Shown here: in pieces, positions 1 to 64,000 of the stretch
How positions within the stretch are numbered: position 1 is the stretch's first letter
Layout: the number at the start of each line of letters is the position of its first letter
NCBI GenBank assembly: GCA_963837175.1
Contig: CAWIMJ010000046.1
Coordinates: 64,001 to 128,000 of the forward strand
DNA from: an uncultured Nitrososphaeraceae archaeon
GTDB taxonomy: Archaea; Thermoproteota; Nitrososphaeria; Nitrososphaerales; Nitrososphaeraceae
DNA: 64,000 nt
Reading direction: 5' to 3'
Position numbers and translations under genes: made by a program
Notes under the pieces: generated by a model
The model's database searches: none
Seen by the model: the letters and a program-made list of their open reading frames with translations, nothing else
What the model was told of the DNA's origin: nothing

Positions 1-157
1 AAGATTGATAATATATATACTTCCTATACTCTAACAAAGATCATAATTCCTATAAACTAAATTTATGATTGAAGTCAGAATCTTATAGATGTTTGTTGTA
101 ATTGATTGCAAGGAACTAATCATAAGATGTATATATCAATCATCGATAAAGCCGGAA

Positions 158-679
158 CTAAAAAATTCTACCTTTTTGTACTGTCTTTAATCTTTCTAAC
201 AAATCTATTATTTGTTCATGTGTAGGATTAATAGCTCTAATAACGTCTAAATCTACCTTAAATCTTTCCAATTGAGAGTAAATTTCTTTGTCTTCTACCA
301 TATCAATTAATGTATTCACATTAAAGGGTTTTTGCATTAGCTCTACAACTTGTTTTAACTTTCTTATAGAATCTGTGAGAGTTTCTTTAGCATATGCAGA
401 GGCAAATATTATTCGCTGATGTGGATTCATCGCAAGAATTTCTTCTGCTACTTGCATACCATTAATCTTAGGCATTTTATGGTCAAGGATAACAACATCA
501 AATGGTAAGGGTTGTCCTATAGCATCTATTGCAGTTCTTACAGAGTGGCATTTTTCATGATAAGCCTCAAGACAATTTTCGCCATTTTCAGTTGTTGTAA
601 CTTGGTGATTTCTTCTTTCTAATGCCATTCTGTATAAGAGAGCAATGTCCTTTTCATCTTCTGCTATCAATATATTCAT
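158..679 (-). CDS. Response regulator receiver (CheY-like) protein
   Basis: NILIAEDE...VVILDHKMPKINGMQ...IIFASA...KPF receiver motifs; start set at ATG 679. Confidence 0.9.
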   Translation of the reverse strand: MNILIAEDEKDIALLYRMALERRNHQVTTTENGENCLEAYHEKCHSVRTAIDAIGQPLPFDVVILDHKMPKINGMQVAEEILAMNPHQRIIFASAYAKETLTDSIRKLKQVVELMQKPFNVNTLIDMVEDKEIYSQLERFKVDLDVIRAINPTHEQIIDLLERLKTVQKGRIF

Positions 680-1217
680 GAGTAAAAACCATTCAGTAAT
701 ACTCAAAATGGACCTACTATTTTATGTTTTTAGTCTAATACCTTGCAGACTGGTGTCTAAAATATCGAAGCGATAAATTGATTCAAGTTCTTATAATATA
801 AATAATATGGCAATCAATTTAGATGAGAAAAATTCTCACATTTTTTGTTTGTGTTTTTTTATATAAAATGCTTTTTATTAATAAACGAAATATCGACTTA
901 TACCAGCCCATATATCTATACCAAGATTAAACAATCTTCCCTATGTCTTGATAAATAAAACTTCGAAAAAGACATTTATCAGGCTCAATTCCTTATCGAT
1001 TCTTTCATCTATATCGAATAGATCTTCGTTGCTATGGTTGACTAATAGTGGATAATTATCATAATTATTATGCATTTGTTTTGACAGGTATTAATTGTAT
1101 GTGGTAGTCGGATCATAAGATGACATAATATCCAATTAACCCGTAATAACCAATTGCAATAGTGTTAATAAAACAATACAAATCCTTGTATTGATCAATA
1201 TAAACAATTGTATTGAT

Positions 1218-1916
1218 ATGACAAGACCATGTATTTTCTTCGACCTCGGACAGACATTGATAAATGAATGGAGTTTTATTGACTACTTTGACCAGCGGTT
1301 CTTTGAAATACTCAACGGTTTTGGAGCAAGAATTAGTTTTAGGAATTATATTACAATAAGAGATAACGTTATTAGAAATCGCAAGATAGGTCATGGTAGT
1401 ATCAGAGAATTAATCATTGAAGTTTGCAAATTAACATGCCAGCAGGGCTATGAGAAGATTATCGTGAAAAGGTTAGAGCCTGAATTAAAAGAAGCAAGAA
1501 GAAATTTTTTTTGTTTATTTGGTGATGCTGAACAAACATTGAGTTCTCTCTTAATATTATGTGATCTTGGAATAATAGCTAATCAATCTATGGACATTCT
1601 AAAGATATTGGAGGATTCCAAAATAGAACGATTCTTTAAAGTTATTCTACTTTCATCAGAAGTTAAAATAAGTAAACCTGATCTAGAAATATTCCATCTG
1701 GCAATGAACCTCGCCAAAAGAAGTCCAGAGGATTGTATCATGGTCGGCGATAGACTTGACACAGATATCAGTCCAGCAAACAAATTAGGAATGGAAACTA
1801 TTAGGACTACCAATTCGCTTTTCAAGTTACAAGAACCAATGAATGAATTTGAAAAACCAACACACACTGTTGCCAATTTGAGCGAAATAGCAAATATTTT
1901 AGAATCTATCACTTGA
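1218..1916 (+). CDS. HAD-superfamily hydrolase
   Basis: FFDLGQTL motif I, KPD motif III, MVGDRLDTDI motif IV. Confidence 0.9.
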   Translation: MTRPCIFFDLGQTLINEWSFIDYFDQRFFEILNGFGARISFRNYITIRDNVIRNRKIGHGSIRELIIEVCKLTCQQGYEKIIVKRLEPELKEARRNFFCLFGDAEQTLSSLLILCDLGIIANQSMDILKILEDSKIERFFKVILLSSEVKISKPDLEIFHLAMNLAKRSPEDCIMVGDRLDTDISPANKLGMETIRTTNSLFKLQEPMNEFEKPTHTVANLSEIANILESIT

Positions 1917-2089
1917 CCTATAATCTCATTTAATCCAACTGAGTCACTCAGTCAAATAAGTTAGAAGGGTTATTCTTCAAAATATCGATTATTTTCTTTA
2001 TTTCTCGGTCACAAAATAGGAGATTTAATGGATACGATAGTGATCAGGTACTTTATAATACCATTTTTTTATTAATTTTAAGCGAATTG

Positions 2090-2761
2090 CTATAATTTCT
2101 TTTTTTCTGTAATGTAGTATTCCTGATTAGATTGAGAATTAGGTCTTATTATTCTCTTTATTGGATACTTGAAATATCGTATAATTTTGCTAGCTATTAG
2201 TTTCCAAATAGCACATATATCTCCTTTGTAACCTAAGGATTTGTCTCTAATGATCACTATAACCCCTGCGATAAATCCAAGGTTTCCTAATATAATTAGT
2301 AAAACACTTGTGAATATATCTCCTAGAGCACTAATGTTGGGATTCTCATTCTTATCAAATAGCGATAGATATCCAAGAATTGTATCAGCTTTTACTGATT
2401 CAGCTCCTTCATTTGTAATTATTAAATCATATTTGCCGTTAATTTGGGGTTTAAAATTTGAAACCAAATCATCACTGAAAATGGATCTTGAAAGAATTAA
2501 ACCATTTTGATCTTTAACTATTGCACCTATAGGAACATGAGGGGGTCCGGCTTTTATAACAATAGACATAGTAGGTCCCGTTTCACTTACATTAATCGAT
2601 AAAATCCGTGATTCTCCAGCTTTAATCATATAATTCCCTACAGATATATCTTGACTCAGAAAAGGTCTTGTTGCATCTATACTGAATATTATGGTAAGAA
2701 GAATGCCTATAATTATTATAGCAGAACTTAGAATTATTAAAATATGCCCGCGGGTAACCAT
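2090..2761 (-). CDS. Membrane protein, two TM helices flanking a beta-rich extracellular domain
   Basis: Hydrophobic N-terminal and near C-terminal segments; 223 aa open frame. Confidence 0.7.
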   Translation of the reverse strand: MVTRGHILIILSSAIIIIGILLTIIFSIDATRPFLSQDISVGNYMIKAGESRILSINVSETGPTMSIVIKAGPPHVPIGAIVKDQNGLILSRSIFSDDLVSNFKPQINGKYDLIITNEGAESVKADTILGYLSLFDKNENPNISALGDIFTSVLLIILGNLGFIAGVIVIIRDKSLGYKGDICAIWKLIASKIIRYFKYPIKRIIRPNSQSNQEYYITEKKKL

Positions 2762-3387
2762 AACTTCTCATGATATAGAGATACAAACCTTTATTATGCC
2801 AATTGTTAAATACTTTTAGTTATAGCACTAACCTTTTGTTACTTATTTTGTTATCTCCCTTGGCCACATTCTGGTGTAATCCTTTTCTGTAAAAGTTACA
2901 GAGCAATCCAGTGTACGTTTTTCTTAAAAACATATCAATAAAAATATTTCAAATGTAGATCATTTCTAGGATAAACTTGAGTCATCATATAAATAAAATG
3001 TTATCTCTTATGCTGATAAGGATTTAATGCAGACTATCGATTTAGAAAAGTTAGTATTAGATTCAAGGAAGCAAATCAGTCAGCGGATTAACTGACTATA
3101 AAAAGTAGTAATAAAAACTTGATTGTTTAAATAAATGATAAGACTATGTAATATTAAGATGAGATTCCTTGCCCAATAACTTAAATTTATTGATTTCGGC
3201 CATCTTTTTAGAAGTAAAGGAATTAAAATGAGATTATTGAATGTATTTGTCGATACATAGTGATAATTACAAAATATAATTTCTCGGGCAGTCAATAAAA
3301 TATATTACACTAAAATATAAACCTCATATGATAACATAATTTAAAGATTGATAAGCAAGTAAAATTCTTTACATACAATATATTATA

Positions 3388-3597
3388 TTGACAGAAAATC
3401 CCGTAAGGCATATTGATACTCTTAGAGAAATGGAAAATATAAAACGCGAATATCAGATACGCTGTAGTCATTATGAGCTTGAATATTCTTCAAAGGATAA
3501 GATCATCAATTGTACTATTTGTAGAAAAAATTGGTCGTTTGTGGAAAACCGCAGCTATTCAAAGACCAAAGAAATCTATACAGCTGATAAAGATTGA
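3388..3597 (+). CDS. Small hypothetical protein, possible zinc ribbon
   Basis: CxH and CxxC motifs in a 69 aa ORF. Confidence 0.45.
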   Translation: MTENPVRHIDTLREMENIKREYQIRCSHYELEYSSKDKIINCTICRKNWSFVENRSYSKTKEIYTADKD

Positions 3598-3985
3598 TTA
3601 AAAATCATCCAAAAATATCAACGTCATTTGTCATGTTTAAGTACCCATTATTTCAGAGAAAACTACTAAAAAGAGATAGAAAAATTTTCTAAAAAAAATT
3701 GCAATTTATTATTGTTCATAGTAATACACCATACCATTATCATTGTTATTAGTATTTTTGCTTGTTCTATCATATTCATCGTTTTATCATCAATTGTAGA
3801 ATAAGATCGATGTGTGTATCATCCATTAGATATCCGAAAAATTCATTATTACTAACAATTGTTATGATTCCATTTTACTAAAATGGTAAATCTAGTGATC
3901 ATTTTGATATGTTATTGTTATTTAATGTTAGATACAGAGCCACTATAAGATAAAAGCTTATCATACATACTTCATAGGAGCTTTT

Positions 3986-4222
3986 TTACAATTGCAATTT
4001 TTTTTGCATATAAATTTCCTTCATTTTGTTAAGTCCCCACACCAACATTACAATAATTACAATTGCAATAGACGCTTGCATTAGAGATATGACGAACCTA
4101 TCTAATCCATTTCTAAATAAAATAAAATCTATGGGAGCTATAAAATTTATTAGAAAAGCGGTGATCGCCAGTATCATTACCCACATTGCTGTGATAAATC
4201 CCAAAAGGCCGGTCACCCTCAT
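3986..4222 (-). CDS. Small two-TM membrane protein
   Basis: Abuts the stop codon of the upstream GPT gene; two hydrophobic helices. Confidence 0.7.
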   Translation of the reverse strand: MRVTGLLGFITAMWVMILAITAFLINFIAPIDFILFRNGLDRFVISLMQASIAIVIIVMLVWGLNKMKEIYMQKKLQL

Positions 4223-5242
4223 CTATCTACCACCTGACAAGAAATAATATTGTATTAAAATAGAAATGAACGCTAGTGACGAAGAAAATACTGCTAACTT
4301 AAATATATAATAACCAATTTCTCTTTCTGAAAGAGGACCATCTGCTAGTATTAACCTTACCAGGGTTATAGGTGCATTCTTCTCTTTCGATGCGGCTAAT
4401 TTGAAATCAGCCCTTATAATAGTAGGTCGCTCTTTGACTTGTCTATGTTCGACAATTTTCTTAACGCTGGAAAGAAAGAGAAATGAATTCATTACAGCAG
4501 GCAGGAGAGCAATAACTCCTATAATTTCAGAGTTACCTGCAATTGCAATTGCCCCATACATGGAGCCCATTACCAAAGTGCCCGAGTCACCTACAAATAT
4601 CTTGCTTGGAAATTTATGATACCCATACAATCCAATTGTTCCAAACAGCAAAGGAAGTGCGGCGAGAAATACGTCATTATCACCAAAGATTGCTATACTT
4701 AATAAAAGTGGCATAGTTGTAATAATTACAAATCCAGTAACGACACCATTTAGAACGTCGATTGAGTTAATAGTATTGCCAACAATTGGAATGATTGCTA
4801 GTATAAGCGGTATGTATAACAGTGGAATGAACACATTTCCAAATACAAGATTTAAGTGGGTTCCATGAGCTCCAAAAATAATTAGAGGCATTGCAGCTGC
4901 TATCAGTGCAATAGGTTTGAACCAACCTGGCAAAACTTTCCTATCATCTATTAATCCTACTACGAATGCAATTACAGTGGTCAACATTATGGCCATAATT
5001 GTCATATTCAATGTTAATAAGTAAAGAATAATTTCAGATGCTACTATCCCACCAAGCAATATAGGACCAGCTGGTCTAGGAACATTGGGTCTTCCGGGCT
5101 TATGATAATCTTGTACCACACTACCTTGTGCTATTAAAGAACTTATCATTTTAGGAGTTGCAATTAATGTAACTAAGAAGGAAGTGGCTGAGACAATCAC
5201 TCCATATATTAGAATATTATTTCCAAAAGATAGGTCTAGCAT
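4223..5242 (-). CDS. UDP-GlcNAc:dolichol-phosphate GlcNAc-1-P transferase (MraY/GPT family, AglH-like)
   Basis: GLIDD, NTINSIDVLNG, KIFVGDSG motifs; multi-TM. Confidence 0.88.
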   Translation of the reverse strand: MLDLSFGNNILIYGVIVSATSFLVTLIATPKMISSLIAQGSVVQDYHKPGRPNVPRPAGPILLGGIVASEIILYLLTLNMTIMAIMLTTVIAFVVGLIDDRKVLPGWFKPIALIAAAMPLIIFGAHGTHLNLVFGNVFIPLLYIPLILAIIPIVGNTINSIDVLNGVVTGFVIITTMPLLLSIAIFGDNDVFLAALPLLFGTIGLYGYHKFPSKIFVGDSGTLVMGSMYGAIAIAGNSEIIGVIALLPAVMNSFLFLSSVKKIVEHRQVKERPTIIRADFKLAASKEKNAPITLVRLILADGPLSEREIGYYIFKLAVFSSSLAFISILIQYYFLSGGR

Positions 5243-5557
5243 TTCTTAATACCAAATATTTAATGCAGATTTATATAATTCCCTAGTATAATATTACTCC
5301 TATACATGATGTTATATTATATCATATCACAAATGCAATGATTGTTAATAGTTGGATTCTTTGTCCTAAAGTGATCTTAATCCATCTTTTTTTAAAAACA
5401 CATCATACAAACTATTGAAGAGTATTGATAGGCAAAGTAGTTATTGTAGGAAATCATAATATTTCTATCACTTTTATAACGGTTTGTCTTGAAATAATGT
5501 ATAATGAATTATCATTTATATGATTAATTTATTCTTTCATTGGAAGCTATATATAGC

Positions 5558-7719
5558 CTATTTTTGTGTCTTCAATTGCTCTTTTAACTTGGCTGCTACT
5601 GTTGGTCCGATTTTTGAAATAGCGGCAAGTTTTGAATCTGATACTCTCGCAAGTTTTCTGGTATCTGTAAGACCAGCATCATACAACGCTCGAGCTCGCA
5701 CCCTGCCAATTCCTTCAAGAGCAACAATCTGAATCAGTTCTTCTCTCACACCATATTTTATTCGCGTCCGAAGATTGTGTATTTCTGTGAGCAAATCTTC
5801 TCGTTTAAGCAATTTTGCAACTTCATATAATGAATATGTTAGCCAGCCACCAATCTCCACCATTCTATGCATATCCCCAGGTTCAACTCCAACCTTGTCG
5901 CTTATCATCCTGTCACTAGTTTCATCAATCCACTCATTGAGAGCCAATAGACTCCTCGAATAATCATATTCGCTTATTGGATAAAAGAGTTCATCGCTAT
6001 GATGTTGAATTAATGAATTCAATTCTTCAAAATCCTTTTTCCTCAGAGATAATTTTGGATAGAAATCTGCACTGGTCGTAATCATCTGAAGAAAACCTAA
6101 AGTGTAACTTTTATTGTTGCCATCATTTCTTTTCGTAGTCGTACAATCCAGCGAGCCTATTGCTTTTCTAAATTCTACTGCAGTTAAAGGATCAATATAT
6201 AGTAGTGTTGTTTTTCTTCCAAAGTCTGTAGCAATATATCTATCATTTTTACTTTTTATTAAATACTCTGCTTCAAGATAGCTTAAAGCAGCATCAACTT
6301 TGAAAACAACAGTATTTTTCTGATAATTCCTTGCAAATAATGTACTTTCGAATAGATGGTAAATTTCAATTTTTTTTATTCCAGGGACTCTTGCAACGGT
6401 ACTAAGAAGATGAACCCTTATTGCTCTGTCATTAATCAGTTGTGAGCGCAGAGGCTCTGGGTTACCTAGGATATATTGGTTATACAGATCCTCTGCACTA
6501 ACTCCTGATTCCGCTACTATTATTGCTTCTCCAAAAGTATCATATTGTGGTCTACCTGCTCTACCAGAGAGTTGTTTATATTCTAAAACACTGATGGGAA
6601 TATTTCCGCCATATCCAGCATCATAGCGTAAAATACTTGCTAGAATGATACGCCTTGCAGGCAAGTTAACACCTGCGGCCAGTGTTGGAGTGGCGGCTAA
6701 TAGCTTAATTATCCCTTTTTTGAATGACTCTTCTACAATCTCTCTACTTGTGGGTCCTAATCCCGCATGATGGAATGCTACACCTTTGGCTACGAGATGG
6801 GAAAGATTCCTTGTGAGTTCAGTATCGTCGCCTTTGTTGAGGATCTTCGATGATAGCTCAATTGTCCTCTCCTGCGCAGATTTATCGAGACTTTTATAAA
6901 CCGCTTCTGCAGCCTTTAGTGGCAAGAGAAAAAGCACGTTTTCGGGTGTCTGCGAAAATTAAAGCCTGTCCACCATTCTTTAGTGAATCAATTGCAATAT
7001 CTATTGCAGCAGAGGTAACACCAACAGAAGTCAGAATTTCGAATCTACTGCCATCATTCATGCGAATATTTCCATCCTCGTAGACTCCTTCTATCAACTT
7101 TGTTGGTCTCCAATTACTTTCAATTAATTCACATCCAAGCCAGTCAGCAATATCGTCAGAATTTGCAACTGTTGCACTTAACGCAAGAATTTGTGATTGC
7201 TGATACAGTTGACATATATTGGTTAGCATCATCTCCAAAGTAGGGCCGCGTTCTCGTTCCCCAATTAAATGAACTTCGTCAGCCACAAAAAGTCCTACAT
7301 CAGAAATCCATTCAGCCCCATGTCGCATAAGCGAATCCATTTTTTCATTTGTTAAAATAATAACATCTGCATCCTCTACATCCTTTCCAGACGAATCATA
7401 GTCGCTGGTAGCAATTTTGACTCTTGTTTTTATACCATTAATATCTAAATCCTCAAGAACATGAAAATCATGGTATTTTTCAGTAGCTAATGCCCTTAAT
7501 GGAGTAAGATAAATAACCTTTAGCCCTTTTTCGATTGTTTTTATTGCAGACCATCATTGCTATTAGTGTTTTACCACTCGCAGTAGGAGTGGTAACAAGC
7601 AAGTTTTTGCCCTCTAGAAGACCCTTTGACAGAGCAAGTTCCTGTGGTGGATAAAGTGAAGAGTATCCTAGTAAACTAAGCAAGATCTTTATTTTGGCGT
7701 CTGTTATTCTTATTGTCAT
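5558..7719 (-). CDS. hel308: Ski2-like SF2 helicase Hel308 (split by two +1 frameshifts at ~7550 and ~6914)
   Basis: [36 protein letters not shown] motifs and C-terminal HhH across three frames; removing one base at each site restores one ORF. Confidence 0.92.
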
Positions 7720-7952
7720 GCCTTGAGCATATAGATAAAAAGTTACTTATTTAATTGATATTAAATCTCATCGTGCACTTTATGATAGCGATATAATACT
7801 ATAAAAATTCAAACGATTCCTAAGTTCACTAAGAAGATGAAGAACGTCAGATCTTCCCGTATTAGAAACATCTTGCTGTCAATCCTTGAAATTGAGGCTA
7901 TATTATTATATTCAGTTAATCCTTCTTATATTTAATAAAAAAGAATACTATA

Positions 7953-8255
7953 ATGAGTGGTCAAGAATATCTTTCACAGAATTTGTTATGGATTGGTATT
8001 TCATTAGGTATAGTGTTTGCTATTTTATCATATGTACCCTTTCCTTTTTCTATACCGTCCGCTATAGCATCTTTCTTCATCGTCATTTTTTATTTAAGGA
8101 AAAGAGTGATAAAAAGAATTAAAAATAAAGCAAGAATGTTTCGTAGTAGCAATAATAATAATCAGTCTTTAAACTATTATTGTATGACATGTGGTACAAA
8201 ACACAATGATGCTGCTTGTCCTAAATGTGGTTCGAAAGCCAAAAGAGTTGGATAA
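7953..8255 (+). CDS. Small membrane protein with C-terminal zinc ribbon
   Basis: Two TM segments, then CMTCG...CPKCG. Confidence 0.75.
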   Translation: MSGQEYLSQNLLWIGISLGIVFAILSYVPFPFSIPSAIASFFIVIFYLRKRVIKRIKNKARMFRSSNNNNQSLNYYCMTCGTKHNDAACPKCGSKAKRVG

Positions 8256-8789
8256 CTCACCATGGTAATGCGAATCTTCTGCTTCTTAGGTAAATCAAGT
8301 AGCAGGGATATAAATCAAAAATCAAAAGAGTCTCTTGAAGGATCAACCTTTGGGCAAGGGATACTTTTAGCAAGTTTTATAATTTATATATTAAAATACT
8401 ATTGATATCTCTTGAAGACATATGATTCATTTTATTCTTCAATTTATTATCTAACGTCTTTGATATACTATTGTTTTGATAAATGATAAATAATAATTAT
8501 GATATTTAATTAATTGACCTGCAAACGCTTTTGACCAAAAAATTATTGCCGCATAACTCTAAAATTCTGAAATTTACCTATCTTGGATTTCTGAGTGTGA
8601 AAATAAAATATACTACATAGATACAATTGGAAAAAAACTAAATTTTGGGATTGTTGCCATGGCTACCTACACGCATTGCATATAACACTGAATTTGTATC
8701 TATCGTAATCACAATGACTTGGATGACACTCTAAACATTCGCACTGTTCACATTGATGTATATTCTTGTTCTTCTCCTTGTCATTTTTC

Positions 8790-9423
8790 CTATTATTATC
8801 AGCTAGTTTTTCTCTGGCAAGAAACTCCAGAGGTTCATTGAATTTCGTTGGTCTTTCAATGTAAGGTGCATGCCCGCAATTTTCTATTACCTCAAGCCTG
8901 TTGTTTGGAATTTTATTAATTTATTCAGTTGCACAGTCTCATATGTCGGACGCAATGCAGCTAGAGGCTATAAAGAGAAGACAGGGTAGCAGGTTTTGTT
9001 GATATTGCTAGAGCAACCAATACTAATTCTTCTATTCTAGTATTAAATCTGGCCTCAAATTCTGCTCCTAACAATCCACTAAAAGATGAACCAACTATGC
9101 TTATTTTATCAATATGCACATTTTCTAAAAAACTCTTCTAAGAATTCTATAAAAAAATCAATTGTATAGTCAGCTGTAGGTTTATTGCTATATCCAAAAC
9201 CAATAATATCAGGTGCTACTACTCTGAAGTCGGATTCAGATAAAGTTGATGCCACATATGAATCTGTCAGCCGAGGCTCCTAATCCATGTAGGAAAACAA
9301 GAGTTTTTGCAGTCGTTTGATTGAGTAGATTGGTTTTCATAATCATAGTCAAAGTATCTTATATTGCAGCCATTGACATCAGTAATCTAATAGAAATGTC
9401 TTGATCCAACAAACCGTCGCATC
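8790..9423 (-). pseudogene. Decayed alpha/beta hydrolase
   Basis: Minus-strand fragments LVFLHGLGASADR, RVVAPDIIGFGYSNKP, SIVGSSFSG, ENCGHAPYIERP; several frameshifts and an apparent internal deletion; ends approximate. Confidence 0.8.
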
Positions 9424-9501
9424 CTTTAAAGACGCTGATTTATCACTAATATAATAGTATTAAATCCATGCAAGGTTCTTTTTATTCATTGTTGTTGCAG
9501 T

Positions 9502-11499
9502 TCAGTCTTCATCATCCGCGATTTTACTTTTGTGTCTATTGTTATGGCTGCTTAATGGTATGCTAAATGTAAATCTAGCTCCTCTTTTCATATTATAAGA
9601 ATAGTTTTCACCTTTAATCTTTCCACCATGTGATTCTACAATGCTTTTTGATATAAATAATCCTAGTCCAGTGCCCCCTGTTGGGGATTCTGTAGCAAAT
9701 TTTGAAAACAGCCTTGGTAGAATTTCGGGTGGTATTCCAGTACCAGTATCCTCGATGGCAATAACAGCTTCTTGTTGTTGGCTATCACTTTCTTGTTCTT
9801 TTATTTTCTTTTTCAAAGTAATAGATATTGTACCTTCTCTGGTAAATTTAATAGCATTATCTAAAAGATTGGAAATGACTTGGGTCAATCTGGATTTATC
9901 TGCCTCTAGAAAAATAGGAATATTGTCATCATCATTTGTCTTTTCAGATTTATGTATTAATAGTACATTAGCATTGCTAATTTGGTTTCTATAATCTTCT
10001 ACAATGTCTGATATTAACTGATTCAAATTAAATTGCTGTTTGTTTAGTTTTAGTGTTTGGCTCTCTATTCTTGTTACATCTAATATATCATTAGTAAGTC
10101 TTTGAAGTCTAACAGCATTTCTTTTTATTTTGTGAATTATTTCCTCTTTTTTTTCAGGATGTGTTTGTAATAGATGTGAAAACCCTAGAATAGCTTGAGT
10201 AGGTGTCTTCATCTCATGACTTGCTATATTGATAAACTCTTTCTGCAGCTTATCGTGAACTTGCAGTTGTTCATTTGCTAGAGCAAGCTGTTGATTTGAT
10301 AATGAAAGTTGCTTATTTGTCTCTTCCAATTGTTTTGTTCTTCTCTTTACCTCCTTATTGAGTATATTATTCCATTTTATAAGCAATATTATCAAAACTA
10401 GAACTGCAGCAGTAGTACCAGCAATTAATGAAAACATCTTTAATCTTTCTATGAAGAGAACCTCATTGATATGTGAATAGATCATTGAAGTAGGTGTTAT
10501 TATAAAGATAAAGTATGCATGTTCTCCGCCTACAGATATAGGATATCCTGTATTCAATCTTTCGCCGCTTCCAAAATCATATATTGTAAAGCCTCCTAAT
10601 AATTGGCCTGCAAAAACTTTGCGATAATAATCATTTTGAACATCACTATAATTAAAGAATTCCTGAACCTCGTTATTAAAAAAACTCTTTCCTAAAAATT
10701 CTGTTCGAGGAGTAGCTATGTAGTTTGCATTGCTATCATAAGCTACCAAGAACTTTGAATTGACATCATAAACATTTGCATAACGTGCGAAGAAATCTAT
10801 GGTCGGTATTTCAACTCCTACCATCCCAATATATTGACCACTTTCTCTATTTATTATTGGAAAGGTCAATGCAATCTTGTAGACACTGTCAATTCCTTCG
10901 AAACCATTTGAAAATACACTCCTTAAAGTATTTCTTGTCTTTTGTACATAATCTCTAAATGAAATATCTATATTTACAAAGCTTCTTTGTCCTTTTGCTA
11001 CTATGTTATATGTTATTATATCATCTTTATCAGCAATGAAAAGTCCATCAACTTTAGTAATAGCATTGATTTGATCAAATCTCCCACTCATTAACTTTTC
11101 AACTCTATCGCCATATAATTCACCTTGCTGCAAATAAATGGAGTCTGATAATCCCTGAAGAAGAGACATAATCCAATGAAGATCAGAACTAATATGCTGC
11201 CCCATAGCTTTTGTAGATTCTATCTGACGATCTCTTTGCTCTACAATTAGGCTATTCTTAACATTTTCTTCTGTAATATTTTGTAGATAAAAGAACAAAC
11301 TATATGACATAACGATTATTAAAATTGTAGAAATGATACCTATTCCTTTTATATGTCGAGAAAACAGAGTATTGTCGATGCTTTCTTTTTTTTCCTTCTG
11401 CTGCAATATAAAAATTAATTGACTTACATATGTTAATCTTTTCTTTAAAGAAGTTAATAGGCAAATAATGTCAATTATTAAGTTTGCTACTATTTTCAA
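9502..11499 (-). CDS. Membrane sensor histidine kinase with Cache-like extracellular domain
   Basis: ASHEMKTP H-box, NLLDNAIKF N-box, DTGTGI and GTGLGL G-boxes; two TMs; true start probably downstream of 11499. Confidence 0.92.
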   Translation of the reverse strand: MKIVANLIIDIICLLTSLKKRLTYVSQLIFILQQKEKKESIDNTLFSRHIKGIGIISTILIIVMSYSLFFYLQNITEENVKNSLIVEQRDRQIESTKAMGQHISSDLHWIMSLLQGLSDSIYLQQGELYGDRVEKLMSGRFDQINAITKVDGLFIADKDDIITYNIVAKGQRSFVNIDISFRDYVQKTRNTLRSVFSNGFEGIDSVYKIALTFPIINRESGQYIGMVGVEIPTIDFFARYANVYDVNSKFLVAYDSNANYIATPRTEFLGKSFFNNEVQEFFNYSDVQNDYYRKVFAGQLLGGFTIYDFGSGERLNTGYPISVGGEHAYFIFIITPTSMIYSHINEVLFIERLKMFSLIAGTTAAVLVLIILLIKWNNILNKEVKRRTKQLEETNKQLSLSNQQLALANEQLQVHDKLQKEFINIASHEMKTPTQAILGFSHLLQTHPEKKEEIIHKIKRNAVRLQRLTNDILDVTRIESQTLKLNKQQFNLNQLISDIVEDYRNQISNANVLLIHKSEKTNDDDNIPIFLEADKSRLTQVISNLLDNAIKFTREGTISITLKKKIKEQESDSQQQEAVIAIEDTGTGIPPEILPRLFSKFATESPTGGTGLGLFISKSIVESHGGKIKGENYSYNMKRGARFTFSIPLSSHNNRHKSKIADDED

Positions 11500-12566
11500 C
11501 CTGATATCTCTCAGACACTATGATCTTTTTATTGATTATATCTTGTGTTAATTGATTTAACCTCGCTTTTACATCTTTAGGTACTTTATTCTCTAAGCCA
11601 TGGAATGGTGCTAGATAGACAATACCGTCTCCTACAGCCCCTTTGCCTATTTCTAGTCCAGGTTTAAATATTTCTCCTGTAAAATTGCCGGCTTGAACCA
11701 TTTTAACAGCTTGGTCATATGCCTTATCTACATCCAAGACAAACGAGGTCAAAACAGTGTCTGGCGCTAGTTTGTTCTGATCTGAGACCGCGCCAAATGC
11801 GTATATTCCCTTTTCTTTAGCAGCCTCAATAACACCTTGACCAGATGTATCAGCTACATGTAACAAAAAGTCAGCACTAGCATTTATTTGTAATATTGCT
11901 GCCTTCCTTTCCTTTAGATGGATTATCAAAATCATCTAAATATGTAACAAGCACTTTAACGTTGCGATTCACCAACTTTGCACCTTGCTTATAGCCTTCA
12001 AAAATGTTTATGAGGTTTGGATATGTGACGTCTCCACCAACATAACCAATCACATCTGTTTTTGACATCATCCCAGCAAGTGCTCCTAACAAAAAGGATC
12101 CTTCCTGCTCCAGTGGGAAAATGGAAGCAACATTGGTTGACTTAGCAAGACCAGTAAAAACTACAAATTTTGTATTTGGATAGTCTTTTCCTACCTTTAC
12201 AGCAGGGTCTCCCCATTCAAAACCATGAGCTATAATCAAGTCATAACCTTCATGGGCATAATCTCTTAATGTAGCCTCTATATTTGTAATTGCAACATTA
12301 TCTGTAAAGTCAACTTCGTGACCATATTTAGTTTTTATTGCTTGTGCTGCATTGTATGCAAATGCGCCCCATCCTGCATCACTAAATAAAGCATCAGTTA
12401 ATAATGCTATTTTTAGGTGCTTATTGTACACCACCATAATCTGATCTGATGATGCTTTTTCTGTAACAGCAGCAACAGTAAGTTGGAAAGGTTGACCAGG
12501 TATTACTACTGCTATTATTACTATACCTATTGCTATCATGGCTAAATGCTTTCCTTTTACACCCAT
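11471..12566 (-). CDS. BMP/PnrA family substrate-binding protein (+1 frameshift at ~11903)
   Basis: GYDLIIAHGFEW, GVIEAAKEKG, GAVSDQ, VLTSF motifs; removing one base gives continuous SKGKEAAILQINASADF. Confidence 0.85.
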
Positions 12567-13691
12567 AGCAGCAAATATTCAAAAATCGGTATAATATGTT
12601 TATCAGAATACATATAGGCTGATGCTGCTGCAATTTTACCTTGAATATAAAGGTCTGGTACTGTTGAGCATAATCTGCAAAGTCAGACTTAATAGAAGTC
12701 TCTATTCTTTCTTACCTTGTTAGTATTGACAGCTTTTTTATTACTATCTAATTATACTTAGTACTACCTTAAAGCTGCTACCAATTGTTACCAATTTTGT
12801 TGCCCTATTACCTCCTTTTTCCAGCTGTTACCAGTGCAGGTATTTTAAATTTTGAGTATCTAAGATTGTTATCTATGTACTAATATTGATGGTGAATTTC
12901 TTTGAAACTAGCTCTCGACATAATATACAATATCCGTTTTTTTCCACAAATTGTTTTGTACTTGTAAATTTCATTATAAAATAACGACACTGATATGATG
13001 CATAGATATTTTATTTTAAAGTTAATCATACTGAACTCTCCAAAGATGTTGTTGCATGAACCATATGTCTGCTCTCTGGGTACACTTCTTACATACCTGG
13101 ATATCAGAATATCATAATTTGAAAGGACATTGTTAGTAGCATGAATTCGATTTTTGTTAGATAATCGATTATTGTAACAGTGAGGTTCTTTTTGCTCAAC
13201 TTAAATGAGAAGATTTGTTTAAAAAATCGTTCTGCCTCACTAAACCATTTGGCCACAATACCGTTCACTCTAAGAAGAGTTCTGTCCAAATTCAAGAATT
13301 AATGATTTATACATTTGAACTTAGGATTGCCATCAGGAGATTTGGTTGTTTATGGGAAACTCGTAAGAGAACAATTCTATACAAGGCTTACTACACAGCA
13401 ATACATCTTATACTCCTTCAGTACATAGAAAATAATTAAGATTGATAGCCGATGTTTGAATCCCTGATTTTCTATATATTTCTACTCCAGACATAGAATC
13501 ATCTATTCATTATTACACAAAAGTGCTAAAAGGTGAATTACACTGGAAAATTCATGCTTATGGAGTTTGAGTAGCATGCATTAAATTGTCAGAAAAAGAT
13601 CCTTTAGTAAATCTATATCAGGATATTTATCTAGTCTCAATCTTAATCTAGCTAGCTGTCCTGATGGAGAGTGTTCAATTAAATTAGTATA

Positions 13692-14816
13692 TTACTTAAC
13701 AAATGGATCAAAAGATGACATAATCAAATTTGCAATTTCTGGTCTCATCAAGTGTTCTGCTGGAATCTCACCAGAGATAACCATTTTTCTCATCTTTGTA
13801 CCACTTAGTTCTTCTCTCAATTCCGGTGTATGCGGACAGTTTCTTTCATTTGCATAGCTCAAACATTTCTTGCAATAGTAAAACGTTGGAAAGAAAAGCG
13901 GTGCAATTCCGAGATCCTGATAATCTTCAAAGATCTCTTGGGCTGCAAAAGGGTGATAATAGTTTCCAACACCTGCATGATCTCTTCCAACTATAAAGTG
14001 TGAACATCCGAAATTCTTTCTCATAATTGCATGATGAATTGCCTCTTTCGGTCCAGCATATCTCATTTCTGTATGAAGAGTTACAAACATAGATCTATTC
14101 TTGGGATAATAATTTTCTATCAATTTCTCATATGCTCCGAGAATTACTTCATCCTTAAAATCGCCAGATTTTTTTTTGCCTATTAATGGATTTATAAATA
14201 ATCCATCATAAATATTCAAGGCTGCCTTCTGCAACATTTCGTGAGCAATATGTGGAATATTTCTTGTCTGAAATCCTACTACAGTTTTCCAACCTCTCTT
14301 CTGAATTTCGGACCTAGTTTCAAAGGGGCTCATTCTATATTTTCTCAAAGGTGATTTTTGTATTCTCTTAATAACATCAATCTTGCCTTCTATAAATAGA
14401 TCTTTCATTCTTATCATATTTGAAACTCCAGGATGTTGTAGGTCATCTGTCTGATAAATTGCTTTTGCTGCAGCAAGTTTATCAAATGAATAAACATTCT
14501 CAACATGAAGAATTCCAAAATTTTCATTACTACTCAAACAAACTTCCCTGGCATCTTTCATCTTTATTGCTGTTTGCTCGTCTACATCCAAGATTATAGG
14601 AATAGTCCATGCTAAACCATTCTTCAAATGACCACATTTTATAATGCTCTGGAAGTCATCCTCACCTACAAATCCCTCCAGGGGGCTGAAGACCCCATCA
14701 GCAATATTTTCAATGTCATTTTGAAGATTATAATTGACATTAATTGAAAACATTCCGTCAATATTTTTTTTAGTAGTAAATCTGTTTATCAATCTGCCTC
14801 CATGAGGAGGTGGCAT
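13692..14816 (-). CDS. sat: Sulfate adenylyltransferase
   Basis: PPHGG start, FQTRNIPHIAHE, MRYAGPKEA, HFIVGRDHAG. Confidence 0.96.
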   Translation of the reverse strand: MPPPHGGRLINRFTTKKNIDGMFSINVNYNLQNDIENIADGVFSPLEGFVGEDDFQSIIKCGHLKNGLAWTIPIILDVDEQTAIKMKDAREVCLSSNENFGILHVENVYSFDKLAAAKAIYQTDDLQHPGVSNMIRMKDLFIEGKIDVIKRIQKSPLRKYRMSPFETRSEIQKRGWKTVVGFQTRNIPHIAHEMLQKAALNIYDGLFINPLIGKKKSGDFKDEVILGAYEKLIENYYPKNRSMFVTLHTEMRYAGPKEAIHHAIMRKNFGCSHFIVGRDHAGVGNYYHPFAAQEIFEDYQDLGIAPLFFPTFYYCKKCLSYANERNCPHTPELREELSGTKMRKMVISGEIPAEHLMRPEIANLIMSSFDPFVK

Positions 14817-14859
14817 ACTAGTGCTACATGCATATCCCAATAATAATTCCCTACTTGTG

Positions 14860-15612
14860 TTATTTTTTAGTGGGATCCCAATGCAGACCGCATTCTTTTT
14901 GTGTCGCATTTTCCCACCACCATCTACCTGCTCGTGGATCTTCCCCAGCATGAATAGCTCTTGTACATGGTTCACAACCTATGCTTGGATAACCACTATC
15001 ATGTAACTTATTATATGGAACATTATTTTTATGAATATAATCCCAGATCATTCCATTAGTCCAGTCTGCTAACGGATTAATCTTAGCAATACTGCCATGT
15101 GAAGAATCAATTTCAAGTTTATTGATATTAGTCCTAGTTATTGCCTGCTCCCTTCTCAGGCCAGTAATCCACCCATCCAGATTACTTAACGCTCTATTAA
15201 GTGGATGTACTTTTCTAATTTCGCAGCAAAGCTTTCGATTTTCAACACTTTCATACATCAAATTCATACCTTTTATTTTGACCATTTCTTCGATTTCTCT
15301 TTGTTCAGGAAAATATACTTCAATTTGTATATCATATTTTTTTCGTATCGCATCCATTACATCATAGGTTTCCTGGTTGAGTCTACCAGTATCCAATGTG
15401 AAAATTCTGGTTTTTTCTTTGTTGATTTTTACCATCATATGTATAATAATTACATCTTCAGCACCAAAACTTGATGCCAAAGCTATCTTCGGTGCATAAG
15501 CATTAATAGCCCATTCCAGGACTTCCATTGCAGATTTGTCCTCCATTTCTTTTGCAATTTTTTTGATCTGCAATTCAGTTGGTTTTAATATATCAACATT
15601 TGTTTCAGACAT
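14860..15612 (-). CDS. cysH: APS/PAPS reductase (Fe-S type)
   Basis: LDTG, CC pair, WITGLRREQ, GYPSIGCEPCT, ECGLH. Confidence 0.95.
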   Translation of the reverse strand: MSETNVDILKPTELQIKKIAKEMEDKSAMEVLEWAINAYAPKIALASSFGAEDVIIIHMMVKINKEKTRIFTLDTGRLNQETYDVMDAIRKKYDIQIEVYFPEQREIEEMVKIKGMNLMYESVENRKLCCEIRKVHPLNRALSNLDGWITGLRREQAITRTNINKLEIDSSHGSIAKINPLADWTNGMIWDYIHKNNVPYNKLHDSGYPSIGCEPCTRAIHAGEDPRAGRWWWENATQKECGLHWDPTKK

Positions 15613-15704
15613 ATTTAATATTCAGAATAATAGAGTTATATTCATTGTCATTATATAGATATGATTTCCATATTTAGATAGTCACTGATTTTAATTGGAG
15701 ACGA

Positions 15705-16009
15705 GAGTCCAAAGTTTCAATAGATGATGGCATACTATTGGTATAATTCCCAAATCTACAACTTTTTGAGATTAAAGCATAATCATATCATCTCCTTCCT
15801 TCATTCCTCACATAAAGAAAAGGAAAGTATCTTAGAGAAAGAACAAGCCGATACTTTATATAGATAGAACTGAATGTTTACTGATAATGATTACTTTTCA
15901 TGTATAACAAAAATAAATGTAAATTAAAGCAGTTATTATCAACTATTTGGTAATCTATTTCATTGAATATAATAATAGATAAGAGTGATTTGTTAAGTTA
16001 ACACAGGCC
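15705..16009 (+). mobile_element. IS6-family transposase 3' remnant with right terminal repeat
   Basis: Fragments resembling VSTDGGTWY, LHSS..EKS.IER, DRTECF.DYF.C; ends in GTTAAGTTAACACAGGCC, matching the IS end at 24462. Confidence 0.7.
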
Positions 16010-16099
16010 TGAAATTTATTATATTATAGATAAAAGTTGTGTTTATTAAATAGTACTTTTCTATATATAATATTAATTAAACGAGGATTTGTGATTGTT

Positions 16100-16108
16100 A
16101 GGGGAGGT
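16100..16108 (+). promoter_or_regulatory. Shine-Dalgarno-like site before the SelD-like gene
   Basis: GGGGAGGT a few nt upstream of TTG 16114. Confidence 0.5.
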
Positions 16109-16113
16109 TATGA

Positions 16114-17523
16114 TTGTCCGGGGATTTTTGGGAACTTATAGAGGAATACAGACAGCTAGGTTTTGATCCCCTACGATGGATTCCAACTTGCTCAAATGAG
16201 ATAGACACTTATCTCTTCCAATCTTCATTGAAAAATATCAAGAGAAGCAACATAAAGATAAAACCCAATTGGTTTGATTCTTTCCATTATACAGAAGGCA
16301 AGGGTATTGAACTTACTAGAAGAGTATATAGTTTTGATAACCCAAAAATCGAAAAAGAAGTAGAAATCAAACGGGCACTTTCTATATTTCGCATTCATCT
16401 GAATACTGGTGAAAATTCAACATTATTGTCAAAAGCAATTCAGAGATTTATGAAAAATTTCTATTCGAAAGTATTAGTAAAGAAAGTAACTACTTCTTTA
16501 ACAGCATATCCTGACGCTCAATTTGCGCTTCTGGACTACATAGAATTACACAGAGGTGACAAGGTAGGATACACATCTGCTAATAATTCTGTTACAAATA
16601 TAACTGATCCAACTCATAGTCCAGATTCTGAGATACATAGTAACATCTCGTTGACAGCCGCAATGGAATATCTAAATCTTCTAGGATGTACTTCAGGCTT
16701 TAAAGTATTTCCTGTATATGATGCTCCAAATGAAAATATTTTGGATAAGATTAGAGAAAACCTTGATCGATTTACTTCTCGTTATAACTTAGCAATGGAA
16801 GACTATAGTTCGCTTAAAGTAGGCAAGTTATTCTTCGGTGCGACTGCAATTGCAAATACGCTTAAGGAATTACCTACACGATATAACCAATCGGAAGAAG
16901 GAATGCAAATCGTTCTTTCGAATAAATTGGGTTCAATGACAGCTGTAAGTCTTTACATGTTGACTAAAATGGATCATAACAACATAACTAAATTTGAGCA
17001 AAATGGTATTGGATTAGACGCACTTTCTGCTGCAAAAGATGAGGCAATGAAACGTCTAACTGAACCTCATTTCGCTCTTGGTAAAATAATTTCAACATAC
17101 TGTCCAGATTTTGAAACAGAGTTTGATAAACATGTCCACATAACTGCTGTTCATCCTGTTACAACAGATGGCATATTTGCGGTGGGAAAACTTGCAGAAT
17201 TGACAAATTCCCATATTGTAATTAACAAACTTCCAATGAAGTATGAAGAGGTTGCAAAGTTTGCAACAAGAGAATTTTTGATTGAGAATGCAACTGTATC
17301 TACAAACGGATGTCACCTGATCGTCGCAACAAAGGATGTAACAAATTACATCCTGGAAGAGTTACGGAAATATAATTTTGAACCAACAGTGATTGGATTT
17401 ATATCAAAGAAAGGAGAAGCGAGTGTGGCAATTGGAAATGAGATCAGCGAATATGTGGCTTCCAAAGCTAAACTTGCTAGATTAAATTGTCTAGCTCAAG
17501 CAGAAAGTCAACAGCATGAATAA
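16114..17523 (+). CDS. SelD-like (AIR synthase/PurM-fold) putative sulfur metabolism protein
   Basis: N-terminal YRQLGFDPLRWIPTC, ITDPT, LSNKLG, VHPVTTDGI, TNGCHLI pattern of the SelD-related archaeal family; recognised by eye only. Confidence 0.65.
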   Translation: MSGDFWELIEEYRQLGFDPLRWIPTCSNEIDTYLFQSSLKNIKRSNIKIKPNWFDSFHYTEGKGIELTRRVYSFDNPKIEKEVEIKRALSIFRIHLNTGENSTLLSKAIQRFMKNFYSKVLVKKVTTSLTAYPDAQFALLDYIELHRGDKVGYTSANNSVTNITDPTHSPDSEIHSNISLTAAMEYLNLLGCTSGFKVFPVYDAPNENILDKIRENLDRFTSRYNLAMEDYSSLKVGKLFFGATAIANTLKELPTRYNQSEEGMQIVLSNKLGSMTAVSLYMLTKMDHNNITKFEQNGIGLDALSAAKDEAMKRLTEPHFALGKIISTYCPDFETEFDKHVHITAVHPVTTDGIFAVGKLAELTNSHIVINKLPMKYEEVAKFATREFLIENATVSTNGCHLIVATKDVTNYILEELRKYNFEPTVIGFISKKGEASVAIGNEISEYVASKAKLARLNCLAQAESQQHE

Positions 17524-17879
17524 CAAAATCCTTCAACCATTCTGTGCTGTTATTTCTTCAATAGTGATGAGTTGATATCTTTCCAATAATAATTGTCACT
17601 TATTTTTCCTATTTTTTTATAATACTAACTTCAGTCGCTGTTTATTTTAGTCCATACTTTGAGATTGCATTTGGATGTAATATTTTGTCATACTTGAATG
17701 GCATCTCTTATAATAAATAATTTATTGTATATTATGATCACATATTGAAATTCAAATTATTCACAGGAATAAATGCAGTAAAATAAACCAATAGTCAAAT
17801 ACTCGTTTGTGAGAAATTTTTCATCTATCCTATAATATGATGATCCAAACTATAATACTCTAAATTACAATAATATAAT

Positions 17880-18200
17880 TTAAGAGGACATTTGAAAACT
17901 TGAAATTAGAACACAATTCTAATTTCAAGATAATACTACAAAGGATTTTGGTAACAGTCGAGGAGAATAATTCATCAGCATTCGTAGAAATATAAAATAA
18001 CCAGACAACTTAAGTATATAAGTTAAGTTTTATTGAAAGAATCAAAAGGTTCAATAGTAAAAGTCGGAGACAGAAAATAATATTTATCGAGGCTTTAACT
18101 TATCTTAGAATACGCAGCAAAATATCAAAAGAGAAACGATGGTTTTCATAAACGGATTATCAGTACGTTCCCAAAAAATTAACTTACGTTTTACTCTATC
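17880..18200 (+). mobile_element. Highly decayed DDE transposase fragment
   Basis: Fragments resembling ERFN..V.DR.K..RG, a C-terminal motif of thaumarchaeal IS6-like transposases; bounds approximate. Confidence 0.35.
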
Positions 18201-18292
18201 GAATATAAGCATGTAAATCCAATTTGCCTTGTATCACTACAAAGGTAGGCTTTTTATAATATATACATCATCTAAGAAGAATTACTAAGTCA

Positions 18293-19072
18293 TTGCCATC
18301 ATCATCACCGACATCGCAATTTTCCAAACGACAAGTATTACTAGCCATAAGACAGATATTTTTGATAGCCTATATGACTGGAATTTTGTGGCTTCGCAGA
18401 AATCCTATTTCTATGGTTTTTTCTGCAATGAGTCCGTTTTCGCTATTGTTTGTTTTGTTCATAGTGAGCAATGGCGAATACATCGAATTTGCAGTTGCAG
18501 GTAGTCTTGTGATGGCATTAGTCGGTTATGGACTCGCATTGGGACAGGATATTTCATACTACAAGACCGAGTATAAGATTCAGGATGTCTTCGTCGCTTC
18601 ACCGGTTTCTCCCCTTGTTTACATGACAGGCTTGGCATTATCTCAGCTTCTGTTTGGCTTGCCGGCATTGACTGTTCTTACAATCCTTGCAGCGTACTTT
18701 GGAACTTCAATTATATATGTCCCTCTATTGATATCAACAATATTATTAATCTGGGGAACCATGTCGGCAATTGGATTTTTCTTATCATCACATATGCTAC
18801 ATATGCGAAATGCAACACAAGTTATTTCGTTTGTTAATGTATTCCTTGCAGTATTACCTCCTGTCTTTTACTCAATAGAACGTTTACCTCTAGAATTACA
18901 ATATGTTGCTTATCTTGTACCGACCACCCATGCCTCGTTAATGTTGCAATATACTATGGGATTTCCTACACCAAAAGAATGGTCCGTTGCTCTTGGTTTT
19001 GGAGTACAGTTTGCATATCTAATAGGATTTATGGTGCTGGCAAAGACAAAAGCTCTTTGGCGAGAGGCATAA
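18293..19072 (+). CDS. ABC-2 type exporter permease
   Basis: Six TMs, ASPVSP, PPVFYSIERLP..LQYVAYLVPTTHA. Confidence 0.88.
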   Translation: MPSSSPTSQFSKRQVLLAIRQIFLIAYMTGILWLRRNPISMVFSAMSPFSLLFVLFIVSNGEYIEFAVAGSLVMALVGYGLALGQDISYYKTEYKIQDVFVASPVSPLVYMTGLALSQLLFGLPALTVLTILAAYFGTSIIYVPLLISTILLIWGTMSAIGFFLSSHMLHMRNATQVISFVNVFLAVLPPVFYSIERLPLELQYVAYLVPTTHASLMLQYTMGFPTPKEWSVALGFGVQFAYLIGFMVLAKTKALWREA

Positions 19073-19963
19073 TATAATAATTTACTAAGATATAGCGGAT
19101 AAGGTTTATTTAAAATGCTGAAGATCAGTTTAGATATTATAAGAAGTGTTAGTGTAGTTTCATAGTAGTCACTTACAAAATTAGTCAAAGAATGTATGTA
19201 TGTGCTTCAAAAAGTATCTTCTCAATTACGAACATCAAAGTCTAAAAAAGATGTTTAATATAGCATCTTTATTGTTGCTGCTGACTATTTTTATTTTCTC
19301 TAATAGCTACTAGTATGTGTCAAATTAAATGTTCAATTGATAGATTCAGATGAGTTGATTAAACTACAACACACATATTGTAAATGTAACTGAGATTAAA
19401 AAGATGAGAATTTATAAAGTAAAAAGACGTGAGAAGATAATCATTACAAAATATACTCTTTTGAAGGTATTCAATTGTACTTGAAAAGGAAAATATTAAT
19501 TACTCGCTAATAGAGAAACTGAGATGATATTATCGAGATTAAGTTTTATTAAATCTATTATAATAAATTACATCATTTAATTGGTAGTTTGTAGTTAGGA
19601 AGAATATTATATTCTGATGTAATACCATCTTTCGCAGGCTATCGATATATTGTTTATGTTACATAAATATATCTTATTAAGGATGGTTGGACGCTATCAA
19701 CCAGGCAAGAAATTAGATGCCAAACATGATGTAAAATATTTGTCATCTAGATATCGAATCATATAGTTAGTAACGTTTTTATAATAAATTGTTACAATTA
19801 AGTGTAGACTTAAATTACTAGAAATAATCTTATTAGAAAGAAACTCATTCTATCTTTATATGATAAAGAATTCTTTATACGGTCCAGAAGACTCTCCTTG
19901 ATGTAGAATATTCCAATACAAAAAGTAAGGCTTATACATAATTATAAAATAAAAATATCATAA

Positions 19964-20281
19964 ATGCAATATCATAAAGCCGCTTTTCTTGGGCAGGAGA
20001 GATCAAGAAAAGCTCAGATGAAGCTATTCGATTATACTGGATTTGCAATGCTGACTTATACTATAAAGCAGGATAAGAAAGGATTTGAACCTGTTGGTGA
20101 AGAAATGTTAGTTGGTAAAATTACTATGGCTGACGAGGCGATGCTATTTATCTGCGATAAAGATGGATATGCAAAGGCACAATCAAAACCTATAACAATA
20201 CAACAAGGCGAGGAAATTTACCAAAAAATGATAAAAGATGGATTTTTAGAATTTATAGGCTCTATCAAGACTGTTTCTTGA
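19964..20281 (+). CDS. Conserved hypothetical protein
   Basis: 105 aa ORF with TATA-like element upstream and protein-like composition. Confidence 0.7.
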   Translation: MQYHKAAFLGQERSRKAQMKLFDYTGFAMLTYTIKQDKKGFEPVGEEMLVGKITMADEAMLFICDKDGYAKAQSKPITIQQGEEIYQKMIKDGFLEFIGSIKTVS

Positions 20282-20981
20282 CCATTACGATCTCGGTACC
20301 GACATGATGTGTACCAATGATCGCGTTCTTAATATTAGTTATGTCTGACCGTAAGACTCTAGTAGGTATTTTTGAACGTTCTATAACTTTTAATGCCACA
20401 ATATCCATAAGATCATATGTCCCTGCCATTGAGCTTCCATTCTTAAGAATTTCCATACATTCACTTACTGTAATTTCATTTAATAATTTTGCATTCCTGC
20501 TGATATTCGGATCTAAGTCATAAATACCATCAACATCAGTAGCATTTAGGAATTTTGAGGCCCTTACTTTTTCCGCTATTAATGCTGAGGTAGCGTTAGT
20601 ACTTTGACCTGGATGTAAACCACCCACAATTACTATTTTACCACTTTCTGCTGCTATTGTCACTTCTTCGAGATTTTTTGGAACTTGGGAATACGCCTGT
20701 TCTCCAAGAGCTACTATCAATAATTTTGCATTCAACCTTGACACTTCGATTCCCATAATATCTAAACTCGCTTCATCGGAGCCAAGATAACGTGCAAGAT
20801 TGATATAATGACGTGCAATCTTGCCTCCGCCGGCAATAACTATTGGTTGTACATCAATGCTAATGTCAGTGAGCATTTCAGCATATCTTTTAATAGTACC
20901 TTCGTTTCTTTCTTCGCTAAATATGCTACCACTTAATTTGATGGCTACCCTTTTTCTGATTATTCTATTACTGTTGTTCAT
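20265..20981 (-). CDS. pyrH: Uridylate kinase
   Basis: IKLSGS, AGGGKIAR, GGLHPGQSTNA, ATDVDGIY. Confidence 0.95.
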   Translation of the reverse strand: MNNSNRIIRKRVAIKLSGSIFSEERNEGTIKRYAEMLTDISIDVQPIVIAGGGKIARHYINLARYLGSDEASLDIMGIEVSRLNAKLLIVALGEQAYSQVPKNLEEVTIAAESGKIVIVGGLHPGQSTNATSALIAEKVRASKFLNATDVDGIYDLDPNISRNAKLLNEITVSECMEILKNGSSMAGTYDLMDIVALKVIERSKIPTRVLRSDITNIKNAIIGTHHVGTEIVMVKKQS

Positions 20982-22231
20982 ATGCTTCTCTCCGATAATT
21001 CTTCACCAAGAACCTTTCTAGTAGAGCATTCTACTACATTTCTATTTTCAGCAGTAGTGTATACTCTTAACATATCAAGAAAACCAGTTATAGAATCAAT
21101 AAGTGGAATTTCAGAGATAGGGGTCTCGTAAGCCCGTTCTTTATCAACAAGAAATACTGATCTTATCTCTTTCTTTGTAGGAGTTAGCGGCATTGATGGC
21201 GCTCTTGAAGCATCAACAAAAACAGAACTCTCATCTACTTCTGCAACATCAGCTATCTGTTTGCCAAGATCATGTAGCGCTTGTCTATTCATTTTTCTAT
21301 ATAATTTATCGCGTTTATGTAAAAATTTTTCGTAAACACATTTTAATAGTTTTCTAGATCTATAATCTATTGCTAATTTGACTGCTATTTTATTGCCATT
21401 TTGAAATGAGCAAATGCGTTCAAGAGTTGCTTCATCTGTTAGATCAAGGTAATTTTTCAAAGAGGTATCCGTTAAACCCATCTCTTTGTCAGCTAGTATC
21501 ATAGAATGTAATAACATAACTTCTGCAGATCTTACTGTTTTATGAAAATAGACCGCCTTGAACATTTCATATCTAGAAATCAACATAGATTCAAATGAAT
21601 ATAGCGCGGATCTGTTAATAGCTAAATGTCCATTAGACACTATCTCAAAGGAACTTATCAGCCGGTGATAATCAATCTTACCATACTCTACTCCTGTAAA
21701 GAGTCCATCTCTAGACAAATAATCCATGCTATCCGCAGATAGTCCGCCAGCAATTATCTCATTGAAAAATTTTACATTAGATTCACCAAATGATAACTTG
21801 CATATACCTGATGAATTGTAACCGTATTTTCTTACAATGTCACTAACCTCACTATGAGATATTATCTTCCTTCCCATATCTTCATGGCTTCTCTTGCATC
21901 TTGCCTCCAATACCTCCTCAAATAGATGGGAAAACGGTCCATGACCTATGTCATGAAGCAATGCTGCCAATCGTAACTCCTGAACTAGGTCTTCATTTTC
22001 AAGATATCCTTTGGTAAGAAGAGTTTCTCCTGCATAGCCCGCTACATGCATAGTGCCAAGCGAATGCTCGAATCTAGAATGTTGTGCACTAGGATAAACT
22101 AAATGTGCTCCAGCAAGTTGTCTGATTCTTCTCAAACGCTGAAAAACTGGCGTATCAATAAGTTCTCTCTCCACATCAGAAAATCTGATATAATGATGGA
22201 CTGGATCGGTAATTTCACCGGTAAACTTCAT
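20978..22231 (-). CDS. HD-domain dNTP triphosphohydrolase-like protein
   Basis: DPVH, FQRLRRIRQL, HSRFEHSLG, LLHDIGHGPFSH, VYFHK. Confidence 0.93.
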   Translation of the reverse strand: MKFTGEITDPVHHYIRFSDVERELIDTPVFQRLRRIRQLAGAHLVYPSAQHSRFEHSLGTMHVAGYAGETLLTKGYLENEDLVQELRLAALLHDIGHGPFSHLFEEVLEARCKRSHEDMGRKIISHSEVSDIVRKYGYNSSGICKLSFGESNVKFFNEIIAGGLSADSMDYLSRDGLFTGVEYGKIDYHRLISSFEIVSNGHLAINRSALYSFESMLISRYEMFKAVYFHKTVRSAEVMLLHSMILADKEMGLTDTSLKNYLDLTDEATLERICSFQNGNKIAVKLAIDYRSRKLLKCVYEKFLHKRDKLYRKMNRQALHDLGKQIADVAEVDESSVFVDASRAPSMPLTPTKKEIRSVFLVDKERAYETPISEIPLIDSITGFLDMLRVYTTAENRNVVECSTRKVLGEELSERSI

Positions 22232-22265
22232 AATTATGGATGGTCATTGTATGTGATAGCAGAAA

Positions 22266-22874
22266 TTAAACTTTAAGATTTTTTCTAACAATTGTCATTA
22301 TATCTTCATGAACTTGATCTTTACTTTTTTCACCATTAATTATCTTCCATTTATATTGTCTTGCAAGTTTGCGATAGTTTTTATGAACATCTGTCAGCAA
22401 TTTCTGATCTTTTTCAAATACATCACGGTTCTCTACTGCTCGTTGATAAGAAGTCTTAGGACTAACTTCAATGACTATAACTATATCTCCTTTTGGTAGA
22501 CCCTTGTCTAAGTTGATGAGCCAGTTAATATTAAGACCATTTGCAATACCATAAACAAGATTTGATTGATAATATCTATTCATTATTAAGATGGTGCCAT
22601 TGTCTATCATACTTTCTATTTCCTTCTTCTTCTCCCACCTATTAGCAGAAAGAAGAAGATGTTTTAGTTCATCAGGATAATCGCGTTTGCCATCTAAAAA
22701 AGCTTGGATCTCTGCTCCAATAGGTGTGGTATAATCAGGAAAATCCAACATTACACAAATTCTTCCAGAAAGTTTGAGAGTATCTAAAAGCAGTCTGGAC
22801 TGTGTTCCTTTGCCAGCTTTGTCTGTTCCCTCTATTACTATAATCTTGCCTTTTTCCAATGCATTGAAATGCAA
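22266..22874 (-). CDS. tmk: Thymidylate kinase
   Basis: IEGTDKAGKGTQ P-loop, FPDY, NRYYQSNLVYG. Confidence 0.94.
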   Translation of the reverse strand: MHFNALEKGKIIVIEGTDKAGKGTQSRLLLDTLKLSGRICVMLDFPDYTTPIGAEIQAFLDGKRDYPDELKHLLLSANRWEKKKEIESMIDNGTILIMNRYYQSNLVYGIANGLNINWLINLDKGLPKGDIVIVIEVSPKTSYQRAVENRDVFEKDQKLLTDVHKNYRKLARQYKWKIINGEKSKDQVHEDIMTIVRKNLKV

Positions 22875-24014
22875 ATCAAGAATAATAAAAAGATGTTGGG
22901 AGAATTTTTATATTTCAAAACAATTCAAAGATTAATATTTATTAAATCATAATAATAAATTTTAATAATGATTACTAAACTAGTAAATATTAATTCATAA
23001 ATAGTTATCTGTATTTATAAGCACTTGTAATAACTTTTCTATTGTCCACTCTCAATACATATTCTACCATCACAAGAAATTTTACAATCGTTTCTATCAT
23101 AATCTATTTCGCAATTAATATGACATATACAAATGAAGGTAAATAATGAAATTATTTTGTTAGTATAAACATTGTACATGAGATGAGATCTAACTACAGC
23201 ATTATTAATTTTATCCTTATTATATACTACAACTTATAGGACCAACTTTAAAATAGTGGCATCTCGGCATTTCATCTATAACATTTGACTCATGATAGCT
23301 TAAAATCAGGAACCAAAATCGTTTACATTTTTTTGTGCTCTTGTCAATTACCATAACAAATATTCAGCTATATATGCTACAAATATGATAGATTATACGA
23401 TATGAGAATTTATAAAATACCAAAAAAACAATTAGGAATTTCGATGCCATTAATATTCTATGTTAATGTCCTTCGACTCACATTATCTTGTTCGACGAAG
23501 TGACTTCATCTTTACATGATAGCTCTAAAGCGATCAAGCAAAATTACTAAATGCAACGGATCAAAGTCATTCACCTAGAGGTTGCTTGCTTTTTAAGTAG
23601 AGTTGAAGGCATTCTTAAGTAAATAGTGGTCAAGACTAGGCGCTTAATTTACGGAACTTTGAGTTTTAAAAATCTGGAATGTATAAAGCCAAACCACAAT
23701 TGTAAAGTTACAAGATCTCCCTGATCTCTTGATTTTACTTCTTTTTAAAGAAGATTACCTATATAAGTTATACATTAGACAAAATGTTAGTTACGGATGT
23801 ACTTAAATGCGAAATACCAAATCGTGCGTTAACAGTTTGGCACCTAATTCAGTTCGCGAAAATACTGCAATAGATAGCCTGCTTACAAGAGAAGGATCTG
23901 AAGCATAAGATTTCTCTTGGAGTAGAGTGTATAATTTAATCCATAGATTGCTACTTTTAATTTCTATTGTTTTAATGTTGAAGTGTTGTAAATAATTATA
24001 TAATTGCTAGATAT

Positions 24015-24206
24015 TTATTTTCGCTTATTTCTAATTTCTTGCTTTTCCTTCTTGTAAACAACTCTACAATAGTCATGCAAATGAGTAACATCTTCCATTC
24101 TTTCACATTTGCCACATAACCACGAAATATACTCCTTGCAAAAATTACATACAGAAATAGGAATAAGGAATGTTCCACATGCTCTGCAGGATTCTTTATT
24201 AAACAT
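24015..24206 (-). CDS. Small Cys/His-rich zinc-finger protein
   Basis: Three CxxC motifs plus HxHxxC in 63 aa. Confidence 0.7.
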   Translation of the reverse strand: MFNKESCRACGTFLIPISVCNFCKEYISWLCGKCERMEDVTHLHDYCRVVYKKEKQEIRNKRK

Positions 24207-24461
24207 TTTATACTACTCCATTTTATTTTGATTTATTGTAATTGATATCTTTGGGAACATAAACATTAATATCAATACATAGATATCTTTCAACACGCAA
24301 GTATAAAGTTTTAATCTTTCTTATATAACAAAGTAACTCACTTATCAGGAAACATACATCCATATATATCCTATAGATAACTTAATTTTTAGATCACTTT
24401 ATTATAGTCAGAAAATACTCAAATCTCTTTTGAGTATTTATAAAACTACATCATATGTATT

Positions 24462-25236
24462 GGCTGTGTTAACTTCAGCCATCACCTCCTTGTTGATAAT
24501 TAACGAAAAAATTAACCAATTTCTGATGTGTTCTAACATACACTTTGCTTATCTTCTACTACAAGGAAAGTAGTCATGATCAAAGCTTTCAGTTCTATCC
24601 TTTTGATGTACTGTATAATTCTTTCAATCATGCTTTTCTCATCATAAAAGGAGGAATGCAGATGATGAGGATGATGATGAATAATAATAATATGATTCGT
24701 ATTCAGGAATTTTCATGCTTGAGGATGACACCATGTACCACTACCATCATATCTGTAAAGACTGGATGCTTTCTATATTTCTTTACCAGATCTTTATAAA
24801 TGCCTCAACACTAAGCACAGTTCTCCCACTCAACGGAAATATGAATACCTATAGGGTACTTTATCTATTGAATCAATGATGATGTCTATTATCCAGAGCC
24901 AAGCATAGATATTGATTGCTTACTCCTAATAATGTTTCATCTATATTATAAATTCAGAAGATATTTTCCTTCTCTTTTGAAAAAATCTTCCTCGGATTTA
25001 CCGTTGAATCTCATTTCTTCCATATCAATACATGATTCTTCTTTTGATAAATTGATAAATTGTGATTAACTGCTGATGTGATGATGCTTTTCGTCTAATC
25101 GAAGGACATGAAAAATATAATCGTAATGCGTATATCATATGTATTTTTGGAGGAAGGTGATTTGTCTCTTTTATTATTATTAAGAGTAAGAGATGTAAGA
25201 CATTGCATCTAGGCTTAATGCTAAGTAAAAAGAGCC
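24462..25236 (-). mobile_element. Full-length but decayed IS6-family element
   Basis: Imperfect TIRs GGCTGTGTTAACTT and (reverse complement) GGCTCTTTTTACTT; ~775 bp; minus-strand fragments YALRLYFS, IDETL, EKSMIERIIQYIK, DRTESFD..YFPC. Confidence 0.85.
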
Positions 25237-25295
25237 GATAAAGTTTAGAAAATCATATGAGCTGAGATATTTTAGTTATGCTGTATAACAGTGCC

Positions 25296-25398
25296 GTAAA
25301 CGTTTACAAATCACTTGTAAACGCACTTGTAAACTACGCTGTTTTAGTCCGATCGCAATATCAAGTTATCATACAGAGTAGTTTGTAAACTATGTATG
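25296..25398. repeat. GTAAAC repeat and palindrome cluster
   Basis: GTAAACGTTTAC palindrome, CACTTGTAAAC x2, TAGTTTGTAAACTA hairpin. Confidence 0.6.
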
Positions 25399-25758
25399 TC
25401 AGAAAATATTACTAAGGATAGGAATCAATTTCAAAATATTTGAATTCAAAGTGACATATCCATATCATGTAACAATGTTTTCAAAGATAAAGAGATTATT
25501 TTATAATAAGATTGCAATAATATATGATACAAGCAGGAGATAACAAGCAAGAATATATGTGTGTTATGTACTAGATGTTCTTGCAGAATGAATTGCTTAT
25601 CCAATTTTGGTTAAAAGAAGAAAATTAACAATTAATACTATAAGTCAAGCATTATAAATGTAATATTTTTCAAAAAGTTTTAATTATGATATCCTTAGAC
25701 TTATTTACATACATATATTCGTAGGACTACATTAAGGTGCTTAATGTGATAACATACT

Positions 25759-25908
25759 TTAACCACCTCCTCCTCCTTTTCCACCGCCTGTTGATTCTAC
25801 ATCAAGGGATTCTAATTCTTCTTTTTCCTCTTCTTCTTCTTCTTCTTTCTTTAGCTTCATGTCTTTTTTAGTTGGGTTTCGATAATTGTTTTGGTTTTCT
25901 GATGACAT
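25759..25908 (-). CDS. Unannotated 49 aa acidic micro-protein with Gly-rich tail
   Basis: ATG..TAA frame: MSSENQNNYRNPTKKDMKLKKEEEEEEEKEELESLDVESTGGGKGGGGG. Confidence 0.55.
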   Translation of the reverse strand: MSSENQNNYRNPTKKDMKLKKEEEEEEEKEELESLDVESTGGGKGGGGG

Positions 25909-26099
25909 TGTAATAATCCATTATATTTTCTTGAATAATAATTGCTCGGAACCAATAATCCGATCAGTTACATTTACATGCTAAGTGAATATCATAATAC
26001 ATGTTTAGAACTAGTTTTATTGTCCTTAATATTGTTTAAAGTTTGACATTTTGGATGAATCTACTGATCCTTCCAGTTAGTTTTATTTAGTATTTTATT

Positions 26100-27719
26100 T
26101 TGCTCAGCTCTTTGTAGAAGTAGTTGATGATGTAGTAGACTTTGATGATGATCTTGTCATATCTGACGAAACGTTACTAGAAAGCCCGGGTATATTTGAT
26201 ATCCTTTTACCCTCATCAGTAGAAGTAGCTGCGAATTTAATTCATTAGTTCTTACTATATATTCTTCCCTCTGTCTATCACCTGTTTCATACCGAAGAAT
26301 TAATTCTCCTTCAACTGGACTCCTATTCTACAATTTCAGTATTAAAGGAGCAAATCCTGTGGCTACTAATTCTAAAATGATATTACCAATTCTTCACTAT
26401 AAAATAATGATGGCGATTGTTCAGAATCTCGATTAATCTTCATTCCATCTTTATCATCTATCTTGATTGAGTCGAGTTTTAAATGGGAAGTATTCGATTT
26501 TGGATTTAAAAGGCTATTCATTTTATCTGTTAGTAATTTACCAAGGAGCAGAATTTTAGGTATATCAGTAACTTGGAGAAATTCTTTTTGGAATAGATTT
26601 AGCCTGCGGATTTCCTTATCCTGTATATAATCAATTCCTAGGCACGTTTCCTTCAGATATCAACCTCTTATAAAAATCAGCATTTGCCGCGACATCAACG
26701 TTAGCATCATAATTATTCTGATTCCAATCAGTCAAATCATATTCGACCTTCAGGACTTTGTCATCTAGTTTTGAAGCATCATCAGCAAATATCAAAGAAA
26801 GTGTCTTGCCACTTATTAATTTTGAATAAGCAATAATCATCGACAGAAACGAATTCTGGTTCTTTTTCCACAGGAGACAGAGCATCATCACCACCAGACA
26901 CAAATCGAAATGACCTCTTCAATTTTTCAGATATTGTAGTTTTAAAGCCAACAGGTATTATTGTATCTTCTATACCAAGATCAGAAACTTTTCTTTTATG
27001 ATTCCAAAATTCTACAGAAGAATCATCAATTATAAATGAATAGGAAAGATAGGGGTCACGATCATCAATAGCAGTACCAGAAAACTTTACTGCATTTTCA
27101 ATCTGCAGTAGTATATTATTCGTGCAGGAAATTCTATGAGTTATCATCAGTCTGATCAAGAGAGACTTCTACAATATTCAATATATTTGATGTTAATGTG
27201 AATGGCATATTGAAATAATCTTTTGATAACTAGGATTGCAAAAGTATAGCAGCATTCTTATAGGAATCTGTTATTTTTGACTGAATATACTTCTTGTATT
27301 CTTCTGAATGTTTGGCATATTCTTTCGCACTATCCGTCAACTGATGGATCAATGCATTTTTTATTTGAAAAAATAAGTCGGTACCCGTTGGTGTAGGAAA
27401 TAATGGATTTATTATATCTTCATGATAATTCTTGTGAAAAGCATCCATTGATGTGTCGGTATAATTTTAAATTGTTTGATTTTTGCAATCATTTCGTTTT
27501 CTAATAATTCAGCATTATGCAATACAAAAAGTAATTTTTCAACATTCATGTGTATCTGAATAGTATTACTTGAAATAGAAACAAAATCCTTTAACATATT
27601 AATAAATTCTTATCCTCGTCAAATACAGTATAATCACCAAACAGGTATCTTCCACCTTTTTTTAAGGTATAATCGTTGTCATCCGTAATATAGATATTAT
27701 CACGATCTCTTTTAGTCAT
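26100..27719 (-). pseudogene. Large hypothetical protein gene, disrupted
   Basis: Consecutive co-oriented fragments from ATG 27719 (MTKRDRD...RYLFGDYTVF), joined by A-run indels and in-frame stops; 3' end approximate. Confidence 0.65.
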
Positions 27720-27763
27720 TATAGTTTATTGATTAGTGTATGTGATTTAAAGTATCTGATTTA

Positions 27764-27845
27764 TGCGCCTATTAAAAAACTCAGATGATGTATTCGGAAT
27801 TAACTTTGTATATCAACATATAATAAATTTTTCTTAGTAGGCGCA
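27764..27845. repeat. 82 bp element with imperfect terminal inverted repeats (MITE-like or stem-loop)
   Basis: TGCGCCTATTAAAAAA ... TTTTCTTAGTAGGCGCA. Confidence 0.6.
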
Positions 27846-28083
27846 CCTACAGGCTTTTCAATTTCATTATTTGGTGTTCTCACTTTCTTATTTTCTAGGG
27901 ATCAATAACATAATTACTTTCCAGTAGCCTACATAGAGAACCAGTCCCTCTGAAGATTTGTACCAGGGACTCTAACGCAGCAAACAAACCTGCTTTCAAT
28001 TAGCAGTAAATTTAGACATCTGTAGAGATTAGCATTAGAATAACTTCTTAAACACACAGATATATAACTATGATTAGTAGTAT

Positions 28084-28500
28084 ATGAGCATAAATTATGA
28101 GTTTCTGTATGCATTCAGTAAAGAACTTTTGAAGTTGGACAAAACTATCACATGGATTGGCATAGCAAACAATTTTGGTGTCCTTCTTAATGTAGAACAT
28201 AGGGAAGAATTATTACCACTTTTGACTGAAGAAGAAAATGAAGAATATGTCTCAAGTACCATAACGAGACATAAAACTAGGATAAAGTTTGAATCAAGAA
28301 TAGGGAAGCTTATTTATGCATTAGGTAAATATCAAAAACTTAACAGAGTTACAATCCCAATAAATGAAAATTATTACCTGCTTATAGCACTGGATACAGA
28401 AGTAAAAGATTTTGATAACACAATAATGGAAAAAATAATTCCACTTATAAAAAAAGAAAAACACAATTTTGGTAATTCTAATGCAATTGAACATAAGTAG
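28084..28500 (+). CDS. Roadblock/profilin-like small protein of the type expanded in Nitrososphaerales
   Basis: LKLDKTITWIGIANNFG, PLLTEEE, IGKLIY...YQKLNRVTIP pattern. Confidence 0.7.
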   Translation: MSINYEFLYAFSKELLKLDKTITWIGIANNFGVLLNVEHREELLPLLTEEENEEYVSSTITRHKTRIKFESRIGKLIYALGKYQKLNRVTIPINENYYLLIALDTEVKDFDNTIMEKIIPLIKKEKHNFGNSNAIEHK

Positions 28501-29425
28501 CAGAATAGATTGGCTCTGTCTGGCAATAATCTCTAGTTCTAAAAGGTTAGTAATTGAAGATTATACTATATACATTTTTTGCTGATATGTATTTGAGGAT
28601 TGTTATTACAAGGATCGTTTTTCTTCATTGATATAGGTTTGTCATCATTCGCCATCTTGTTGAGTTTGTATGAACATATTTTCTAAAAGTCTTTTTATAT
28701 TTGTATGCATAGATTTTATTCTTGTATTTACTGTATAACCCACAAAATTGGTAAGGATATTCTACAAAAGAAAAATATGCCAGTTTAACTTTTCTTTTTT
28801 TTACTTTGCTTCTCTTTCTGTTGCCCTCATGTTTGCCAGCTTTTGTTGCTATTGCCTTGAGTCGTCTTCTAGATACATCTATCTACTTTTATAATTGACT
28901 CATTTGTGCTTGAATGTTCCAGATTTACCGAAGCTGTTTATCTACATGTCTAATTGTTTCTGTAAAACTGAAATTATGTTGATCGCCTTTCCAATTTGAT
29001 CCGTCTGTTTTTTTATATGCGTACTTACATCAACTAATGTAATTTCCTTCTTAATAGTTCTTCTCTCTTCATGGTCATCCCATACCTTCTTTCTTTTTTT
29101 GTGTCATACAGCCTTTTATATTCATTTTGTCCATGCTGATGCTCTTTTTGTCGTGTATAAGTATGAACTTCCATAGATTTTTTAATTGCGTGCTCTTCTA
29201 TTTCTCGGTATCTATCCTTAATCTGGGACTTTAAATTCGACGTCTTCCGACACACCTTGAATAAAGAAGTAGAATTAAAATTAGTTATTATTAATTATCT
29301 AGAAATGTTATAAGCTATAAGATTACAGATAGTTAATAACATTATTACCTTATACTAATATTGGACTACAGAAGCTCTACAATATTGTTTAATATACAAT
29401 ATCAAAAAATAGTATAGGAATTTTT

Positions 29426-30772
29426 TCACATTATGCCCCTTATGAAGGTTCTATAGATGTATAGAGCATCTTCTTCGTCTTTTGCACCTACTATTGTTGC
29501 AGCACCGCTTGTCAGAAAACTTACAGACAATTTACTAGAATTGGTACTTTCCGCGGTTATTCCTAGGCTACCCCTAGTTTTAACCTGGTATCCGAGCAAT
29601 TCTGCATTTTCTATTATTTTCATCAGGTCGATTGGCAAAGATAGTTCGGATGGAGTAACAGTGTATGTTCTCTTGCCCATATCTCTTCCGCATAACTCTT
29701 CTATTAGCAATTGCTGTTGTGCAACTTTTACCGTATCCATCCTTTTTTTCGATCCACAGGAAGGACACTCTTCATGCCTAAACATTTGAACTTTCTCAAA
29801 TGAAAGTTCATTCAAGTCCATATAAAGAAGATTATTTACAAGCGCAGGTTTTTGGCCTGTAATTATCTTGACTGCCTCTGAGACTTGTATGCCGCCGACC
29901 AAATATAATATAGATGGATGTATACCCTCCGTACTACACGTAGGCATATCATCCTCCAATAACGCAGGAAACATACATCGCAGGCACGCAGATTTATTTG
30001 GCAATATAGTACACACGGAACCTAATGTGCCTAGGGCACCTGCATAGATAAATGGTATATTATGTTTTATACATGCGTCGTTTAGAGCATATCTGGCATC
30101 AATGCTGTCAAGTGCATCTATAACAACATCAAATCCTTCTACAAGACTCTCTGCTGTATATTTGGTAACGGAGATTGGAACTGCTTCAATTTCAACTGCA
30201 GTATTCATTTTTTTTAATCGTTGTGCAGCTGCTTCAACCTTGACTTTTCCAATATCGTCTTCTGCATAAAGGTGTTGCCTGTGTAAATTTGAAATTTCAA
30301 TAACATCTCTATCCACTATTCTTAGTTTACCAACTCCCATGGCGGTTAGTTGAGTGACAACAGGATTTCCAATCCCACCAACACCAACAACGCACATTTT
30401 TGCATTACGTAGTTTTTCCATTCCAATAAACCCAATCTCTTCAAGCATTATCTGTCTTGAGTACCGTTGCATATCATTACTTGTCAGCTCTGCTCCACCA
30501 GCCACTGCTGGTAGTATGTATATAGAATCACCATCAATAAGCGACATCGTCATACCATTGCTATTAAAGCGCATATTTTTGCCATTAATGTAAATGTTGA
30601 TCAGAGCACGTGGCTTGCCATTAAGATCAAACACCTTAAGTTTAAAGTCCTCCCCCATCTGATTGGAAACTTTGTTAAATGCATCTTGCAAATCACTGGA
30701 TTCTAACAAAATTTTTTTCTCTCCTAAACCTTTATTTAATACTGAGGGTATCACGAATTCAACTTTGGCCAT
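29426..30772 (-). CDS. Ubiquitin-like (MoaD/ThiS/SAMP) domain fused to ThiF/MoeB E1-like adenylyltransferase
   Basis: Beta-grasp domain ending ILPAVAGG, then RYSRQ, GVGGIG, SNLHRQ, CxxC...CxxC. Confidence 0.92.
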   Translation of the reverse strand: MAKVEFVIPSVLNKGLGEKKILLESSDLQDAFNKVSNQMGEDFKLKVFDLNGKPRALINIYINGKNMRFNSNGMTMSLIDGDSIYILPAVAGGAELTSNDMQRYSRQIMLEEIGFIGMEKLRNAKMCVVGVGGIGNPVVTQLTAMGVGKLRIVDRDVIEISNLHRQHLYAEDDIGKVKVEAAAQRLKKMNTAVEIEAVPISVTKYTAESLVEGFDVVIDALDSIDARYALNDACIKHNIPFIYAGALGTLGSVCTILPNKSACLRCMFPALLEDDMPTCSTEGIHPSILYLVGGIQVSEAVKIITGQKPALVNNLLYMDLNELSFEKVQMFRHEECPSCGSKKRMDTVKVAQQQLLIEELCGRDMGKRTYTVTPSELSLPIDLMKIIENAELLGYQVKTRGSLGITAESTNSSKLSVSFLTSGAATIVGAKDEEDALYIYRTFIRGIM

Positions 30773-30799
30773 TTCTGTGTTATCACCATTTTTACATGA

Positions 30800-32023
30800 T
30801 CATCTAATCATTGCTGAAACTATTTGTACGTCTGGTTTTACAGTGTTAAATTTTGGAAGTACATCTATAATTGACTCGGTAGCCTTAAGTCCGTTACCTG
30901 TGATATAGCAAACTACTTTTTCATCTTTGTCTATTTTACATTCTTCAATCAACTTTCGAAGTACCGCTACACATACTCCACCTGCAGGTTCTGTGAATAT
31001 ACCTTCTGTTTTAGCAAGCATTAGTATTCCATCAACAATTTCTTCATCTGTAGCTTCTTCTGCGAGTCCATTATATTGGTTCAATCTTTTCAGAACATAT
31101 GGTCCATCACCAGGGTCACCTATTGCAAGACTTTTTGCAATTGTCTTAGGCCTTTCTACGGGAACAACTTCAATTTTTTTCTTAAAGGCTTCGACCACTG
31201 GAGCACATCCATGAGGTTGTGCAGCCGTTATCTTTAGGTTTGCTAGACTATCAACTAAACCAAGATCAAGCAGCTCTTCAAATCCTTTGCAAATTGCATT
31301 TAACATTGCTCCACTTCCAACCGGAATTATTAGATTGTCAGGAACCTCCCAATTTAGCTGCTCGGCTACCTCATAGGCAAGTGTCTTCGAGCCTTCAACA
31401 TAATATGGTCGCATATTAATATTGACTATACCAATGCCTTTAGAGTCTCCTATTACAGATGCAACCCTATTTGCATCGTCATAAGTTCCGTCTACTGCTA
31501 CGAATTCAGCTCCGTATGATAGTGCTTGCGCTATCTTTACCTTTTCAATGTCAGATGGTGAAAAAATATAACAAGGCAATTCTGCTTTTGCAGCATGGGC
31601 GGCAGTTGCAGAGGCTAGATTACCTGTAGACGCACAACCCACGGCTTTTAATTTGGTTTCTTTGGCTCTCGAAACAGCTACGCCAGCAGGCCTATCCTTA
31701 AAAGAAAATGTTGGATTTACAGAATCGTTTTTAATAAATAAGTTTTTCATCCCGCCTATTTGTTTACCAAGTCCGCTTGCTTTTTGTAACGGAGTGAAAC
31801 CAGCACTTAGATCTACAATATTGCTTTTATTAGCAATAGGTAACAGTTCAAAATATCGCCAATATGTTTTCACATCCCTTGAGGAAAAAGTTGTCCTCTT
31901 TAGATTGAAAGAAAAGTTGTAAATGACATCAAGTGGACCAAAACATTCTTCACATATGTATCTAAATTGTGGAGCATATTCTTTTCCACACTCTCTGCAT
32001 TTTAGTGATTGTATACTACCCAT
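30800..32023 (-). CDS. thrC: Threonine synthase family PLP enzyme
   Basis: N-terminal zinc ribbon, NPTFSFKDR, ASTGN, PVGSG, TGNGLK. Confidence 0.9.
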   Translation of the reverse strand: MGSIQSLKCRECGKEYAPQFRYICEECFGPLDVIYNFSFNLKRTTFSSRDVKTYWRYFELLPIANKSNIVDLSAGFTPLQKASGLGKQIGGMKNLFIKNDSVNPTFSFKDRPAGVAVSRAKETKLKAVGCASTGNLASATAAHAAKAELPCYIFSPSDIEKVKIAQALSYGAEFVAVDGTYDDANRVASVIGDSKGIGIVNINMRPYYVEGSKTLAYEVAEQLNWEVPDNLIIPVGSGAMLNAICKGFEELLDLGLVDSLANLKITAAQPHGCAPVVEAFKKKIEVVPVERPKTIAKSLAIGDPGDGPYVLKRLNQYNGLAEEATDEEIVDGILMLAKTEGIFTEPAGGVCVAVLRKLIEECKIDKDEKVVCYITGNGLKATESIIDVLPKFNTVKPDVQIVSAMIR

Positions 32024-32194
32024 ACTTTTGACTATCCTCTATCTTGGATTGTAATAGATAAGTTTCTCTAAGAGCAATTTTAGTATTACTATATTTTTTT
32101 TACCAAAATAATTATAATCATTAAAATTAATTTTTATGATAATTACTGTTAACATCTTTTAATATCAAAAATATAAAAAATTCATGAATAATTT

Positions 32195-32521
32195 TCAATT
32201 TTTTTGTTTTTCTAGAAGATTATGAAAACATGAACGATTGCCCGTATGACATGCAGGAGTTTGTGATTCTACCAAGTAAAGCAAAGCATCTGAGTCGCAG
32301 TCTACTAATATTTTTTTTACATATTGAATATGCCCGGACTCTTCACCTTTCATCCACAGTTTGTTATGTGATGTACTCCAGAACCAAGCATTTCCTGTTT
32401 TAATAGTATTATTAAGCGCTTCCTCATTAGCATATGCAAGCATAAGTATATCTTTTGTTTTTTGATCTTGAACTACTACAGGAAGCAATCCATTTCTTTT
32501 TGGGAAATCAATATCTGACAC
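32195..32521 (-). CDS. hisI: Phosphoribosyl-AMP cyclohydrolase
   Basis: LWMKGEESG, DCDSD, ACHTGNRSCF. Confidence 0.95.
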   Translation of the reverse strand: MSDIDFPKRNGLLPVVVQDQKTKDILMLAYANEEALNNTIKTGNAWFWSTSHNKLWMKGEESGHIQYVKKILVDCDSDALLYLVESQTPACHTGNRSCFHNLLEKQKN

Positions 32522-33342
32522 GATTTGATATTCATATTCCGATCTCTGTGTCTTCTGTTATAATTAAGGTAACATAAATCAATTGTTCATACAGTACGAT
32601 AAGTGGCTGTTATTTTTGCTTGTCGAGGAATAGATTTAACAGACTAAGAAATTTATTGTTCCATCCGCACACATCCCTTATAAGTAATTTCCTCCCTCTA
32701 TAAATGGAATATAGCGTAGAGCAAAGCCTTTTAAGAATTCCTTTTTTCTTTGTTATATACTACAACGTCACTATGCCTGTTCTCGAATCAACTTTGTGTT
32801 GGACGCCCAAGCTCTCAGCAGACCCATGGTAACCAATCTCGCCTTAACTATTTTAGTATCTCTATTAAATCGACAAACAGCTATATTTAAAAATTCTATT
32901 AAATTCGAATTAAATATATTTCCACATTTAAGTTCACATAATTTCTAATAGGATCATTTAATAATTAATCAATAGCTTATCATCTATGACAGTTAAAATA
33001 CTAGCACCATTGAATCTTCTAATGAAATTCAGATCGTTTGGGAGAAACTATCAAAGAATATTAGATAATAGACCCATATATAACAAATGCATTGACATCG
33101 ATACATGTTTGAAGGTATGATAAGAGAAGCTAAAGATTATAGTATCATAATAATTGAAGGTTTAGTAAATGCTATTGATTGTATCGGCTTCAATGTATCT
33201 CAGATTTAAGTTCAGCTAAGATAATAATATAATATGATATGTATTTCAATTTTGAAGTCAAAAGCATGCTGAGTTTGCAGTATTAGTTAAAAACTTGTCT
33301 GAGACTGGAAGCTCCCTGTTCTATTAGTCAATTCGTAGATAT

Positions 33343-33789
33343 TCAGGACAGATCCACTGCAAAACGTAATGATCGGTAGCGTTTATAGTCGTCAAGTAAG
33401 ATCTTTGCTAAATGCCTGGTAATATCAGATACACTTAGTAATCCTGTAATTCTATTATCTTCTTCTAAAACTGCGAGTCGCTTGATTTTGTTCCTTGTCA
33501 TTATCCTACAAGCCAACTCTACAGAATCGTATGACATTATTGTTATGAGTGGAGATGACATAATTTCTTCTACTTCGATTCTGCCTGCTGGAACATTTTT
33601 CAAGCATACCCGCTTTACCATATCGCGTTCAGTAATAATACCAAGAGGTTGACTTTTTTTGTCTACTACAATTATGGAACCTACCTTCTTCTTGGCCATC
33701 AGATTTGCAATATCTTGCGCCGTTTTACCTAATCCCGGGATTATTGTAACGACTTCTTTTTCCGACATTATTTCACTGACGGAGCTCAC
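33343..33789 (-). CDS. CBS-domain pair protein
   Basis: VGSIIVVD..PLGIITERD, IMSSPLIT, IKRLAV..GLLSVSD. Confidence 0.9.
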   Translation of the reverse strand: MSSVSEIMSEKEVVTIIPGLGKTAQDIANLMAKKKVGSIIVVDKKSQPLGIITERDMVKRVCLKNVPAGRIEVEEIMSSPLITIMSYDSVELACRIMTRNKIKRLAVLEEDNRITGLLSVSDITRHLAKILLDDYKRYRSLRFAVDLS

Positions 33790-33992
33790 GTTTACTTCAT
33801 TACCATGATCCTTTTTTTAGTTATTCCCATACATTAAACAATTTATCCACTAATAAATTTCACCGAACAATACTTATTATAACCTTTTTATCCTATCTCG
33901 TAGGAAGATTACTTTTCTTGGCCATAAAATTTGGATTTACCATAGAGAAAATATGAAATAACAATGCACTGGCGATATAGAATTTTTTAATA

Positions 33993-34394
33993 CTATTCTT
34001 GTCGTTTAGCTTTTATTTTGGATGTCCTCTTCCTGATTTCTTGCTTTACTCCTTTAGATCCTTTCTGTAATCTTTCCCTCAACTTTGGAGCCTTCTCAGC
34101 CATATCGTAAGTTGTATTTTTTGCTACCCGTAATGTCCCATGTGCCACCATTGTTTCTTCCATAGTAATTGCTGTATCGTTTATTATGCCACGTTCTTTC
34201 AAATCCTTCGGTACTTCATTAATCTCTTTTGCAGTAATATGTGCTGTTAAAGTAGCTTCATGAACTGTCTGTATAAATTCGTCAATTGCACCGCTGTGGC
34301 GAAGTGTTTTTACAGTCTCCCTTATTTTAGCGGATGTTTCACGAATACCTTTGGCAATATTCCTGATAGATTCTGCAGTTTGGTCGGGAGTCAT
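33993..34394 (-). CDS. Hypothetical amphipathic helical protein
   Basis: Ala/Thr/Lys/Glu-rich helical repeats; start chosen at MTPDQ. Confidence 0.55.
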   Translation of the reverse strand: MTPDQTAESIRNIAKGIRETSAKIRETVKTLRHSGAIDEFIQTVHEATLTAHITAKEINEVPKDLKERGIINDTAITMEETMVAHGTLRVAKNTTYDMAEKAPKLRERLQKGSKGVKQEIRKRTSKIKAKRQE

Positions 34395-35419
34395 TTGTGT
34401 AATGGAAGTCTTGAATGTATTATTTATGGATGTCACCCCGATGTATACATTTAGCCATTTTATTTTTGTAATTAGGTTGGGCCGATTTGATATCATACAT
34501 AGTATTTATTTAGCAGTATGGCTTAGTTTAATAATTAGAAACAGCCATCGAAATAATATGATAATGAAACGTTAATCTTGCCAATCCGGAGTTGTACATA
34601 GGGAGCTCATTTTATAATATTACTTCTAATGTCTAGTTTTTTCAAGTCATATTAGTTCACGTCATTAAATATGGTCATAGATTGATTAAGAGATCAAGGT
34701 TTATACATGCTGATGAAAAAAGGCTGGCAGTTAATTATCATCATATGTTCCAGATTCATAATTTTCTAGATGGAAAGGCGACAGAACAGTTCGAAGTTTT
34801 CATTTTATCGTAGCTATCTTAGTTAGAAGGAATTAAATATGGAATGATATTCTAGTTTATCAGAATACAGATATAGAAATATTGATTAAAATCATAGGCA
34901 CGGCATAACATACACAATAATGGTTATATCCATAATTTATTGTGCTATTTATTAATTGTAATCTATAAAATCCTAAGGTTAAAAAAGCTAGAAGATAAAT
35001 GATTAATTTGTTTATCATAACATCATATAAACAAAATAAGTTAAAAACATTAGGGATTTATTGTAAAAATTATTTAATTATTACCTCGACTGTCATGTTA
35101 AGTAGTAGAGGATAGAAGTACGTGATAAGTCTTAGAAGGCAAAAGCGTACCAGGGTATCATCAGGTTTGTTGCTACTCCCTGTTTTGACTCCTCTACTTT
35201 TATTAAGTCTGAATGTAAGTTTTGAGGCATCGTAATTAAATAAACTTTTTAATGCAGTTATAGTTGACATAATAATTCAATGAATATCAAATGTATAAGA
35301 CTCTAAAGATATCATGATTTATAAAATAAATGCAAATTGATTCAAAATCATCTTAAAAGTGACAAAAGAAGATATAAAAATTATTGAGGAAAGTAATCAC
35401 TTCTTTAGAAATCATCAGT

Positions 35420-35644
35420 CTATTTTTTCGCCGTCATTCTAAGTACATCTACTTGACCACTATGCAACCAATCCTTAAGCTCTTCATGAGATGGCTTAAG
35501 ATCATGCTTGCCCGCTAAATGGAGATGTAAAAGGACATAGTTAATTTGGTTTAACAACGGTTTATTTTGCTCATCCCCCTGGCGAGCTTTCTGTTTTAAA
35601 TCTGCAGGTACACTGTTCCACCACTCTTCATATTTCCTAACCAT
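35420..35644 (-). CDS. Small conserved hypothetical protein
   Basis: 74 aa ORF with protein-like composition. Confidence 0.7.
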   Translation of the reverse strand: MVRKYEEWWNSVPADLKQKARQGDEQNKPLLNQINYVLLHLHLAGKHDLKPSHEELKDWLHSGQVDVLRMTAKK

Positions 35645-35786
35645 AAGACCAAGTTATACCGGAACTTAATAAGCCTTTTGGGTTCATTATACGTTTCGAC
35701 AGTTTATATTCATATATTTCACTCCTTAAAGAACTTTGAATTGTTGCCGTGATTAAAATTCATATAAAATATAATAGGTTTGAACA

Positions 35787-36638
35787 ATGACTTTCTCAAA
35801 GAGTCGCATGCCATTCAAAATGGAGGAATTGCAAAAAGCCCATATTGCATATAAGCAATTCAAAGCTCACAATCCACAATCATATCATGAACGTTATATA
35901 TTCCCGTTTTTTGCAGGATCATATTTTACTTATCGCAAAGTCGACGTTATACGTATAGTAACAATTTCCAAATCTATTTGCAATATACCTAAATTTATAG
36001 ACATAGGTTGTGGATACGGTGATTTTCTTGAAAAGATACGGGAATTTATTCCAGATGCAATAGGGATCGAACAGAATGGAGATATTTTCTACACCTTTCA
36101 AAAACCTATACCGGATTTTATATATTCAACTCCTATTGAATCATTTGATAAAAAGATGTTTGACGTTGCCTTTATAGGTTGGATGGAACCAGGAGTAGAT
36201 TTCCGCAAACACGTTGCAGGATCTACACGCTGTATTATCACAACATTCGATACTGGAGGCCAATGCGGGATAAATGGTAGTTGTGAGTACGAGGAATTTG
36301 GATTCAAAAAAATAGCATCGTGGAGAACACCGTCCTGGATAGATGTTAATAGCGAATTGATGAATAAATTCTATACACCTTCTTTATTATCTAACGAAAA
36401 TAAGAAACAACAACTGGCGAAATTACGGACTGCTCATAATTTTTGGTATGTATATGCAAGACCTCAAATATCCAGCAAGATAATTGCAGATTTAAAGGAA
36501 TGGTTAAAAAAAGAAGAATCATTAGATTTTGGAAGATATGATTTTGAATCACTTCTCGATGAATGTGGTTTCCACTATAAAGAGAATCTTTCAATGTTAG
36601 TATCTAACAGCAATCGATTGTGGGAAGTAAGCCTTTGA
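35787..36638 (+). CDS. Class I SAM-dependent methyltransferase
   Basis: FIDIGCGYG motif I, IGIE, FDVAF. Confidence 0.8.
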   Translation: MTFSKSRMPFKMEELQKAHIAYKQFKAHNPQSYHERYIFPFFAGSYFTYRKVDVIRIVTISKSICNIPKFIDIGCGYGDFLEKIREFIPDAIGIEQNGDIFYTFQKPIPDFIYSTPIESFDKKMFDVAFIGWMEPGVDFRKHVAGSTRCIITTFDTGGQCGINGSCEYEEFGFKKIASWRTPSWIDVNSELMNKFYTPSLLSNENKKQQLAKLRTAHNFWYVYARPQISSKIIADLKEWLKKEESLDFGRYDFESLLDECGFHYKENLSMLVSNSNRLWEVSL

Positions 36639-36776
36639 CTAGAAATGCTATGGGGATTGATAGGCGGCTTGCCTCATGTTCAAAGCTGTAGTAAATTTAA
36701 TCATTCACGTACACTCTAACTTTTGAGTCAACATTGGATTGCTATTAAGATGGTGATGCTTTCTGTATTGTTATTA

Positions 36777-37019
36777 TTACCTTGACATCATATCTTGATA
36801 ATAGTATTCAATTCTGTTTAATCCAAATCCTCTAATTCTTTTAATCTTGCCTTCTTTAATCAAACGTAGTATAGCATATTGCAATTCATATTTGCTACTA
36901 CTATCAATCTCTTTTTCGATGCGTTTCCTAGTAGCTTTACCATTATAATTTTTTATGATGGAGTATACGGAATTATATACATACTCTTTTGACTTTTTAT
37001 TTAGTTGAAGGGTAGCCAT
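36777..37019 (-). CDS. Small basic winged-helix-like protein
   Basis: ATRKRIEKE...LQYAILRLIKEGKIKR wHTH pattern. Confidence 0.6.
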   Translation of the reverse strand: MATLQLNKKSKEYVYNSVYSIIKNYNGKATRKRIEKEIDSSSKYELQYAILRLIKEGKIKRIRGFGLNRIEYYYQDMMSR

Positions 37020-37295
37020 AAATGTTAATGGTAGATTTAAGTTAAAAATAGCCCAGTTTGTATTATTTTACTATGAATACAAGGAAATTGCTTGAGTTAA
37101 TAATGCTATTCCTCGAAGATCTTAGTAGATAGAACAGGTTTTTCGACACTTTTATATAGACATATTCATAAAAATGACTGAACATAATTCGTGGTAACCC
37201 GATGTGATTTAATAATTTTCTTTTCTTCATGAAGAAATGAATTGGGATTATTATTAGACTGGTTGTTATAACACTGTTTTGTTATTGGCATAGGG

Positions 37296-37303
37296 TTTAA
37301 ATA
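37296..37303 (+). promoter_or_regulatory. TATA box of ferredoxin gene
   Basis: TTTAAATA ~35 nt upstream of ATG 37338. Confidence 0.55.
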
Positions 37304-37337
37304 GTTTCAAACGTATGCAGCTGTAGTGAATTAGTAG

Positions 37338-37631
37338 ATGCCAATTGCGATACTTCCAGACGTTGATGAACAAAGATGTATTGGATGTGCTCTCTGTGTA
37401 GAGATTTGCACTGCTCTCGGTCCAGATGTTCTTAGAGTAAAACCTGTAGAAGGATGGAAGAGAGGTAAGGCGTTTGTCTTCTACCCGGAACGGTGTATTT
37501 CAGATGGTGCATGTATAGGGGTATGTCCAACTCATGCAATATTCTGGATGAGGCCGATGGAATATACTGCAGGACAACCAGTGCCACTGCATAAGAACGG
37601 TGTATTCTCAAAAGGATGGGAAGAGGGTTAG
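37338..37631 (+). CDS. 2x[4Fe-4S] ferredoxin
   Basis: CIGCALCVEIC and CISDGACIGVCP. Confidence 0.93.
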   Translation: MPIAILPDVDEQRCIGCALCVEICTALGPDVLRVKPVEGWKRGKAFVFYPERCISDGACIGVCPTHAIFWMRPMEYTAGQPVPLHKNGVFSKGWEEG

Positions 37632-37663
37632 ACGTCTTCCACTAGAAGAGCCATAAATACCAC

Positions 37664-37695
37664 TTTCCTTTTTTAAATTTTTAAATTGTTTTGTA
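37664..37695 (+). terminator. Oligo-T archaeal terminator
   Basis: Several T-runs just downstream of the ferredoxin stop. Confidence 0.45.
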
Positions 37696-39455
37696 TAACT
37701 ATTCCTATTTGAATATATAAGCTATCAAAAAAGTCTTAAAATTTGATTAACATCCTATGTCAGATTACAATTATTAGATACAGATAATGATCATTAGAAA
37801 TCCAGCTTTATCGTTCTGCATTATACCCCCAATAAAGCTAAATCTATCTATCTTGTCTTATCAGTAAAAAATCATAATTGCTAGATTATATCTAACAATC
37901 TAGATTAAAATGTCATTATCAAAATAGTAGGATAAAATGATAACATTTATGTCATATATTATAAATATATAAGACAAATCTATATATCCGAACTGACAAC
38001 TTCTTTTCCAATAATTTATTTTTTGAATAATTGGGTGACATTATTTTTCTTTCATGGATCTGGATTTTCATCTTATCTTCTTAAAAGAGTTCGATGTATA
38101 CTTACAAATTTGTAAATATATATCAAAGTCCGCTATTAGAGTTAACGAACATTGCATTACTAGGATAAGCTTTAACATGATCATTTTAATTGATTTGATA
38201 TCAAGCTGTTTTTTCTGAATACTTAATTCTACTTATGTGTTTTATTTCATTCATTTTCCGATTTGACATATCTGTGTAATCGTTATGTTGCTAGAATATT
38301 AAGGCATAAAAGATTCCATAGTAACCTTATTTCATGCAATAAAGGATAAAATTCTTGTTTATTCTGGCAAAATCTAAAAATGCTTTTTGACAAGACACTT
38401 TTTCTCCACTTGAAACACAATTACAGTGATATTATAAAAATTCCGAAGATATTCTATTGCCTTTAAATGATTTCTGATAAAATTTAGGGTCCTTTAAGAG
38501 TGCTATCAAATGTAGATACAATCTACATGCTACGGATTATGGAAGATATCTATATGGGATAAGAAGTATATAATTAAGTGATCTTGGCTGAGAAAACAAG
38601 ACCTTTAGGACTAAAAATATCTTCGAAATATACTCAAACAAGCTTATGCACAACTAAACGAATCATTTGGGTCAAAAGAAGCTGCTAATAGATTATGAGG
38701 GATTTGGAATTTTGCCTTCATAAATAGACATAAAGTAAACAGATATTGTTTGACCCCTTTGCTTATTATGACCTAGCCATAATTTCTAAAACAATTGCTA
38801 TAGAAAGGATAGCAGAGCTGATATTGCAACTCAAATCTTCTGCTGCTCCTGTCATCCTGTCATAAATGACATGAATGTGTAGTTGACTACTCCCGATTAC
38901 AACAAACCATAACCTATTAAGAAACTATCTAAAAAGAGCAAAGCAATAGCTGAAAATCATACTGACAGTATCTATGCATAATAAAAAAAATTCGAAGACA
39001 GTAAAATGTAATAAGTTTGATAAATTCATTTGACATGAATTTCATTTGAGGCTCAAAAAGTGAGTAAGAGCCTACAGTCATGACTAAGGGCTATTCTGTC
39101 AACCCTCGAATATGGAAATGGGGAAGATTGAACCATATAACAGAGAAATATGAGAAGTCATGGCTACATACATATGAAATAATATTCAGAATGGGAATTA
39201 TCACTAATAACTCATAACTCATAAGAGTCGATAAGTGGACATTATATGAACATAAGAAAAAGATGAACTAGAATTATTACAAATTATATAGGCTAGATAT
39301 TGCTAGATCCATTTTTATCTTATATGGTAAGCTCTTTATTTCATTGCCATTGTCATTTTCTTCATCCAATTTTTTATATTGTTTTCTACATTTGATGTTT
39401 TGTGATGTAAATCAATAGTTCTTTAGATAGCTTATAACAAAAGTAAAAGTACATT

Positions 39456-41075
39456 TTATAACTTGGTAATAATGTCATGATCATAATCAAAAACTTTTGG
39501 ATTCAGTTTTTTTATTAACGGTAAATTATTATAATGTTGATCATTAACTATCTGTCGCATAAAAGTATTTGCTACTATTATTATTTCTTCAAAGTTATTG
39601 TTTACAATGAATCGGTCAAGGGATTCAATAAAACTTGGATAATTTTTAGGATTATTATGATTTGTCGATCTTTTGCAACTCAAATTATGTGCAGCTGGAA
39701 ATATATCGCTTATTTCTGAAGGGATAATTCCAAGAAATGGACTATAGGTGCAAATTTGTGCATCTGGGAATTTTTTGACGAGCTGAAGAAAGGCTCGGGT
39801 AGAATAAAATGGATGAATATCTGAATCTGGATATAATACTAATTTCTTTTTTTTATTTTTTAACGACGCAAATTTGGATACTATATTTCTGAATCGCTTG
39901 GCCTCTGGTCTATATTGATCTATGGGATCATAGAAAAAGACTGCTTTTCTTTTGAAGATTGGTGTTCCTTCGCCTAGATATTCAAAGGTTTTGAAAAGTT
40001 CCATTGCTTCCATAAGTTTTGGATGTGCATGCGCCTTTTGCATTACGTATTCCCACAATCTGCCATCCACTATAGCTTGTTTTACTGCATTAACTTCTGC
40101 TTTCAAAATGTAGAGATTATGTTTTGCTACTTCTAATATACGGCTGTCTCTGTCCAGATAAAACAACTCCTTGATAGAATAAGCAGTACAAATTGGACAC
40201 TGACATGGAAGATATGAAAGGTCTTCTAACCTTGTAGTGCCATTTGAATGCATATATCGATTATCCTTAGCATAGAGAATGTAGGAGGCTGAATCAAACA
40301 TATCGCATCCCAATGCAACAGCCAAGGGAATTGTGATGGGGTGTCCTGCGCCAAAAAGATGTATTGGTTTTGCTGGAATAGCACGTTTTACTATGGCTAT
40401 CATATGTGCTAGTATTGCAAACTCATATGCTTCCATCAATTCAACAGGGCTGCCAATGGCCATAAGATTGAAACCCATTTTGTCAAGGGCAACGGCGGAG
40501 TATTTTACTAAATCTGAATGTTCGGCACCCTGTACAGGTCCTACCCAAATTGCACCATTTGTATCATCATTATGATACTTATTGCCTGTGTTATTTTTGA
40601 TTCCCTTGCTTTTTCTTCCTTCTATTGCATTAAGGGTTTCTCTCGCATTTTTTAGTGTCTGCTCTACATTGTCTCTAGCCTTTTCATACTTTAATCCATA
40701 ACCTGTAGGTTTATCAAGAGGCACAGGAATGTCACTTCGAATATCATTCTCAAATATTGCCATGACAGTGGGTTCAACATCAATCGAGTCGTATTCTAAA
40801 ACTTGGTATCCTCCAGAGTCTGTCATTACTACTCCATCATATTTTATTATATCATGAATTCCTCTCTTTCTTGCTTCATCACCATAATGTTTTAATGTTA
40901 TGTATGCATTCGTGATAACTGCATTAAAACCCAAACTTTTTAGAAAGTTTGGAGTTATTGTCTGCCTTATTGGATGTATGACAGGAATAAACGCGGGAGT
41001 TTCAAGATTACCATGGGGAGTTTTTAATTTACCGATACGCCCCGCCAGGTCAGTACATCTGACCTCGAAGGACAA
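39456..41075 (-). CDS. tgtA: Archaeosine tRNA-guanine(15) transglycosylase
   Basis: ETPAFIPV, DSGGYQ, HLFGAGHP, DMFDSASY, CxCxxC...HN. Confidence 0.95.
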   Translation of the reverse strand: MSFEVRCTDLAGRIGKLKTPHGNLETPAFIPVIHPIRQTITPNFLKSLGFNAVITNAYITLKHYGDEARKRGIHDIIKYDGVVMTDSGGYQVLEYDSIDVEPTVMAIFENDIRSDIPVPLDKPTGYGLKYEKARDNVEQTLKNARETLNAIEGRKSKGIKNNTGNKYHNDDTNGAIWVGPVQGAEHSDLVKYSAVALDKMGFNLMAIGSPVELMEAYEFAILAHMIAIVKRAIPAKPIHLFGAGHPITIPLAVALGCDMFDSASYILYAKDNRYMHSNGTTRLEDLSYLPCQCPICTAYSIKELFYLDRDSRILEVAKHNLYILKAEVNAVKQAIVDGRLWEYVMQKAHAHPKLMEAMELFKTFEYLGEGTPIFKRKAVFFYDPIDQYRPEAKRFRNIVSKFASLKNKKKKLVLYPDSDIHPFYSTRAFLQLVKKFPDAQICTYSPFLGIIPSEISDIFPAAHNLSCKRSTNHNNPKNYPSFIESLDRFIVNNNFEEIIIVANTFMRQIVNDQHYNNLPLIKKLNPKVFDYDHDIITKL

Positions 41076-41077
41076 AT

Positions 41078-41492
41078 TTACTTCTTTGTCTCCCTGATGA
41101 ACTCGTCATATATTGCCTTGACTCTATCAGCCGCAAGCCCAGAACCCTCTTCAATACCTGTCTGTGTGACTTTGATTTTATCCATTACAATAATAGCCCC
41201 TACATCTTCCCTAATTTTTACTAAGCCTGGAAATACTCTAGAAAGCCTATCTGATAAAGCTTTAAAATCAAAAGGCTTTTCCATGAGCTTTATATCTTTA
41301 ACAAAAGAACCGTTGAGAATTAATTTAAGGATTTCATGACCTTCTATATTATCGAGTACAATATCAAGTTTTTCATCAATACCAGTTAGCGTGCCATTGT
41401 ATATTTTTTGGTCAGAAGTTTCTATAGAAACTTTTTTCCCCAAGAATTGCACTATCTCTTCGCCAAATTTCCGATTAAGTACTGCGAGCCAT
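41078..41492 (-). CDS. Sm-like (Lsm/SmAP3-type) RNA-binding protein (+1 frameshift at ~41486)
   Basis: Sm1/Sm2 motifs plus C-terminal extension; corrected N-terminus MAAVLNRKFGEEIVQF. Confidence 0.85.
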
Positions 41493-41660
41493 AAATATTT
41501 CTATGAGGATATGCTTTAAGTAGTATAATATGAATTTTAATATATTATCTCTGGCATTATGCTGAATAAACTATTAAAATCAGAGCAATATGATGTAGTT
41601 AAGTTATCCATTAAGATAGATCAAAAATATATCTCGGAGAACAAGGTGAGGATTATGGAT

Positions 41661-42248
41661 CTAATAATATTCAAGAAATTTCTGTACGTCACCTTTTTCA
41701 TAGACCAATGAGAGCCAATCGACCATTCCGATCTCATGTTTTGATTTGTTTTGTAACAACAACACTATTTCTTCAGCAGCCTGTTGAGATGTCTTTCCAG
41801 TTGCATCAAATTCTATAACTTTATTTTTTCCAAAAGTTTTCAATGCATCGTAAAATGAAATACCAAGGATTTCACTAGCTACATTCTCTCTAATCTTCTC
41901 AGGTGAGTAATCTCTTTCTTCGAAAGTTCTTATTATTTCATAAGGTGAACGACGCATAACTACAACAATATCGATTCCATCTGGTCTTAATAGATAAGGT
42001 ACAAGATGTCCAATAATTACTAGGTCTCCTCCTTTTTTTAATTCATTTCTTATTAATTTCGATGTCTTTTTTATATCAACTTCTTTTCTGTTCCGATCAT
42101 CATTTAGTAAGAAAGCATTATTATCTATTATTATCTTGTTGATATCAATTATTTTTACATCCCCTAATTTCTCACATACAATTTTCGTACATGTATGCTT
42201 TCCCACTCCTGGATTACCCGTAATGGCGACTTTGATTTGACTCTTCAA
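41661..42248 (-). CDS. Adenylate kinase AK6/Fap7 family
   Basis: ITGNPGVGK, hhhGH, RDYSPEKIRENVASE. Confidence 0.88.
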   Translation of the reverse strand: MKSQIKVAITGNPGVGKHTCTKIVCEKLGDVKIIDINKIIIDNNAFLLNDDRNRKEVDIKKTSKLIRNELKKGGDLVIIGHLVPYLLRPDGIDIVVVMRRSPYEIIRTFEERDYSPEKIRENVASEILGISFYDALKTFGKNKVIEFDATGKTSQQAAEEIVLLLQNKSKHEIGMVDWLSLVYEKGDVQKFLEYY

Positions 42249-42638
42249 GTCTCTTCTTCAGGTCATTTGGTTTGATTCCCTTTATATTTTAATAAAATAA
42301 ATAAAAATTTTGTGTAACCTTTATTTATTATTATTTCAGTATACACTCGTTATTATACTCTTAGATGCACTGTTTTGGACCAGCTTTGGTCTATGATGAT
42401 TTTAATTACTGCTAAAAGTAAATTAATTAATGAGAAATCTGCAACTGAATATATAGTTATCAATATATCTGAATTTATAGTAGCTATTAATATCCTATCA
42501 CTTCGAGTATATTAATACATCAAAGGCTGGCTCAACAACAGTACGTAATACGGCTACGGCTTTACAACAAGAAAATAATAGGTATGAAAAGATGGCAGAA
42601 GAAGAAAGTAAAGAATACGCTGACATGGCAATGCAGAG

Positions 42639-43235
42639 TTAATTGTGTGGTGCTATAAATTCTCTATGTCTTCTTTCGTATTCAGTGATTTGTGAGTCGA
42701 ATTGTAATGTAATTCCTATTTCATCTAGACCTTCAAGCAATGTCTTTTTTCTAGATTCATCTATCTCGAAGTTCATAATTTTGGAGCCAACTATTATCTG
42801 TTGGTTGGACAAGTCGATCTCAATATCCACATCATCAGCAGTTATAAACATAACATCTACTTCTTTATGACTAAGCCTAACTGGCAAAATTCCATTTTTG
42901 AAGCAATTATTATAGAAAATATCAGCAAAAGACGGTGCAATCACTGCCCTGAATCCATAATCTAGAATAGCCCATGCAGCATGCTCTCTTGAACTTCCGC
43001 AACCAAAATTATCACGCGTAAGCAATATCTGTCTACCAGCATATTTCGGATCATTTAACACAAAATTACTTTTCGGTTTTCCATCTTTATCAAACCGCCA
43101 ATCATAAAATAGATACCCACCATAGCCAGTTTTCTGAACTAGTTTAAGAAATTGCTTTGGAATTATTTGATCCGTATCAACATTAACCATGTCAAGCGGA
43201 GTTGCTTTGCTTTTAATAATTCTAAAAGGTTCCAT
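42639..43235 (-). CDS. leuD: 3-isopropylmalate dehydratase small subunit
   Basis: NVDTDQIIPKQFL, NFGCGSSREHA, FADIFYNN. Confidence 0.96.
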   Translation of the reverse strand: MEPFRIIKSKATPLDMVNVDTDQIIPKQFLKLVQKTGYGGYLFYDWRFDKDGKPKSNFVLNDPKYAGRQILLTRDNFGCGSSREHAAWAILDYGFRAVIAPSFADIFYNNCFKNGILPVRLSHKEVDVMFITADDVDIEIDLSNQQIIVGSKIMNFEIDESRKKTLLEGLDEIGITLQFDSQITEYERRHREFIAPHN

Positions 43236-43295
43236 TGTTTCAATCGGCTCCGTTATTTCAATTCTTTCTTATCTTCATTTTCGAGTCCGCTCTTC

Positions 43296-44720
43296 TTACA
43301 ACCATTCTCTCACATCTACAAAGTGTCCTTCGATTGCAGAAGCGGCTGCCATAATTGGGCTTACGAGATGGGTTCTTCCACCGCTTCCCTGTCTTCCTTC
43401 AAAGTTGCGATTAGAAGTACTTGCACAGCGTTCGCCAGACTCAAGTATATCAGAATTCATTCCAAGGCACATGCTGCAACCAGATTCTCGCCATTCAAAG
43501 CCAGCATCTTTAAAAACTTTGTCTAAACCTATCTTTTCTGCTTGCATTTTTACCTGTTGTGAACCAGGAACTACCATTGCTCTAACTTTGGATGACACCT
43601 TTCTTCCTTTTATCACAATTGATGCTTCCAGTAGGTCTTCTAATCGAGAGTTAGTACATGAGCCAATGAACACACGGTCTAATGGAATATTTGTAATAGG
43701 CGTACCAGGTTCAAGACCCATATATCGTAAAGCACGTAATGCAGATTTTCTCTCGTTTTCATTACCCTGTGCAAAATCTTCAGGGTATGGAATCGAACTG
43801 GTGACATCAATGGCCATTGAAGGATTAGTTCCCCAACTGACTTGTGGAGCAAGATCATTAATATTTACAGTAATAGATTTATCAAATGGTGCATTATAGT
43901 CAGTTTTCAAATTCTCTCGCCAAAAATCAACCATTTTTTCAAACTGTTCATCCTGTGGAGCATACGTTCTTCCTCTGATATAATCGAAAGTAATTTCATC
44001 AGGCGCTATCAATCCTGCTCTAGCTCCAGCTTCAATGGACATATTGCATATAGTCATTCTCTGTTCCATAGAAAGTTCAGCTATTGCTTTGCCTTTGTAT
44101 TCTATAACAGTGCCTGCACTGCCTGAAGTTCCTATCTTTCTAATAATGGAAAGTATCATATCTTTAGCAGTAACAGCATGTGAATTTTTACGGCGACCTG
44201 TAAAATTAATTGCAAATGTTTTGGGTTTATCTAGCCATATACACTGGGTAGCCAAAACATGTTCAACTTCACTGGTACCTATACCAAACGCGAATGTACC
44301 AAAAGCACCATGCGTTGAGGTATGACTATCGCCACAAACAATTACCATTCCCGGAAGAGTGATACCAAGCTCAGGACCAATGACGTGAACTATGCCTTGA
44401 TTTGGATTTTTAATATCAAAAAGTGTAATCCCAAATTCTTTGCAATTTTGTGCTAAGGTCTGAATCTGTACAGAAGAAATTTGATCAATTAACGGAAATG
44501 ATCTGTCTTTTGTTGGCACGTTATGATCCATGGTTGCAAATGTTAGATTAGGGCGTCTCACTTTTCTATGATTTAAACGAAGGCCATCAAACGCTTGTGG
44601 TGAAGTAACCTCATGAATTAAATGGCGATCTACATATATTAGAAATGGCCCGCTATCATTTTCTTTTGTAGTAGTTATAACATGACTCTTCCAAATCTTC
44701 TCTAATAGCGTCTTTGGCAT
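43296..44720 (-). CDS. leuC: 3-isopropylmalate dehydratase large subunit
   Basis: [42 protein letters not shown]. Confidence 0.97.
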
Positions 44721-44818
44721 CCTATTGATTAAGTCATATCGGAAATATAATCATATGCAGAAACTATTAATGATATTGATAATGCTTAAATTTGGTATTG
44801 ATTCTGCTATTTCATATA

Positions 44819-45479
44819 ATGCATCCCCAAGACACCAGATACTCCGACTATATCGTCGAGCAAATCAAAAAAGGAACTACTACTTGTGCATTGATATGCA
44901 AGGATGGCGTAGTTCTAGCTGCGGATACAAGAGCAAGTGCAGGTTTCTTTATTGCCGATAGACATGTAATGAAAATTCAGAAAGTTGATAGACATATAGG
45001 TATGACAATTGCGGGTGGTGTGGCTGACGCCCAGAACCTTGTTGACGTTATGCGTTACAATGCAAACATCTATAGGATTTCAAATAGAGAAGTAATGCCT
45101 GTAAGTTCAGCTGCAAGACTCTGTTCTAATGTATTATTCAATCAAAGATACTTTCCATATTATGTCCAGATTATTCTGGCTGGATATGACAATAAAGGAG
45201 GTGGACAGATCTATAACATTGATCTCTTTGGCTCAATGACAACTGAAAAGTTCATTTCTACTGGCAGCGGCTCTCCTGTAGCCTATGGCTATCTTGAATC
45301 CGAATACAAAGAAGCATCAAGTGTGAATGAGGCTTATAAAATAGCAATACAGGCAATTGCTGGCAGCGATTAGACGAAATTCAGGTACGGGCGATAACAT
45401 CAATGCAGTTATTATAGATAAAGATGGCTATCGCGAGTTATCGAATGAGGTAAAAGAAGCTGTTGGTGCGGTCTACTAA
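44819..45479 (+). CDS. psmB: Proteasome beta subunit (+1 frameshift at ~45362)
   Basis: KG|TTT autocleavage site, AADTRAS, TGSGS; corrected C-terminus AAAIRRNSGTGDNIN... Confidence 0.93.
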
Positions 45480-45682
45480 TAGATGTGAGGATATATCTTT
45501 TCTAAGATATTCTAATATATATAAATAAAGCTAATAACGGAAACAAAAAGGAAATAGATTCCAGTTAAATAATATTAAGAGAATTTTTATTTGTTTCTAT
45601 AGCTTTACATTTTAACTCTTAATGCCAAAATATATTCTCCATGCTATATAATATTCTCCTTTTAGAATAAAATATTCTGTTT

Positions 45683-47333
45683 ATGCTGTCTAATAATATA
45701 AATTTTCGAGATGATTTCTCTAAGGAAGAAAAACTAGTTCTTAATTCCCATTTTTCCAACACTGATAGACGAGTTTTTGCAATAATAACACCCAGACAGG
45801 TAGATAGAGGAGCATTAATGTCAAGGTATTCTAGAACAGATAAAACCATGCGGCGTATTTTTTTAGATGAATTTATAAAAAACCCAAATAGAGGGCAAGA
45901 ATTCTACGAAAGAATATTATTAGAATATGGAGACGATTCAGTCGCAGAACTTGGGGAAGCACAAGTTGCGATAGAATGGATATCAAATATTGCTGCAAAG
46001 AAGATTGAAGACCATCGAATTGGGCTCTCTTACCTTGAAAAATCTTCGCGGTATGTGGCATTTGATCGAAAAATCAATGGCCATTATAAGTACTGTAGAG
46101 AAGAGAATATTATGCAGTCACCCTTTGCTGATCAATACATCCAGGCTTGCGATCATGCTTTTGATGTATATAGCAAGAATATCCAATCAATGCAGAAATT
46201 TATTTCTGAAACAGAACCAATTGAGCGCTTCTTATTTTTCGATTTTATATCAAAACAAGAAACAGCCTATAGCAATTTGAAAAGTCAAAAAGATATTGAA
46301 TCTGCACAGAGAGTATATAATTCGACGATCAGATCCAAGACGCTTGATACTCTCCGTGGGCTGTTGCCAGCATCTACTCTTACTAATTTGGCCATCACAG
46401 GAAATGGAAGAGCATTTGAATATCTGCTATCAAGCATGTTCGCTTCAAATTTGAAAGAAATGAAAATGCTAGCAAGTCAACTGCATTCAGAACTCAATCT
46501 GGTTATTCCCGCCTTCATAAAGAGAGTAAATGACAAGTATGGGCAGGCTTTACAAGCATATCTAACGGATACAAGGAGCACCATAAGTGAACTTGCTCAC
46601 TATTATATAAAAAATATTAAAGCAGATAAAAATCCCCATTCTGTAAAGCTCGCTGAATTATGAAGATAATTGTGAAGCCGAAATAAAAGTGGCCTCTGCT
46701 ATTCTATACGAACAGGCCAGCGGCCAATCTCTTGAAAAAATTACACATTATATCCGGTCTATTCCTGCTTATGATAGATACAAGATAATTCAAACTTACA
46801 CAAAACTCCGGGCTAATCGAAGATACCGACCTGGTAGAGCATTTGAAATGGTAGAATATACATTTGAAATGTTCACAAACTTTGGCATGTTTCGTGACCT
46901 ACATCGACATAGGATTCTTACTATGGAAAGACAGTTGCTCTCTACAAGACACGGCTATGATATTCCGGCAGAAATTATTAACCTTGGCATTGCCAAAGAT
47001 TTCAAAGACTGCATGTATAAATGTAATGAGATTTATGAAATGATCTCAAAGAAATACCCTACAGAGGCCCAATATGTTGTTAATTTTGCATACAAATACC
47101 CCTATTTTGTAAAACTCAATTTGCGGGAAGCTTGTCATATGATTGAATTAAGAACTGTTCCTCAAGGGCATCCTGATTATCGTAAAGTGTGTCAGAAAAT
47201 GTATAAACAAATAAAACGTGTTCATCCTATATTGGCTAAAGGAATAAAATTTGTTGACTTAAGAAAATATGAATTAGAGAGATTACACGCTGAGAAAAAT
47301 GTAGAAAAGAAAAGACGTGGACTAATAACCTAA
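45683..47333 (+). CDS. thyX: Tandem-domain flavin-dependent thymidylate synthase (+1 frameshift at ~46651)
   Basis: [15 protein letters not shown], second domain [16 protein letters not shown]. Confidence 0.9.
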
Positions 47334-47731
47334 ACAAATAACAAGAGAATTGTTGTCAAATAGCGGAGCATAATTTTTTATCTAGTGCTCCATTCTCCTA
47401 AACATACATTTTATAGTAGATCATCATTATATAATGTTATATAATAATTATAATTCTAGAGAATATTCTAATAAAGTAAGATAGAATTAACATAAATTAC
47501 TCAATTAATATATAATATCTTATTTTTAGCCTACTTGATGGTAGTGTGTCCAGAGATTAGTTAAAAATGGAAATGCAGAAAATTTGGTTAATGGAAAATA
47601 TACTTCTAATTAGGAGATTTTTATAGGGCTTCTATATAGCACATATAGAAATTTTCTATAATAAAATTTAGGATTATAATTCATATTATGAATATACAAT
47701 CGTTAAAAGCCATTCCAGTATTTTATAGTCA

Positions 47732-47986
47732 ATGCGTAAAAGAATAGTATCTACGACAATAGTCTTAACGTTGTGTTTTGGGCTCATTTTAGGAACTATA
47801 GGTTCTGCAGGATCAGTAGTGGCACAAGAATATCAAACAACCACAGCAGTTAATCAAACAGATGGAAGTAATATTACAAGTAATGGTGGCACGACTTCTG
47901 GTAATGCTACTACAGCCGAACAGTTCGAGAATATAACCCATGGAGGTGGGCCTGGTGCTGGTGCAACAAATCAATCTGAAAGATAA
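47732..47986 (+). CDS. Small secreted low-complexity protein
   Basis: Signal peptide ending VVA-Q; Thr/Gly/Asn-rich with several NxT sequons. Confidence 0.7.
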   Translation: MRKRIVSTTIVLTLCFGLILGTIGSAGSVVAQEYQTTTAVNQTDGSNITSNGGTTSGNATTAEQFENITHGGGPGAGATNQSER

Positions 47987-48496
47987 AGATAAAAGACAAT
48001 CAGAAATTCCTTGTTGCTAAGAAAAAGACAACAGAAAAAAATTTTTTCAAAATTCTTTTTTAACTATATAGTTTTATATATCAATTGTTTAACTTGGAAA
48101 TTATTCAAAATCATAACATTGTCTTTTCTTTATTTTCTTTGTAGTAGTCATTTAACTACCCACTATACATTAGTTAACAAATACAACAGAGTATCAAATT
48201 CATGATACACATCATTATTATTATAGCCAGTGCCAACGATCAGCGCAAGTATACAATAAGTGATTCAACATGTTCAATCTGCAGTTCCTGCTAATGATTA
48301 TCTAATATATCAAACTATTTTTCTTAAAATTGCTACTTGATTCTAAATAAGTCAATGATTATAATAATAGAAGTTTATAGTCTATTCAATATATTATTAC
48401 TATCTTTCAAATATATCCGCACAGGAAAAAGTGTTATTTTACTATAATTGATGGGTCACAATTGATTTATTTTATAAAAAAAAGGAGGATTCCTTT

Positions 48497-50017
48497 CTAT
48501 TCAGTTACATATGCTCTTTCGCCGTGTTGTGCCAGATCCAGTCCAATTTCTTCTTCTTTTGGTGAAACTCTGATTCCACCTGGCCACACCTTATCCATGA
48601 TCTTGATAATTAGTGCGGTGATACCCATTGCCCATGCTAAAGCTGCAAATGCCCCGACAGCGTTTTCATAGAGTTGTGCGGGGTTTCCAAAAACAAGGCC
48701 GTTGTCTCCCCATGGCGTAAATCTTTTTTCAGCAAATAGTCCGGTAGATAATGCTCCTGCAAGTCCGCCAATACCATGTACACCCCATGTATCTAGTGCA
48801 TCATCCCATTTGCGTTTGTTCTTGAACATTACTGCCGCATAGCAAACAAGCGAAGCTATTATACCAATGATAAGTGCAGACATTGGCGATACAAATCCAG
48901 AGGCAGGCGTAATGGCTACTAGGCCAGCTACAGCACCAGATGCTGCACCCACAGTAGATGGTCTTCCTGTATGAGCCCATGATATTAATGCCCAAGTTAC
49001 TGCTGCCGTACCAGTTGCTATTTGGGTTGCAACAAATGCACTTGTTGCATTTGTGGCGGCTGCTGCAGCGGACCCAGCATTGAATCCAAACCAACCAGTC
49101 CATAGGCAGCGCTGCTCCTAAGACTACCATACCTATATTGTGGGGTTCCATCGGTATCTTTCCATATCCTAGTCTACGCCCAAGCATCAGAGCAATTACT
49201 AATCCAGACCAGCCTGAAGTAATATGAATTACAGTTCCTCCCGCAAAGTCAAGTGATCCTAAGACAACCAGTCCAACCAAACCCACAATAACCAGGATTT
49301 GCACCATAATTATCTGGTGCAAGTTCCCATGTCCAGTGAGCAGCAAAGTCATAGACAAATGTTGCCCAGAGAACTATAAAAACTATAAATGCACTAAATT
49401 TCATTCGTTCTGCCAATGCTGCCACAATCAGAGCTGGTGTAATTATTGCGAACATCATCTGAAATATCATATAAGTCTGATGTGGAATTGTAGTGTCCCA
49501 CAATCGCACATAAATTATTCGGTCCTATGCCCCCGTATGCAATTGATGGAACATCATGAAGAACGTTATTCAAACCTGCCCAATCAAGTGTGCCTATAAA
49601 TCCATATCCCCCTGCGTCTGGTCCAAACGCCAATGAGTATCCGAATAATGCCCATTGCATTGCAATTACTCCTGTCGTTATGAATACCATATGTAGTGTG
49701 TTTACTGCATTCTTTTGTCTTGCTAAACCACCATAAAAGATAGCCAAGCCAGCAGGAGTCATCATTAACACAAGTGCTGAAGATGTCAGCATCCAAGCAT
49801 TGTCTCCATGATCTATCGGACAGGGAATTAGATTTCCTTCAGCAGTCTTATTATAACTCCCATCCTTGTTTTTCTCAAAGCACTGATATTTCACAGCAGG
49901 ATCGTCTTCTGTATAGGCTAATGCGTTGCCTAACAAATTTACTGAAAACAATCCTGTCAATCCAACACCAACAAGAATCAATAGAATTAATCTTGATCCT
50001 ATCCCCTTTGGTATCAT
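48497..50017 (-). CDS. amt: Ammonium transporter (three +1 frameshifts)
   Basis: [59 protein letters not shown]. Confidence 0.95.
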
Positions 50018-51001
50018 TATCTGCAGATTCAGTATAGAACTATAAATAATATTATTAGTTTCTTATTATTTACAATGTGATAATAAATATTAGAAAATAC
50101 TAAAAAAGTATTTTTTATAATTGGTGGATGATAATTATTCTTATTTATAAAATTTAGTATATTATTTTTTCTTTTGCTTTTTAAGTTTAATTATATTATT
50201 TATTAGTGTTTTAATAAACTTGTTTATATCATTAAAACCTAGAATAATTTTATGAAACAAAATAAGTTAATACAATGGTTCAAGTTTTCATTAACAGTTT
50301 GGTCGTCATCTTCATTAATTCATATTTATGACTTAAAAAATAAGCGCCTTTCTAAGCAAGCAATACATAGAGAATTATCCTTCTTAAATCATTAATATTT
50401 TAATAAATAGTAACCAACAACACTACTAGATGGAGTCTTTCCACACCTCGTTGTAAAAGCTTCAATACCTTTAAGAAAATGCACACCATTACATTTTTCA
50501 ATGGGTAACACATGCCTAATTCCAAATGACTTTTTTGTGATGACAAGAAATATCTTGACTGCAAATGACAGTTATCCAAAGAAAAGTAGTACCATCTTAT
50601 GATTTACTAAAATATGAATTCGGTAACTAAGCATTAGAAGAATTTGAATAAAGAGTATTACTTTCTATAAAATTTTAAATGTATATGAGTTTTCGTTGAA
50701 CGAACAGCTTTTCTTTCATCTTGTAAATACAGCCTGAATTACTAGGATCTATATATATGGTGTTTTAGCATATGTTGATGGCATATTAACCAATTCTTTC
50801 CGACATAACTTGAAATAGCCGAGGTAAGATTATTTTTAATGATAGAATAAAAAGATTGAACGCTAGTTGATATCAATAAAACGGTATTGTTTGTATGAGC
50901 TCATTCTCATCAATGGGATTAGATATTGTATGAAAGTAAACTATATTTTGTGTTTAGGTAGATTTTTATGGATGCTATAAGAACAAATCCATTGAATTAG
51001 A

Positions 51002-51665
51002 TTGACGTCCTCTCCATCTGTCAATATTCTTGAGAGAGCAGATGAAAAAATTGTGATTAAATTTAATAATGTTCCAAGACAGTATGTAAATGCTATTAGA
51101 AGAATTTCGATAAGCGAAGTACCTACTTTAGCTATAGATGATGTTGTAATTTTAGAGAATTCATCGGTTATGCACGATGAAGCAATTGCACATAGACTAG
51201 GTCTTGTCCCATTACAAACAAATCTATCAAGATTTGTAATGCCTCATGAATGCGATTGTAAGAGTACATTGGGCTGCTCAAAGTGCAGGGTATTATTAGT
51301 GTTAGATTCAGAGGCAAATGAAAAAACCAAAGTTGTCACGTCTGGAGAGCTCGTGTCTGAAGACGAGCATATAAAGCCAGTTAGCAAAGATATTCCAATT
51401 ATCACTCTTGCTCCAGGTCAGAAACTGAAATTTGAGGCTTATGCCCGACTAGGAATTGGAAGAGATCATGCAAAATGGCAGCCAACTTCAGGCAGCAATT
51501 GTTAAAGATGGAAAGGATGGGAACGAATCTATCCTTGTTATTGAGACTAACAAAGCATTAACAGCAGAAGAAACACTGATGGCAGCTATTGACAAAATAA
51601 ATTCTAAAATTAAGAACTTCAACCATATAATCCAACATCTTGAAATACCTAAGAATTCCTCCTAG
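51002..51665 (+). CDS. rpoD: RNA polymerase subunit D/Rpo3 (+1 frameshift at ~51491)
   Basis: NAIRR..ISEVPTLAID, DEAIAHRLGLVP, DHAKWQP. Confidence 0.95.
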
Positions 51666-51715
51666 GTACATTTATTTGGGGATTCAAGATAAATGACGGA
51701 GACGAAGAATAAATT

Positions 51716-52066
51716 ATGCTTGTTAACACTTTAATGGATAATACGATCTGGACTCTTCGTAGAGCTTTCAAAAAGAGTAAAGCTCAAATTTGGAGGGCTC
51801 TTGAATACGAGCTTTCAAGTCGAAGATCAAATAGAAGAGAAGTTAATGTCGGTCGATTGTCAGATATTACCAAAGATGATGAAGTAGTTATTATTCCTGG
51901 TAAGGTATTAGGTTCTGGTGTGATAGATCATAAATTAACAATTTGTACCTTTTCAATCTCGGAAGGAGCGGCAAAAAAGATATTAGAATCTGGGGGAAAT
52001 ATTATAACACTTGATAGCTTGATAGATAAATATCCTGATGGTAATGGAGTGCGCATAATTGGCTAA
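51716..52066 (+). CDS. rpl18e: 50S ribosomal protein L18e
   Basis: REVNVGRL, IPGKVLGSG; gene order after rpoD. Confidence 0.95.
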   Translation: MLVNTLMDNTIWTLRRAFKKSKAQIWRALEYELSSRRSNRREVNVGRLSDITKDDEVVIIPGKVLGSGVIDHKLTICTFSISEGAAKKILESGGNIITLDSLIDKYPDGNGVRIIG

Positions 52067-52565
52067 TAAAGAAGAATTGCTAAAAAGATCATCTTCACAG
52101 GCAGTACAGAACAAACAAATAGTAGTTGACGTAGCTAATTGCATCTCTGGTAGAATTTGCTCTCATGTTTCAAAACTATTGCTTCAGGGAAATAGAGTCG
52201 CAATTGTAAATGCTGAAAAAGCTATGCTATCTGGAAAGAGATACAAAACAATCGAGCTCTACAAAGAACACCTTGAAATTAACTCAGTCACAAATCCAAT
52301 TCATGGCCCTTTCCATCCTAGAAGACCTGATACAATACTAACGAAAATGGTAAGGGGTATGATACCAAAACGCAAGAGTAGTGGCATAGAAGCTTTTAAA
52401 CGATTAAGAGTATACATAGGCATTCCTGAATACTTAAAGAATACAGAGATGGAATATTACGACGACTCAAAGATTACAAAACCATCATCCTATTATATTA
52501 CAGTTGGCGAAGTAGCAAAAGAAATTGGATGGTCTGGCATAGGAGTAGAGCCAATAGATGAATAA
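52059..52565 (+). CDS. rpl13: 50S ribosomal protein L13
   Basis: VNAEKA, GPFHPRRPD, VRGMIP, RLRVYIG. Confidence 0.95.
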   Translation: MANKEELLKRSSSQAVQNKQIVVDVANCISGRICSHVSKLLLQGNRVAIVNAEKAMLSGKRYKTIELYKEHLEINSVTNPIHGPFHPRRPDTILTKMVRGMIPKRKSSGIEAFKRLRVYIGIPEYLKNTEMEYYDDSKITKPSSYYITVGEVAKEIGWSGIGVEPIDE

Positions 52566-53001
52566 AATAGATCTTTATCCAGGTCAAAGAAAAACATGTC
52601 GAGCTGTAGCCACAATTTCTAAAGGAAGAGGCAAAGTCAGAATCAATAACATACCTGTGGAACTTTTACAACCAACAGTAGCTAAGGAATTAGTGATAAC
52701 ACCTCTCCTCCTAATAGGAGAATTGAGAAATAAGATTGATATAAATGTCAATGTAGAAGGAGGAGGATTCATGGGGCAGGCTTTTGCAAGTGCTGTTGCT
52801 ATTTCTAAAGCTCTAACTGGCGAAGGAAAAGGAGGAAGAGATCCAAAAGATCATCCGTTAGCAAAAAATGTACGTGAAGAAATTAGGAGAAAAATTACTG
52901 AATTTGATAGACACTTTCTTGCAGGTGATCCAAGACAGAGCGAATCCAAGAAGTTTGGAGGGCCTGGAGCTAGACGGAGAAAGCAGAAATCGTACCGTTA
53001 A
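52558..53001 (+). CDS. rps9: 30S ribosomal protein S9
   Basis: GGGFMGQA, KKFGGPGARRRKQKSYR. Confidence 0.97.
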   Translation: MNKIDLYPGQRKTCRAVATISKGRGKVRINNIPVELLQPTVAKELVITPLLLIGELRNKIDINVNVEGGGFMGQAFASAVAISKALTGEGKGGRDPKDHPLAKNVREEIRRKITEFDRHFLAGDPRQSESKKFGGPGARRRKQKSYR

Positions 53002-53109
53002 TTCTGCTTTTCTATTTTATTTATTATCTATATTGATAACAATGCAAAATTAATTCATCCATTACCCCTTACGCTTATTTCTCTACTTCTAACAACAAAT
53101 ATAGTCTAT

Positions 53110-53161
53110 AATAATGAATAATAATGATAATAATAAAATAATAATAATAATAATAATAATA
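53110..53161. repeat. (AAT)n microsatellite
   Basis: Imperfect AAT tandem run in the intergenic spacer. Confidence 0.8.
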
Positions 53162-53356
53162 TCTATGAAATATGATAATATTCGAAATTATGTCTTATCA
53201 GGTGGCTTGGTGAGATCATAGAATTTAGGATGTTTCGTATATGATATATTTTGTTGAATGGAACGAATAGTCTTCATGAAATCTTTAGGTCATAAATTAG
53301 AATAGTTATCGATTGACATGCATATATAAGTGCAAGGCAATTTAATTTACAGACTA

Positions 53357-54046
53357 ATGACAGATACCAAGTTAACTGTTGTTCGACTAACCATGGATGG
53401 CGATAAATTTGAAATTTTAGTAAAACCCGATCCCGCTCTAGAATACAAACTGGGTAGAAGAACGGACCTTTCCAGCGTCCTTATTGCTGATGAGATATAT
53501 TCAGATGCAAATAAAGGTTCAAGGGCAGCCAGTGAAAAGTTGACAAAACATTTCAAAACAGCAGATCCTACAGAAATTGCTAAACAAATCCTTTCTCGGG
53601 GTGAACTTAGTTTGACAACCGATCAGCGTCGAAAAATAGTAGAAGACAAGAAGAAGCAAATTATTCAGTATATTAATAAAAGTTTTGTAGATCCTAAGAC
53701 ACATATTCCACATCCAATTTTGAGAATCGAAAGTGCAATGGATGAGGTAAGAGTTATTATTGATCCATTCAAGAGAGCCGAAGATCAGGCTAAGACTGTA
53801 GTTGATGCGCTTCGGAAGATTTTGCCCCTAAAATCGGAAATTTTGCGATTAACGGTAACAGTTCCACCAGAATTTTCTGCACAATCCTACAATGTATTTA
53901 AAACTATTGGGAATTTTAAGGGAGAGCATTGGCTGGAGAATGGTTCTTTAAGAGTCACATTAGAAATAAATGCAGGAATGAAGGGCACCTTCCTAGATAG
54001 AATAGGATCTATAACAAAGGGTTCTGCTCAGGTATTAGAAGAATAG
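53357..54046 (+). CDS. Ribosome maturation factor SBDS/Sdo1
   Basis: FEILVKP, LTTDQRR, DPKTHIPHP; precedes exosome genes. Confidence 0.93.
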   Translation: MTDTKLTVVRLTMDGDKFEILVKPDPALEYKLGRRTDLSSVLIADEIYSDANKGSRAASEKLTKHFKTADPTEIAKQILSRGELSLTTDQRRKIVEDKKKQIIQYINKSFVDPKTHIPHPILRIESAMDEVRVIIDPFKRAEDQAKTVVDALRKILPLKSEILRLTVTVPPEFSAQSYNVFKTIGNFKGEHWLENGSLRVTLEINAGMKGTFLDRIGSITKGSAQVLEE

Positions 54047-54156
54047 ATAATTTCGATACTTAAAATATAAGTATGTTCTCACTGACCCAAAAGGTAGAAA
54101 AACGATGAAAAGAATCATTTCGTATATTGAGGCGTTTACATTGGAGGTTATTTATT

Positions 54157-54978
54157 ATGGGCATGCAAGAAATTAAAAGAAAGTTTGTTGTTCCAGGTGA
54201 CAGGATCACTGAAGGAAATGTCAGGCCCTCAATGAACGTAATTAAAATAGGCAATTCTATTATTGCTACTCGAATCGGGATTGCAGAAGCAGGAAGAGAT
54301 GGCATTAAGGTTATACCACTATCTGGTGTTTACATTCCTCGAGTAAATGATATAGTAATAGGCAAGATTACCGATCACTCTTCACTTTCTTGGGAAGTAG
54401 ACATTAACTCTTGCTTTTCTGGCCATTTACCCGCACAGGATGTTTTTGGAAGAGACTTTTCTCCAGCTAGGGATGATATGGGCAGACAGTTGGCAATAGG
54501 AGATTTAATCACAGCAAGAATTATTGTATTTGATAGGACAAGAGATCCTATGTTAACTATCCAAGACAAGGATCTAGGAAAGATCCCTCGTGGAGAATTC
54601 TTAAAAATTTCTGCAACACGTGTTCCGCGTCTAATTGGAAAGCGTGGTTCTATGATACAAACAATCGAACAGGCCACACAAACAAGAGTTTTAATTGGTC
54701 AAAATGGAATTGTAGTCGTTACGGGTAGAAATCCAGAAGGAATAAAACTAGCCGTCAGAGCTATTAGAATGGTTGAAGAAGAAGCTCATACATCAAACCT
54801 TACACAAAGAGTCAAAGTTTTGTTGAATGTGCCTGATACTGCTCCTCCACAGCCAACAGAAGGGGGAGCGTCAGTAACTCAGATTGAAAAAGGTCAGAAG
54901 GTGGAGGAGATCCAGTCAACTATTCAAGAAGTAGAAGAAGAGATAAAAGAAGAAGTAGAAAAAGGTGAAAAATTATAA
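54157..54978 (+). CDS. rrp4: Exosome RNA-binding subunit Rrp4
   Basis: VVPGD, S1 domain, VPRLIGKRGSMI KH, IGQNG. Confidence 0.95.
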   Translation: MGMQEIKRKFVVPGDRITEGNVRPSMNVIKIGNSIIATRIGIAEAGRDGIKVIPLSGVYIPRVNDIVIGKITDHSSLSWEVDINSCFSGHLPAQDVFGRDFSPARDDMGRQLAIGDLITARIIVFDRTRDPMLTIQDKDLGKIPRGEFLKISATRVPRLIGKRGSMIQTIEQATQTRVLIGQNGIVVVTGRNPEGIKLAVRAIRMVEEEAHTSNLTQRVKVLLNVPDTAPPQPTEGGASVTQIEKGQKVEEIQSTIQEVEEEIKEEVEKGEKL

Positions 54979-55718
54979 TGACCCAAACAAGAAATTTAAT
55001 TGATGAAAATGGAAGACGAACTGATGGCCGCACTGCCGATGAACTACGGGAAATCAAGATAACTGTAGGTGTAGTTAAAAATGCAGACGGTTCGGCTTTC
55101 ATAGAATTTGGTAAGAATAAAATCGTCGCAGCGGTTTATGGTCCAAGAGAAGTACATCCAAAACATATGGCACTTCCAGACCGCTGTGTTCTACGATGCA
55201 GATATCATATGTCTCCATTCTCTACTGATACTCGCAAGAACCCTGCTCCATCAAGAAGAGAAATTGAAATTTCCAAGGTAATGAGAGAAGCATTAGAACC
55301 AGCATTGATGTTGGAAGATTATCCACGAGCTGCAATAGATGTATTTGTTGAGGTTTTACAAGCAGATGGCGGTTCAAGATGTGCCGGTATTACGGCCGCA
55401 TCTATCGCGTTAGCTGATGCAGGTATCAATATGCGTGACATTGTAGCATCATGTGCTGCAGGTAAAGTTGACGAGAAAATTGTTCTTGATATTAATGATA
55501 CCGAAGACAAAGAAGGCGGAGCGGATATGCCAGTTGCATATATGCCACATCTTGAACAAGTAACACTTTTACAACTTGACGGCATATTAAGCCATGAACA
55601 GTTTGACGAATGTGTAGATAAGGCAATAAAGGGTTGCGAGATAGTTTATGAAATCCAGAGGCAGGCATTAATGCAAAAATACTTTGGTAATGAAACGGAG
55701 TTGAAAGAAGAACAATGA
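54978..55718 (+). CDS. rrp41: Exosome catalytic subunit Rrp41
   Basis: RTDGR, VYGPREVHP, YPRAAID, ADGGSR. Confidence 0.96.
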   Translation: MTQTRNLIDENGRRTDGRTADELREIKITVGVVKNADGSAFIEFGKNKIVAAVYGPREVHPKHMALPDRCVLRCRYHMSPFSTDTRKNPAPSRREIEISKVMREALEPALMLEDYPRAAIDVFVEVLQADGGSRCAGITAASIALADAGINMRDIVASCAAGKVDEKIVLDINDTEDKEGGADMPVAYMPHLEQVTLLQLDGILSHEQFDECVDKAIKGCEIVYEIQRQALMQKYFGNETELKEEQ

Positions 55719-56540
55719 GCTCATCAAAACGTTCAACAATAATAGTAGAACATTTACGAAGACAGCAAATGTGGGATGCAATTTCAAAGGGAAAAAGACT
55801 TGATGGAAGGAATTTAGATGATTTAAGGCCGCTCGAGATTGAATTAGATATTATTAAGAAAGCGAACGGCTCTGCAAAGGTAAAATTAGGTAATTCAGAA
55901 GTAATTGCAGGGGTAAAAATTGAGACAGGAGAGCCATTTGAAGGACTTGAAAACAAAGGTGCATTAATCCTGTCTGCAGAAGTACTCCCTACAGCATCGC
56001 CTTATATTGAACCCGGTCCTCCAGATGAAGAGACCATTGAACTTGCAAGAGTGGTAGATAGAGGTATAAGGGAGTCGGAAATGATAGATCTAGATAAATT
56101 GGTTTTAGTTCCTGGCAAAATAGTTTATACGATATTTGTTGATTGCAGCATCATCAATGCAGATGGTAATCTGTTTGATGCTACGTCCTATGCAGCAGTT
56201 TCGGCATTGGCTAGTAGTAAAGTTCCTATCTTCGAAATGCAAGATGACAAAGTAGTTCATAGTGGCAATAATCAAGACCCACCAATCACTACAATACCGA
56301 TATCAATCACAGCAATACGAATTGGGGAAGCAGTAATTTTAGATCCCACATCTGAAGAAGAAGCATGTATGAATGCAAGAATCACCATAACAACAAATTC
56401 CAATGGGGACTATACTGCCATACAGAAAGGATCGACAGGTGCTTTTACTATTGAACAGATAAAGAAAGGCAGCAGAGACAGCAAGAAATAAAGGAGAGGA
56501 AGTACGAGCCAAATTAAAGGAGTTGACTAAAGATGGTTAA
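55715..56540 (+). CDS. rrp42: Exosome subunit Rrp42 (+1 frameshift at ~56468)
   Basis: RLDGR, EPGPPDE, ARVVDRGIRES, DGNLFDA; corrected frame ends at TAA 56540, overlapping L37ae. Confidence 0.94.
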
Positions 56541-56772
56541 GAGAAAGAAACAAGCTCATGTTGCGCTCAAAGGTTTAGGCATAAAATTTGGAGCTACTGT
56601 ACGTAAAAGATACGGAATGGCATACAATACATTGAAGCAAAAGCGACGATGCCCATCTTGTGGTTCACTGCGATTCAATAGGATTGCAGCTGGTATATGG
56701 TGTTGTCAAAAATGCCGTTATAAAGTTGCAGGTGGAGCATATGACATCAACACCGAAAAACTACAAATCTAA
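56533..56772 (+). CDS. rpl37ae: 50S ribosomal protein L37ae
   Basis: KFGATVRKR, CPSCG, GIWCCQKC, VAGGAY. Confidence 0.95.
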   Translation: MVKRKKQAHVALKGLGIKFGATVRKRYGMAYNTLKQKRRCPSCGSLRFNRIAAGIWCCQKCRYKVAGGAYDINTEKLQI

Positions 56773-57013
56773 TATGAAAATTTCTTTTAAGAATAAGTCA
56801 GTAACCACACAAAGTCGTATTGCAAAATGTATTTGTGCTGCACTCAAACCCGATACAAAGCTTTCATCTAATTCAAGTGAAAAAATAAAAATTTCATCGG
56901 ATGCTTCTAATGTATTTATAGAAATTGAGGCAGATAATATTTCAAGCCTCCGTGCTAGTATCAATTCATATTTAAGACTTATTAATACCTCTTACAAATG
57001 CATAACAAATTAG
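56741..57013 (+). CDS. pcc1: KEOPS subunit Pcc1
   Basis: ALKPD, IEADNISSLRASINSYLRLI; conserved gene position. Confidence 0.85.
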   Translation: MTSTPKNYKSNMKISFKNKSVTTQSRIAKCICAALKPDTKLSSNSSEKIKISSDASNVFIEIEADNISSLRASINSYLRLINTSYKCITN

Positions 57014-57062
57014 CGGTATGATTTTATGCTGGTTACTTGCATCTAAGAATAATTGAATTATT

Positions 57063-57470
57063 ATGAGTGAACAAGAACTTCCACCTTGGCTTAGGGAGCA
57101 AGTATCACGTTTACAACAACTTCAACAGAATTTACAAGCAATAATGATGCAAAAACAGCAAATAGAACTAGAGATTGTTGAAACCGATAGAGCTTTAGAA
57201 GAGCTGAAGAAAATAGGAATAGATGATGCAGTATACAAAAGTGCGGGTCCCTTGCTGATAAAGGCAAATAAAGAAGACGTTTTAAAGGAACTTGAAGAAA
57301 AAAAAGAGCTGTCAAACACAAGAGTAACAGTTCTTGCAAAACAAGAGACCAGGGTAAAAGATAATCTAAAAGAAGCGGAAAATAAAATTAATCAAATGAT
57401 TCGAAGTGCACAAGGTAGCGATAGTAGTAGTAGTAATAGTGGTCCTATAGCAGGTTCAAAACCAAAATAA
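57063..57470 (+). CDS. pfdB: Prefoldin beta subunit
   Basis: LPP..REQ, coiled coil, VYKSAGPLLIK. Confidence 0.93.
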   Translation: MSEQELPPWLREQVSRLQQLQQNLQAIMMQKQQIELEIVETDRALEELKKIGIDDAVYKSAGPLLIKANKEDVLKELEEKKELSNTRVTVLAKQETRVKDNLKEAENKINQMIRSAQGSDSSSSNSGPIAGSKPK

Positions 57471-57605
57471 GAATAACTAAATGTAGAAATTTAGACAAGA
57501 AAGCTCAGAGAGGAGATATAGATCATTATTTCTATAATGAGAGAGGGATAATGATGAGATGATAATAAAGTTAGATACATTAATGACAGCTGATTAAATT
57601 AAGAT

Positions 57606-58331
57606 GTGTCTGTTAGAATTGTAGTTGACGAAAGGGAAAGAAACAGTAGAATTCCTAATCTTTTACGTCAAGCAGGCGCAGTTATAGATTTTGCATATTT
57701 GAAAGTTGGCGATTATATTGTCTCGTCAGACACTGCAATAGAAAGAAAAACCATTCACGATCTAATCAGCTCTATTTATGATGGAAGATTATTTGTGCAA
57801 TGCTCAGAACTTGCTCAATACTATTCCAAACCTGTAGTGATTATTGAAGGAAATATCATAGAATTACTTGAAGTTCCTATAGTAATCGATGATGACAAAT
57901 TAAAAATACTAGTAGAAAGAATTCCCTTAGCATATGATGCAATAGCTAAAGTAACGCTAGACTTCAGAATCCCGATTATACATACACCTTCTGCTCATTA
58001 TACATCGCAGTTACTAATTACTATGGTAAATAAATCATTACAAGAACGAAAAAATACTGGTCCTCTATTAAAGAGGATAAAAAAGGGGAACCCGCTATAT
58101 GCACAACAGTTATCAATTCTCTCTTCTCTACCTGGAATAGGAGACAAGCTAGCAGTAAGAATGCTTAGAAAATTTCAGACACCCCAGCATGCACTAAATG
58201 CGTCTGTTGCAGATCTTGCAAGGATTCCAGGTTTTGGAACTGCAAGAGCAGAAAAAGTACGAAAAATTCTGGACAATCCCCATAATGAAAAGAGTGAAAT
58301 AACGCAAAGAACTCTTTTAGATGATTTATAA
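57606..58331 (+). CDS. xpf: XPF/ERCC4 structure-specific endonuclease (short form)
   Basis: VDERE, GDY, IERKT, tandem HhH, C-terminal PIP-like QRTLLD. Confidence 0.9.
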   Translation: MSVRIVVDERERNSRIPNLLRQAGAVIDFAYLKVGDYIVSSDTAIERKTIHDLISSIYDGRLFVQCSELAQYYSKPVVIIEGNIIELLEVPIVIDDDKLKILVERIPLAYDAIAKVTLDFRIPIIHTPSAHYTSQLLITMVNKSLQERKNTGPLLKRIKKGNPLYAQQLSILSSLPGIGDKLAVRMLRKFQTPQHALNASVADLARIPGFGTARAEKVRKILDNPHNEKSEITQRTLLDDL

Positions 58332-58546
58332 TCTTGACAATACGTTATCAAAAAAAGATGCTTTTATTTTCATTTTTCATTTGAAAGCGATTAGTCGATC
58401 CTCGGAGAATTAATTATACAAATATTGATTAAAAGACATTAGAATTGTCTTCCAAGCAGAAATTAGCAAGAATAAAGAATAGCACATTCTCTTTTTATCT
58501 TTCTTTAGAAACTTTTTATTATAATCCTTACGAGCCCAATATAATA

Positions 58547-59647
58547 ATGATTAATCGTCAAGAAGTTAGTAGCATTGCCGATCAATACGAATTAAGGAAT
58601 ATTACTATTGGCACGATAGGAAGCCATTCTGCATTAGAAATTATGGATGGAGCTAAGGATGAAAATCTAAGAACTGTCTGCATCTGTCAAAAAGGCCGAG
58701 AAGTACCCTATCTAAGATTTAAGAGACTAACAGATGAGGTCATGTTGCTTGATAAATTTTCTGACATTTTACTTAGAGAAAATCAAGAAAAATTGCGACA
58801 ATCGAATACAATCATGATCGCAAACCGTGCTTTTACTGCTTATCTTGGCTATGATAATATCGAAAATATTTTAAAGGTGCCTATTTTTGGGAATAGACTA
58901 TTATTGAGAGCCGAAGAACGCACTGCAACAAGAAATCAATACTATCTTCTTGAAAAGGCAAAGATCAGACACCCAAGGCTATATACAAAACCTTCAGATA
59001 TAGACAGATTGGCGATAGTCAAAGTTCAGGAAGCAAGACGGAAATTAGAAAGAGCGTTTTTCCTAGTGTCTTCATTTGAAGATTACAAGAAAAAAGCAAA
59101 ATTAAAGATCAAAGAACGTCTCATTAATGAAGCAGATCTTAACTCTGCAACTATTGAAGAATATATAATTGGGACTTATTTTAATTTTAACTTTTTTCAA
59201 TCTCCATTATCAGAAGAGATGGAATTCTTGGGAATAGAAAGAAGATTGCAAACTAATCTTCATGACTTTACTACTTCATTACCTGCTAGACAGCAGATGG
59301 AAATAGATATTGGGATACACAATATTGAAGTAGGACACACTCCAGCGAGTATACGCGAATCATTATTGGAAAAGGTGTTTGAAATGGGTGATAAATTTGC
59401 CGATGCCGTCAGGGTAGAATATCCCCCTGGAATAATTGGACCAATTTCGTTACAGGGCATCGTAACATCAGACCTGGACTTGGTAGTATATGATGTATCA
59501 CTAAGAGTTCCAGGTAATCCCATCATGGCAACCACAAGCCCGTATACAAAATACTCTTATGGTCATACTTTTGGTGTTGGTCGAAGAATTGCAATGGAAA
59601 TTAAGAATGCAATATCGCAAAAGAAAATTATAGATATATTATCATGA
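58547..59647 (+). CDS. purP: FAICAR synthetase PurP family
   Basis: GSHSALEIMDGAK, FGNR.LLRAEER, IEVGHTPASIRESLLE, GRRIAMEI. Confidence 0.93.
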   Translation: MINRQEVSSIADQYELRNITIGTIGSHSALEIMDGAKDENLRTVCICQKGREVPYLRFKRLTDEVMLLDKFSDILLRENQEKLRQSNTIMIANRAFTAYLGYDNIENILKVPIFGNRLLLRAEERTATRNQYYLLEKAKIRHPRLYTKPSDIDRLAIVKVQEARRKLERAFFLVSSFEDYKKKAKLKIKERLINEADLNSATIEEYIIGTYFNFNFFQSPLSEEMEFLGIERRLQTNLHDFTTSLPARQQMEIDIGIHNIEVGHTPASIRESLLEKVFEMGDKFADAVRVEYPPGIIGPISLQGIVTSDLDLVVYDVSLRVPGNPIMATTSPYTKYSYGHTFGVGRRIAMEIKNAISQKKIIDILS

Positions 59648-59655
59648 TAATAATA

Positions 59656-60096
59656 TTATTGCTGGATTGCTTCTTCAAATAAATTCTTTCTTACTTTGAT
59701 CGGGACATCATAATAAGCCGCCAAAGCAATGGAATCTGAGGCACGATAATTTCTCAGTATCAAATATTCTTTTTTTCTACCTTTGAAATACAGATTTGCA
59801 CGCAGAATAGAACCACTTTGATAAACTCTCACTTCCATCAAAAGGAGATCTTGCATAACTGCAATCTCTTCAACTAGATTATAGATTGTAGGTATGGTAT
59901 TTTTATCACCCTCTTGAAACCGAGAGATATGCCTTGCAACTTCGCCAGAGAATGCACGCATTGGAAATTCTTTTCCATCTATTGTTTTTAAAATAACAAC
60001 ACCTTCTAGTCCGAGTTGATCTGCAAATCCAACATAACTTATTTTTGCCTGTATATACTCTTCATCTTCTTCTTCTGACGAAAAACCGTTAGGCAT
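59656..60096 (-). CDS. DUF151 bifunctional nuclease family protein
   Basis: PTIYNL, RASDSIALA...PIKV motif. Confidence 0.8.
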   Translation of the reverse strand: MPNGFSSEEEDEEYIQAKISYVGFADQLGLEGVVILKTIDGKEFPMRAFSGEVARHISRFQEGDKNTIPTIYNLVEEIAVMQDLLLMEVRVYQSGSILRANLYFKGRKKEYLILRNYRASDSIALAAYYDVPIKVRKNLFEEAIQQ

Positions 60097-60458
60097 GATA
60101 ATTATTTATTGTATTGCTAAGAATTAAGGTTTACAGTTGACCTGTTCTAATAATTACATCACTTTTGATAAGTCATTACATTTATCCCTTGTTTCTGATA
60201 GGTTTAACTTATCTATTCCTTTGTTGACTGCTTATCAACTCAAGGATTATCTGTGTGCATATATGTATTGCTTTAACCTTTCATTTAATCACTTTATCAT
60301 TAACTTTTCTCTTATTTTAATAAAATTCGTATGCCTTTACTTATCTATCCAATTATACTTCAAAAATAAAGTTCAAAGAAAATGCATAGAATATCTGACT
60401 CATAAGAAGTTCTTGCATGTCTTGTATTGATAGTGAGTATATACAAGTAGAAGAGGAG

Positions 60459-61286
60459 CTATGCAAAATTCAGTCTAGAAACTGATAATAACCCCTTCTC
60501 TTCAGCCATTGCAAACATTTTTTTTATTGACTTTTCCCCGATTGTTCCCATATCTATAGTTACATCATTTACATACATTTTGATAAATCTGGTTATCATA
60601 TCTCGTGGTTGGCCTCTTCCATATTTCATTGCGTAATCTACTGCTGATTCAATGTGTTCAAGGCCGTAAAGAATCGATTCCCTAAACAGTTTATCAAACA
60701 TCTTTATCTGTTCTAATGTCATTGATTTATTACTTGCTACGTTAATACCCAACGGCATTGGTAGTCCGTTCGTTTCTCTAGTCCACCAGGTTGCCAAATC
60801 AAGAACAGTATGAAGACGGGAAGTGTCATACGTTATCTGTGCTTCATGAATCACCAAACCTGCATCTGCTTTATCATTTAGGACAGCTTCGGGAATCAAT
60901 TGAAAAGGTATCTCCCTTTCATTAAATCTTCCTAAGGCAAGATTTAGCAATAAATTAGCAGATGTCATCTTACCTGGAATAGCAATTACACCATTTTTTA
61001 ATTCAGAAAATGTTAGTTTCTTTTTAGAAATGACGATTGGCCCATAATCTAAGCCAAAACTTCCTCCACTACGTAATATTACATAATCCTTCAAATAAGC
61101 ATATGCATGGGCGGAAATAGCAGTAACATCAAGATCATGTTTTAAGGCATATTTGTTAAGGGTTTCGATATCTTCTATTATATGTTTGATTTTAAGATCC
61201 GCTGAATACACCTTACCGCATGCAATGCCAAAGAACATAAAAGCATCATCAGCATCAGGAGTGTGACCGAGAGTTATTTCCATCAT
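60459..61286 (-). CDS. mqnD: 1,4-dihydroxy-6-naphthoate synthase (futalosine pathway)
   Basis: LGHTPDADDAFMF, DIETLN, GLVIHE, LPMPLG, MYVN. Confidence 0.88.
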   Translation of the reverse strand: MMEITLGHTPDADDAFMFFGIACGKVYSADLKIKHIIEDIETLNKYALKHDLDVTAISAHAYAYLKDYVILRSGGSFGLDYGPIVISKKKLTFSELKNGVIAIPGKMTSANLLLNLALGRFNEREIPFQLIPEAVLNDKADAGLVIHEAQITYDTSRLHTVLDLATWWTRETNGLPMPLGINVASNKSMTLEQIKMFDKLFRESILYGLEHIESAVDYAMKYGRGQPRDMITRFIKMYVNDVTIDMGTIGEKSIKKMFAMAEEKGLLSVSRLNFA

Positions 61287-61619
61287 ATGTATATAATTCC
61301 TAGACAGAAAGAGAATAATATTTTTTTCCTTTATAAGAGTCATAAAAAATATCATTGATTCAAAATAGTTGCATCAGATAAGACTAAACATAATCAAATA
61401 ATAAATAAATATAATAATATATAATAAAACATCTTCTATAAAGAGACATTCATATATATTTAAAATTGCACGTATTTAGAACAATTTTCTCATATTCTGA
61501 AAGGAGATAATGGCTAGGTTTATTTCTTTCATCAGAACATTGGTGAAGTTGGTGTATACATACATATTGCCTTGTTATTACACAAAAAGAATAATTAATG
61601 AAACCTTTTCTACATAATA

Positions 61620-62090
61620 ATGATCGATTTGCCTTATACTCTTCTTTTTGGAAATAATTTCATCACAAATAGTCCTCTCTCTGTAAAAATGGCCAATGAA
61701 GTTTTGTTTTCACTGGGTGAGGATAGCGAAGGACCATACTTAACAACATCGATTTTTGATTCAACTGAAAATACATTAATAAAAATCGAAAAAAATAACT
61801 GCATATTCTGTAATGAAAAATTTATTAAACAAAAAAATCAACGCGACCATGTTTTGTTAAAGGATAAGAAAGGAGAAATAATGATTGAATCCAGAGTCTT
61901 GGACAAAGAAATGATCTTAGTAAGTGGCATATTCTCTTTCAAGGAATTTGTATTGACTGCAACACAGAATTATCTTATCTTGCCAAATGGTCAATGGTTA
62001 ATGCATAATAGGAGCACGGCAAACAATAGTTCAGTAACAATTACAGAATTTGGAATAAAATCAGAAATGATGATGATGATCGACCTTTAA
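61620..62090 (+). CDS. Hypothetical beta-rich protein
   Basis: 156 aa open frame. Confidence 0.6.
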   Translation: MIDLPYTLLFGNNFITNSPLSVKMANEVLFSLGEDSEGPYLTTSIFDSTENTLIKIEKNNCIFCNEKFIKQKNQRDHVLLKDKKGEIMIESRVLDKEMILVSGIFSFKEFVLTATQNYLILPNGQWLMHNRSTANNSSVTITEFGIKSEMMMMIDL

Positions 62091-62254
62091 TGATTCTGAC
62101 ATAAAATGGACTCGATCAGAAATAATTTTTTATATTGATATGTATATATATGCTCCAGACTTACACACACAAAAAACACAGAACAATAGGAATATTCCAT
62201 TTTTTAATGTAAGGAACGTTTAATAGTCCTCCAGCAAATTTTTCGCTTGAATAT

Positions 62255-64000
62255 ATGCCCAAGTTCAAATCAACTCAGGATATTCTAAGGATTATTGGTA
62301 ATAAGGAACAGATTCGTAATTTTGGTGTCATTGCCCACGTCGATCACGGCAAAACAACTATGAGTGATAGCCTTTTAGCTGCCTCAGGCATTATCTCCCC
62401 TTCTGTTGCAGGTCAAGCTTTGGCGCTTGATTCTATGAAACTTGAACAGAACCGACAAATGACTATCCGTGGAGCTAATGTTACACTATTTTATGAAAAT
62501 GAAGGCAAGGAATACGTAATCAATATGATTGATACTCCTGGCCACATTGACTTTACAGGAAGAGTTACTCGTGCTCTAAGAGCAATTGATGGTGTTGTAG
62601 TGGTTTCTGATTCTGTTGAAGGCATTATGACTCAGACAGAAACAGTAACAAGACAAGCACTTGAGGAACGAGTTAGACCTGTTCTGTATATTAACAAAAT
62701 TGACAGACTCGTAAAGGAATTAAGATTAGACCCACCAGCTATGCAAAAATGGCTTTCGAATATAATTGCAGAATTTAACAGATTAGTTGATATTTATGCC
62801 GAACCGGAACTTAAGGAAAAGTGGAAAGTAAGTATACAAGGAAACAGTGTTGCATTTGGGTCGGCGAAAGACAGATGGGGCTTTAATTTTAAAGTAGCCC
62901 AGAAAAAAGGTATAAGTTTCAAGGATGTTTATGATGCTTATACTTCAGATAGTCCTGCTACTATAAAATCTCTAGCAGAAAGATCTCCATTGCATGAGGC
63001 AATTCTAGGGATGGTAGTGCAACATCATCCTCCACCCCACGTAGCCCAACGATATAGAATCCCAAAGATCTGGCCAGGCGATTTAGAATCTGCTCTTGGA
63101 AAATCGCTTTTGGCATGTGACGAAAAGGGTCCAGTGCCGATGATGGTTACAACAATTAATGTTGACCCACAGGCTGGCAGAGTTGCAACTGGTAGACTTT
63201 TCTCAGGTACTGTCAAAGACGGTGATGAGGTCTACCTGATTGATGCAAAAAGGCCAGGAAAAATTCAGTCAGTAAACATTTACATGGGTAATACCAGAGA
63301 AGTAGTAGGAATGTTACCTGCAGGTAACATTCCTGCATTGCTTGGACTTGATTATGCTGTGGCGGGAGAAACAATTTCGACCGTGAAAAATATTCCTGCA
63401 TTTGAATCCATCAAGTATGTTTCAGAACCCGTAGTTACGATTGCAGTAGAACCAAAGCATCCAAAAGACTTGCCAAAGCTTGTTGAAGCATTACGTAGAA
63501 TCACTGTGGAAGATCCAAACCTTATTGTCAAGATTAATGAGGAAACAGGCGAGACTCTGATGGCAGGAATGGGTGTTTTGCATCTCGAAATTGCCACATC
63601 ACTCTTGCAGGAAGCAGGTCTTAATATAACTACTACTCAACCATTGATCAATTATCGTGAAACCATCCGTACAAAAGCAGGACCAATCATGAGTAAGTCT
63701 CCAAATAAACACAACAAAATATTCCTGCGCTTAGAACCGCTTGGCGAAGAAATAATTGAGCTGATAAGAAATGGTCAAATCAAAGAAGATATGGATAAGA
63801 AGGAAATGGCTAAGATTCTTCGAGGAAAAGGCTGGAATGCCGATGAAGCAAGAAATGTTGCCGCAATTGATATAAGTGGAAATCTGCTAATTGATGAAAC
63901 AAAAGGTGTTCAGTTTATACAGGAATCGATGGACTCGATCAGATCTGGCTTTGATGATGTAATTCACTCTGGTCCTATAGCTCATGAATCCGTAAGAGGT
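62255..64000 (+). CDS. fusA: Elongation factor 2 (runs off the window end; absent from the ORF track)
   Basis: MPKFKSTQD...IAHVDHGKTT, DTPGHIDF, INKIDR, EPVV, EDP, GMGVLHLE. Confidence 0.97.
   Translation, partial: MPKFKSTQDILRIIGNKEQIRNFGVIAHVDHGKTTMSDSLLAASGIISPSVAGQALALDSMKLEQNRQMTIRGANVTLFYENEGKEYVINMIDTPGHIDFTGRVTRALRAIDGVVVVSDSVEGIMTQTETVTRQALEERVRPVLYINKIDRLVKELRLDPPAMQKWLSNIIAEFNRLVDIYAEPELKEKWKVSIQGNSVAFGSAKDRWGFNFKVAQKKGISFKDVYDAYTSDSPATIKSLAERSPLHEAILGMVVQHHPPPHVAQRYRIPKIWPGDLESALGKSLLACDEKGPVPMMVTTINVDPQAGRVATGRLFSGTVKDGDEVYLIDAKRPGKIQSVNIYMGNTREVVGMLPAGNIPALLGLDYAVAGETISTVKNIPAFESIKYVSEPVVTIAVEPKHPKDLPKLVEALRRITVEDPNLIVKINEETGETLMAGMGVLHLEIATSLLQEAGLNITTTQPLINYRETIRTKAGPIMSKSPNKHNKIFLRLEPLGEEIIELIRNGQIKEDMDKKEMAKILRGKGWNADEARNVAAIDISGNLLIDETKGVQFIQESMDSIRSGFDDVIHSGPIAHESVRG

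Follow-up and report, generated by a model that had tools for sequence, protein, structure and literature searches.

Frameshifts in conserved genes of an uncultured Nitrososphaeraceae archaeon as probable long-read consensus errors at putatively methylated GCWGC and AGTACT

Conserved genes split by frameshifts

The window, i.e. the whole stretch of 64,000 nucleotides analysed here, carries a series of conserved genes that are interrupted at 11 sites (Table 1). The letters at all 11 sites are those given in the first-pass annotation, and Pfam searches confirmed that the broken genes are the ones it had named. The hel308-type helicase is distributed over three ORF pieces, across which the DEAD, Helicase_C and archaeal domain 4 matches are spread. 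The Bmp gene occupies two ORFs that cover profile positions 3-174 and 172-299, ThyX is split between two Thy1 domains, and the ammonium transporter Amt lies in four pieces. Lsm, the proteasome beta subunit, the Rpb3-like RNA polymerase subunit and Rrp42 complete the list of broken genes confirmed with Pfam. Beyond these, we saw no frameshifted conserved gene in the window. Of the many other long ORF overlaps listed, one, at 14860-14978, was scanned against Pfam and rejected as a frameshift, as it consists of two complete genes for a PAPS reductase and an ATP sulfurylase. An ORF-junction scan of the window with relaxed criteria gave too much noise to be of use.

Table 1. Frameshift sites in the window, with the surplus base in square brackets. 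G001 and G005 are same-genus genomes; X1, X2, X8 and X12 are independent soil-metagenome contig sets.
Feature	Coordinates	Strand	Sequence at the break	State in relatives or independent contigs
hel308-type helicase break	6909..6917	-	GCAGCC then TTT; surplus T at 6915	6/6 relatives' loci one base shorter, with GCAGCC or GCCGCC kept
hel308-type helicase break	7546..7551	-	GCAG[A]C; surplus A at 7550	GCAGC in 6/6 relatives' loci
Bmp/PnrA-like substrate-binding protein break	11898..11903	-	GCTG[C]C; surplus C at 11902	GCTGC-T in G001 (the only relative locus left after filtering)
Lsm break	41484..41489	-	GC[G]AGC, immediately after an AGTACT; surplus G at 41486	G absent from all covering X1 and X12 contigs
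Proteasome beta subunit break	45359..45367	+	GCT[G]GCAGC; surplus G at 45362	G absent in X12; GCT-GCTGC in G005
ThyX break	46648..46653	+	GCT[C]GC; surplus C at 46651	C absent in X1 and X12; GCTGC in G005
Ammonium transporter (amt) break 1	49105..49110	-	[G]GCAGC; surplus G at 49105/49106	G absent in all four contig sets at full depth and in G005
Ammonium transporter break 2	49263..49268	-	[G]ACAAC, no GCWGC; surplus G at 49263	G absent in G005, X8, X12 and one X1 contig
Ammonium transporter break 3	49495..49520	-	within a stretch that exceeds its G005 counterpart by 25 nt	
Rpb3-like RNA polymerase subunit (rpoD) break	51491..51497	+	[G]GCAGC; surplus G at 51491/51492	G absent in all four contig sets and in G005
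Rrp42 break, near the C-terminus	56468..56473	+	[G]GCAGC; surplus G at 56468	G absent in G005

By comparison with same-genus genomes or independent soil-metagenome contigs, the surplus base could be placed at 10 of the 11 sites. Eight of the ten placed bases lie inside or touch a GCWGC motif, and one is located 2 nt away. The window holds 83 copies of GCWGC, and the junctions in or touching the motif represent 0.75% of all inter-base junctions; the chance of at least eight of ten insertions falling there is P = 4e-16. The proposal that the breaks coincide with GCWGC therefore stands for most sites, with corrections at two of them. At the helicase break starting at 6909, the second C of GCAGCC had been taken as the surplus base, but the alignment puts the extra base at a T of the TTT that follows. 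The second amt break (49263) had been said to fit the motif given one extra substitution, but GCWGC is present there in neither the window nor G005. The break near 49503 in the same gene had been described as ambiguous, and it is so: the surplus base is not placeable within the elongated stretch.

Absence of the extra bases from independent sequences

As independent data we used contigs from four soil-metagenome studies, which are assembled contigs and not reads, and in which coverage gaps of X2 and X8 carry no meaning. In one of the four, a loose end consists of Illumina adapter sequence. At five sites (41486, 45362, 46651, 49105 and 51491) the extra base is absent from every covering contig, and these contigs are otherwise near-identical to the window. 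Same-genus genomes without the surplus base were found for 7550, 6915, 11902, 45362, 46651, 49106, 51492 and 56468. The X1 contig that spans rrp42 (54974-56803, 1.83 kb) differs from the window by 0 substitutions and one gap somewhere along its length. Next to the rpoD insertion, position 51497 is A in the window and G in all four contig sets as well as in G005.

Since the extra bases are missing from near-identical contigs of other metagenome studies, the frameshifts at these five sites are assembly errors and not biology. This result is in line with the first-pass annotation, which had regarded the bases as artefacts and recoding as much the less likely reading; the independent contigs and the relatives now effectively exclude the latter. 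It is scarcely credible that the extra bases are real and that the genes either are pseudogenes or are decoded by way of programmed +1 frameshifting or editing. A point in its favour is the second X1 contig at 49263, which agrees with the window at ten variant positions close by and has no gap there, so that this single break may be genuine in this strain. Against it stand the near-perfect matches around the missing base at the five sites, the reading frames of the relatives, which are intact, and the sheer number of at least ~60 such breaks genome-wide, in essential genes. As an explanation of the motif sites, recoding is already refuted by the independent contigs.

Words enriched at frameshifts across the genome

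To survey the whole genome we collected ORF junctions at which removal of 1 nt would join two open frames, each of at least 80 codons (285 junction windows, the deletion class), and as a control class 223 junction windows that would need a 1-nt insertion. Scoring the one-base-insertion derivatives of every 5-mer was abandoned as too degenerate, with overlapping sets crediting GGAGC, GCGCC and others, and plain 6-mer and 7-mer counts were used in its place. The best of the 4096 six-mers in the deletion class were GGCAGC, GCGAGC, AGGCAG and GCTCGC. Counted as reverse-complement pairs, GCGAGC/GCTCGC, i.e. GC[G]AGC, was observed 26 times versus 1.43 expected (control class, 6 versus 0.96), GGCAGC/GCTGCC, i.e. 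[G]GCAGC, 32 times versus 3.22 (control class, 5 versus 2.16), and AGGTACT/AGTACCT, i.e. AG[G]TACT, 15 times versus 1.36 (control class, 1 versus 0.90). Any of these three forms is present in 70 of 285 deletion-class windows versus 12 of 223 control windows. GCAGC[C] was not enriched (6 observed, 2.82 expected). In the control class GGGGGG ranks first (6 observed, 0.13 expected), as is typical of homopolymer deletions in long-read data.

When comparing the source assembly (G000) with G005, the assembly of a second species, we found 18 one-base insertions in G000 at GCWGC, with 306 sites intact, and 4 at AGTACT, with 33 sites intact. CCWGG and GGWCC had 0 insertions (143 and 112 sites intact, respectively), and GCSGC had 1 (43 intact). 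The miscalled share of conserved GCWGC sites amounts to ~3-6%. The genome-wide enrichment of indels at GCWGC over other words, suggested as a check by the first-pass annotation, is thus strongly positive. GCWGC is upheld as an affected word, but not as the sole one, because errors of this kind also occur at AGTACT. The errors are motif-specific throughout the genome. The G005 assembly displays the same error forms, which would fit a shared methylome and, equally well, a platform-specific context error. G018, a genome from a neighbouring genus intended as a platform control, had none of the forms in its 22 junction windows; it is uninformative because GCWGC occurs just 212 times in its 349 kb, its junctions resemble ordinary gene overlaps, and it is maybe not a long-read assembly.

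Methyltransferase genes and the probable origin of the errors

A six-frame search through stops for C5-cytosine methyltransferases (PF00145) gave 0 matches at E<=0.001 in the genome, which is 91.47% complete, while the same search was positive in 9 of 14 control genomes. On the other hand, PF01555 (N6_N4_Mtase) has 10 matches, and five full-length genes encode SPPY at motif IV, which we take as the mark of N4-cytosine enzymes. In G000 they lie at C39:67371-68171, C17:39860-40954, C22:74521-75342, C4:19300-20178 and C56:28677-29939. The nearest solved structures in the PDB are distant beta-class relatives and include N4-cytosine enzymes, e.g. M.PvuII. PADLOC labels the five genes as type II MTases, and MTase genes of type II-like character number at least eight in the genome; family libraries and a homologue search returned generic names and no specificity. 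Orthologues of the five SPPY-type genes, mostly full-length or nearly so, are found in all four same-genus genomes searched; the exceptions are the C17-type enzyme, split or partial in G005, the C56-type enzyme, split or partial in G006, and the C4 enzyme, for which G006 has only a 36% paralogue. A homologue search with the C39 enzyme (267 aa) returned generic names only; the names point to Nitrososphaeraceae / Ca. Nitrosocosmicus. NCBIfam offered only sub-threshold CcrM or adenine-MTase matches for the methyltransferases, and N6_Mtase (PF02384) yielded nothing above the cut-off. Phosphorothioation was rejected, with DndC absent and a DndD-like match sub-threshold only.

No nuclease beside the MTase genes was named by PADLOC, with 23 of 28 neighbouring ORFs of at least 90 aa scanned, and a novel nuclease is possible. 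GCWGC is not avoided in the genome (observed/expected 1.11, rank 996 of 1024), and thus nothing hints at a cognate restriction enzyme. The first-pass annotation had proposed m5C, m4C or a less usual mark and had suggested a search for a cytosine MTase. This search was negative for the C5 type, which makes m5C of the TseI/ApeKI type unlikely, and positive for the five SPPY amino-methyltransferase candidates. From the gene content, i.e. no C5 enzyme and five genus-conserved candidates, N4-methylcytosine appears to be a likelier mark than m5C.

Modified bases as a source of motif-specific nanopore errors had been taken as established, and the Listeria monocytogenes literature bears this out for GCWGC, reporting that G5mCWGC systems lead to ONT errors at this word. 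In the reported benchmark the median was one error per assembly, and GCWGC errors occurred only in strains with a GCWGC methyltransferase; for a GAAG6mAC/GT4mCTTC system, ~2% of GAAGAC sites were described as miscalled. The cases are alike in the word, in the small share of miscalled sites, and in errors that survive polishing and break gene calls and typing. According to these reports, however, 5mC is the mark in Listeria and mismatches make up most of the errors, whereas here the errors are insertions of a single G/C in fixed forms, the search for a C5 enzyme was negative, and AGTACT is affected as a second word. TseI/ApeKI-type systems share the recognition word but are described as a C5 methyltransferase plus a cognate nuclease, whereas here PF00145 is absent, no nuclease was recognised and the word is not avoided. 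M.AbaBS3I from a freshwater Chloroflexi is reported to be a GCWGC-specific N4-cytosine methyltransferase, verified by TseI protection. It resembles what the gene content here suggests, i.e. m4C at GCWGC introduced by an amino-methyltransferase without a restriction partner, but it belongs to another phylum, and it is set beside the five candidates by its published description.

In our judgement the frameshifts are quite probably long-read consensus errors, most probably from nanopore data, at GCWGC and AGTACT sites that are probably methylated, with m4C as the likelier mark. Both palindromic words would be methylated in native DNA, so that basecaller and polisher would misread the signal there. 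The single base inserted is nearly always a G, or a C when read from the opposite strand. A few per cent of the GCWGC sites have acquired it, in the two fixed forms GC[G]AGC and [G]GCAGC, and at AGTACT it gives AG[G]TACT. The five genus-conserved, apparently orphan beta-class SPPY amino-methyltransferases are candidate makers of the mark. The DNA modification itself is inferred from the error pattern and the gene content. Some observations do not sit easily with modification: in the literature, nanopore errors caused by modification consist mainly of C>T and G>A substitutions that are strand-specific, whereas those here are insertions, with a single such substitution seen (51497); moreover, GCWGC is not depleted, and 49263 is off-motif and possibly real.

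It is rather improbable, though consistent with several of the data, that the errors arise in sequencing or polishing from context without any base modification, GCAGC and AGTACT simply being hard words in AT-rich genomes. Two species' assemblies show identical forms, the insertions are fixed in form and asymmetric ([G]GCAGC enriched, GCAGC[C] not), as a quirk of the signal model would produce, and the case for modification is an indirect one. Yet both words are short palindromes of the kind recognised by methyltransferases, the composition-matched palindromes CCWGG and GGWCC are free of insertions, and in the Listeria benchmark, as reported, unmodified GCWGC with an error rate of a few per cent could hardly have escaped notice. 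The five candidate enzymes are, moreover, common to both species. We regard it as similarly unlikely that the mark is 5-methylcytosine set by a TseI/ApeKI-type C5 methyltransferase whose gene either falls within the ~8.5% of the genome missing from the assembly or has been disrupted by an assembly error of its own. The incompleteness of the genome leaves room for such a gene, the archaeal GCWGC enzymes tabulated in a review are all m5C or predicted m5C, one of them from an ammonia-oxidising archaeon, and the published GCWGC nanopore errors come from G5mCWGC. The PF00145 search, however, read through stops and was productive in the control genomes, five SPPY-type enzymes are present and conserved, and m4C at GCWGC is documented elsewhere.

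Consensus error at methylated GCWGC is an already known kind of artefact, and no new biological mechanism is revealed. In practical terms, this assembly and at least one other of the genus contain ~60 or more false frameshifts, many of them in essential genes, and rpoD, the proteasome, the exosome, amt, thyX and hel308 are affected. Such frameshifts would lead to pseudogene annotation, lower completeness scores and mislead inferences on pangenome or metabolism. Short reads allow their repair, and they can be spotted by GCGAGC, GGCAGC and AGGTACT at ORF junctions. Our literature search found no methylome for this group of soil nitrifiers, for which the error footprint supplies two candidate methylation words and five candidate enzymes. 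We tentatively propose, with slightly more doubt than confidence, that a genus of soil ammonia-oxidising archaea methylates GCWGC and AGTACT genome-wide with N4-methylcytosine by means of core orphan SPPY enzymes, encoded amid housekeeping genes and common to several species. This would be an undescribed methylome. In a bolder version, a mark bulkier than methyl would account for insertions in place of the usual substitutions. If the proposal is true, core orphan enzymes would suggest a role in regulation, or one linked to replication, and not in defence.

Surplus bases in conserved genes

By gene content (amt, thyX, exosome, archaeal Lsm and an Rpb3-like subunit, all by Pfam), the genome under study, G000 (3.81 Mb, 58 contigs, about 34% G+C, rated 91.47% complete), is that of an ammonia-oxidising archaeon. 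The window is G000 C46:64001-128000. Close homologues of one of the genome's methyltransferases bear names that point to Nitrososphaeraceae / Ca. Nitrosocosmicus. The first-pass annotation had reported eleven frameshifts in conserved genes of the window, nine of them attributed to one extra base in or beside GCWGC. The observation is confirmed: the letters agree exactly with that account at 11 of 11 coordinates, and Pfam finds each named gene in consecutive pieces in different frames. We compared the window with same-genus genomes (84-93% DNA identity), using one 736-kb contig of G005 and smaller loci from five other relatives, and counted isolated frame-shifting indels (length not divisible by 3) within well-conserved alignment. 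The resulting placements are listed in the table; in motifs the surplus base is set in square brackets.

Frameshift sites in the window, their alignment to same-genus relatives and the soil-metagenome runs (X1, X2, X8, X12) lacking the base
Gene	One-base insertion in the window	Base left out in every covering contig	Pieces (Pfam)
Hel308-type helicase	7550 (A), 6/6 relatives' loci		DEAD domain divided between two pieces
Hel308-type helicase	6915, 6/6 relatives' loci
Bmp	11902 (C), single relative locus passing the filter		Profile positions 3-174 + 172-299, two ORFs
Lsm		41486: X1, X12
Proteasome beta	45362 (G), versus G005	45362: X12
ThyX	46651 (C), versus G005	46651: X1, X12
Amt	49106 (G), versus G005	49105: X1, X2, X8, X12	Profile positions 1-76, 80-136, 132-199, 253-399, four ORFs
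Amt	49263 (G), versus G005
rpoD (Rpb3-like)	51492 (G), versus G005	51491: X1, X2, X8, X12
Rrp42	56468 (G), versus G005

Some placements had to be revised. At 6909-6915 an extra base is indeed present, but the relatives keep GCAGCC or GCCGCC, and the alignment puts the surplus base at the T immediately after, not at the second C. The proposed GCWGC fit at 49263 fails, as neither the window nor G005 has a GCWGC there. The third amt break lies inside a stretch 25 nt longer than in G005, where alignment does not place the base; this stretch (49495-49520, gaps of 1, 4 and 20 nt) corresponds to a loop of the ammonium transporter. The window holds 83 GCWGC sites, and 0.75% of junctions lie in or touch the motif; at least 8 of 10 breaks would do so by chance with P = 4e-16.

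Two further regions deserve mention. In ThyX (45683-47333) each ORF piece has a separate Thy1 match, and removal of the surplus C at 46651 would yield a single protein with two tandem Thy1 domains. At 26000-28600 the minus strand has short ORFs that overlap one another and match no Pfam family, and several one-base gains and losses separate the region from G005 (26225, 26377, 26636, 27464, 27603); it is either non-coding or a gene that evolves fast or has decayed.

A search of public runs found 20 that contain the window sequence at least in part, and 14 of these have half or more of the sampled words (about 70%). Assembled contigs from four studies (X1, X2, X8, X12) were compared over window positions 40000-59999. 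Several contigs that leave out the base are near-identical to the window around the site. Record 7 of X1 (54974-56803) shows no substitution and one gap, which would fit loss of the G at 56468. Since a loose end in X2 is Illumina adapter, at least this run is short-read data. Thus, for the motif sites the reading as sequencing artefacts is confirmed by absence of the base from independent contigs. At 49263, where the surplus G lies at no motif, the contigs without it are the divergent ones (about ten variant positions, 49176-49317), and another X1 contig has the window's bases at these variant positions and no gap; this may be a genuine strain-level amt frameshift or an error that arose in another way.

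Beside a motif, a substitution occurs only at 51497, with A in the window and G in all four runs and in G005. Therefore, the true sequence is ...CAGCAGCG..., as opposed to ...CAGGCAGCA... in the window. This G>A change, one base after the GCAGC carrying the surplus G, is of a kind described for methylation-induced nanopore errors. The window also differs by one base from all four runs at 48028, 48035 and 48112, two of these in a purine-rich intergenic stretch and 48112 outside it; all three may be additional errors of the assembly, here in DNA outside genes.

Genome-wide junctions and a second word

Across the whole genome we collected junctions of two same-strand stop-free frames (at least 80 codons each, overlap at most 120 nt) that are fused by a one-base deletion (class 1, n = 285) or, as control, by a one-base insertion (class 2, n = 223). 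Among 4096 six-mers, class 1 is headed by GGCAGC (22 observed versus 1.62 expected), GCGAGC (15 versus 0.72), AGGCAG and GCTCGC (11 versus 0.72), followed by GCAGCA, AGGTAC (15 versus 1.86), GGTACT and GCTGCC (14 versus 1.62). Class 2 is headed by GGGGGG (6 versus 0.13), then by words common where genes truly overlap; the GGGGGG junctions are deletions in a homopolymer and represent an additional, ordinary type of error in the assembly. When each word was counted together with its reverse complement, class 1 was enriched in GC[G]AGC (26 versus 1.43, P = 7e-24; class 2, 6 versus 0.96), [G]GCAGC (32 versus 3.22, P = 3e-21; class 2, 5 versus 2.16) and AG[G]TACT (15 versus 1.36, P = 2e-11; class 2, 1 versus 0.90). 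GCAG[A]C, the hel308 form, is only mildly enriched (11 versus 3.11), and GCAGC[C]/[G]GCTGC shows no enrichment in class 1 (6 versus 2.82), so that the error is asymmetric. Any of the three enriched forms occurs in 70 of 285 class 1 windows versus 12 of 223 in class 2, which means that about 60 false frameshifts are already detected under these strict criteria. The expected excess of indels at GCWGC over other words is thus found genome-wide.

Per-site rates were taken from best-hit alignments to G005 (336 kb), which also cover intergenic regions with their genuine indels: G000 has 18 insertions beside 306 intact sites at GCWGC, 4 beside 33 at AGTACT, 0 beside 143 at CCWGG, 0 beside 112 at GGWCC, 1 beside 43 at GCSGC, 8 beside 742 at GATC and 11 beside 575 at AGCT, some AGCT sites overlapping GCWGC. 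The whole genome retains 5,615 intact GCWGC and 834 intact AGTACT sites. AGGTACT in G000 aligns with AGTACT in G005, e.g. at C43:26331, C46:29581, C48:24724 and C12:116328, and on the other strand the error reads AGTAC[C]T. Because the same kind of error affects two unrelated palindromes, a pair of methylation specificities seems a better reading than a single odd sequence context. An AGTACT also stands directly before the Lsm break (window 41474-41489).

Modification or platform

G005, a different species, has GCWGC forms at 11 of 49 class 1 and 1 of 38 class 2 junctions of its own, and at 9 places with an intact GCWGC in G000 it carries a one-base insertion. On its contig C19 the insertions GC[G]AGC, GCT[C]GC and GCTGC[C] occur as in G000. 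The same error forms fit a methylome common to the genus or, equally, a platform quirk; the neighbouring-genus genome G018, poor in GCWGC sites and with junctions that resemble ordinary overlaps, does not separate the two. An argument against a modification-independent quirk comes from Listeria, because in R10.4.1 assemblies of 78 isolates (median one error) GCWGC errors occurred only in the clone with a G5mCWGC system; earlier work tied thousands of mismatches in ST87 Listeria to GCWGC modification. A point against modification is that the nanopore errors it has so far been described to cause are mainly C>T and G>A substitutions specific to one strand, not insertions as in G000. On this indirect evidence, base modification is the probable cause of the surplus bases. 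Published work already describes motif-specific consensus errors where DNA is methylated, also at GCWGC, and hence the frameshifts are a known kind of artefact; the insertion form and the second word AGTACT may be new, as leads only.

Candidate enzymes and the nature of the probable mark

When the whole genome was searched with profiles in six frames, PF00145 (C5-cytosine methyltransferase) gave no match and N6_Mtase none over threshold, whereas one Dam-family enzyme and ten PF01555 matches came up. Motif IV reads SPPY in five full-length PF01555 genes and DPPF, DPPY or HPPY in the others. SPPY marks N4-cytosine enzymes, and M.ScaI, which recognizes AGTACT, is an N4-cytosine enzyme. A cytosine methyltransferase encoded elsewhere in the genome had been predicted; no gene of the C5 type was found in this 91.47% complete genome, while the five SPPY genes are candidates, and m5C is accordingly unlikely as the mark. 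Orphan m4C methylation of GCWGC is documented for the Chloroflexi amino-methyltransferase M.AbaBS3I, and a review table lists every archaeal GCWGC enzyme in it as m5C or predicted m5C. On balance we favour m4C with moderate confidence.

PADLOC classed all of these methyltransferases as type II and named no nuclease among the neighbours scanned, which were 23 of the 28 ORFs with 90 aa or more in the eight loci. Methyltransferase genes at C4:19300-20178 and C12:139551-140687 lie among housekeeping genes; according to NCBIfam, one methyltransferase has the shikimate-pathway genes aroE, aroD and dehydroquinate synthase II beside it and another has aIF-2 beta. Two methyltransferase genes adjoin at C22:73371-75342 (394 aa, HPPY, permuted; 274 aa, SPPY). 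None of these loci has a recognisable nuclease close by. GCWGC is not avoided in G000 (observed/expected 1.11), and the search of G000 found no Dnd phosphorothioation genes. Each of the five SPPY enzymes has an orthologue (74-93% identity) in all four same-genus genomes searched, except that the C17-type gene is divided into two frames in G005 (C25:43220-44258), the C56-type is only partial in G006, and the C4 enzyme has only a 36%-identical paralogue there. For two of the five, G018 also encodes a close orthologue (67% and 77% identity).

Our literature search turned up no methylome paper for this archaeal group. A further point that may be new, as a lead only, is that this genus of soil nitrifiers would methylate both GCWGC and AGTACT with conserved orphan enzymes.

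Follow-up and report, generated by a model that had tools for sequence, protein, structure and literature searches.

A ThrC-family gene and a carrier-E1 fusion gene as a probable MetM/MetO-type module of ammonia-oxidising archaea

The gene pair and the domains of the fusion protein

The window (the whole 64,000-nucleotide stretch that was analysed, from an ammonia-oxidising archaeon of soil) carries on its minus strand a MetM-like ThrC-family PLP enzyme of 407 aa (30800..32023; Pfam PALP, TIGR00260), and the next ORF downstream on the same strand is a fusion gene of 448 aa (29426..30772). The first-pass annotation had placed thrC less than 30 bp upstream of a gene whose ubiquitin-like (Ubl) domain, ending in PAVAGG, continues in frame into a ThiF/MoeB domain and an extra C-terminal domain with EELCGRD, and our analysis bears this out in every part. 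The intergenic spacer measures 27 bp (30773..30799) and has a GGTGA Shine-Dalgarno-like motif before the ATG of the fusion gene. The MetO-like carrier domain of the ThiS/MoaD beta-grasp type (residues 1-93, 30494..30772) matches Pfam ThiS over residues 19-93 with 24.2 bits (cut-off 22.5), and its last two codons, residues 92-93 (30494..30499), encode the internal Gly-Gly, the putative cleavage and adenylation site. The ThiF/MoeB-type E1 adenylation domain (about residues 95-345, 29738..30490), which has a four-Cys motif, matches Pfam ThiF over residues 104-337 with 252.7 bits and is the only ThiF-family E1 found in the genome. The C-terminal domain (residues 350-448, 29429..29725) contains the EELCGRD motif; structure comparison likens it to TBP.

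The carrier C-terminus YILPAVAGG (residues 85-93) is directly followed by AELTSNDMQRYSRQ, the usual E1 N-terminus. The stretch between GG and the E1 N-terminus is just 1-2 residues long in most fusions, and the linker 91-109 has an AF2 pLDDT below 50. An assembly slip does not account for the in-frame junction: 75 of 80 related loci in Nitrososphaerales-type assemblies have it too, both the ThiS and ThiF Pfam domains are present in 117 of the best 120 database homologues, and an RNA-library contig (X1 record 3, 30356-30600) spans the GG codons without any difference.

At 72 of 75 related loci thrC immediately precedes the fusion gene, and the remaining three have no upstream DNA. The gene order hisI-thrC-fusion was seen among ammonia-oxidisers. 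Co-transcription of the two genes, assumed at first, is mildly favoured by RNA-library contigs that span the 27-bp gap in three runs from two studies, such contigs falling short of proof of a single transcript; in a fourth run the gap contig has only 29 nt on one side. RNA-library depth is zero at the flanks (29300-29396) in all four runs.

Sequence matches of the E1 part in the PDB are ThiF and MoeB, and its Foldseek matches include 1zfn and 1jw9 (TMt 0.92-0.93). A rhodanese domain found no match in the fusion protein in Pfam or NCBIfam. The fusion would function as an E1 without being of the MoeZ type (E1 plus rhodanese); its C-terminus is TBP-like instead. In the AF2 model (pLDDT 87), the best VIA-align match of the C-terminal domain is the TBP structure 1mp9_B (Z 8.4, rmsd 3.3, 90 aligned), a middling score, about 1 above unrelated rows, on which the TBP assignment rests; Foldseek returned nothing at E<=1e-3, its best rows being TBPs at E 3.5e-3 or weaker. 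The modelled domain shows a predicted TBP-like fold, and an N-terminal Ubl, an E1 core and a C-terminal TBP-like domain are all found on one polypeptide.

This Ubl-E1-TBP architecture was listed in thaumarchaea by Makarova and Koonin (2010, PMC2948915), who named the C-terminal domain 'TBP-like', and a 2024 paper (PMC11237513) places a 'MoaD-MoeB fusion in Thaumarchaeota, 61/98' under Moco biosynthesis. The available portions of the two papers describe the same protein architecture and tie it neither to threonine synthase nor to methionine; the terms 'threonine synthase' and 'ThrC' have no occurrence in PMC2948915 so far as its text is available.

Free-standing carriers and the two ThrC paralogues

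A free Ubl of 92-97 aa adjoins thrC, with the E1 elsewhere, in four related genomes (G129, G130, G065 and G106). It ends exactly in GG in the first three and in GGSGLS in the last; a carrier with a free GG also occurs in G041. In some relatives the free GG-ended carrier is 92-93 aa long. The thrC and Ubl genes overlap or are 1 nt apart in G129 and G130; f3 genomes encode thrC, Ubl and E1 separately or connect them through a long linker. It is with thrC, and not with the E1, that the carrier stays linked. All 18 aligned carriers, bacterial MetO-like ORFs included, share residues P9, N59, Y61, P88, A91, G92 and G93. Of the features of MetO, the window has the beta-grasp fold, the AGG motif and the position beside thrC, but in this genome the GG is internal and not a free C-terminus.

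The window ThrC has an N-terminal CxxC...CxxC zinc ribbon, a Pfam PALP match at residues 72-376 (238 bits) and its PLP lysine, K109, in an SFKDR motif. This motif and STGN at 132-135 are invariant across both ThrC clades described below, as in a fold-type II PLP enzyme with a catalytic lysine. The genome encodes two ThrC paralogues, the second (P0121 type) on another contig. On the TIGR00260 threonine-synthase model the window enzyme scores 300.4 bits (cut-off 167.1) and the second paralogue 177 bits, below the window enzyme. According to the available GapMind text, MetM is often mis-annotated as threonine synthase.

A tree of 80 ThrC-family proteins (409 columns, IQ-TREE quick) places the window enzyme in a 38-row clade (SH-aLRT 100) with 12 other ammonia-oxidiser copies, five copies from Nitrososphaeria that are not ammonia-oxidisers and 20 Acidobacteriota proteins, so that it groups with bacterial ThrC-like genes linked to a SAM riboswitch or a MetO-like carrier. 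Constraining all archaeal rows together costs 343 lnL units (AU test, p-AU 2.75e-5). The P0121-type paralogue falls into a 26-row clade with canonical Nitrososphaeria ThrC (SH-aLRT 99), members of which adjoin thrB in 11 genomes, the P0121 type itself doing so in six f8 genomes. The window enzyme lies outside this thrB-linked clade. Twelve columns separate the clades, e.g. N203/R205/Y208 in the window ThrC versus S/N/R in 25 of 25 canonical rows, a stretch that we take to be the phosphate-binding loop. The first-pass annotation had left open whether the enzyme acts instead of, or in addition to, making threonine; 'instead' fits better, because the second ThrC groups with canonical thrB-linked threonine synthases, and 'in addition' loses ground. 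Judged by this placement, the divergent second ThrC is likely the real threonine synthase.

A SAM-I riboswitch, a MetO-like ORF or both accompany 14 of the 20 Acidobacteriota genes in the 38-row clade. The SAM-I riboswitch (RF00162) precedes the gene, in the same orientation, at 8 of 20 Acidobacteriota loci versus 0 of 14 lower-identity ThrC loci, and a SAM-II riboswitch (RF00521) was found in 16 of 20 Gemmatimonadota loci. Downstream, 8 of 20 Acidobacteriota loci and 17 of 20 Gemmatimonadota loci have a carrier ORF or tblastn match ending [AS][IV]AGG, often then followed by an E1. The fused Ubl domain matches bacterial carrier ORFs directly (tblastn E 1e-6 to 3e-9), and bacterial homologues are co-located with asd and aspartate kinase. 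SAM riboswitches regulate methionine and SAM genes; from these leader elements, the bacterial ThrC-like relatives appear to be methionine-regulated. Because resemblance to the window enzyme was the ground on which the bacterial anchor loci were chosen, it is no surprise that they cluster with it, and the independent information lies only in their riboswitches and carriers; two loci, L128 (G203) and L199 (G308), come from unpublished genomes. An Rfam scan of 28500-33500 gave nothing meaningful (two rows at E 0.7-0.9) and no SAM riboswitch at the window locus.

Pathway inventory of the genome

The best match to PF01053 (MetY/MetB family) in this genome is partial, at 41 bits, and none was found at E<=1e-30 in 108 other ammonia-oxidiser genomes; the family is present in 31 of 42 other Nitrososphaeria. 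No HcyBio domain was found in this genome. With no MetY/MetB/MetC-family enzyme found in 109 ammonia-oxidiser genomes, the homocysteine route of these archaea has so far been unclear. A MetH-type domain is present in the genome. PF02574 (MetH) occurs in all 95 f2 genomes, including seven seemingly without window-type ThrC and E1, and its presence therefore does not discriminate.

An apparent joint loss of thrC and E1 in 8 genomes, with the window-type ThrC and the E1 seemingly absent from 7 Nitrosopumilaceae genomes that keep the other ThrC, was considered and rejected. The locus is broken in all five assemblies checked, so the apparent co-loss gives no support. In G016, G048, G103 and G120 the contig stops within hisF or 434-1246 nt beyond it, and an N-containing junction lies inside hisI in G095; in G128 the fusion stands at the contig start. 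This check covered five genomes, with G132, G144 and G108 left out.

No cysE was found in this genome (best match 24 bits, cut-off 210), and sulfur entry into cysteine is therefore not canonical; a separate CysK/CysM-family gene is present (TIGR01136, 275 bits). A MoaD (TIGR01682, 73.1 bits, cut-off 66.15) abuts MoaE on contig C12 and fills the place of the MoaE-paired MoaD, and the fused Ubl stays below the moaD_arch cut-off (31.5 vs 49.5 bits). As the only E1 of the genome, the E1 part would also have to activate MoaD, which it probably still serves, and it probably activates an S17e/Cgi121-linked Ubl as well.

The window contains sat at 13692-14975 and cysH at 14860-15612. A SelD-like gene had been ascribed to this locus, and none turned up at 9502-22874, where ORFs of 110 aa or more were considered, or in the gap at 12500-13750. 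The proposed link of the operon to sat/cysH stands at the pathway level only, unrelated genes lying between. The JAMM proteases of the genome number two, both of them Prok-JAB genes on contig C50, one adjoining CDC48. Both paralogues are present in 109 of 109 ammonia-oxidiser genomes searched. JAB distribution was rejected as a marker of fused versus unfused carriers, since every one of these genomes has the two paralogues. No JAB gene lies next to the thrC-fusion operon, and neither paralogue is linked to it.

Readings of the gene pair and known systems

The thrC gene and the fusion gene probably form an archaeal MetM/MetO-type module, which would make homocysteine from O-phosphohomoserine and a carrier thiocarboxylate. 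It is unlikely that the pair merely keeps house, with ThrC as a threonine synthase, its neighbour as a MoaD-MoeB fusion for Moco and their adjacency as inherited synteny. The 300 bits of the window ThrC on TIGR00260, above the cut-off, the sole E1 in a genome with MoaD and MoaE, and the entry under Moco biosynthesis in the available part of PMC11237513 would suit such functions, and the hisI-thrC-fusion synteny among ammonia-oxidisers could be plain inheritance. However, the separate MoaD beside MoaE passes the equivalog cut-off and the fused Ubl misses that of moaD_arch, the Ubl stays with thrC where the E1 is elsewhere, homologous thrC-Ubl pairs stand under SAM riboswitches in two bacterial phyla, and the second ThrC groups with the thrB-linked canonical enzymes.

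The enzyme might instead be a MetM-like homocysteine synthase that uses free sulfide, with the Ubl-E1 kept for tRNA thiolation, sampylation or regulation of the enzyme, which we regard as improbable. The sulfate assimilation genes sat and cysH in the window and an E1 that must serve other Ubls too are compatible with this, as is the description of archaeal Ubls as acting in both sulfur transfer and conjugation (PMC2948915, in part). The tight thrC-Ubl coupling, on the other hand, is kept across archaea and two bacterial phyla, and the GapMind summary of Hasebe et al., in its available text, terms MetM 'MetO-thiocarboxylate-dependent'.

We give very little credence to a CysO/CysM-like role, in which the ThrC-like enzyme would make cysteine from O-phosphoserine and the carrier thiocarboxylate. 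Mycobacterium tuberculosis is an established case of cysteine made with a sulfur carrier, and cysE was not found in this genome, but the separate CysK/CysM-family gene is present, the bacterial homologues stand under SAM riboswitches and beside asd and aspartate kinase, and no other homocysteine route was found. It is hardly credible that the fusion stays intact with its N-terminal Ubl as a non-carrier docking or regulatory domain: the fused Ubl of some bacterial ThiF proteins has been argued to differ in role from a co-occurring separate ThiS (Iyer et al. 2006, PMC1779556, in part), no JAB gene adjoins the operon and the space between GG and E1 is short, but close relatives have the same domain as a free protein ending exactly in GG, AGG is invariant in all 18 aligned carriers, every ammonia-oxidiser genome searched has two JAB paralogues, the Ubl-E1-rhodanese fusions of G033 and G003 lie directly behind a JAB gene, and the available text of PMC11237513 cites a MoaD-MoaE fusion that is cut by a JAMM protease.

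In the MetM/MetO-type module, the 448-aa protein would be made as a pro-protein and cut after Gly93 to give a 93-residue GG-ended carrier and an E1-TBP enzyme, the probable protease being one of the two JAMM/JAB proteins of the genome. The first-pass claim that the fusion needs JAMM cleavage is supported, as regards freeing the GG, by the free GG-ended carriers of relatives; its protease part is weakened by the lack of a JAB gene linked to the operon. The E1, itself without rhodanese, would adenylate the C-terminal glycine of the carrier, which a sulfur donor would convert to the thiocarboxylate. We infer that the ThrC-like PLP enzyme joins O-phosphohomoserine (from ThrB) and the carrier thiocarboxylate to homocysteine, which MetH would methylate to methionine, and threonine would come from the second, divergent ThrC paralogue. 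The E1 would not be dedicated to homocysteine, being shared with MoaD and probably with the S17e/Cgi121-linked Ubl. That a ThrC homologue could make homocysteine with carrier sulfur, as first suggested, is well supported by comparison and matches the published MetM/MetO pathway.

The MetM/MetO/MoeZ/Mec system of Streptomyces albulus is experimentally supported (Hasebe et al. 2024, Appl Environ Microbiol 90:e0124724, as given in Table 2 and S1D Text of PMC13759103), its MetM being UniProt A0A059WBP2 and its MetO A0A059W7F4. Likened by description, not by sequence, the two systems share a ThrC-homologous PLP enzyme beside a GG-ended ThiS/MoaD-type carrier, a ThiF/MoeB-type E1, a JAMM protease in the genome, O-phosphohomoserine as the activated homoserine (presumed here) and mis-annotation of the enzyme as threonine synthase. 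Here, in contrast, the carrier is translated as the N-terminus of the E1, a TBP-like domain replaces rhodanese, the E1 is the only one of the genome, the locus is without a SAM riboswitch and the host is an archaeon. Counting against the MetM/MetO-type reading, a Microcystis ThrC that is 51.6% identical to MetM and lies beside a MetO-like gene is reported, in the available part of PMC12172450, to have threonine synthase and deaminase activity. The thrB gene of this genome is split over three frames, which counts against the same reading, as do the TIGR00260 score of the window enzyme, higher than that of the paralogue assigned to threonine, the E1 without the rhodanese domain of MoeZ and the lack of an adjacent JAB gene.

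The CysO/CysM/Mec/MoeZ system of M. tuberculosis makes cysteine from O-phosphoserine with a CysM-type enzyme and a carrier encoded by a separate gene. Transfer from a protein thiocarboxylate to a fold-type II PLP enzyme (predicted here) and a JAMM protease are common to both systems, whereas the enzyme here is of the ThrC type and the carrier is fused. The CysO/CysM type corresponds to operon type 4d in the available text of PMC1779556. The MoaD-MoaE fusion of Deinococcus radiodurans is cleaved by the JAMM protease DR0402 (Yang et al. 2018, cited as reference 122 in PMC11237513); there, as would be the case here, proteolysis has to uncover an internal GG before adenylation, but the fusion partner is MoaE instead of an E1, and the operon in the window lacks a linked JAMM gene of its own. 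Clusters of JAB and Ubl-E1-rhodanese occur in other Nitrososphaeria, G033 (with a MetY-like gene) and G003. They resemble the HcyS/HcyD/HcyF/MetY system of Wolinella and share with the window a Ubl fused to its own E1, a GG followed by a short linker and a sulfur amino-acid context; they differ in the adjacent JAB, the rhodanese and a PF01053 enzyme where the window has a ThrC-like one, with about 36% identity to the window E1.

Both the Ubl-E1-TBP architecture (2010, 2024) and the MetM/MetO pathway (2024) are already in print. We found no literature that ties the thrC-fusion operon to methionine in archaea, within a coverage that excluded subscription journals and the Hasebe paper's own text, and the GapMind 2026 text and supplements hold nothing on how Nitrosopumilus makes homocysteine.

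A broader and doubtful extension of the MetM/MetO-type module is that ammonia-oxidising archaea have the fused carrier-E1 as their one sulfur hub, its thiocarboxylate feeding both the MetM-like enzyme (homocysteine) and the CysK/CysM-like enzyme (cysteine), with the TBP-like domain replacing rhodanese as a sulfur-receiving or carrier-docking module. Since no cysE was found, the CysK/CysM-like enzyme may use O-phosphoserine. If this were true, both sulfur amino acids would be made via a protein thiocarboxylate, not free sulfide, and the carrier, formed in a 1:1 ratio with its activator, would be set free by cleavage.

Both in soils and in the oceans, ammonia-oxidising archaea rank with the most abundant microbes, and they need no amino acid supplements for growth. 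If the MetM/MetO-type module is true, two widespread annotations, 'threonine synthase' and 'molybdopterin-synthase adenylyltransferase', would be corrected, the divergent second ThrC would be singled out as the likely real threonine synthase, and a pathway described in Streptomyces would be extended to archaea. The fusion is also a natural case of a ubiquitin-like protein translated fused to its own E1, useful for studies of carrier maturation.

Conservation and transcription of the gene pair

The gene encoding the 407-aa ThrC-family protein (window enzyme; positions 30800-32023, minus strand; ORF call, Pfam and NCBIfam profiles) is followed by a 448-aa ORF (29426-30772, minus strand; ORF call, Pfam and predicted structure) after a 27-bp spacer, with a GGTGA motif ahead of the ATG. 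The window enzyme is a fold-type II PLP enzyme (PALP, 238 bits) with a CxxC...CxxC ribbon at its N-terminus, and it scores above the cut-off of the threonine synthase model TIGR00260 (300 versus 167 bits). The second protein is a Ubl-E1 fusion. Its ThiS/MoaD domain (the carrier, residues 19-93) ends in YILPAVAGG, AELTSNDMQRYSRQ directly after the GG is the usual MoeB/ThiF N-terminus, and the ThiF domain occupies residues 104-337. The arrangement proposed in the first-pass annotation, thrC less than 30 bp upstream of an in-frame Ubl-ThiF fusion containing PAVAGG, is thus confirmed in both the spacer and the domains.

The fusion is found at 69-94% identity in 75 of 80 related loci from species-representative genomes, all 75 in Nitrososphaerales-type assemblies; three of these loci are cut by contig ends. 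A ThrC gene lies directly upstream on the same strand in 72 of the 75, and the other three have no upstream DNA. Of the 120 database homologues that match best, 117 have both Pfam domains (ThiS and ThiF). The fused architecture is no artefact.

Both genes are spanned by soil metatranscriptome contigs with at least 99% identity, among them one that reads across the GG codons with zero differences. The 27-bp gap is bridged by contigs from three runs of two studies, a fourth run having only 29 nt on one side. Flanking regions are uncovered at 29300-29396 in all four runs and at 32016-32200 in three of four. Co-transcription of thrC and the fusion gene is weakly supported, since contigs cannot prove a single transcript and DNA may be present in RNA libraries.

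The gene order in the complete genome G042 is the his operon, hisI, a 190-aa gene, thrC, the fusion gene and a 1699-aa gene. Seven genomes of family f2 that keep the other ThrC appeared to have lost both window-type ThrC and E1. All five genomes inspected have an assembly break right at this locus, and therefore no loss is claimed; a real loss of both genes would have spoken for the pair being an accessory unit. The breaks (contig end or N) are located within ~1.3 kb downstream of hisF (G016:C52, G120:C3, G103:C36, G048:C11 and G095:C1; L193, L194). These five sites, in independent Nitrosopumilaceae assemblies, coincide with the position of the thrC-fusion operon and the 1699-aa gene in G042: some feature near the locus makes assembly difficult.

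Two types of ThrC and the gene content of the proposed pathway

The source genome, G000 (3.81 Mb, 58 contigs, 91.5% complete), encodes five PALP enzymes, namely IlvA, TrpB, a CysK/CysM-like protein, the window enzyme and P0121, a 446-aa ThrC-family protein on contig C47 (TIGR00260, 177 bits). The paralogue count proposed in the first-pass annotation gives two ThrC-family and two JAB (JAMM protease) genes. Among 151 Nitrososphaeria genomes, including 109 ammonia-oxidisers (families f1-f3 and G000), window-type ThrC was found in 101 and the P0121 type (63-78% identity) in 108 of the ammonia-oxidisers. The exception for the latter is G115 (f1, 98% complete), in which the P0121 query gave only a cross-match to the window-type gene.

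In the phylogeny of 80 ThrC proteins (IQ-TREE, quick search), likewise suggested at first pass, the window enzyme clusters with 12 ammonia-oxidiser, five other Nitrososphaeria and 20 Acidobacteriota proteins (SH-aLRT 100), away from the canonical, thrB-linked clade. P0121 falls inside the latter: its type sits on a long stem within a 26-row clade (SH-aLRT 99) to which families f5-f7 and f9-f12 contribute their canonical ThrC. Forcing all archaeal rows together was 343 log-likelihood units worse (p-AU 2.75e-5), the group having been named post hoc with the tree already seen. Canonical-clade ThrC genes have thrB as a neighbour in 11 genomes, as does the P0121 type in six f8 genomes; thrB was found beside no window-type ThrC among the genomes compared. 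The PLP lysine and the STGN motif are common to both clades. Twelve alignment columns separate them, including window-type N203/R205/Y208 versus canonical S/N/R, a loop that in ThrC would bind the substrate phosphate.

No PF01053 enzyme was found at E<=1e-30 in G000 or the 108 other ammonia-oxidiser genomes. Among the 42 other Nitrososphaeria, 31 have such enzymes; one of these is G141, a complete f4 genome that lacks window-type ThrC. A single evolutionary event, or a few, may be all that lies behind this complementarity. In G000 no true Cys/Met-metabolism PLP enzyme (best PF01053 match 41 bits, partial), HcyBio or cysE was found, and a MetH-type domain is present. The sole thrB gene of G000 (C43:47831-48799, outside the window) is split across three frames, and one of the shifts falls within an A-rich run. 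Since it is a single intact frame in 108/108 other ammonia-oxidisers, a defect of the assembly or of the strain is the probable cause of the split. A Bmp/PnrA-like substrate-binding protein in the window (11471-12566, minus strand) is also split, into two overlapping ORFs, one of 154 aa that matches profile positions 172-299 and one of 229 aa that matches positions 3-174, a second hint at assembly indel errors.

The possible tie of the gene pair to the sat/cysH locus is reduced to a metabolic one, as that locus lies 14 kb off with unrelated genes between. As called, the sat ORF (13692-14975) shares 116 nt (14860-14975) with the 3' end of cysH (14860-15612), and the true sat start is probably downstream of the first GTG.

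Proposed carrier release and architecture of the fusion

No ThiF-family E1 besides the fusion was found in G000, where three Ubls would share it: the fused carrier and two free Ubls. One of the free Ubls is MoaD, which is above the equivalog cut-off and abuts MoaE. The other, ending in VHGGI, lies between S17e-like and Cgi121-like genes with a CDC48-JAB pair 2 kb away, a neighbourhood described by Makarova and Koonin (in the available text of PMC2948915). This region (C50:236530-243262) encodes a CDC48-like ATPase, JAB, TatD, S17e-like protein, the Ubl (one residue past GG), Cgi121-like protein and Sua5. Here the Ubl and the Cgi121-like protein each have a gene of their own, whereas the same text gives a Cgi121-Ubl fusion in Thaumarchaea. 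The second JAB is elsewhere on C50.

In three genomes (G129, G130, G065) thrC is followed, with an overlap or 1 nt, by a 92-93-aa Ubl ending in AVAGG-stop, and the E1-TBP gene is elsewhere. The non-ammonia-oxidiser G041 has the order thrC, Ubl (SVAGG-stop), E1. The Ubl next to thrC in G106 ends in GGSGLS, and f3 genomes have either a Ubl with 8-15 extra residues and a separate E1, or a ~40-residue Ser/Asn linker joining both. A91, G92 and G93 are invariant in 18/18 aligned carriers, bacterial ones included. Hence the carrier goes with the ThrC-like gene, and a free GG end would be the ancestral working form. The suggestion that the fused carrier must be cut to free its GG has indirect support.

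A JAB gene lies directly upstream of Ubl-E1-rhodanese fusions of 470 and 481 aa in G033 (L189, G033:C19:122500-126300) and G003 (L190, G003:C9:40200-42900), respectively. The G033 fusion sits directly behind a MetY-like PF01053 enzyme, and this arrangement would be a second kind of carrier-dependent cluster for sulfur amino acids within Nitrososphaeria. Cutting of a MoaD-MoaE fusion by JAMM is cited in the accessible part of PMC11237513. Both JAB paralogues occur in 109/109 ammonia-oxidiser genomes whatever the fusion state, which neither helps nor hurts the cleavage proposal. The JAMM step of the first-pass annotation thus draws on free-GG relatives and JAB-linked related fusions, the JAB distribution being neutral.

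The AlphaFold2 model of the fusion (23-row alignment, mean pLDDT 83.6) comprises a beta-grasp domain, a low-confidence linker (91-109), the E1 and the extra C-terminal domain, which is compact and TBP-like by structure match. The E1 domain matches E. coli ThiF and MoeB (Foldseek TMt 0.92-0.93) and lacks a rhodanese domain. For the C-terminal 99 residues modelled alone (pLDDT 87.2), the best VIA-align match is the TATA-binding protein 1mp9_B (Z 8.4, rmsd 3.3, 90 residues aligned); the top Foldseek rows are likewise TBPs, yet with E 3.5e-3 or weaker. C12, P25 and G74 of this domain are invariant across 14 rows. Makarova and Koonin (PMC2948915, partial text) call the domain "TBP-like", in line with the predicted match. 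Gemmatimonadaceae, Pyrinomonadaceae and Thermoplasmata have stand-alone E1-TBP proteins of 333-346 aa without Ubl (L103-L107), whose genes adjoin those for cysteine desulfurase, Thi4-like and PP-loop (ThiI-like) proteins; these neighbours point to a wider role of the architecture in sulfur transfer.

Bacterial relatives and published context

The Acidobacteriota set includes 20 of 101 genomes searched, whose best matches share 43-50% identity with the window enzyme, against at most 41% for the remaining matches. A SAM-I riboswitch was found upstream on the same strand in 8/20 of these loci versus 0/14 lower-identity ThrC loci. A downstream carrier ending in PA[IV]AGG is present in 8/20 (seven ORFs of 91-113 aa and one tblastn match only), and SAM-I and/or a carrier in 14/20 versus 0/10 lower-identity loci. 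In the best 20 Gemmatimonadota loci (41-50% identity to the window enzyme; 81 genomes searched), 16 have a riboswitch of a different class, SAM-II, 15 have an ORF ending in [AS][IV]AGG, two more have carrier tblastn matches, and 10 have an E1 beside the ThrC-like gene or carrier. Excluding the unpublished genomes G203 (SAM-I locus L128) and G308 (SAM-II locus L199), the riboswitch counts are 7/19 and 15/19. Clustering of these loci with the window enzyme is expected because they were picked by similarity to it; the independent information is in the riboswitches and carriers. The same operon type thus has SAM-II in Gemmatimonadota (L195-L214) and SAM-I in Acidobacteriota (L125-L144): two riboswitch classes were recruited to it.

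At three Gemmatimonadota loci (L210-L212), tblastn alignments continue in one frame from the carrier, across its stop, to the E1; the single stop between the two suggests a simple path to the fusion, through its loss. One acidobacterium (L141, G182:C76:24495-28628) has two ThrC-family genes back to back, one MetM-like (44% identity to the window enzyme), the other of 449 aa, very divergent and on a long branch.

The available text of GapMind 2026 (PMC13759103) includes the S. albulus pathway, crediting the experimental evidence to Hasebe et al. 2024. The components are the sulfur carrier MetO, the carrier-sulfur ligase MoeZ, the JAMM hydrolase Mec and MetM, the homocysteine synthase that depends on MetO-thiocarboxylate. 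The likeliest mechanism for the archaeal pair is a route of this type: once a cut behind Gly93 had freed the carrier, the window enzyme would form homocysteine from O-phosphohomoserine and the carrier thiocarboxylate. The fusion is printed as "Ubl-E1-TBP in Thaumarchaeota" in the accessible part of PMC2948915, and as "MoaD-MoeB fusion, Thaumarchaeota 61/98", under Moco synthesis, in that of PMC11237513. Both the chemistry and the fusion architecture are already published. A link of the archaeal operon to methionine was not found in the full-text literature searched, which extends to neither subscription journals nor the text of Hasebe et al. The present analysis adds the functional anchor across two phyla with two riboswitch classes, the thrB linkage of the other ThrC clade, the variants with a free carrier, the absence, throughout the class, of PF01053 enzymes from ammonia-oxidisers, and the demonstration that apparent thrC/E1 losses are assembly breaks.
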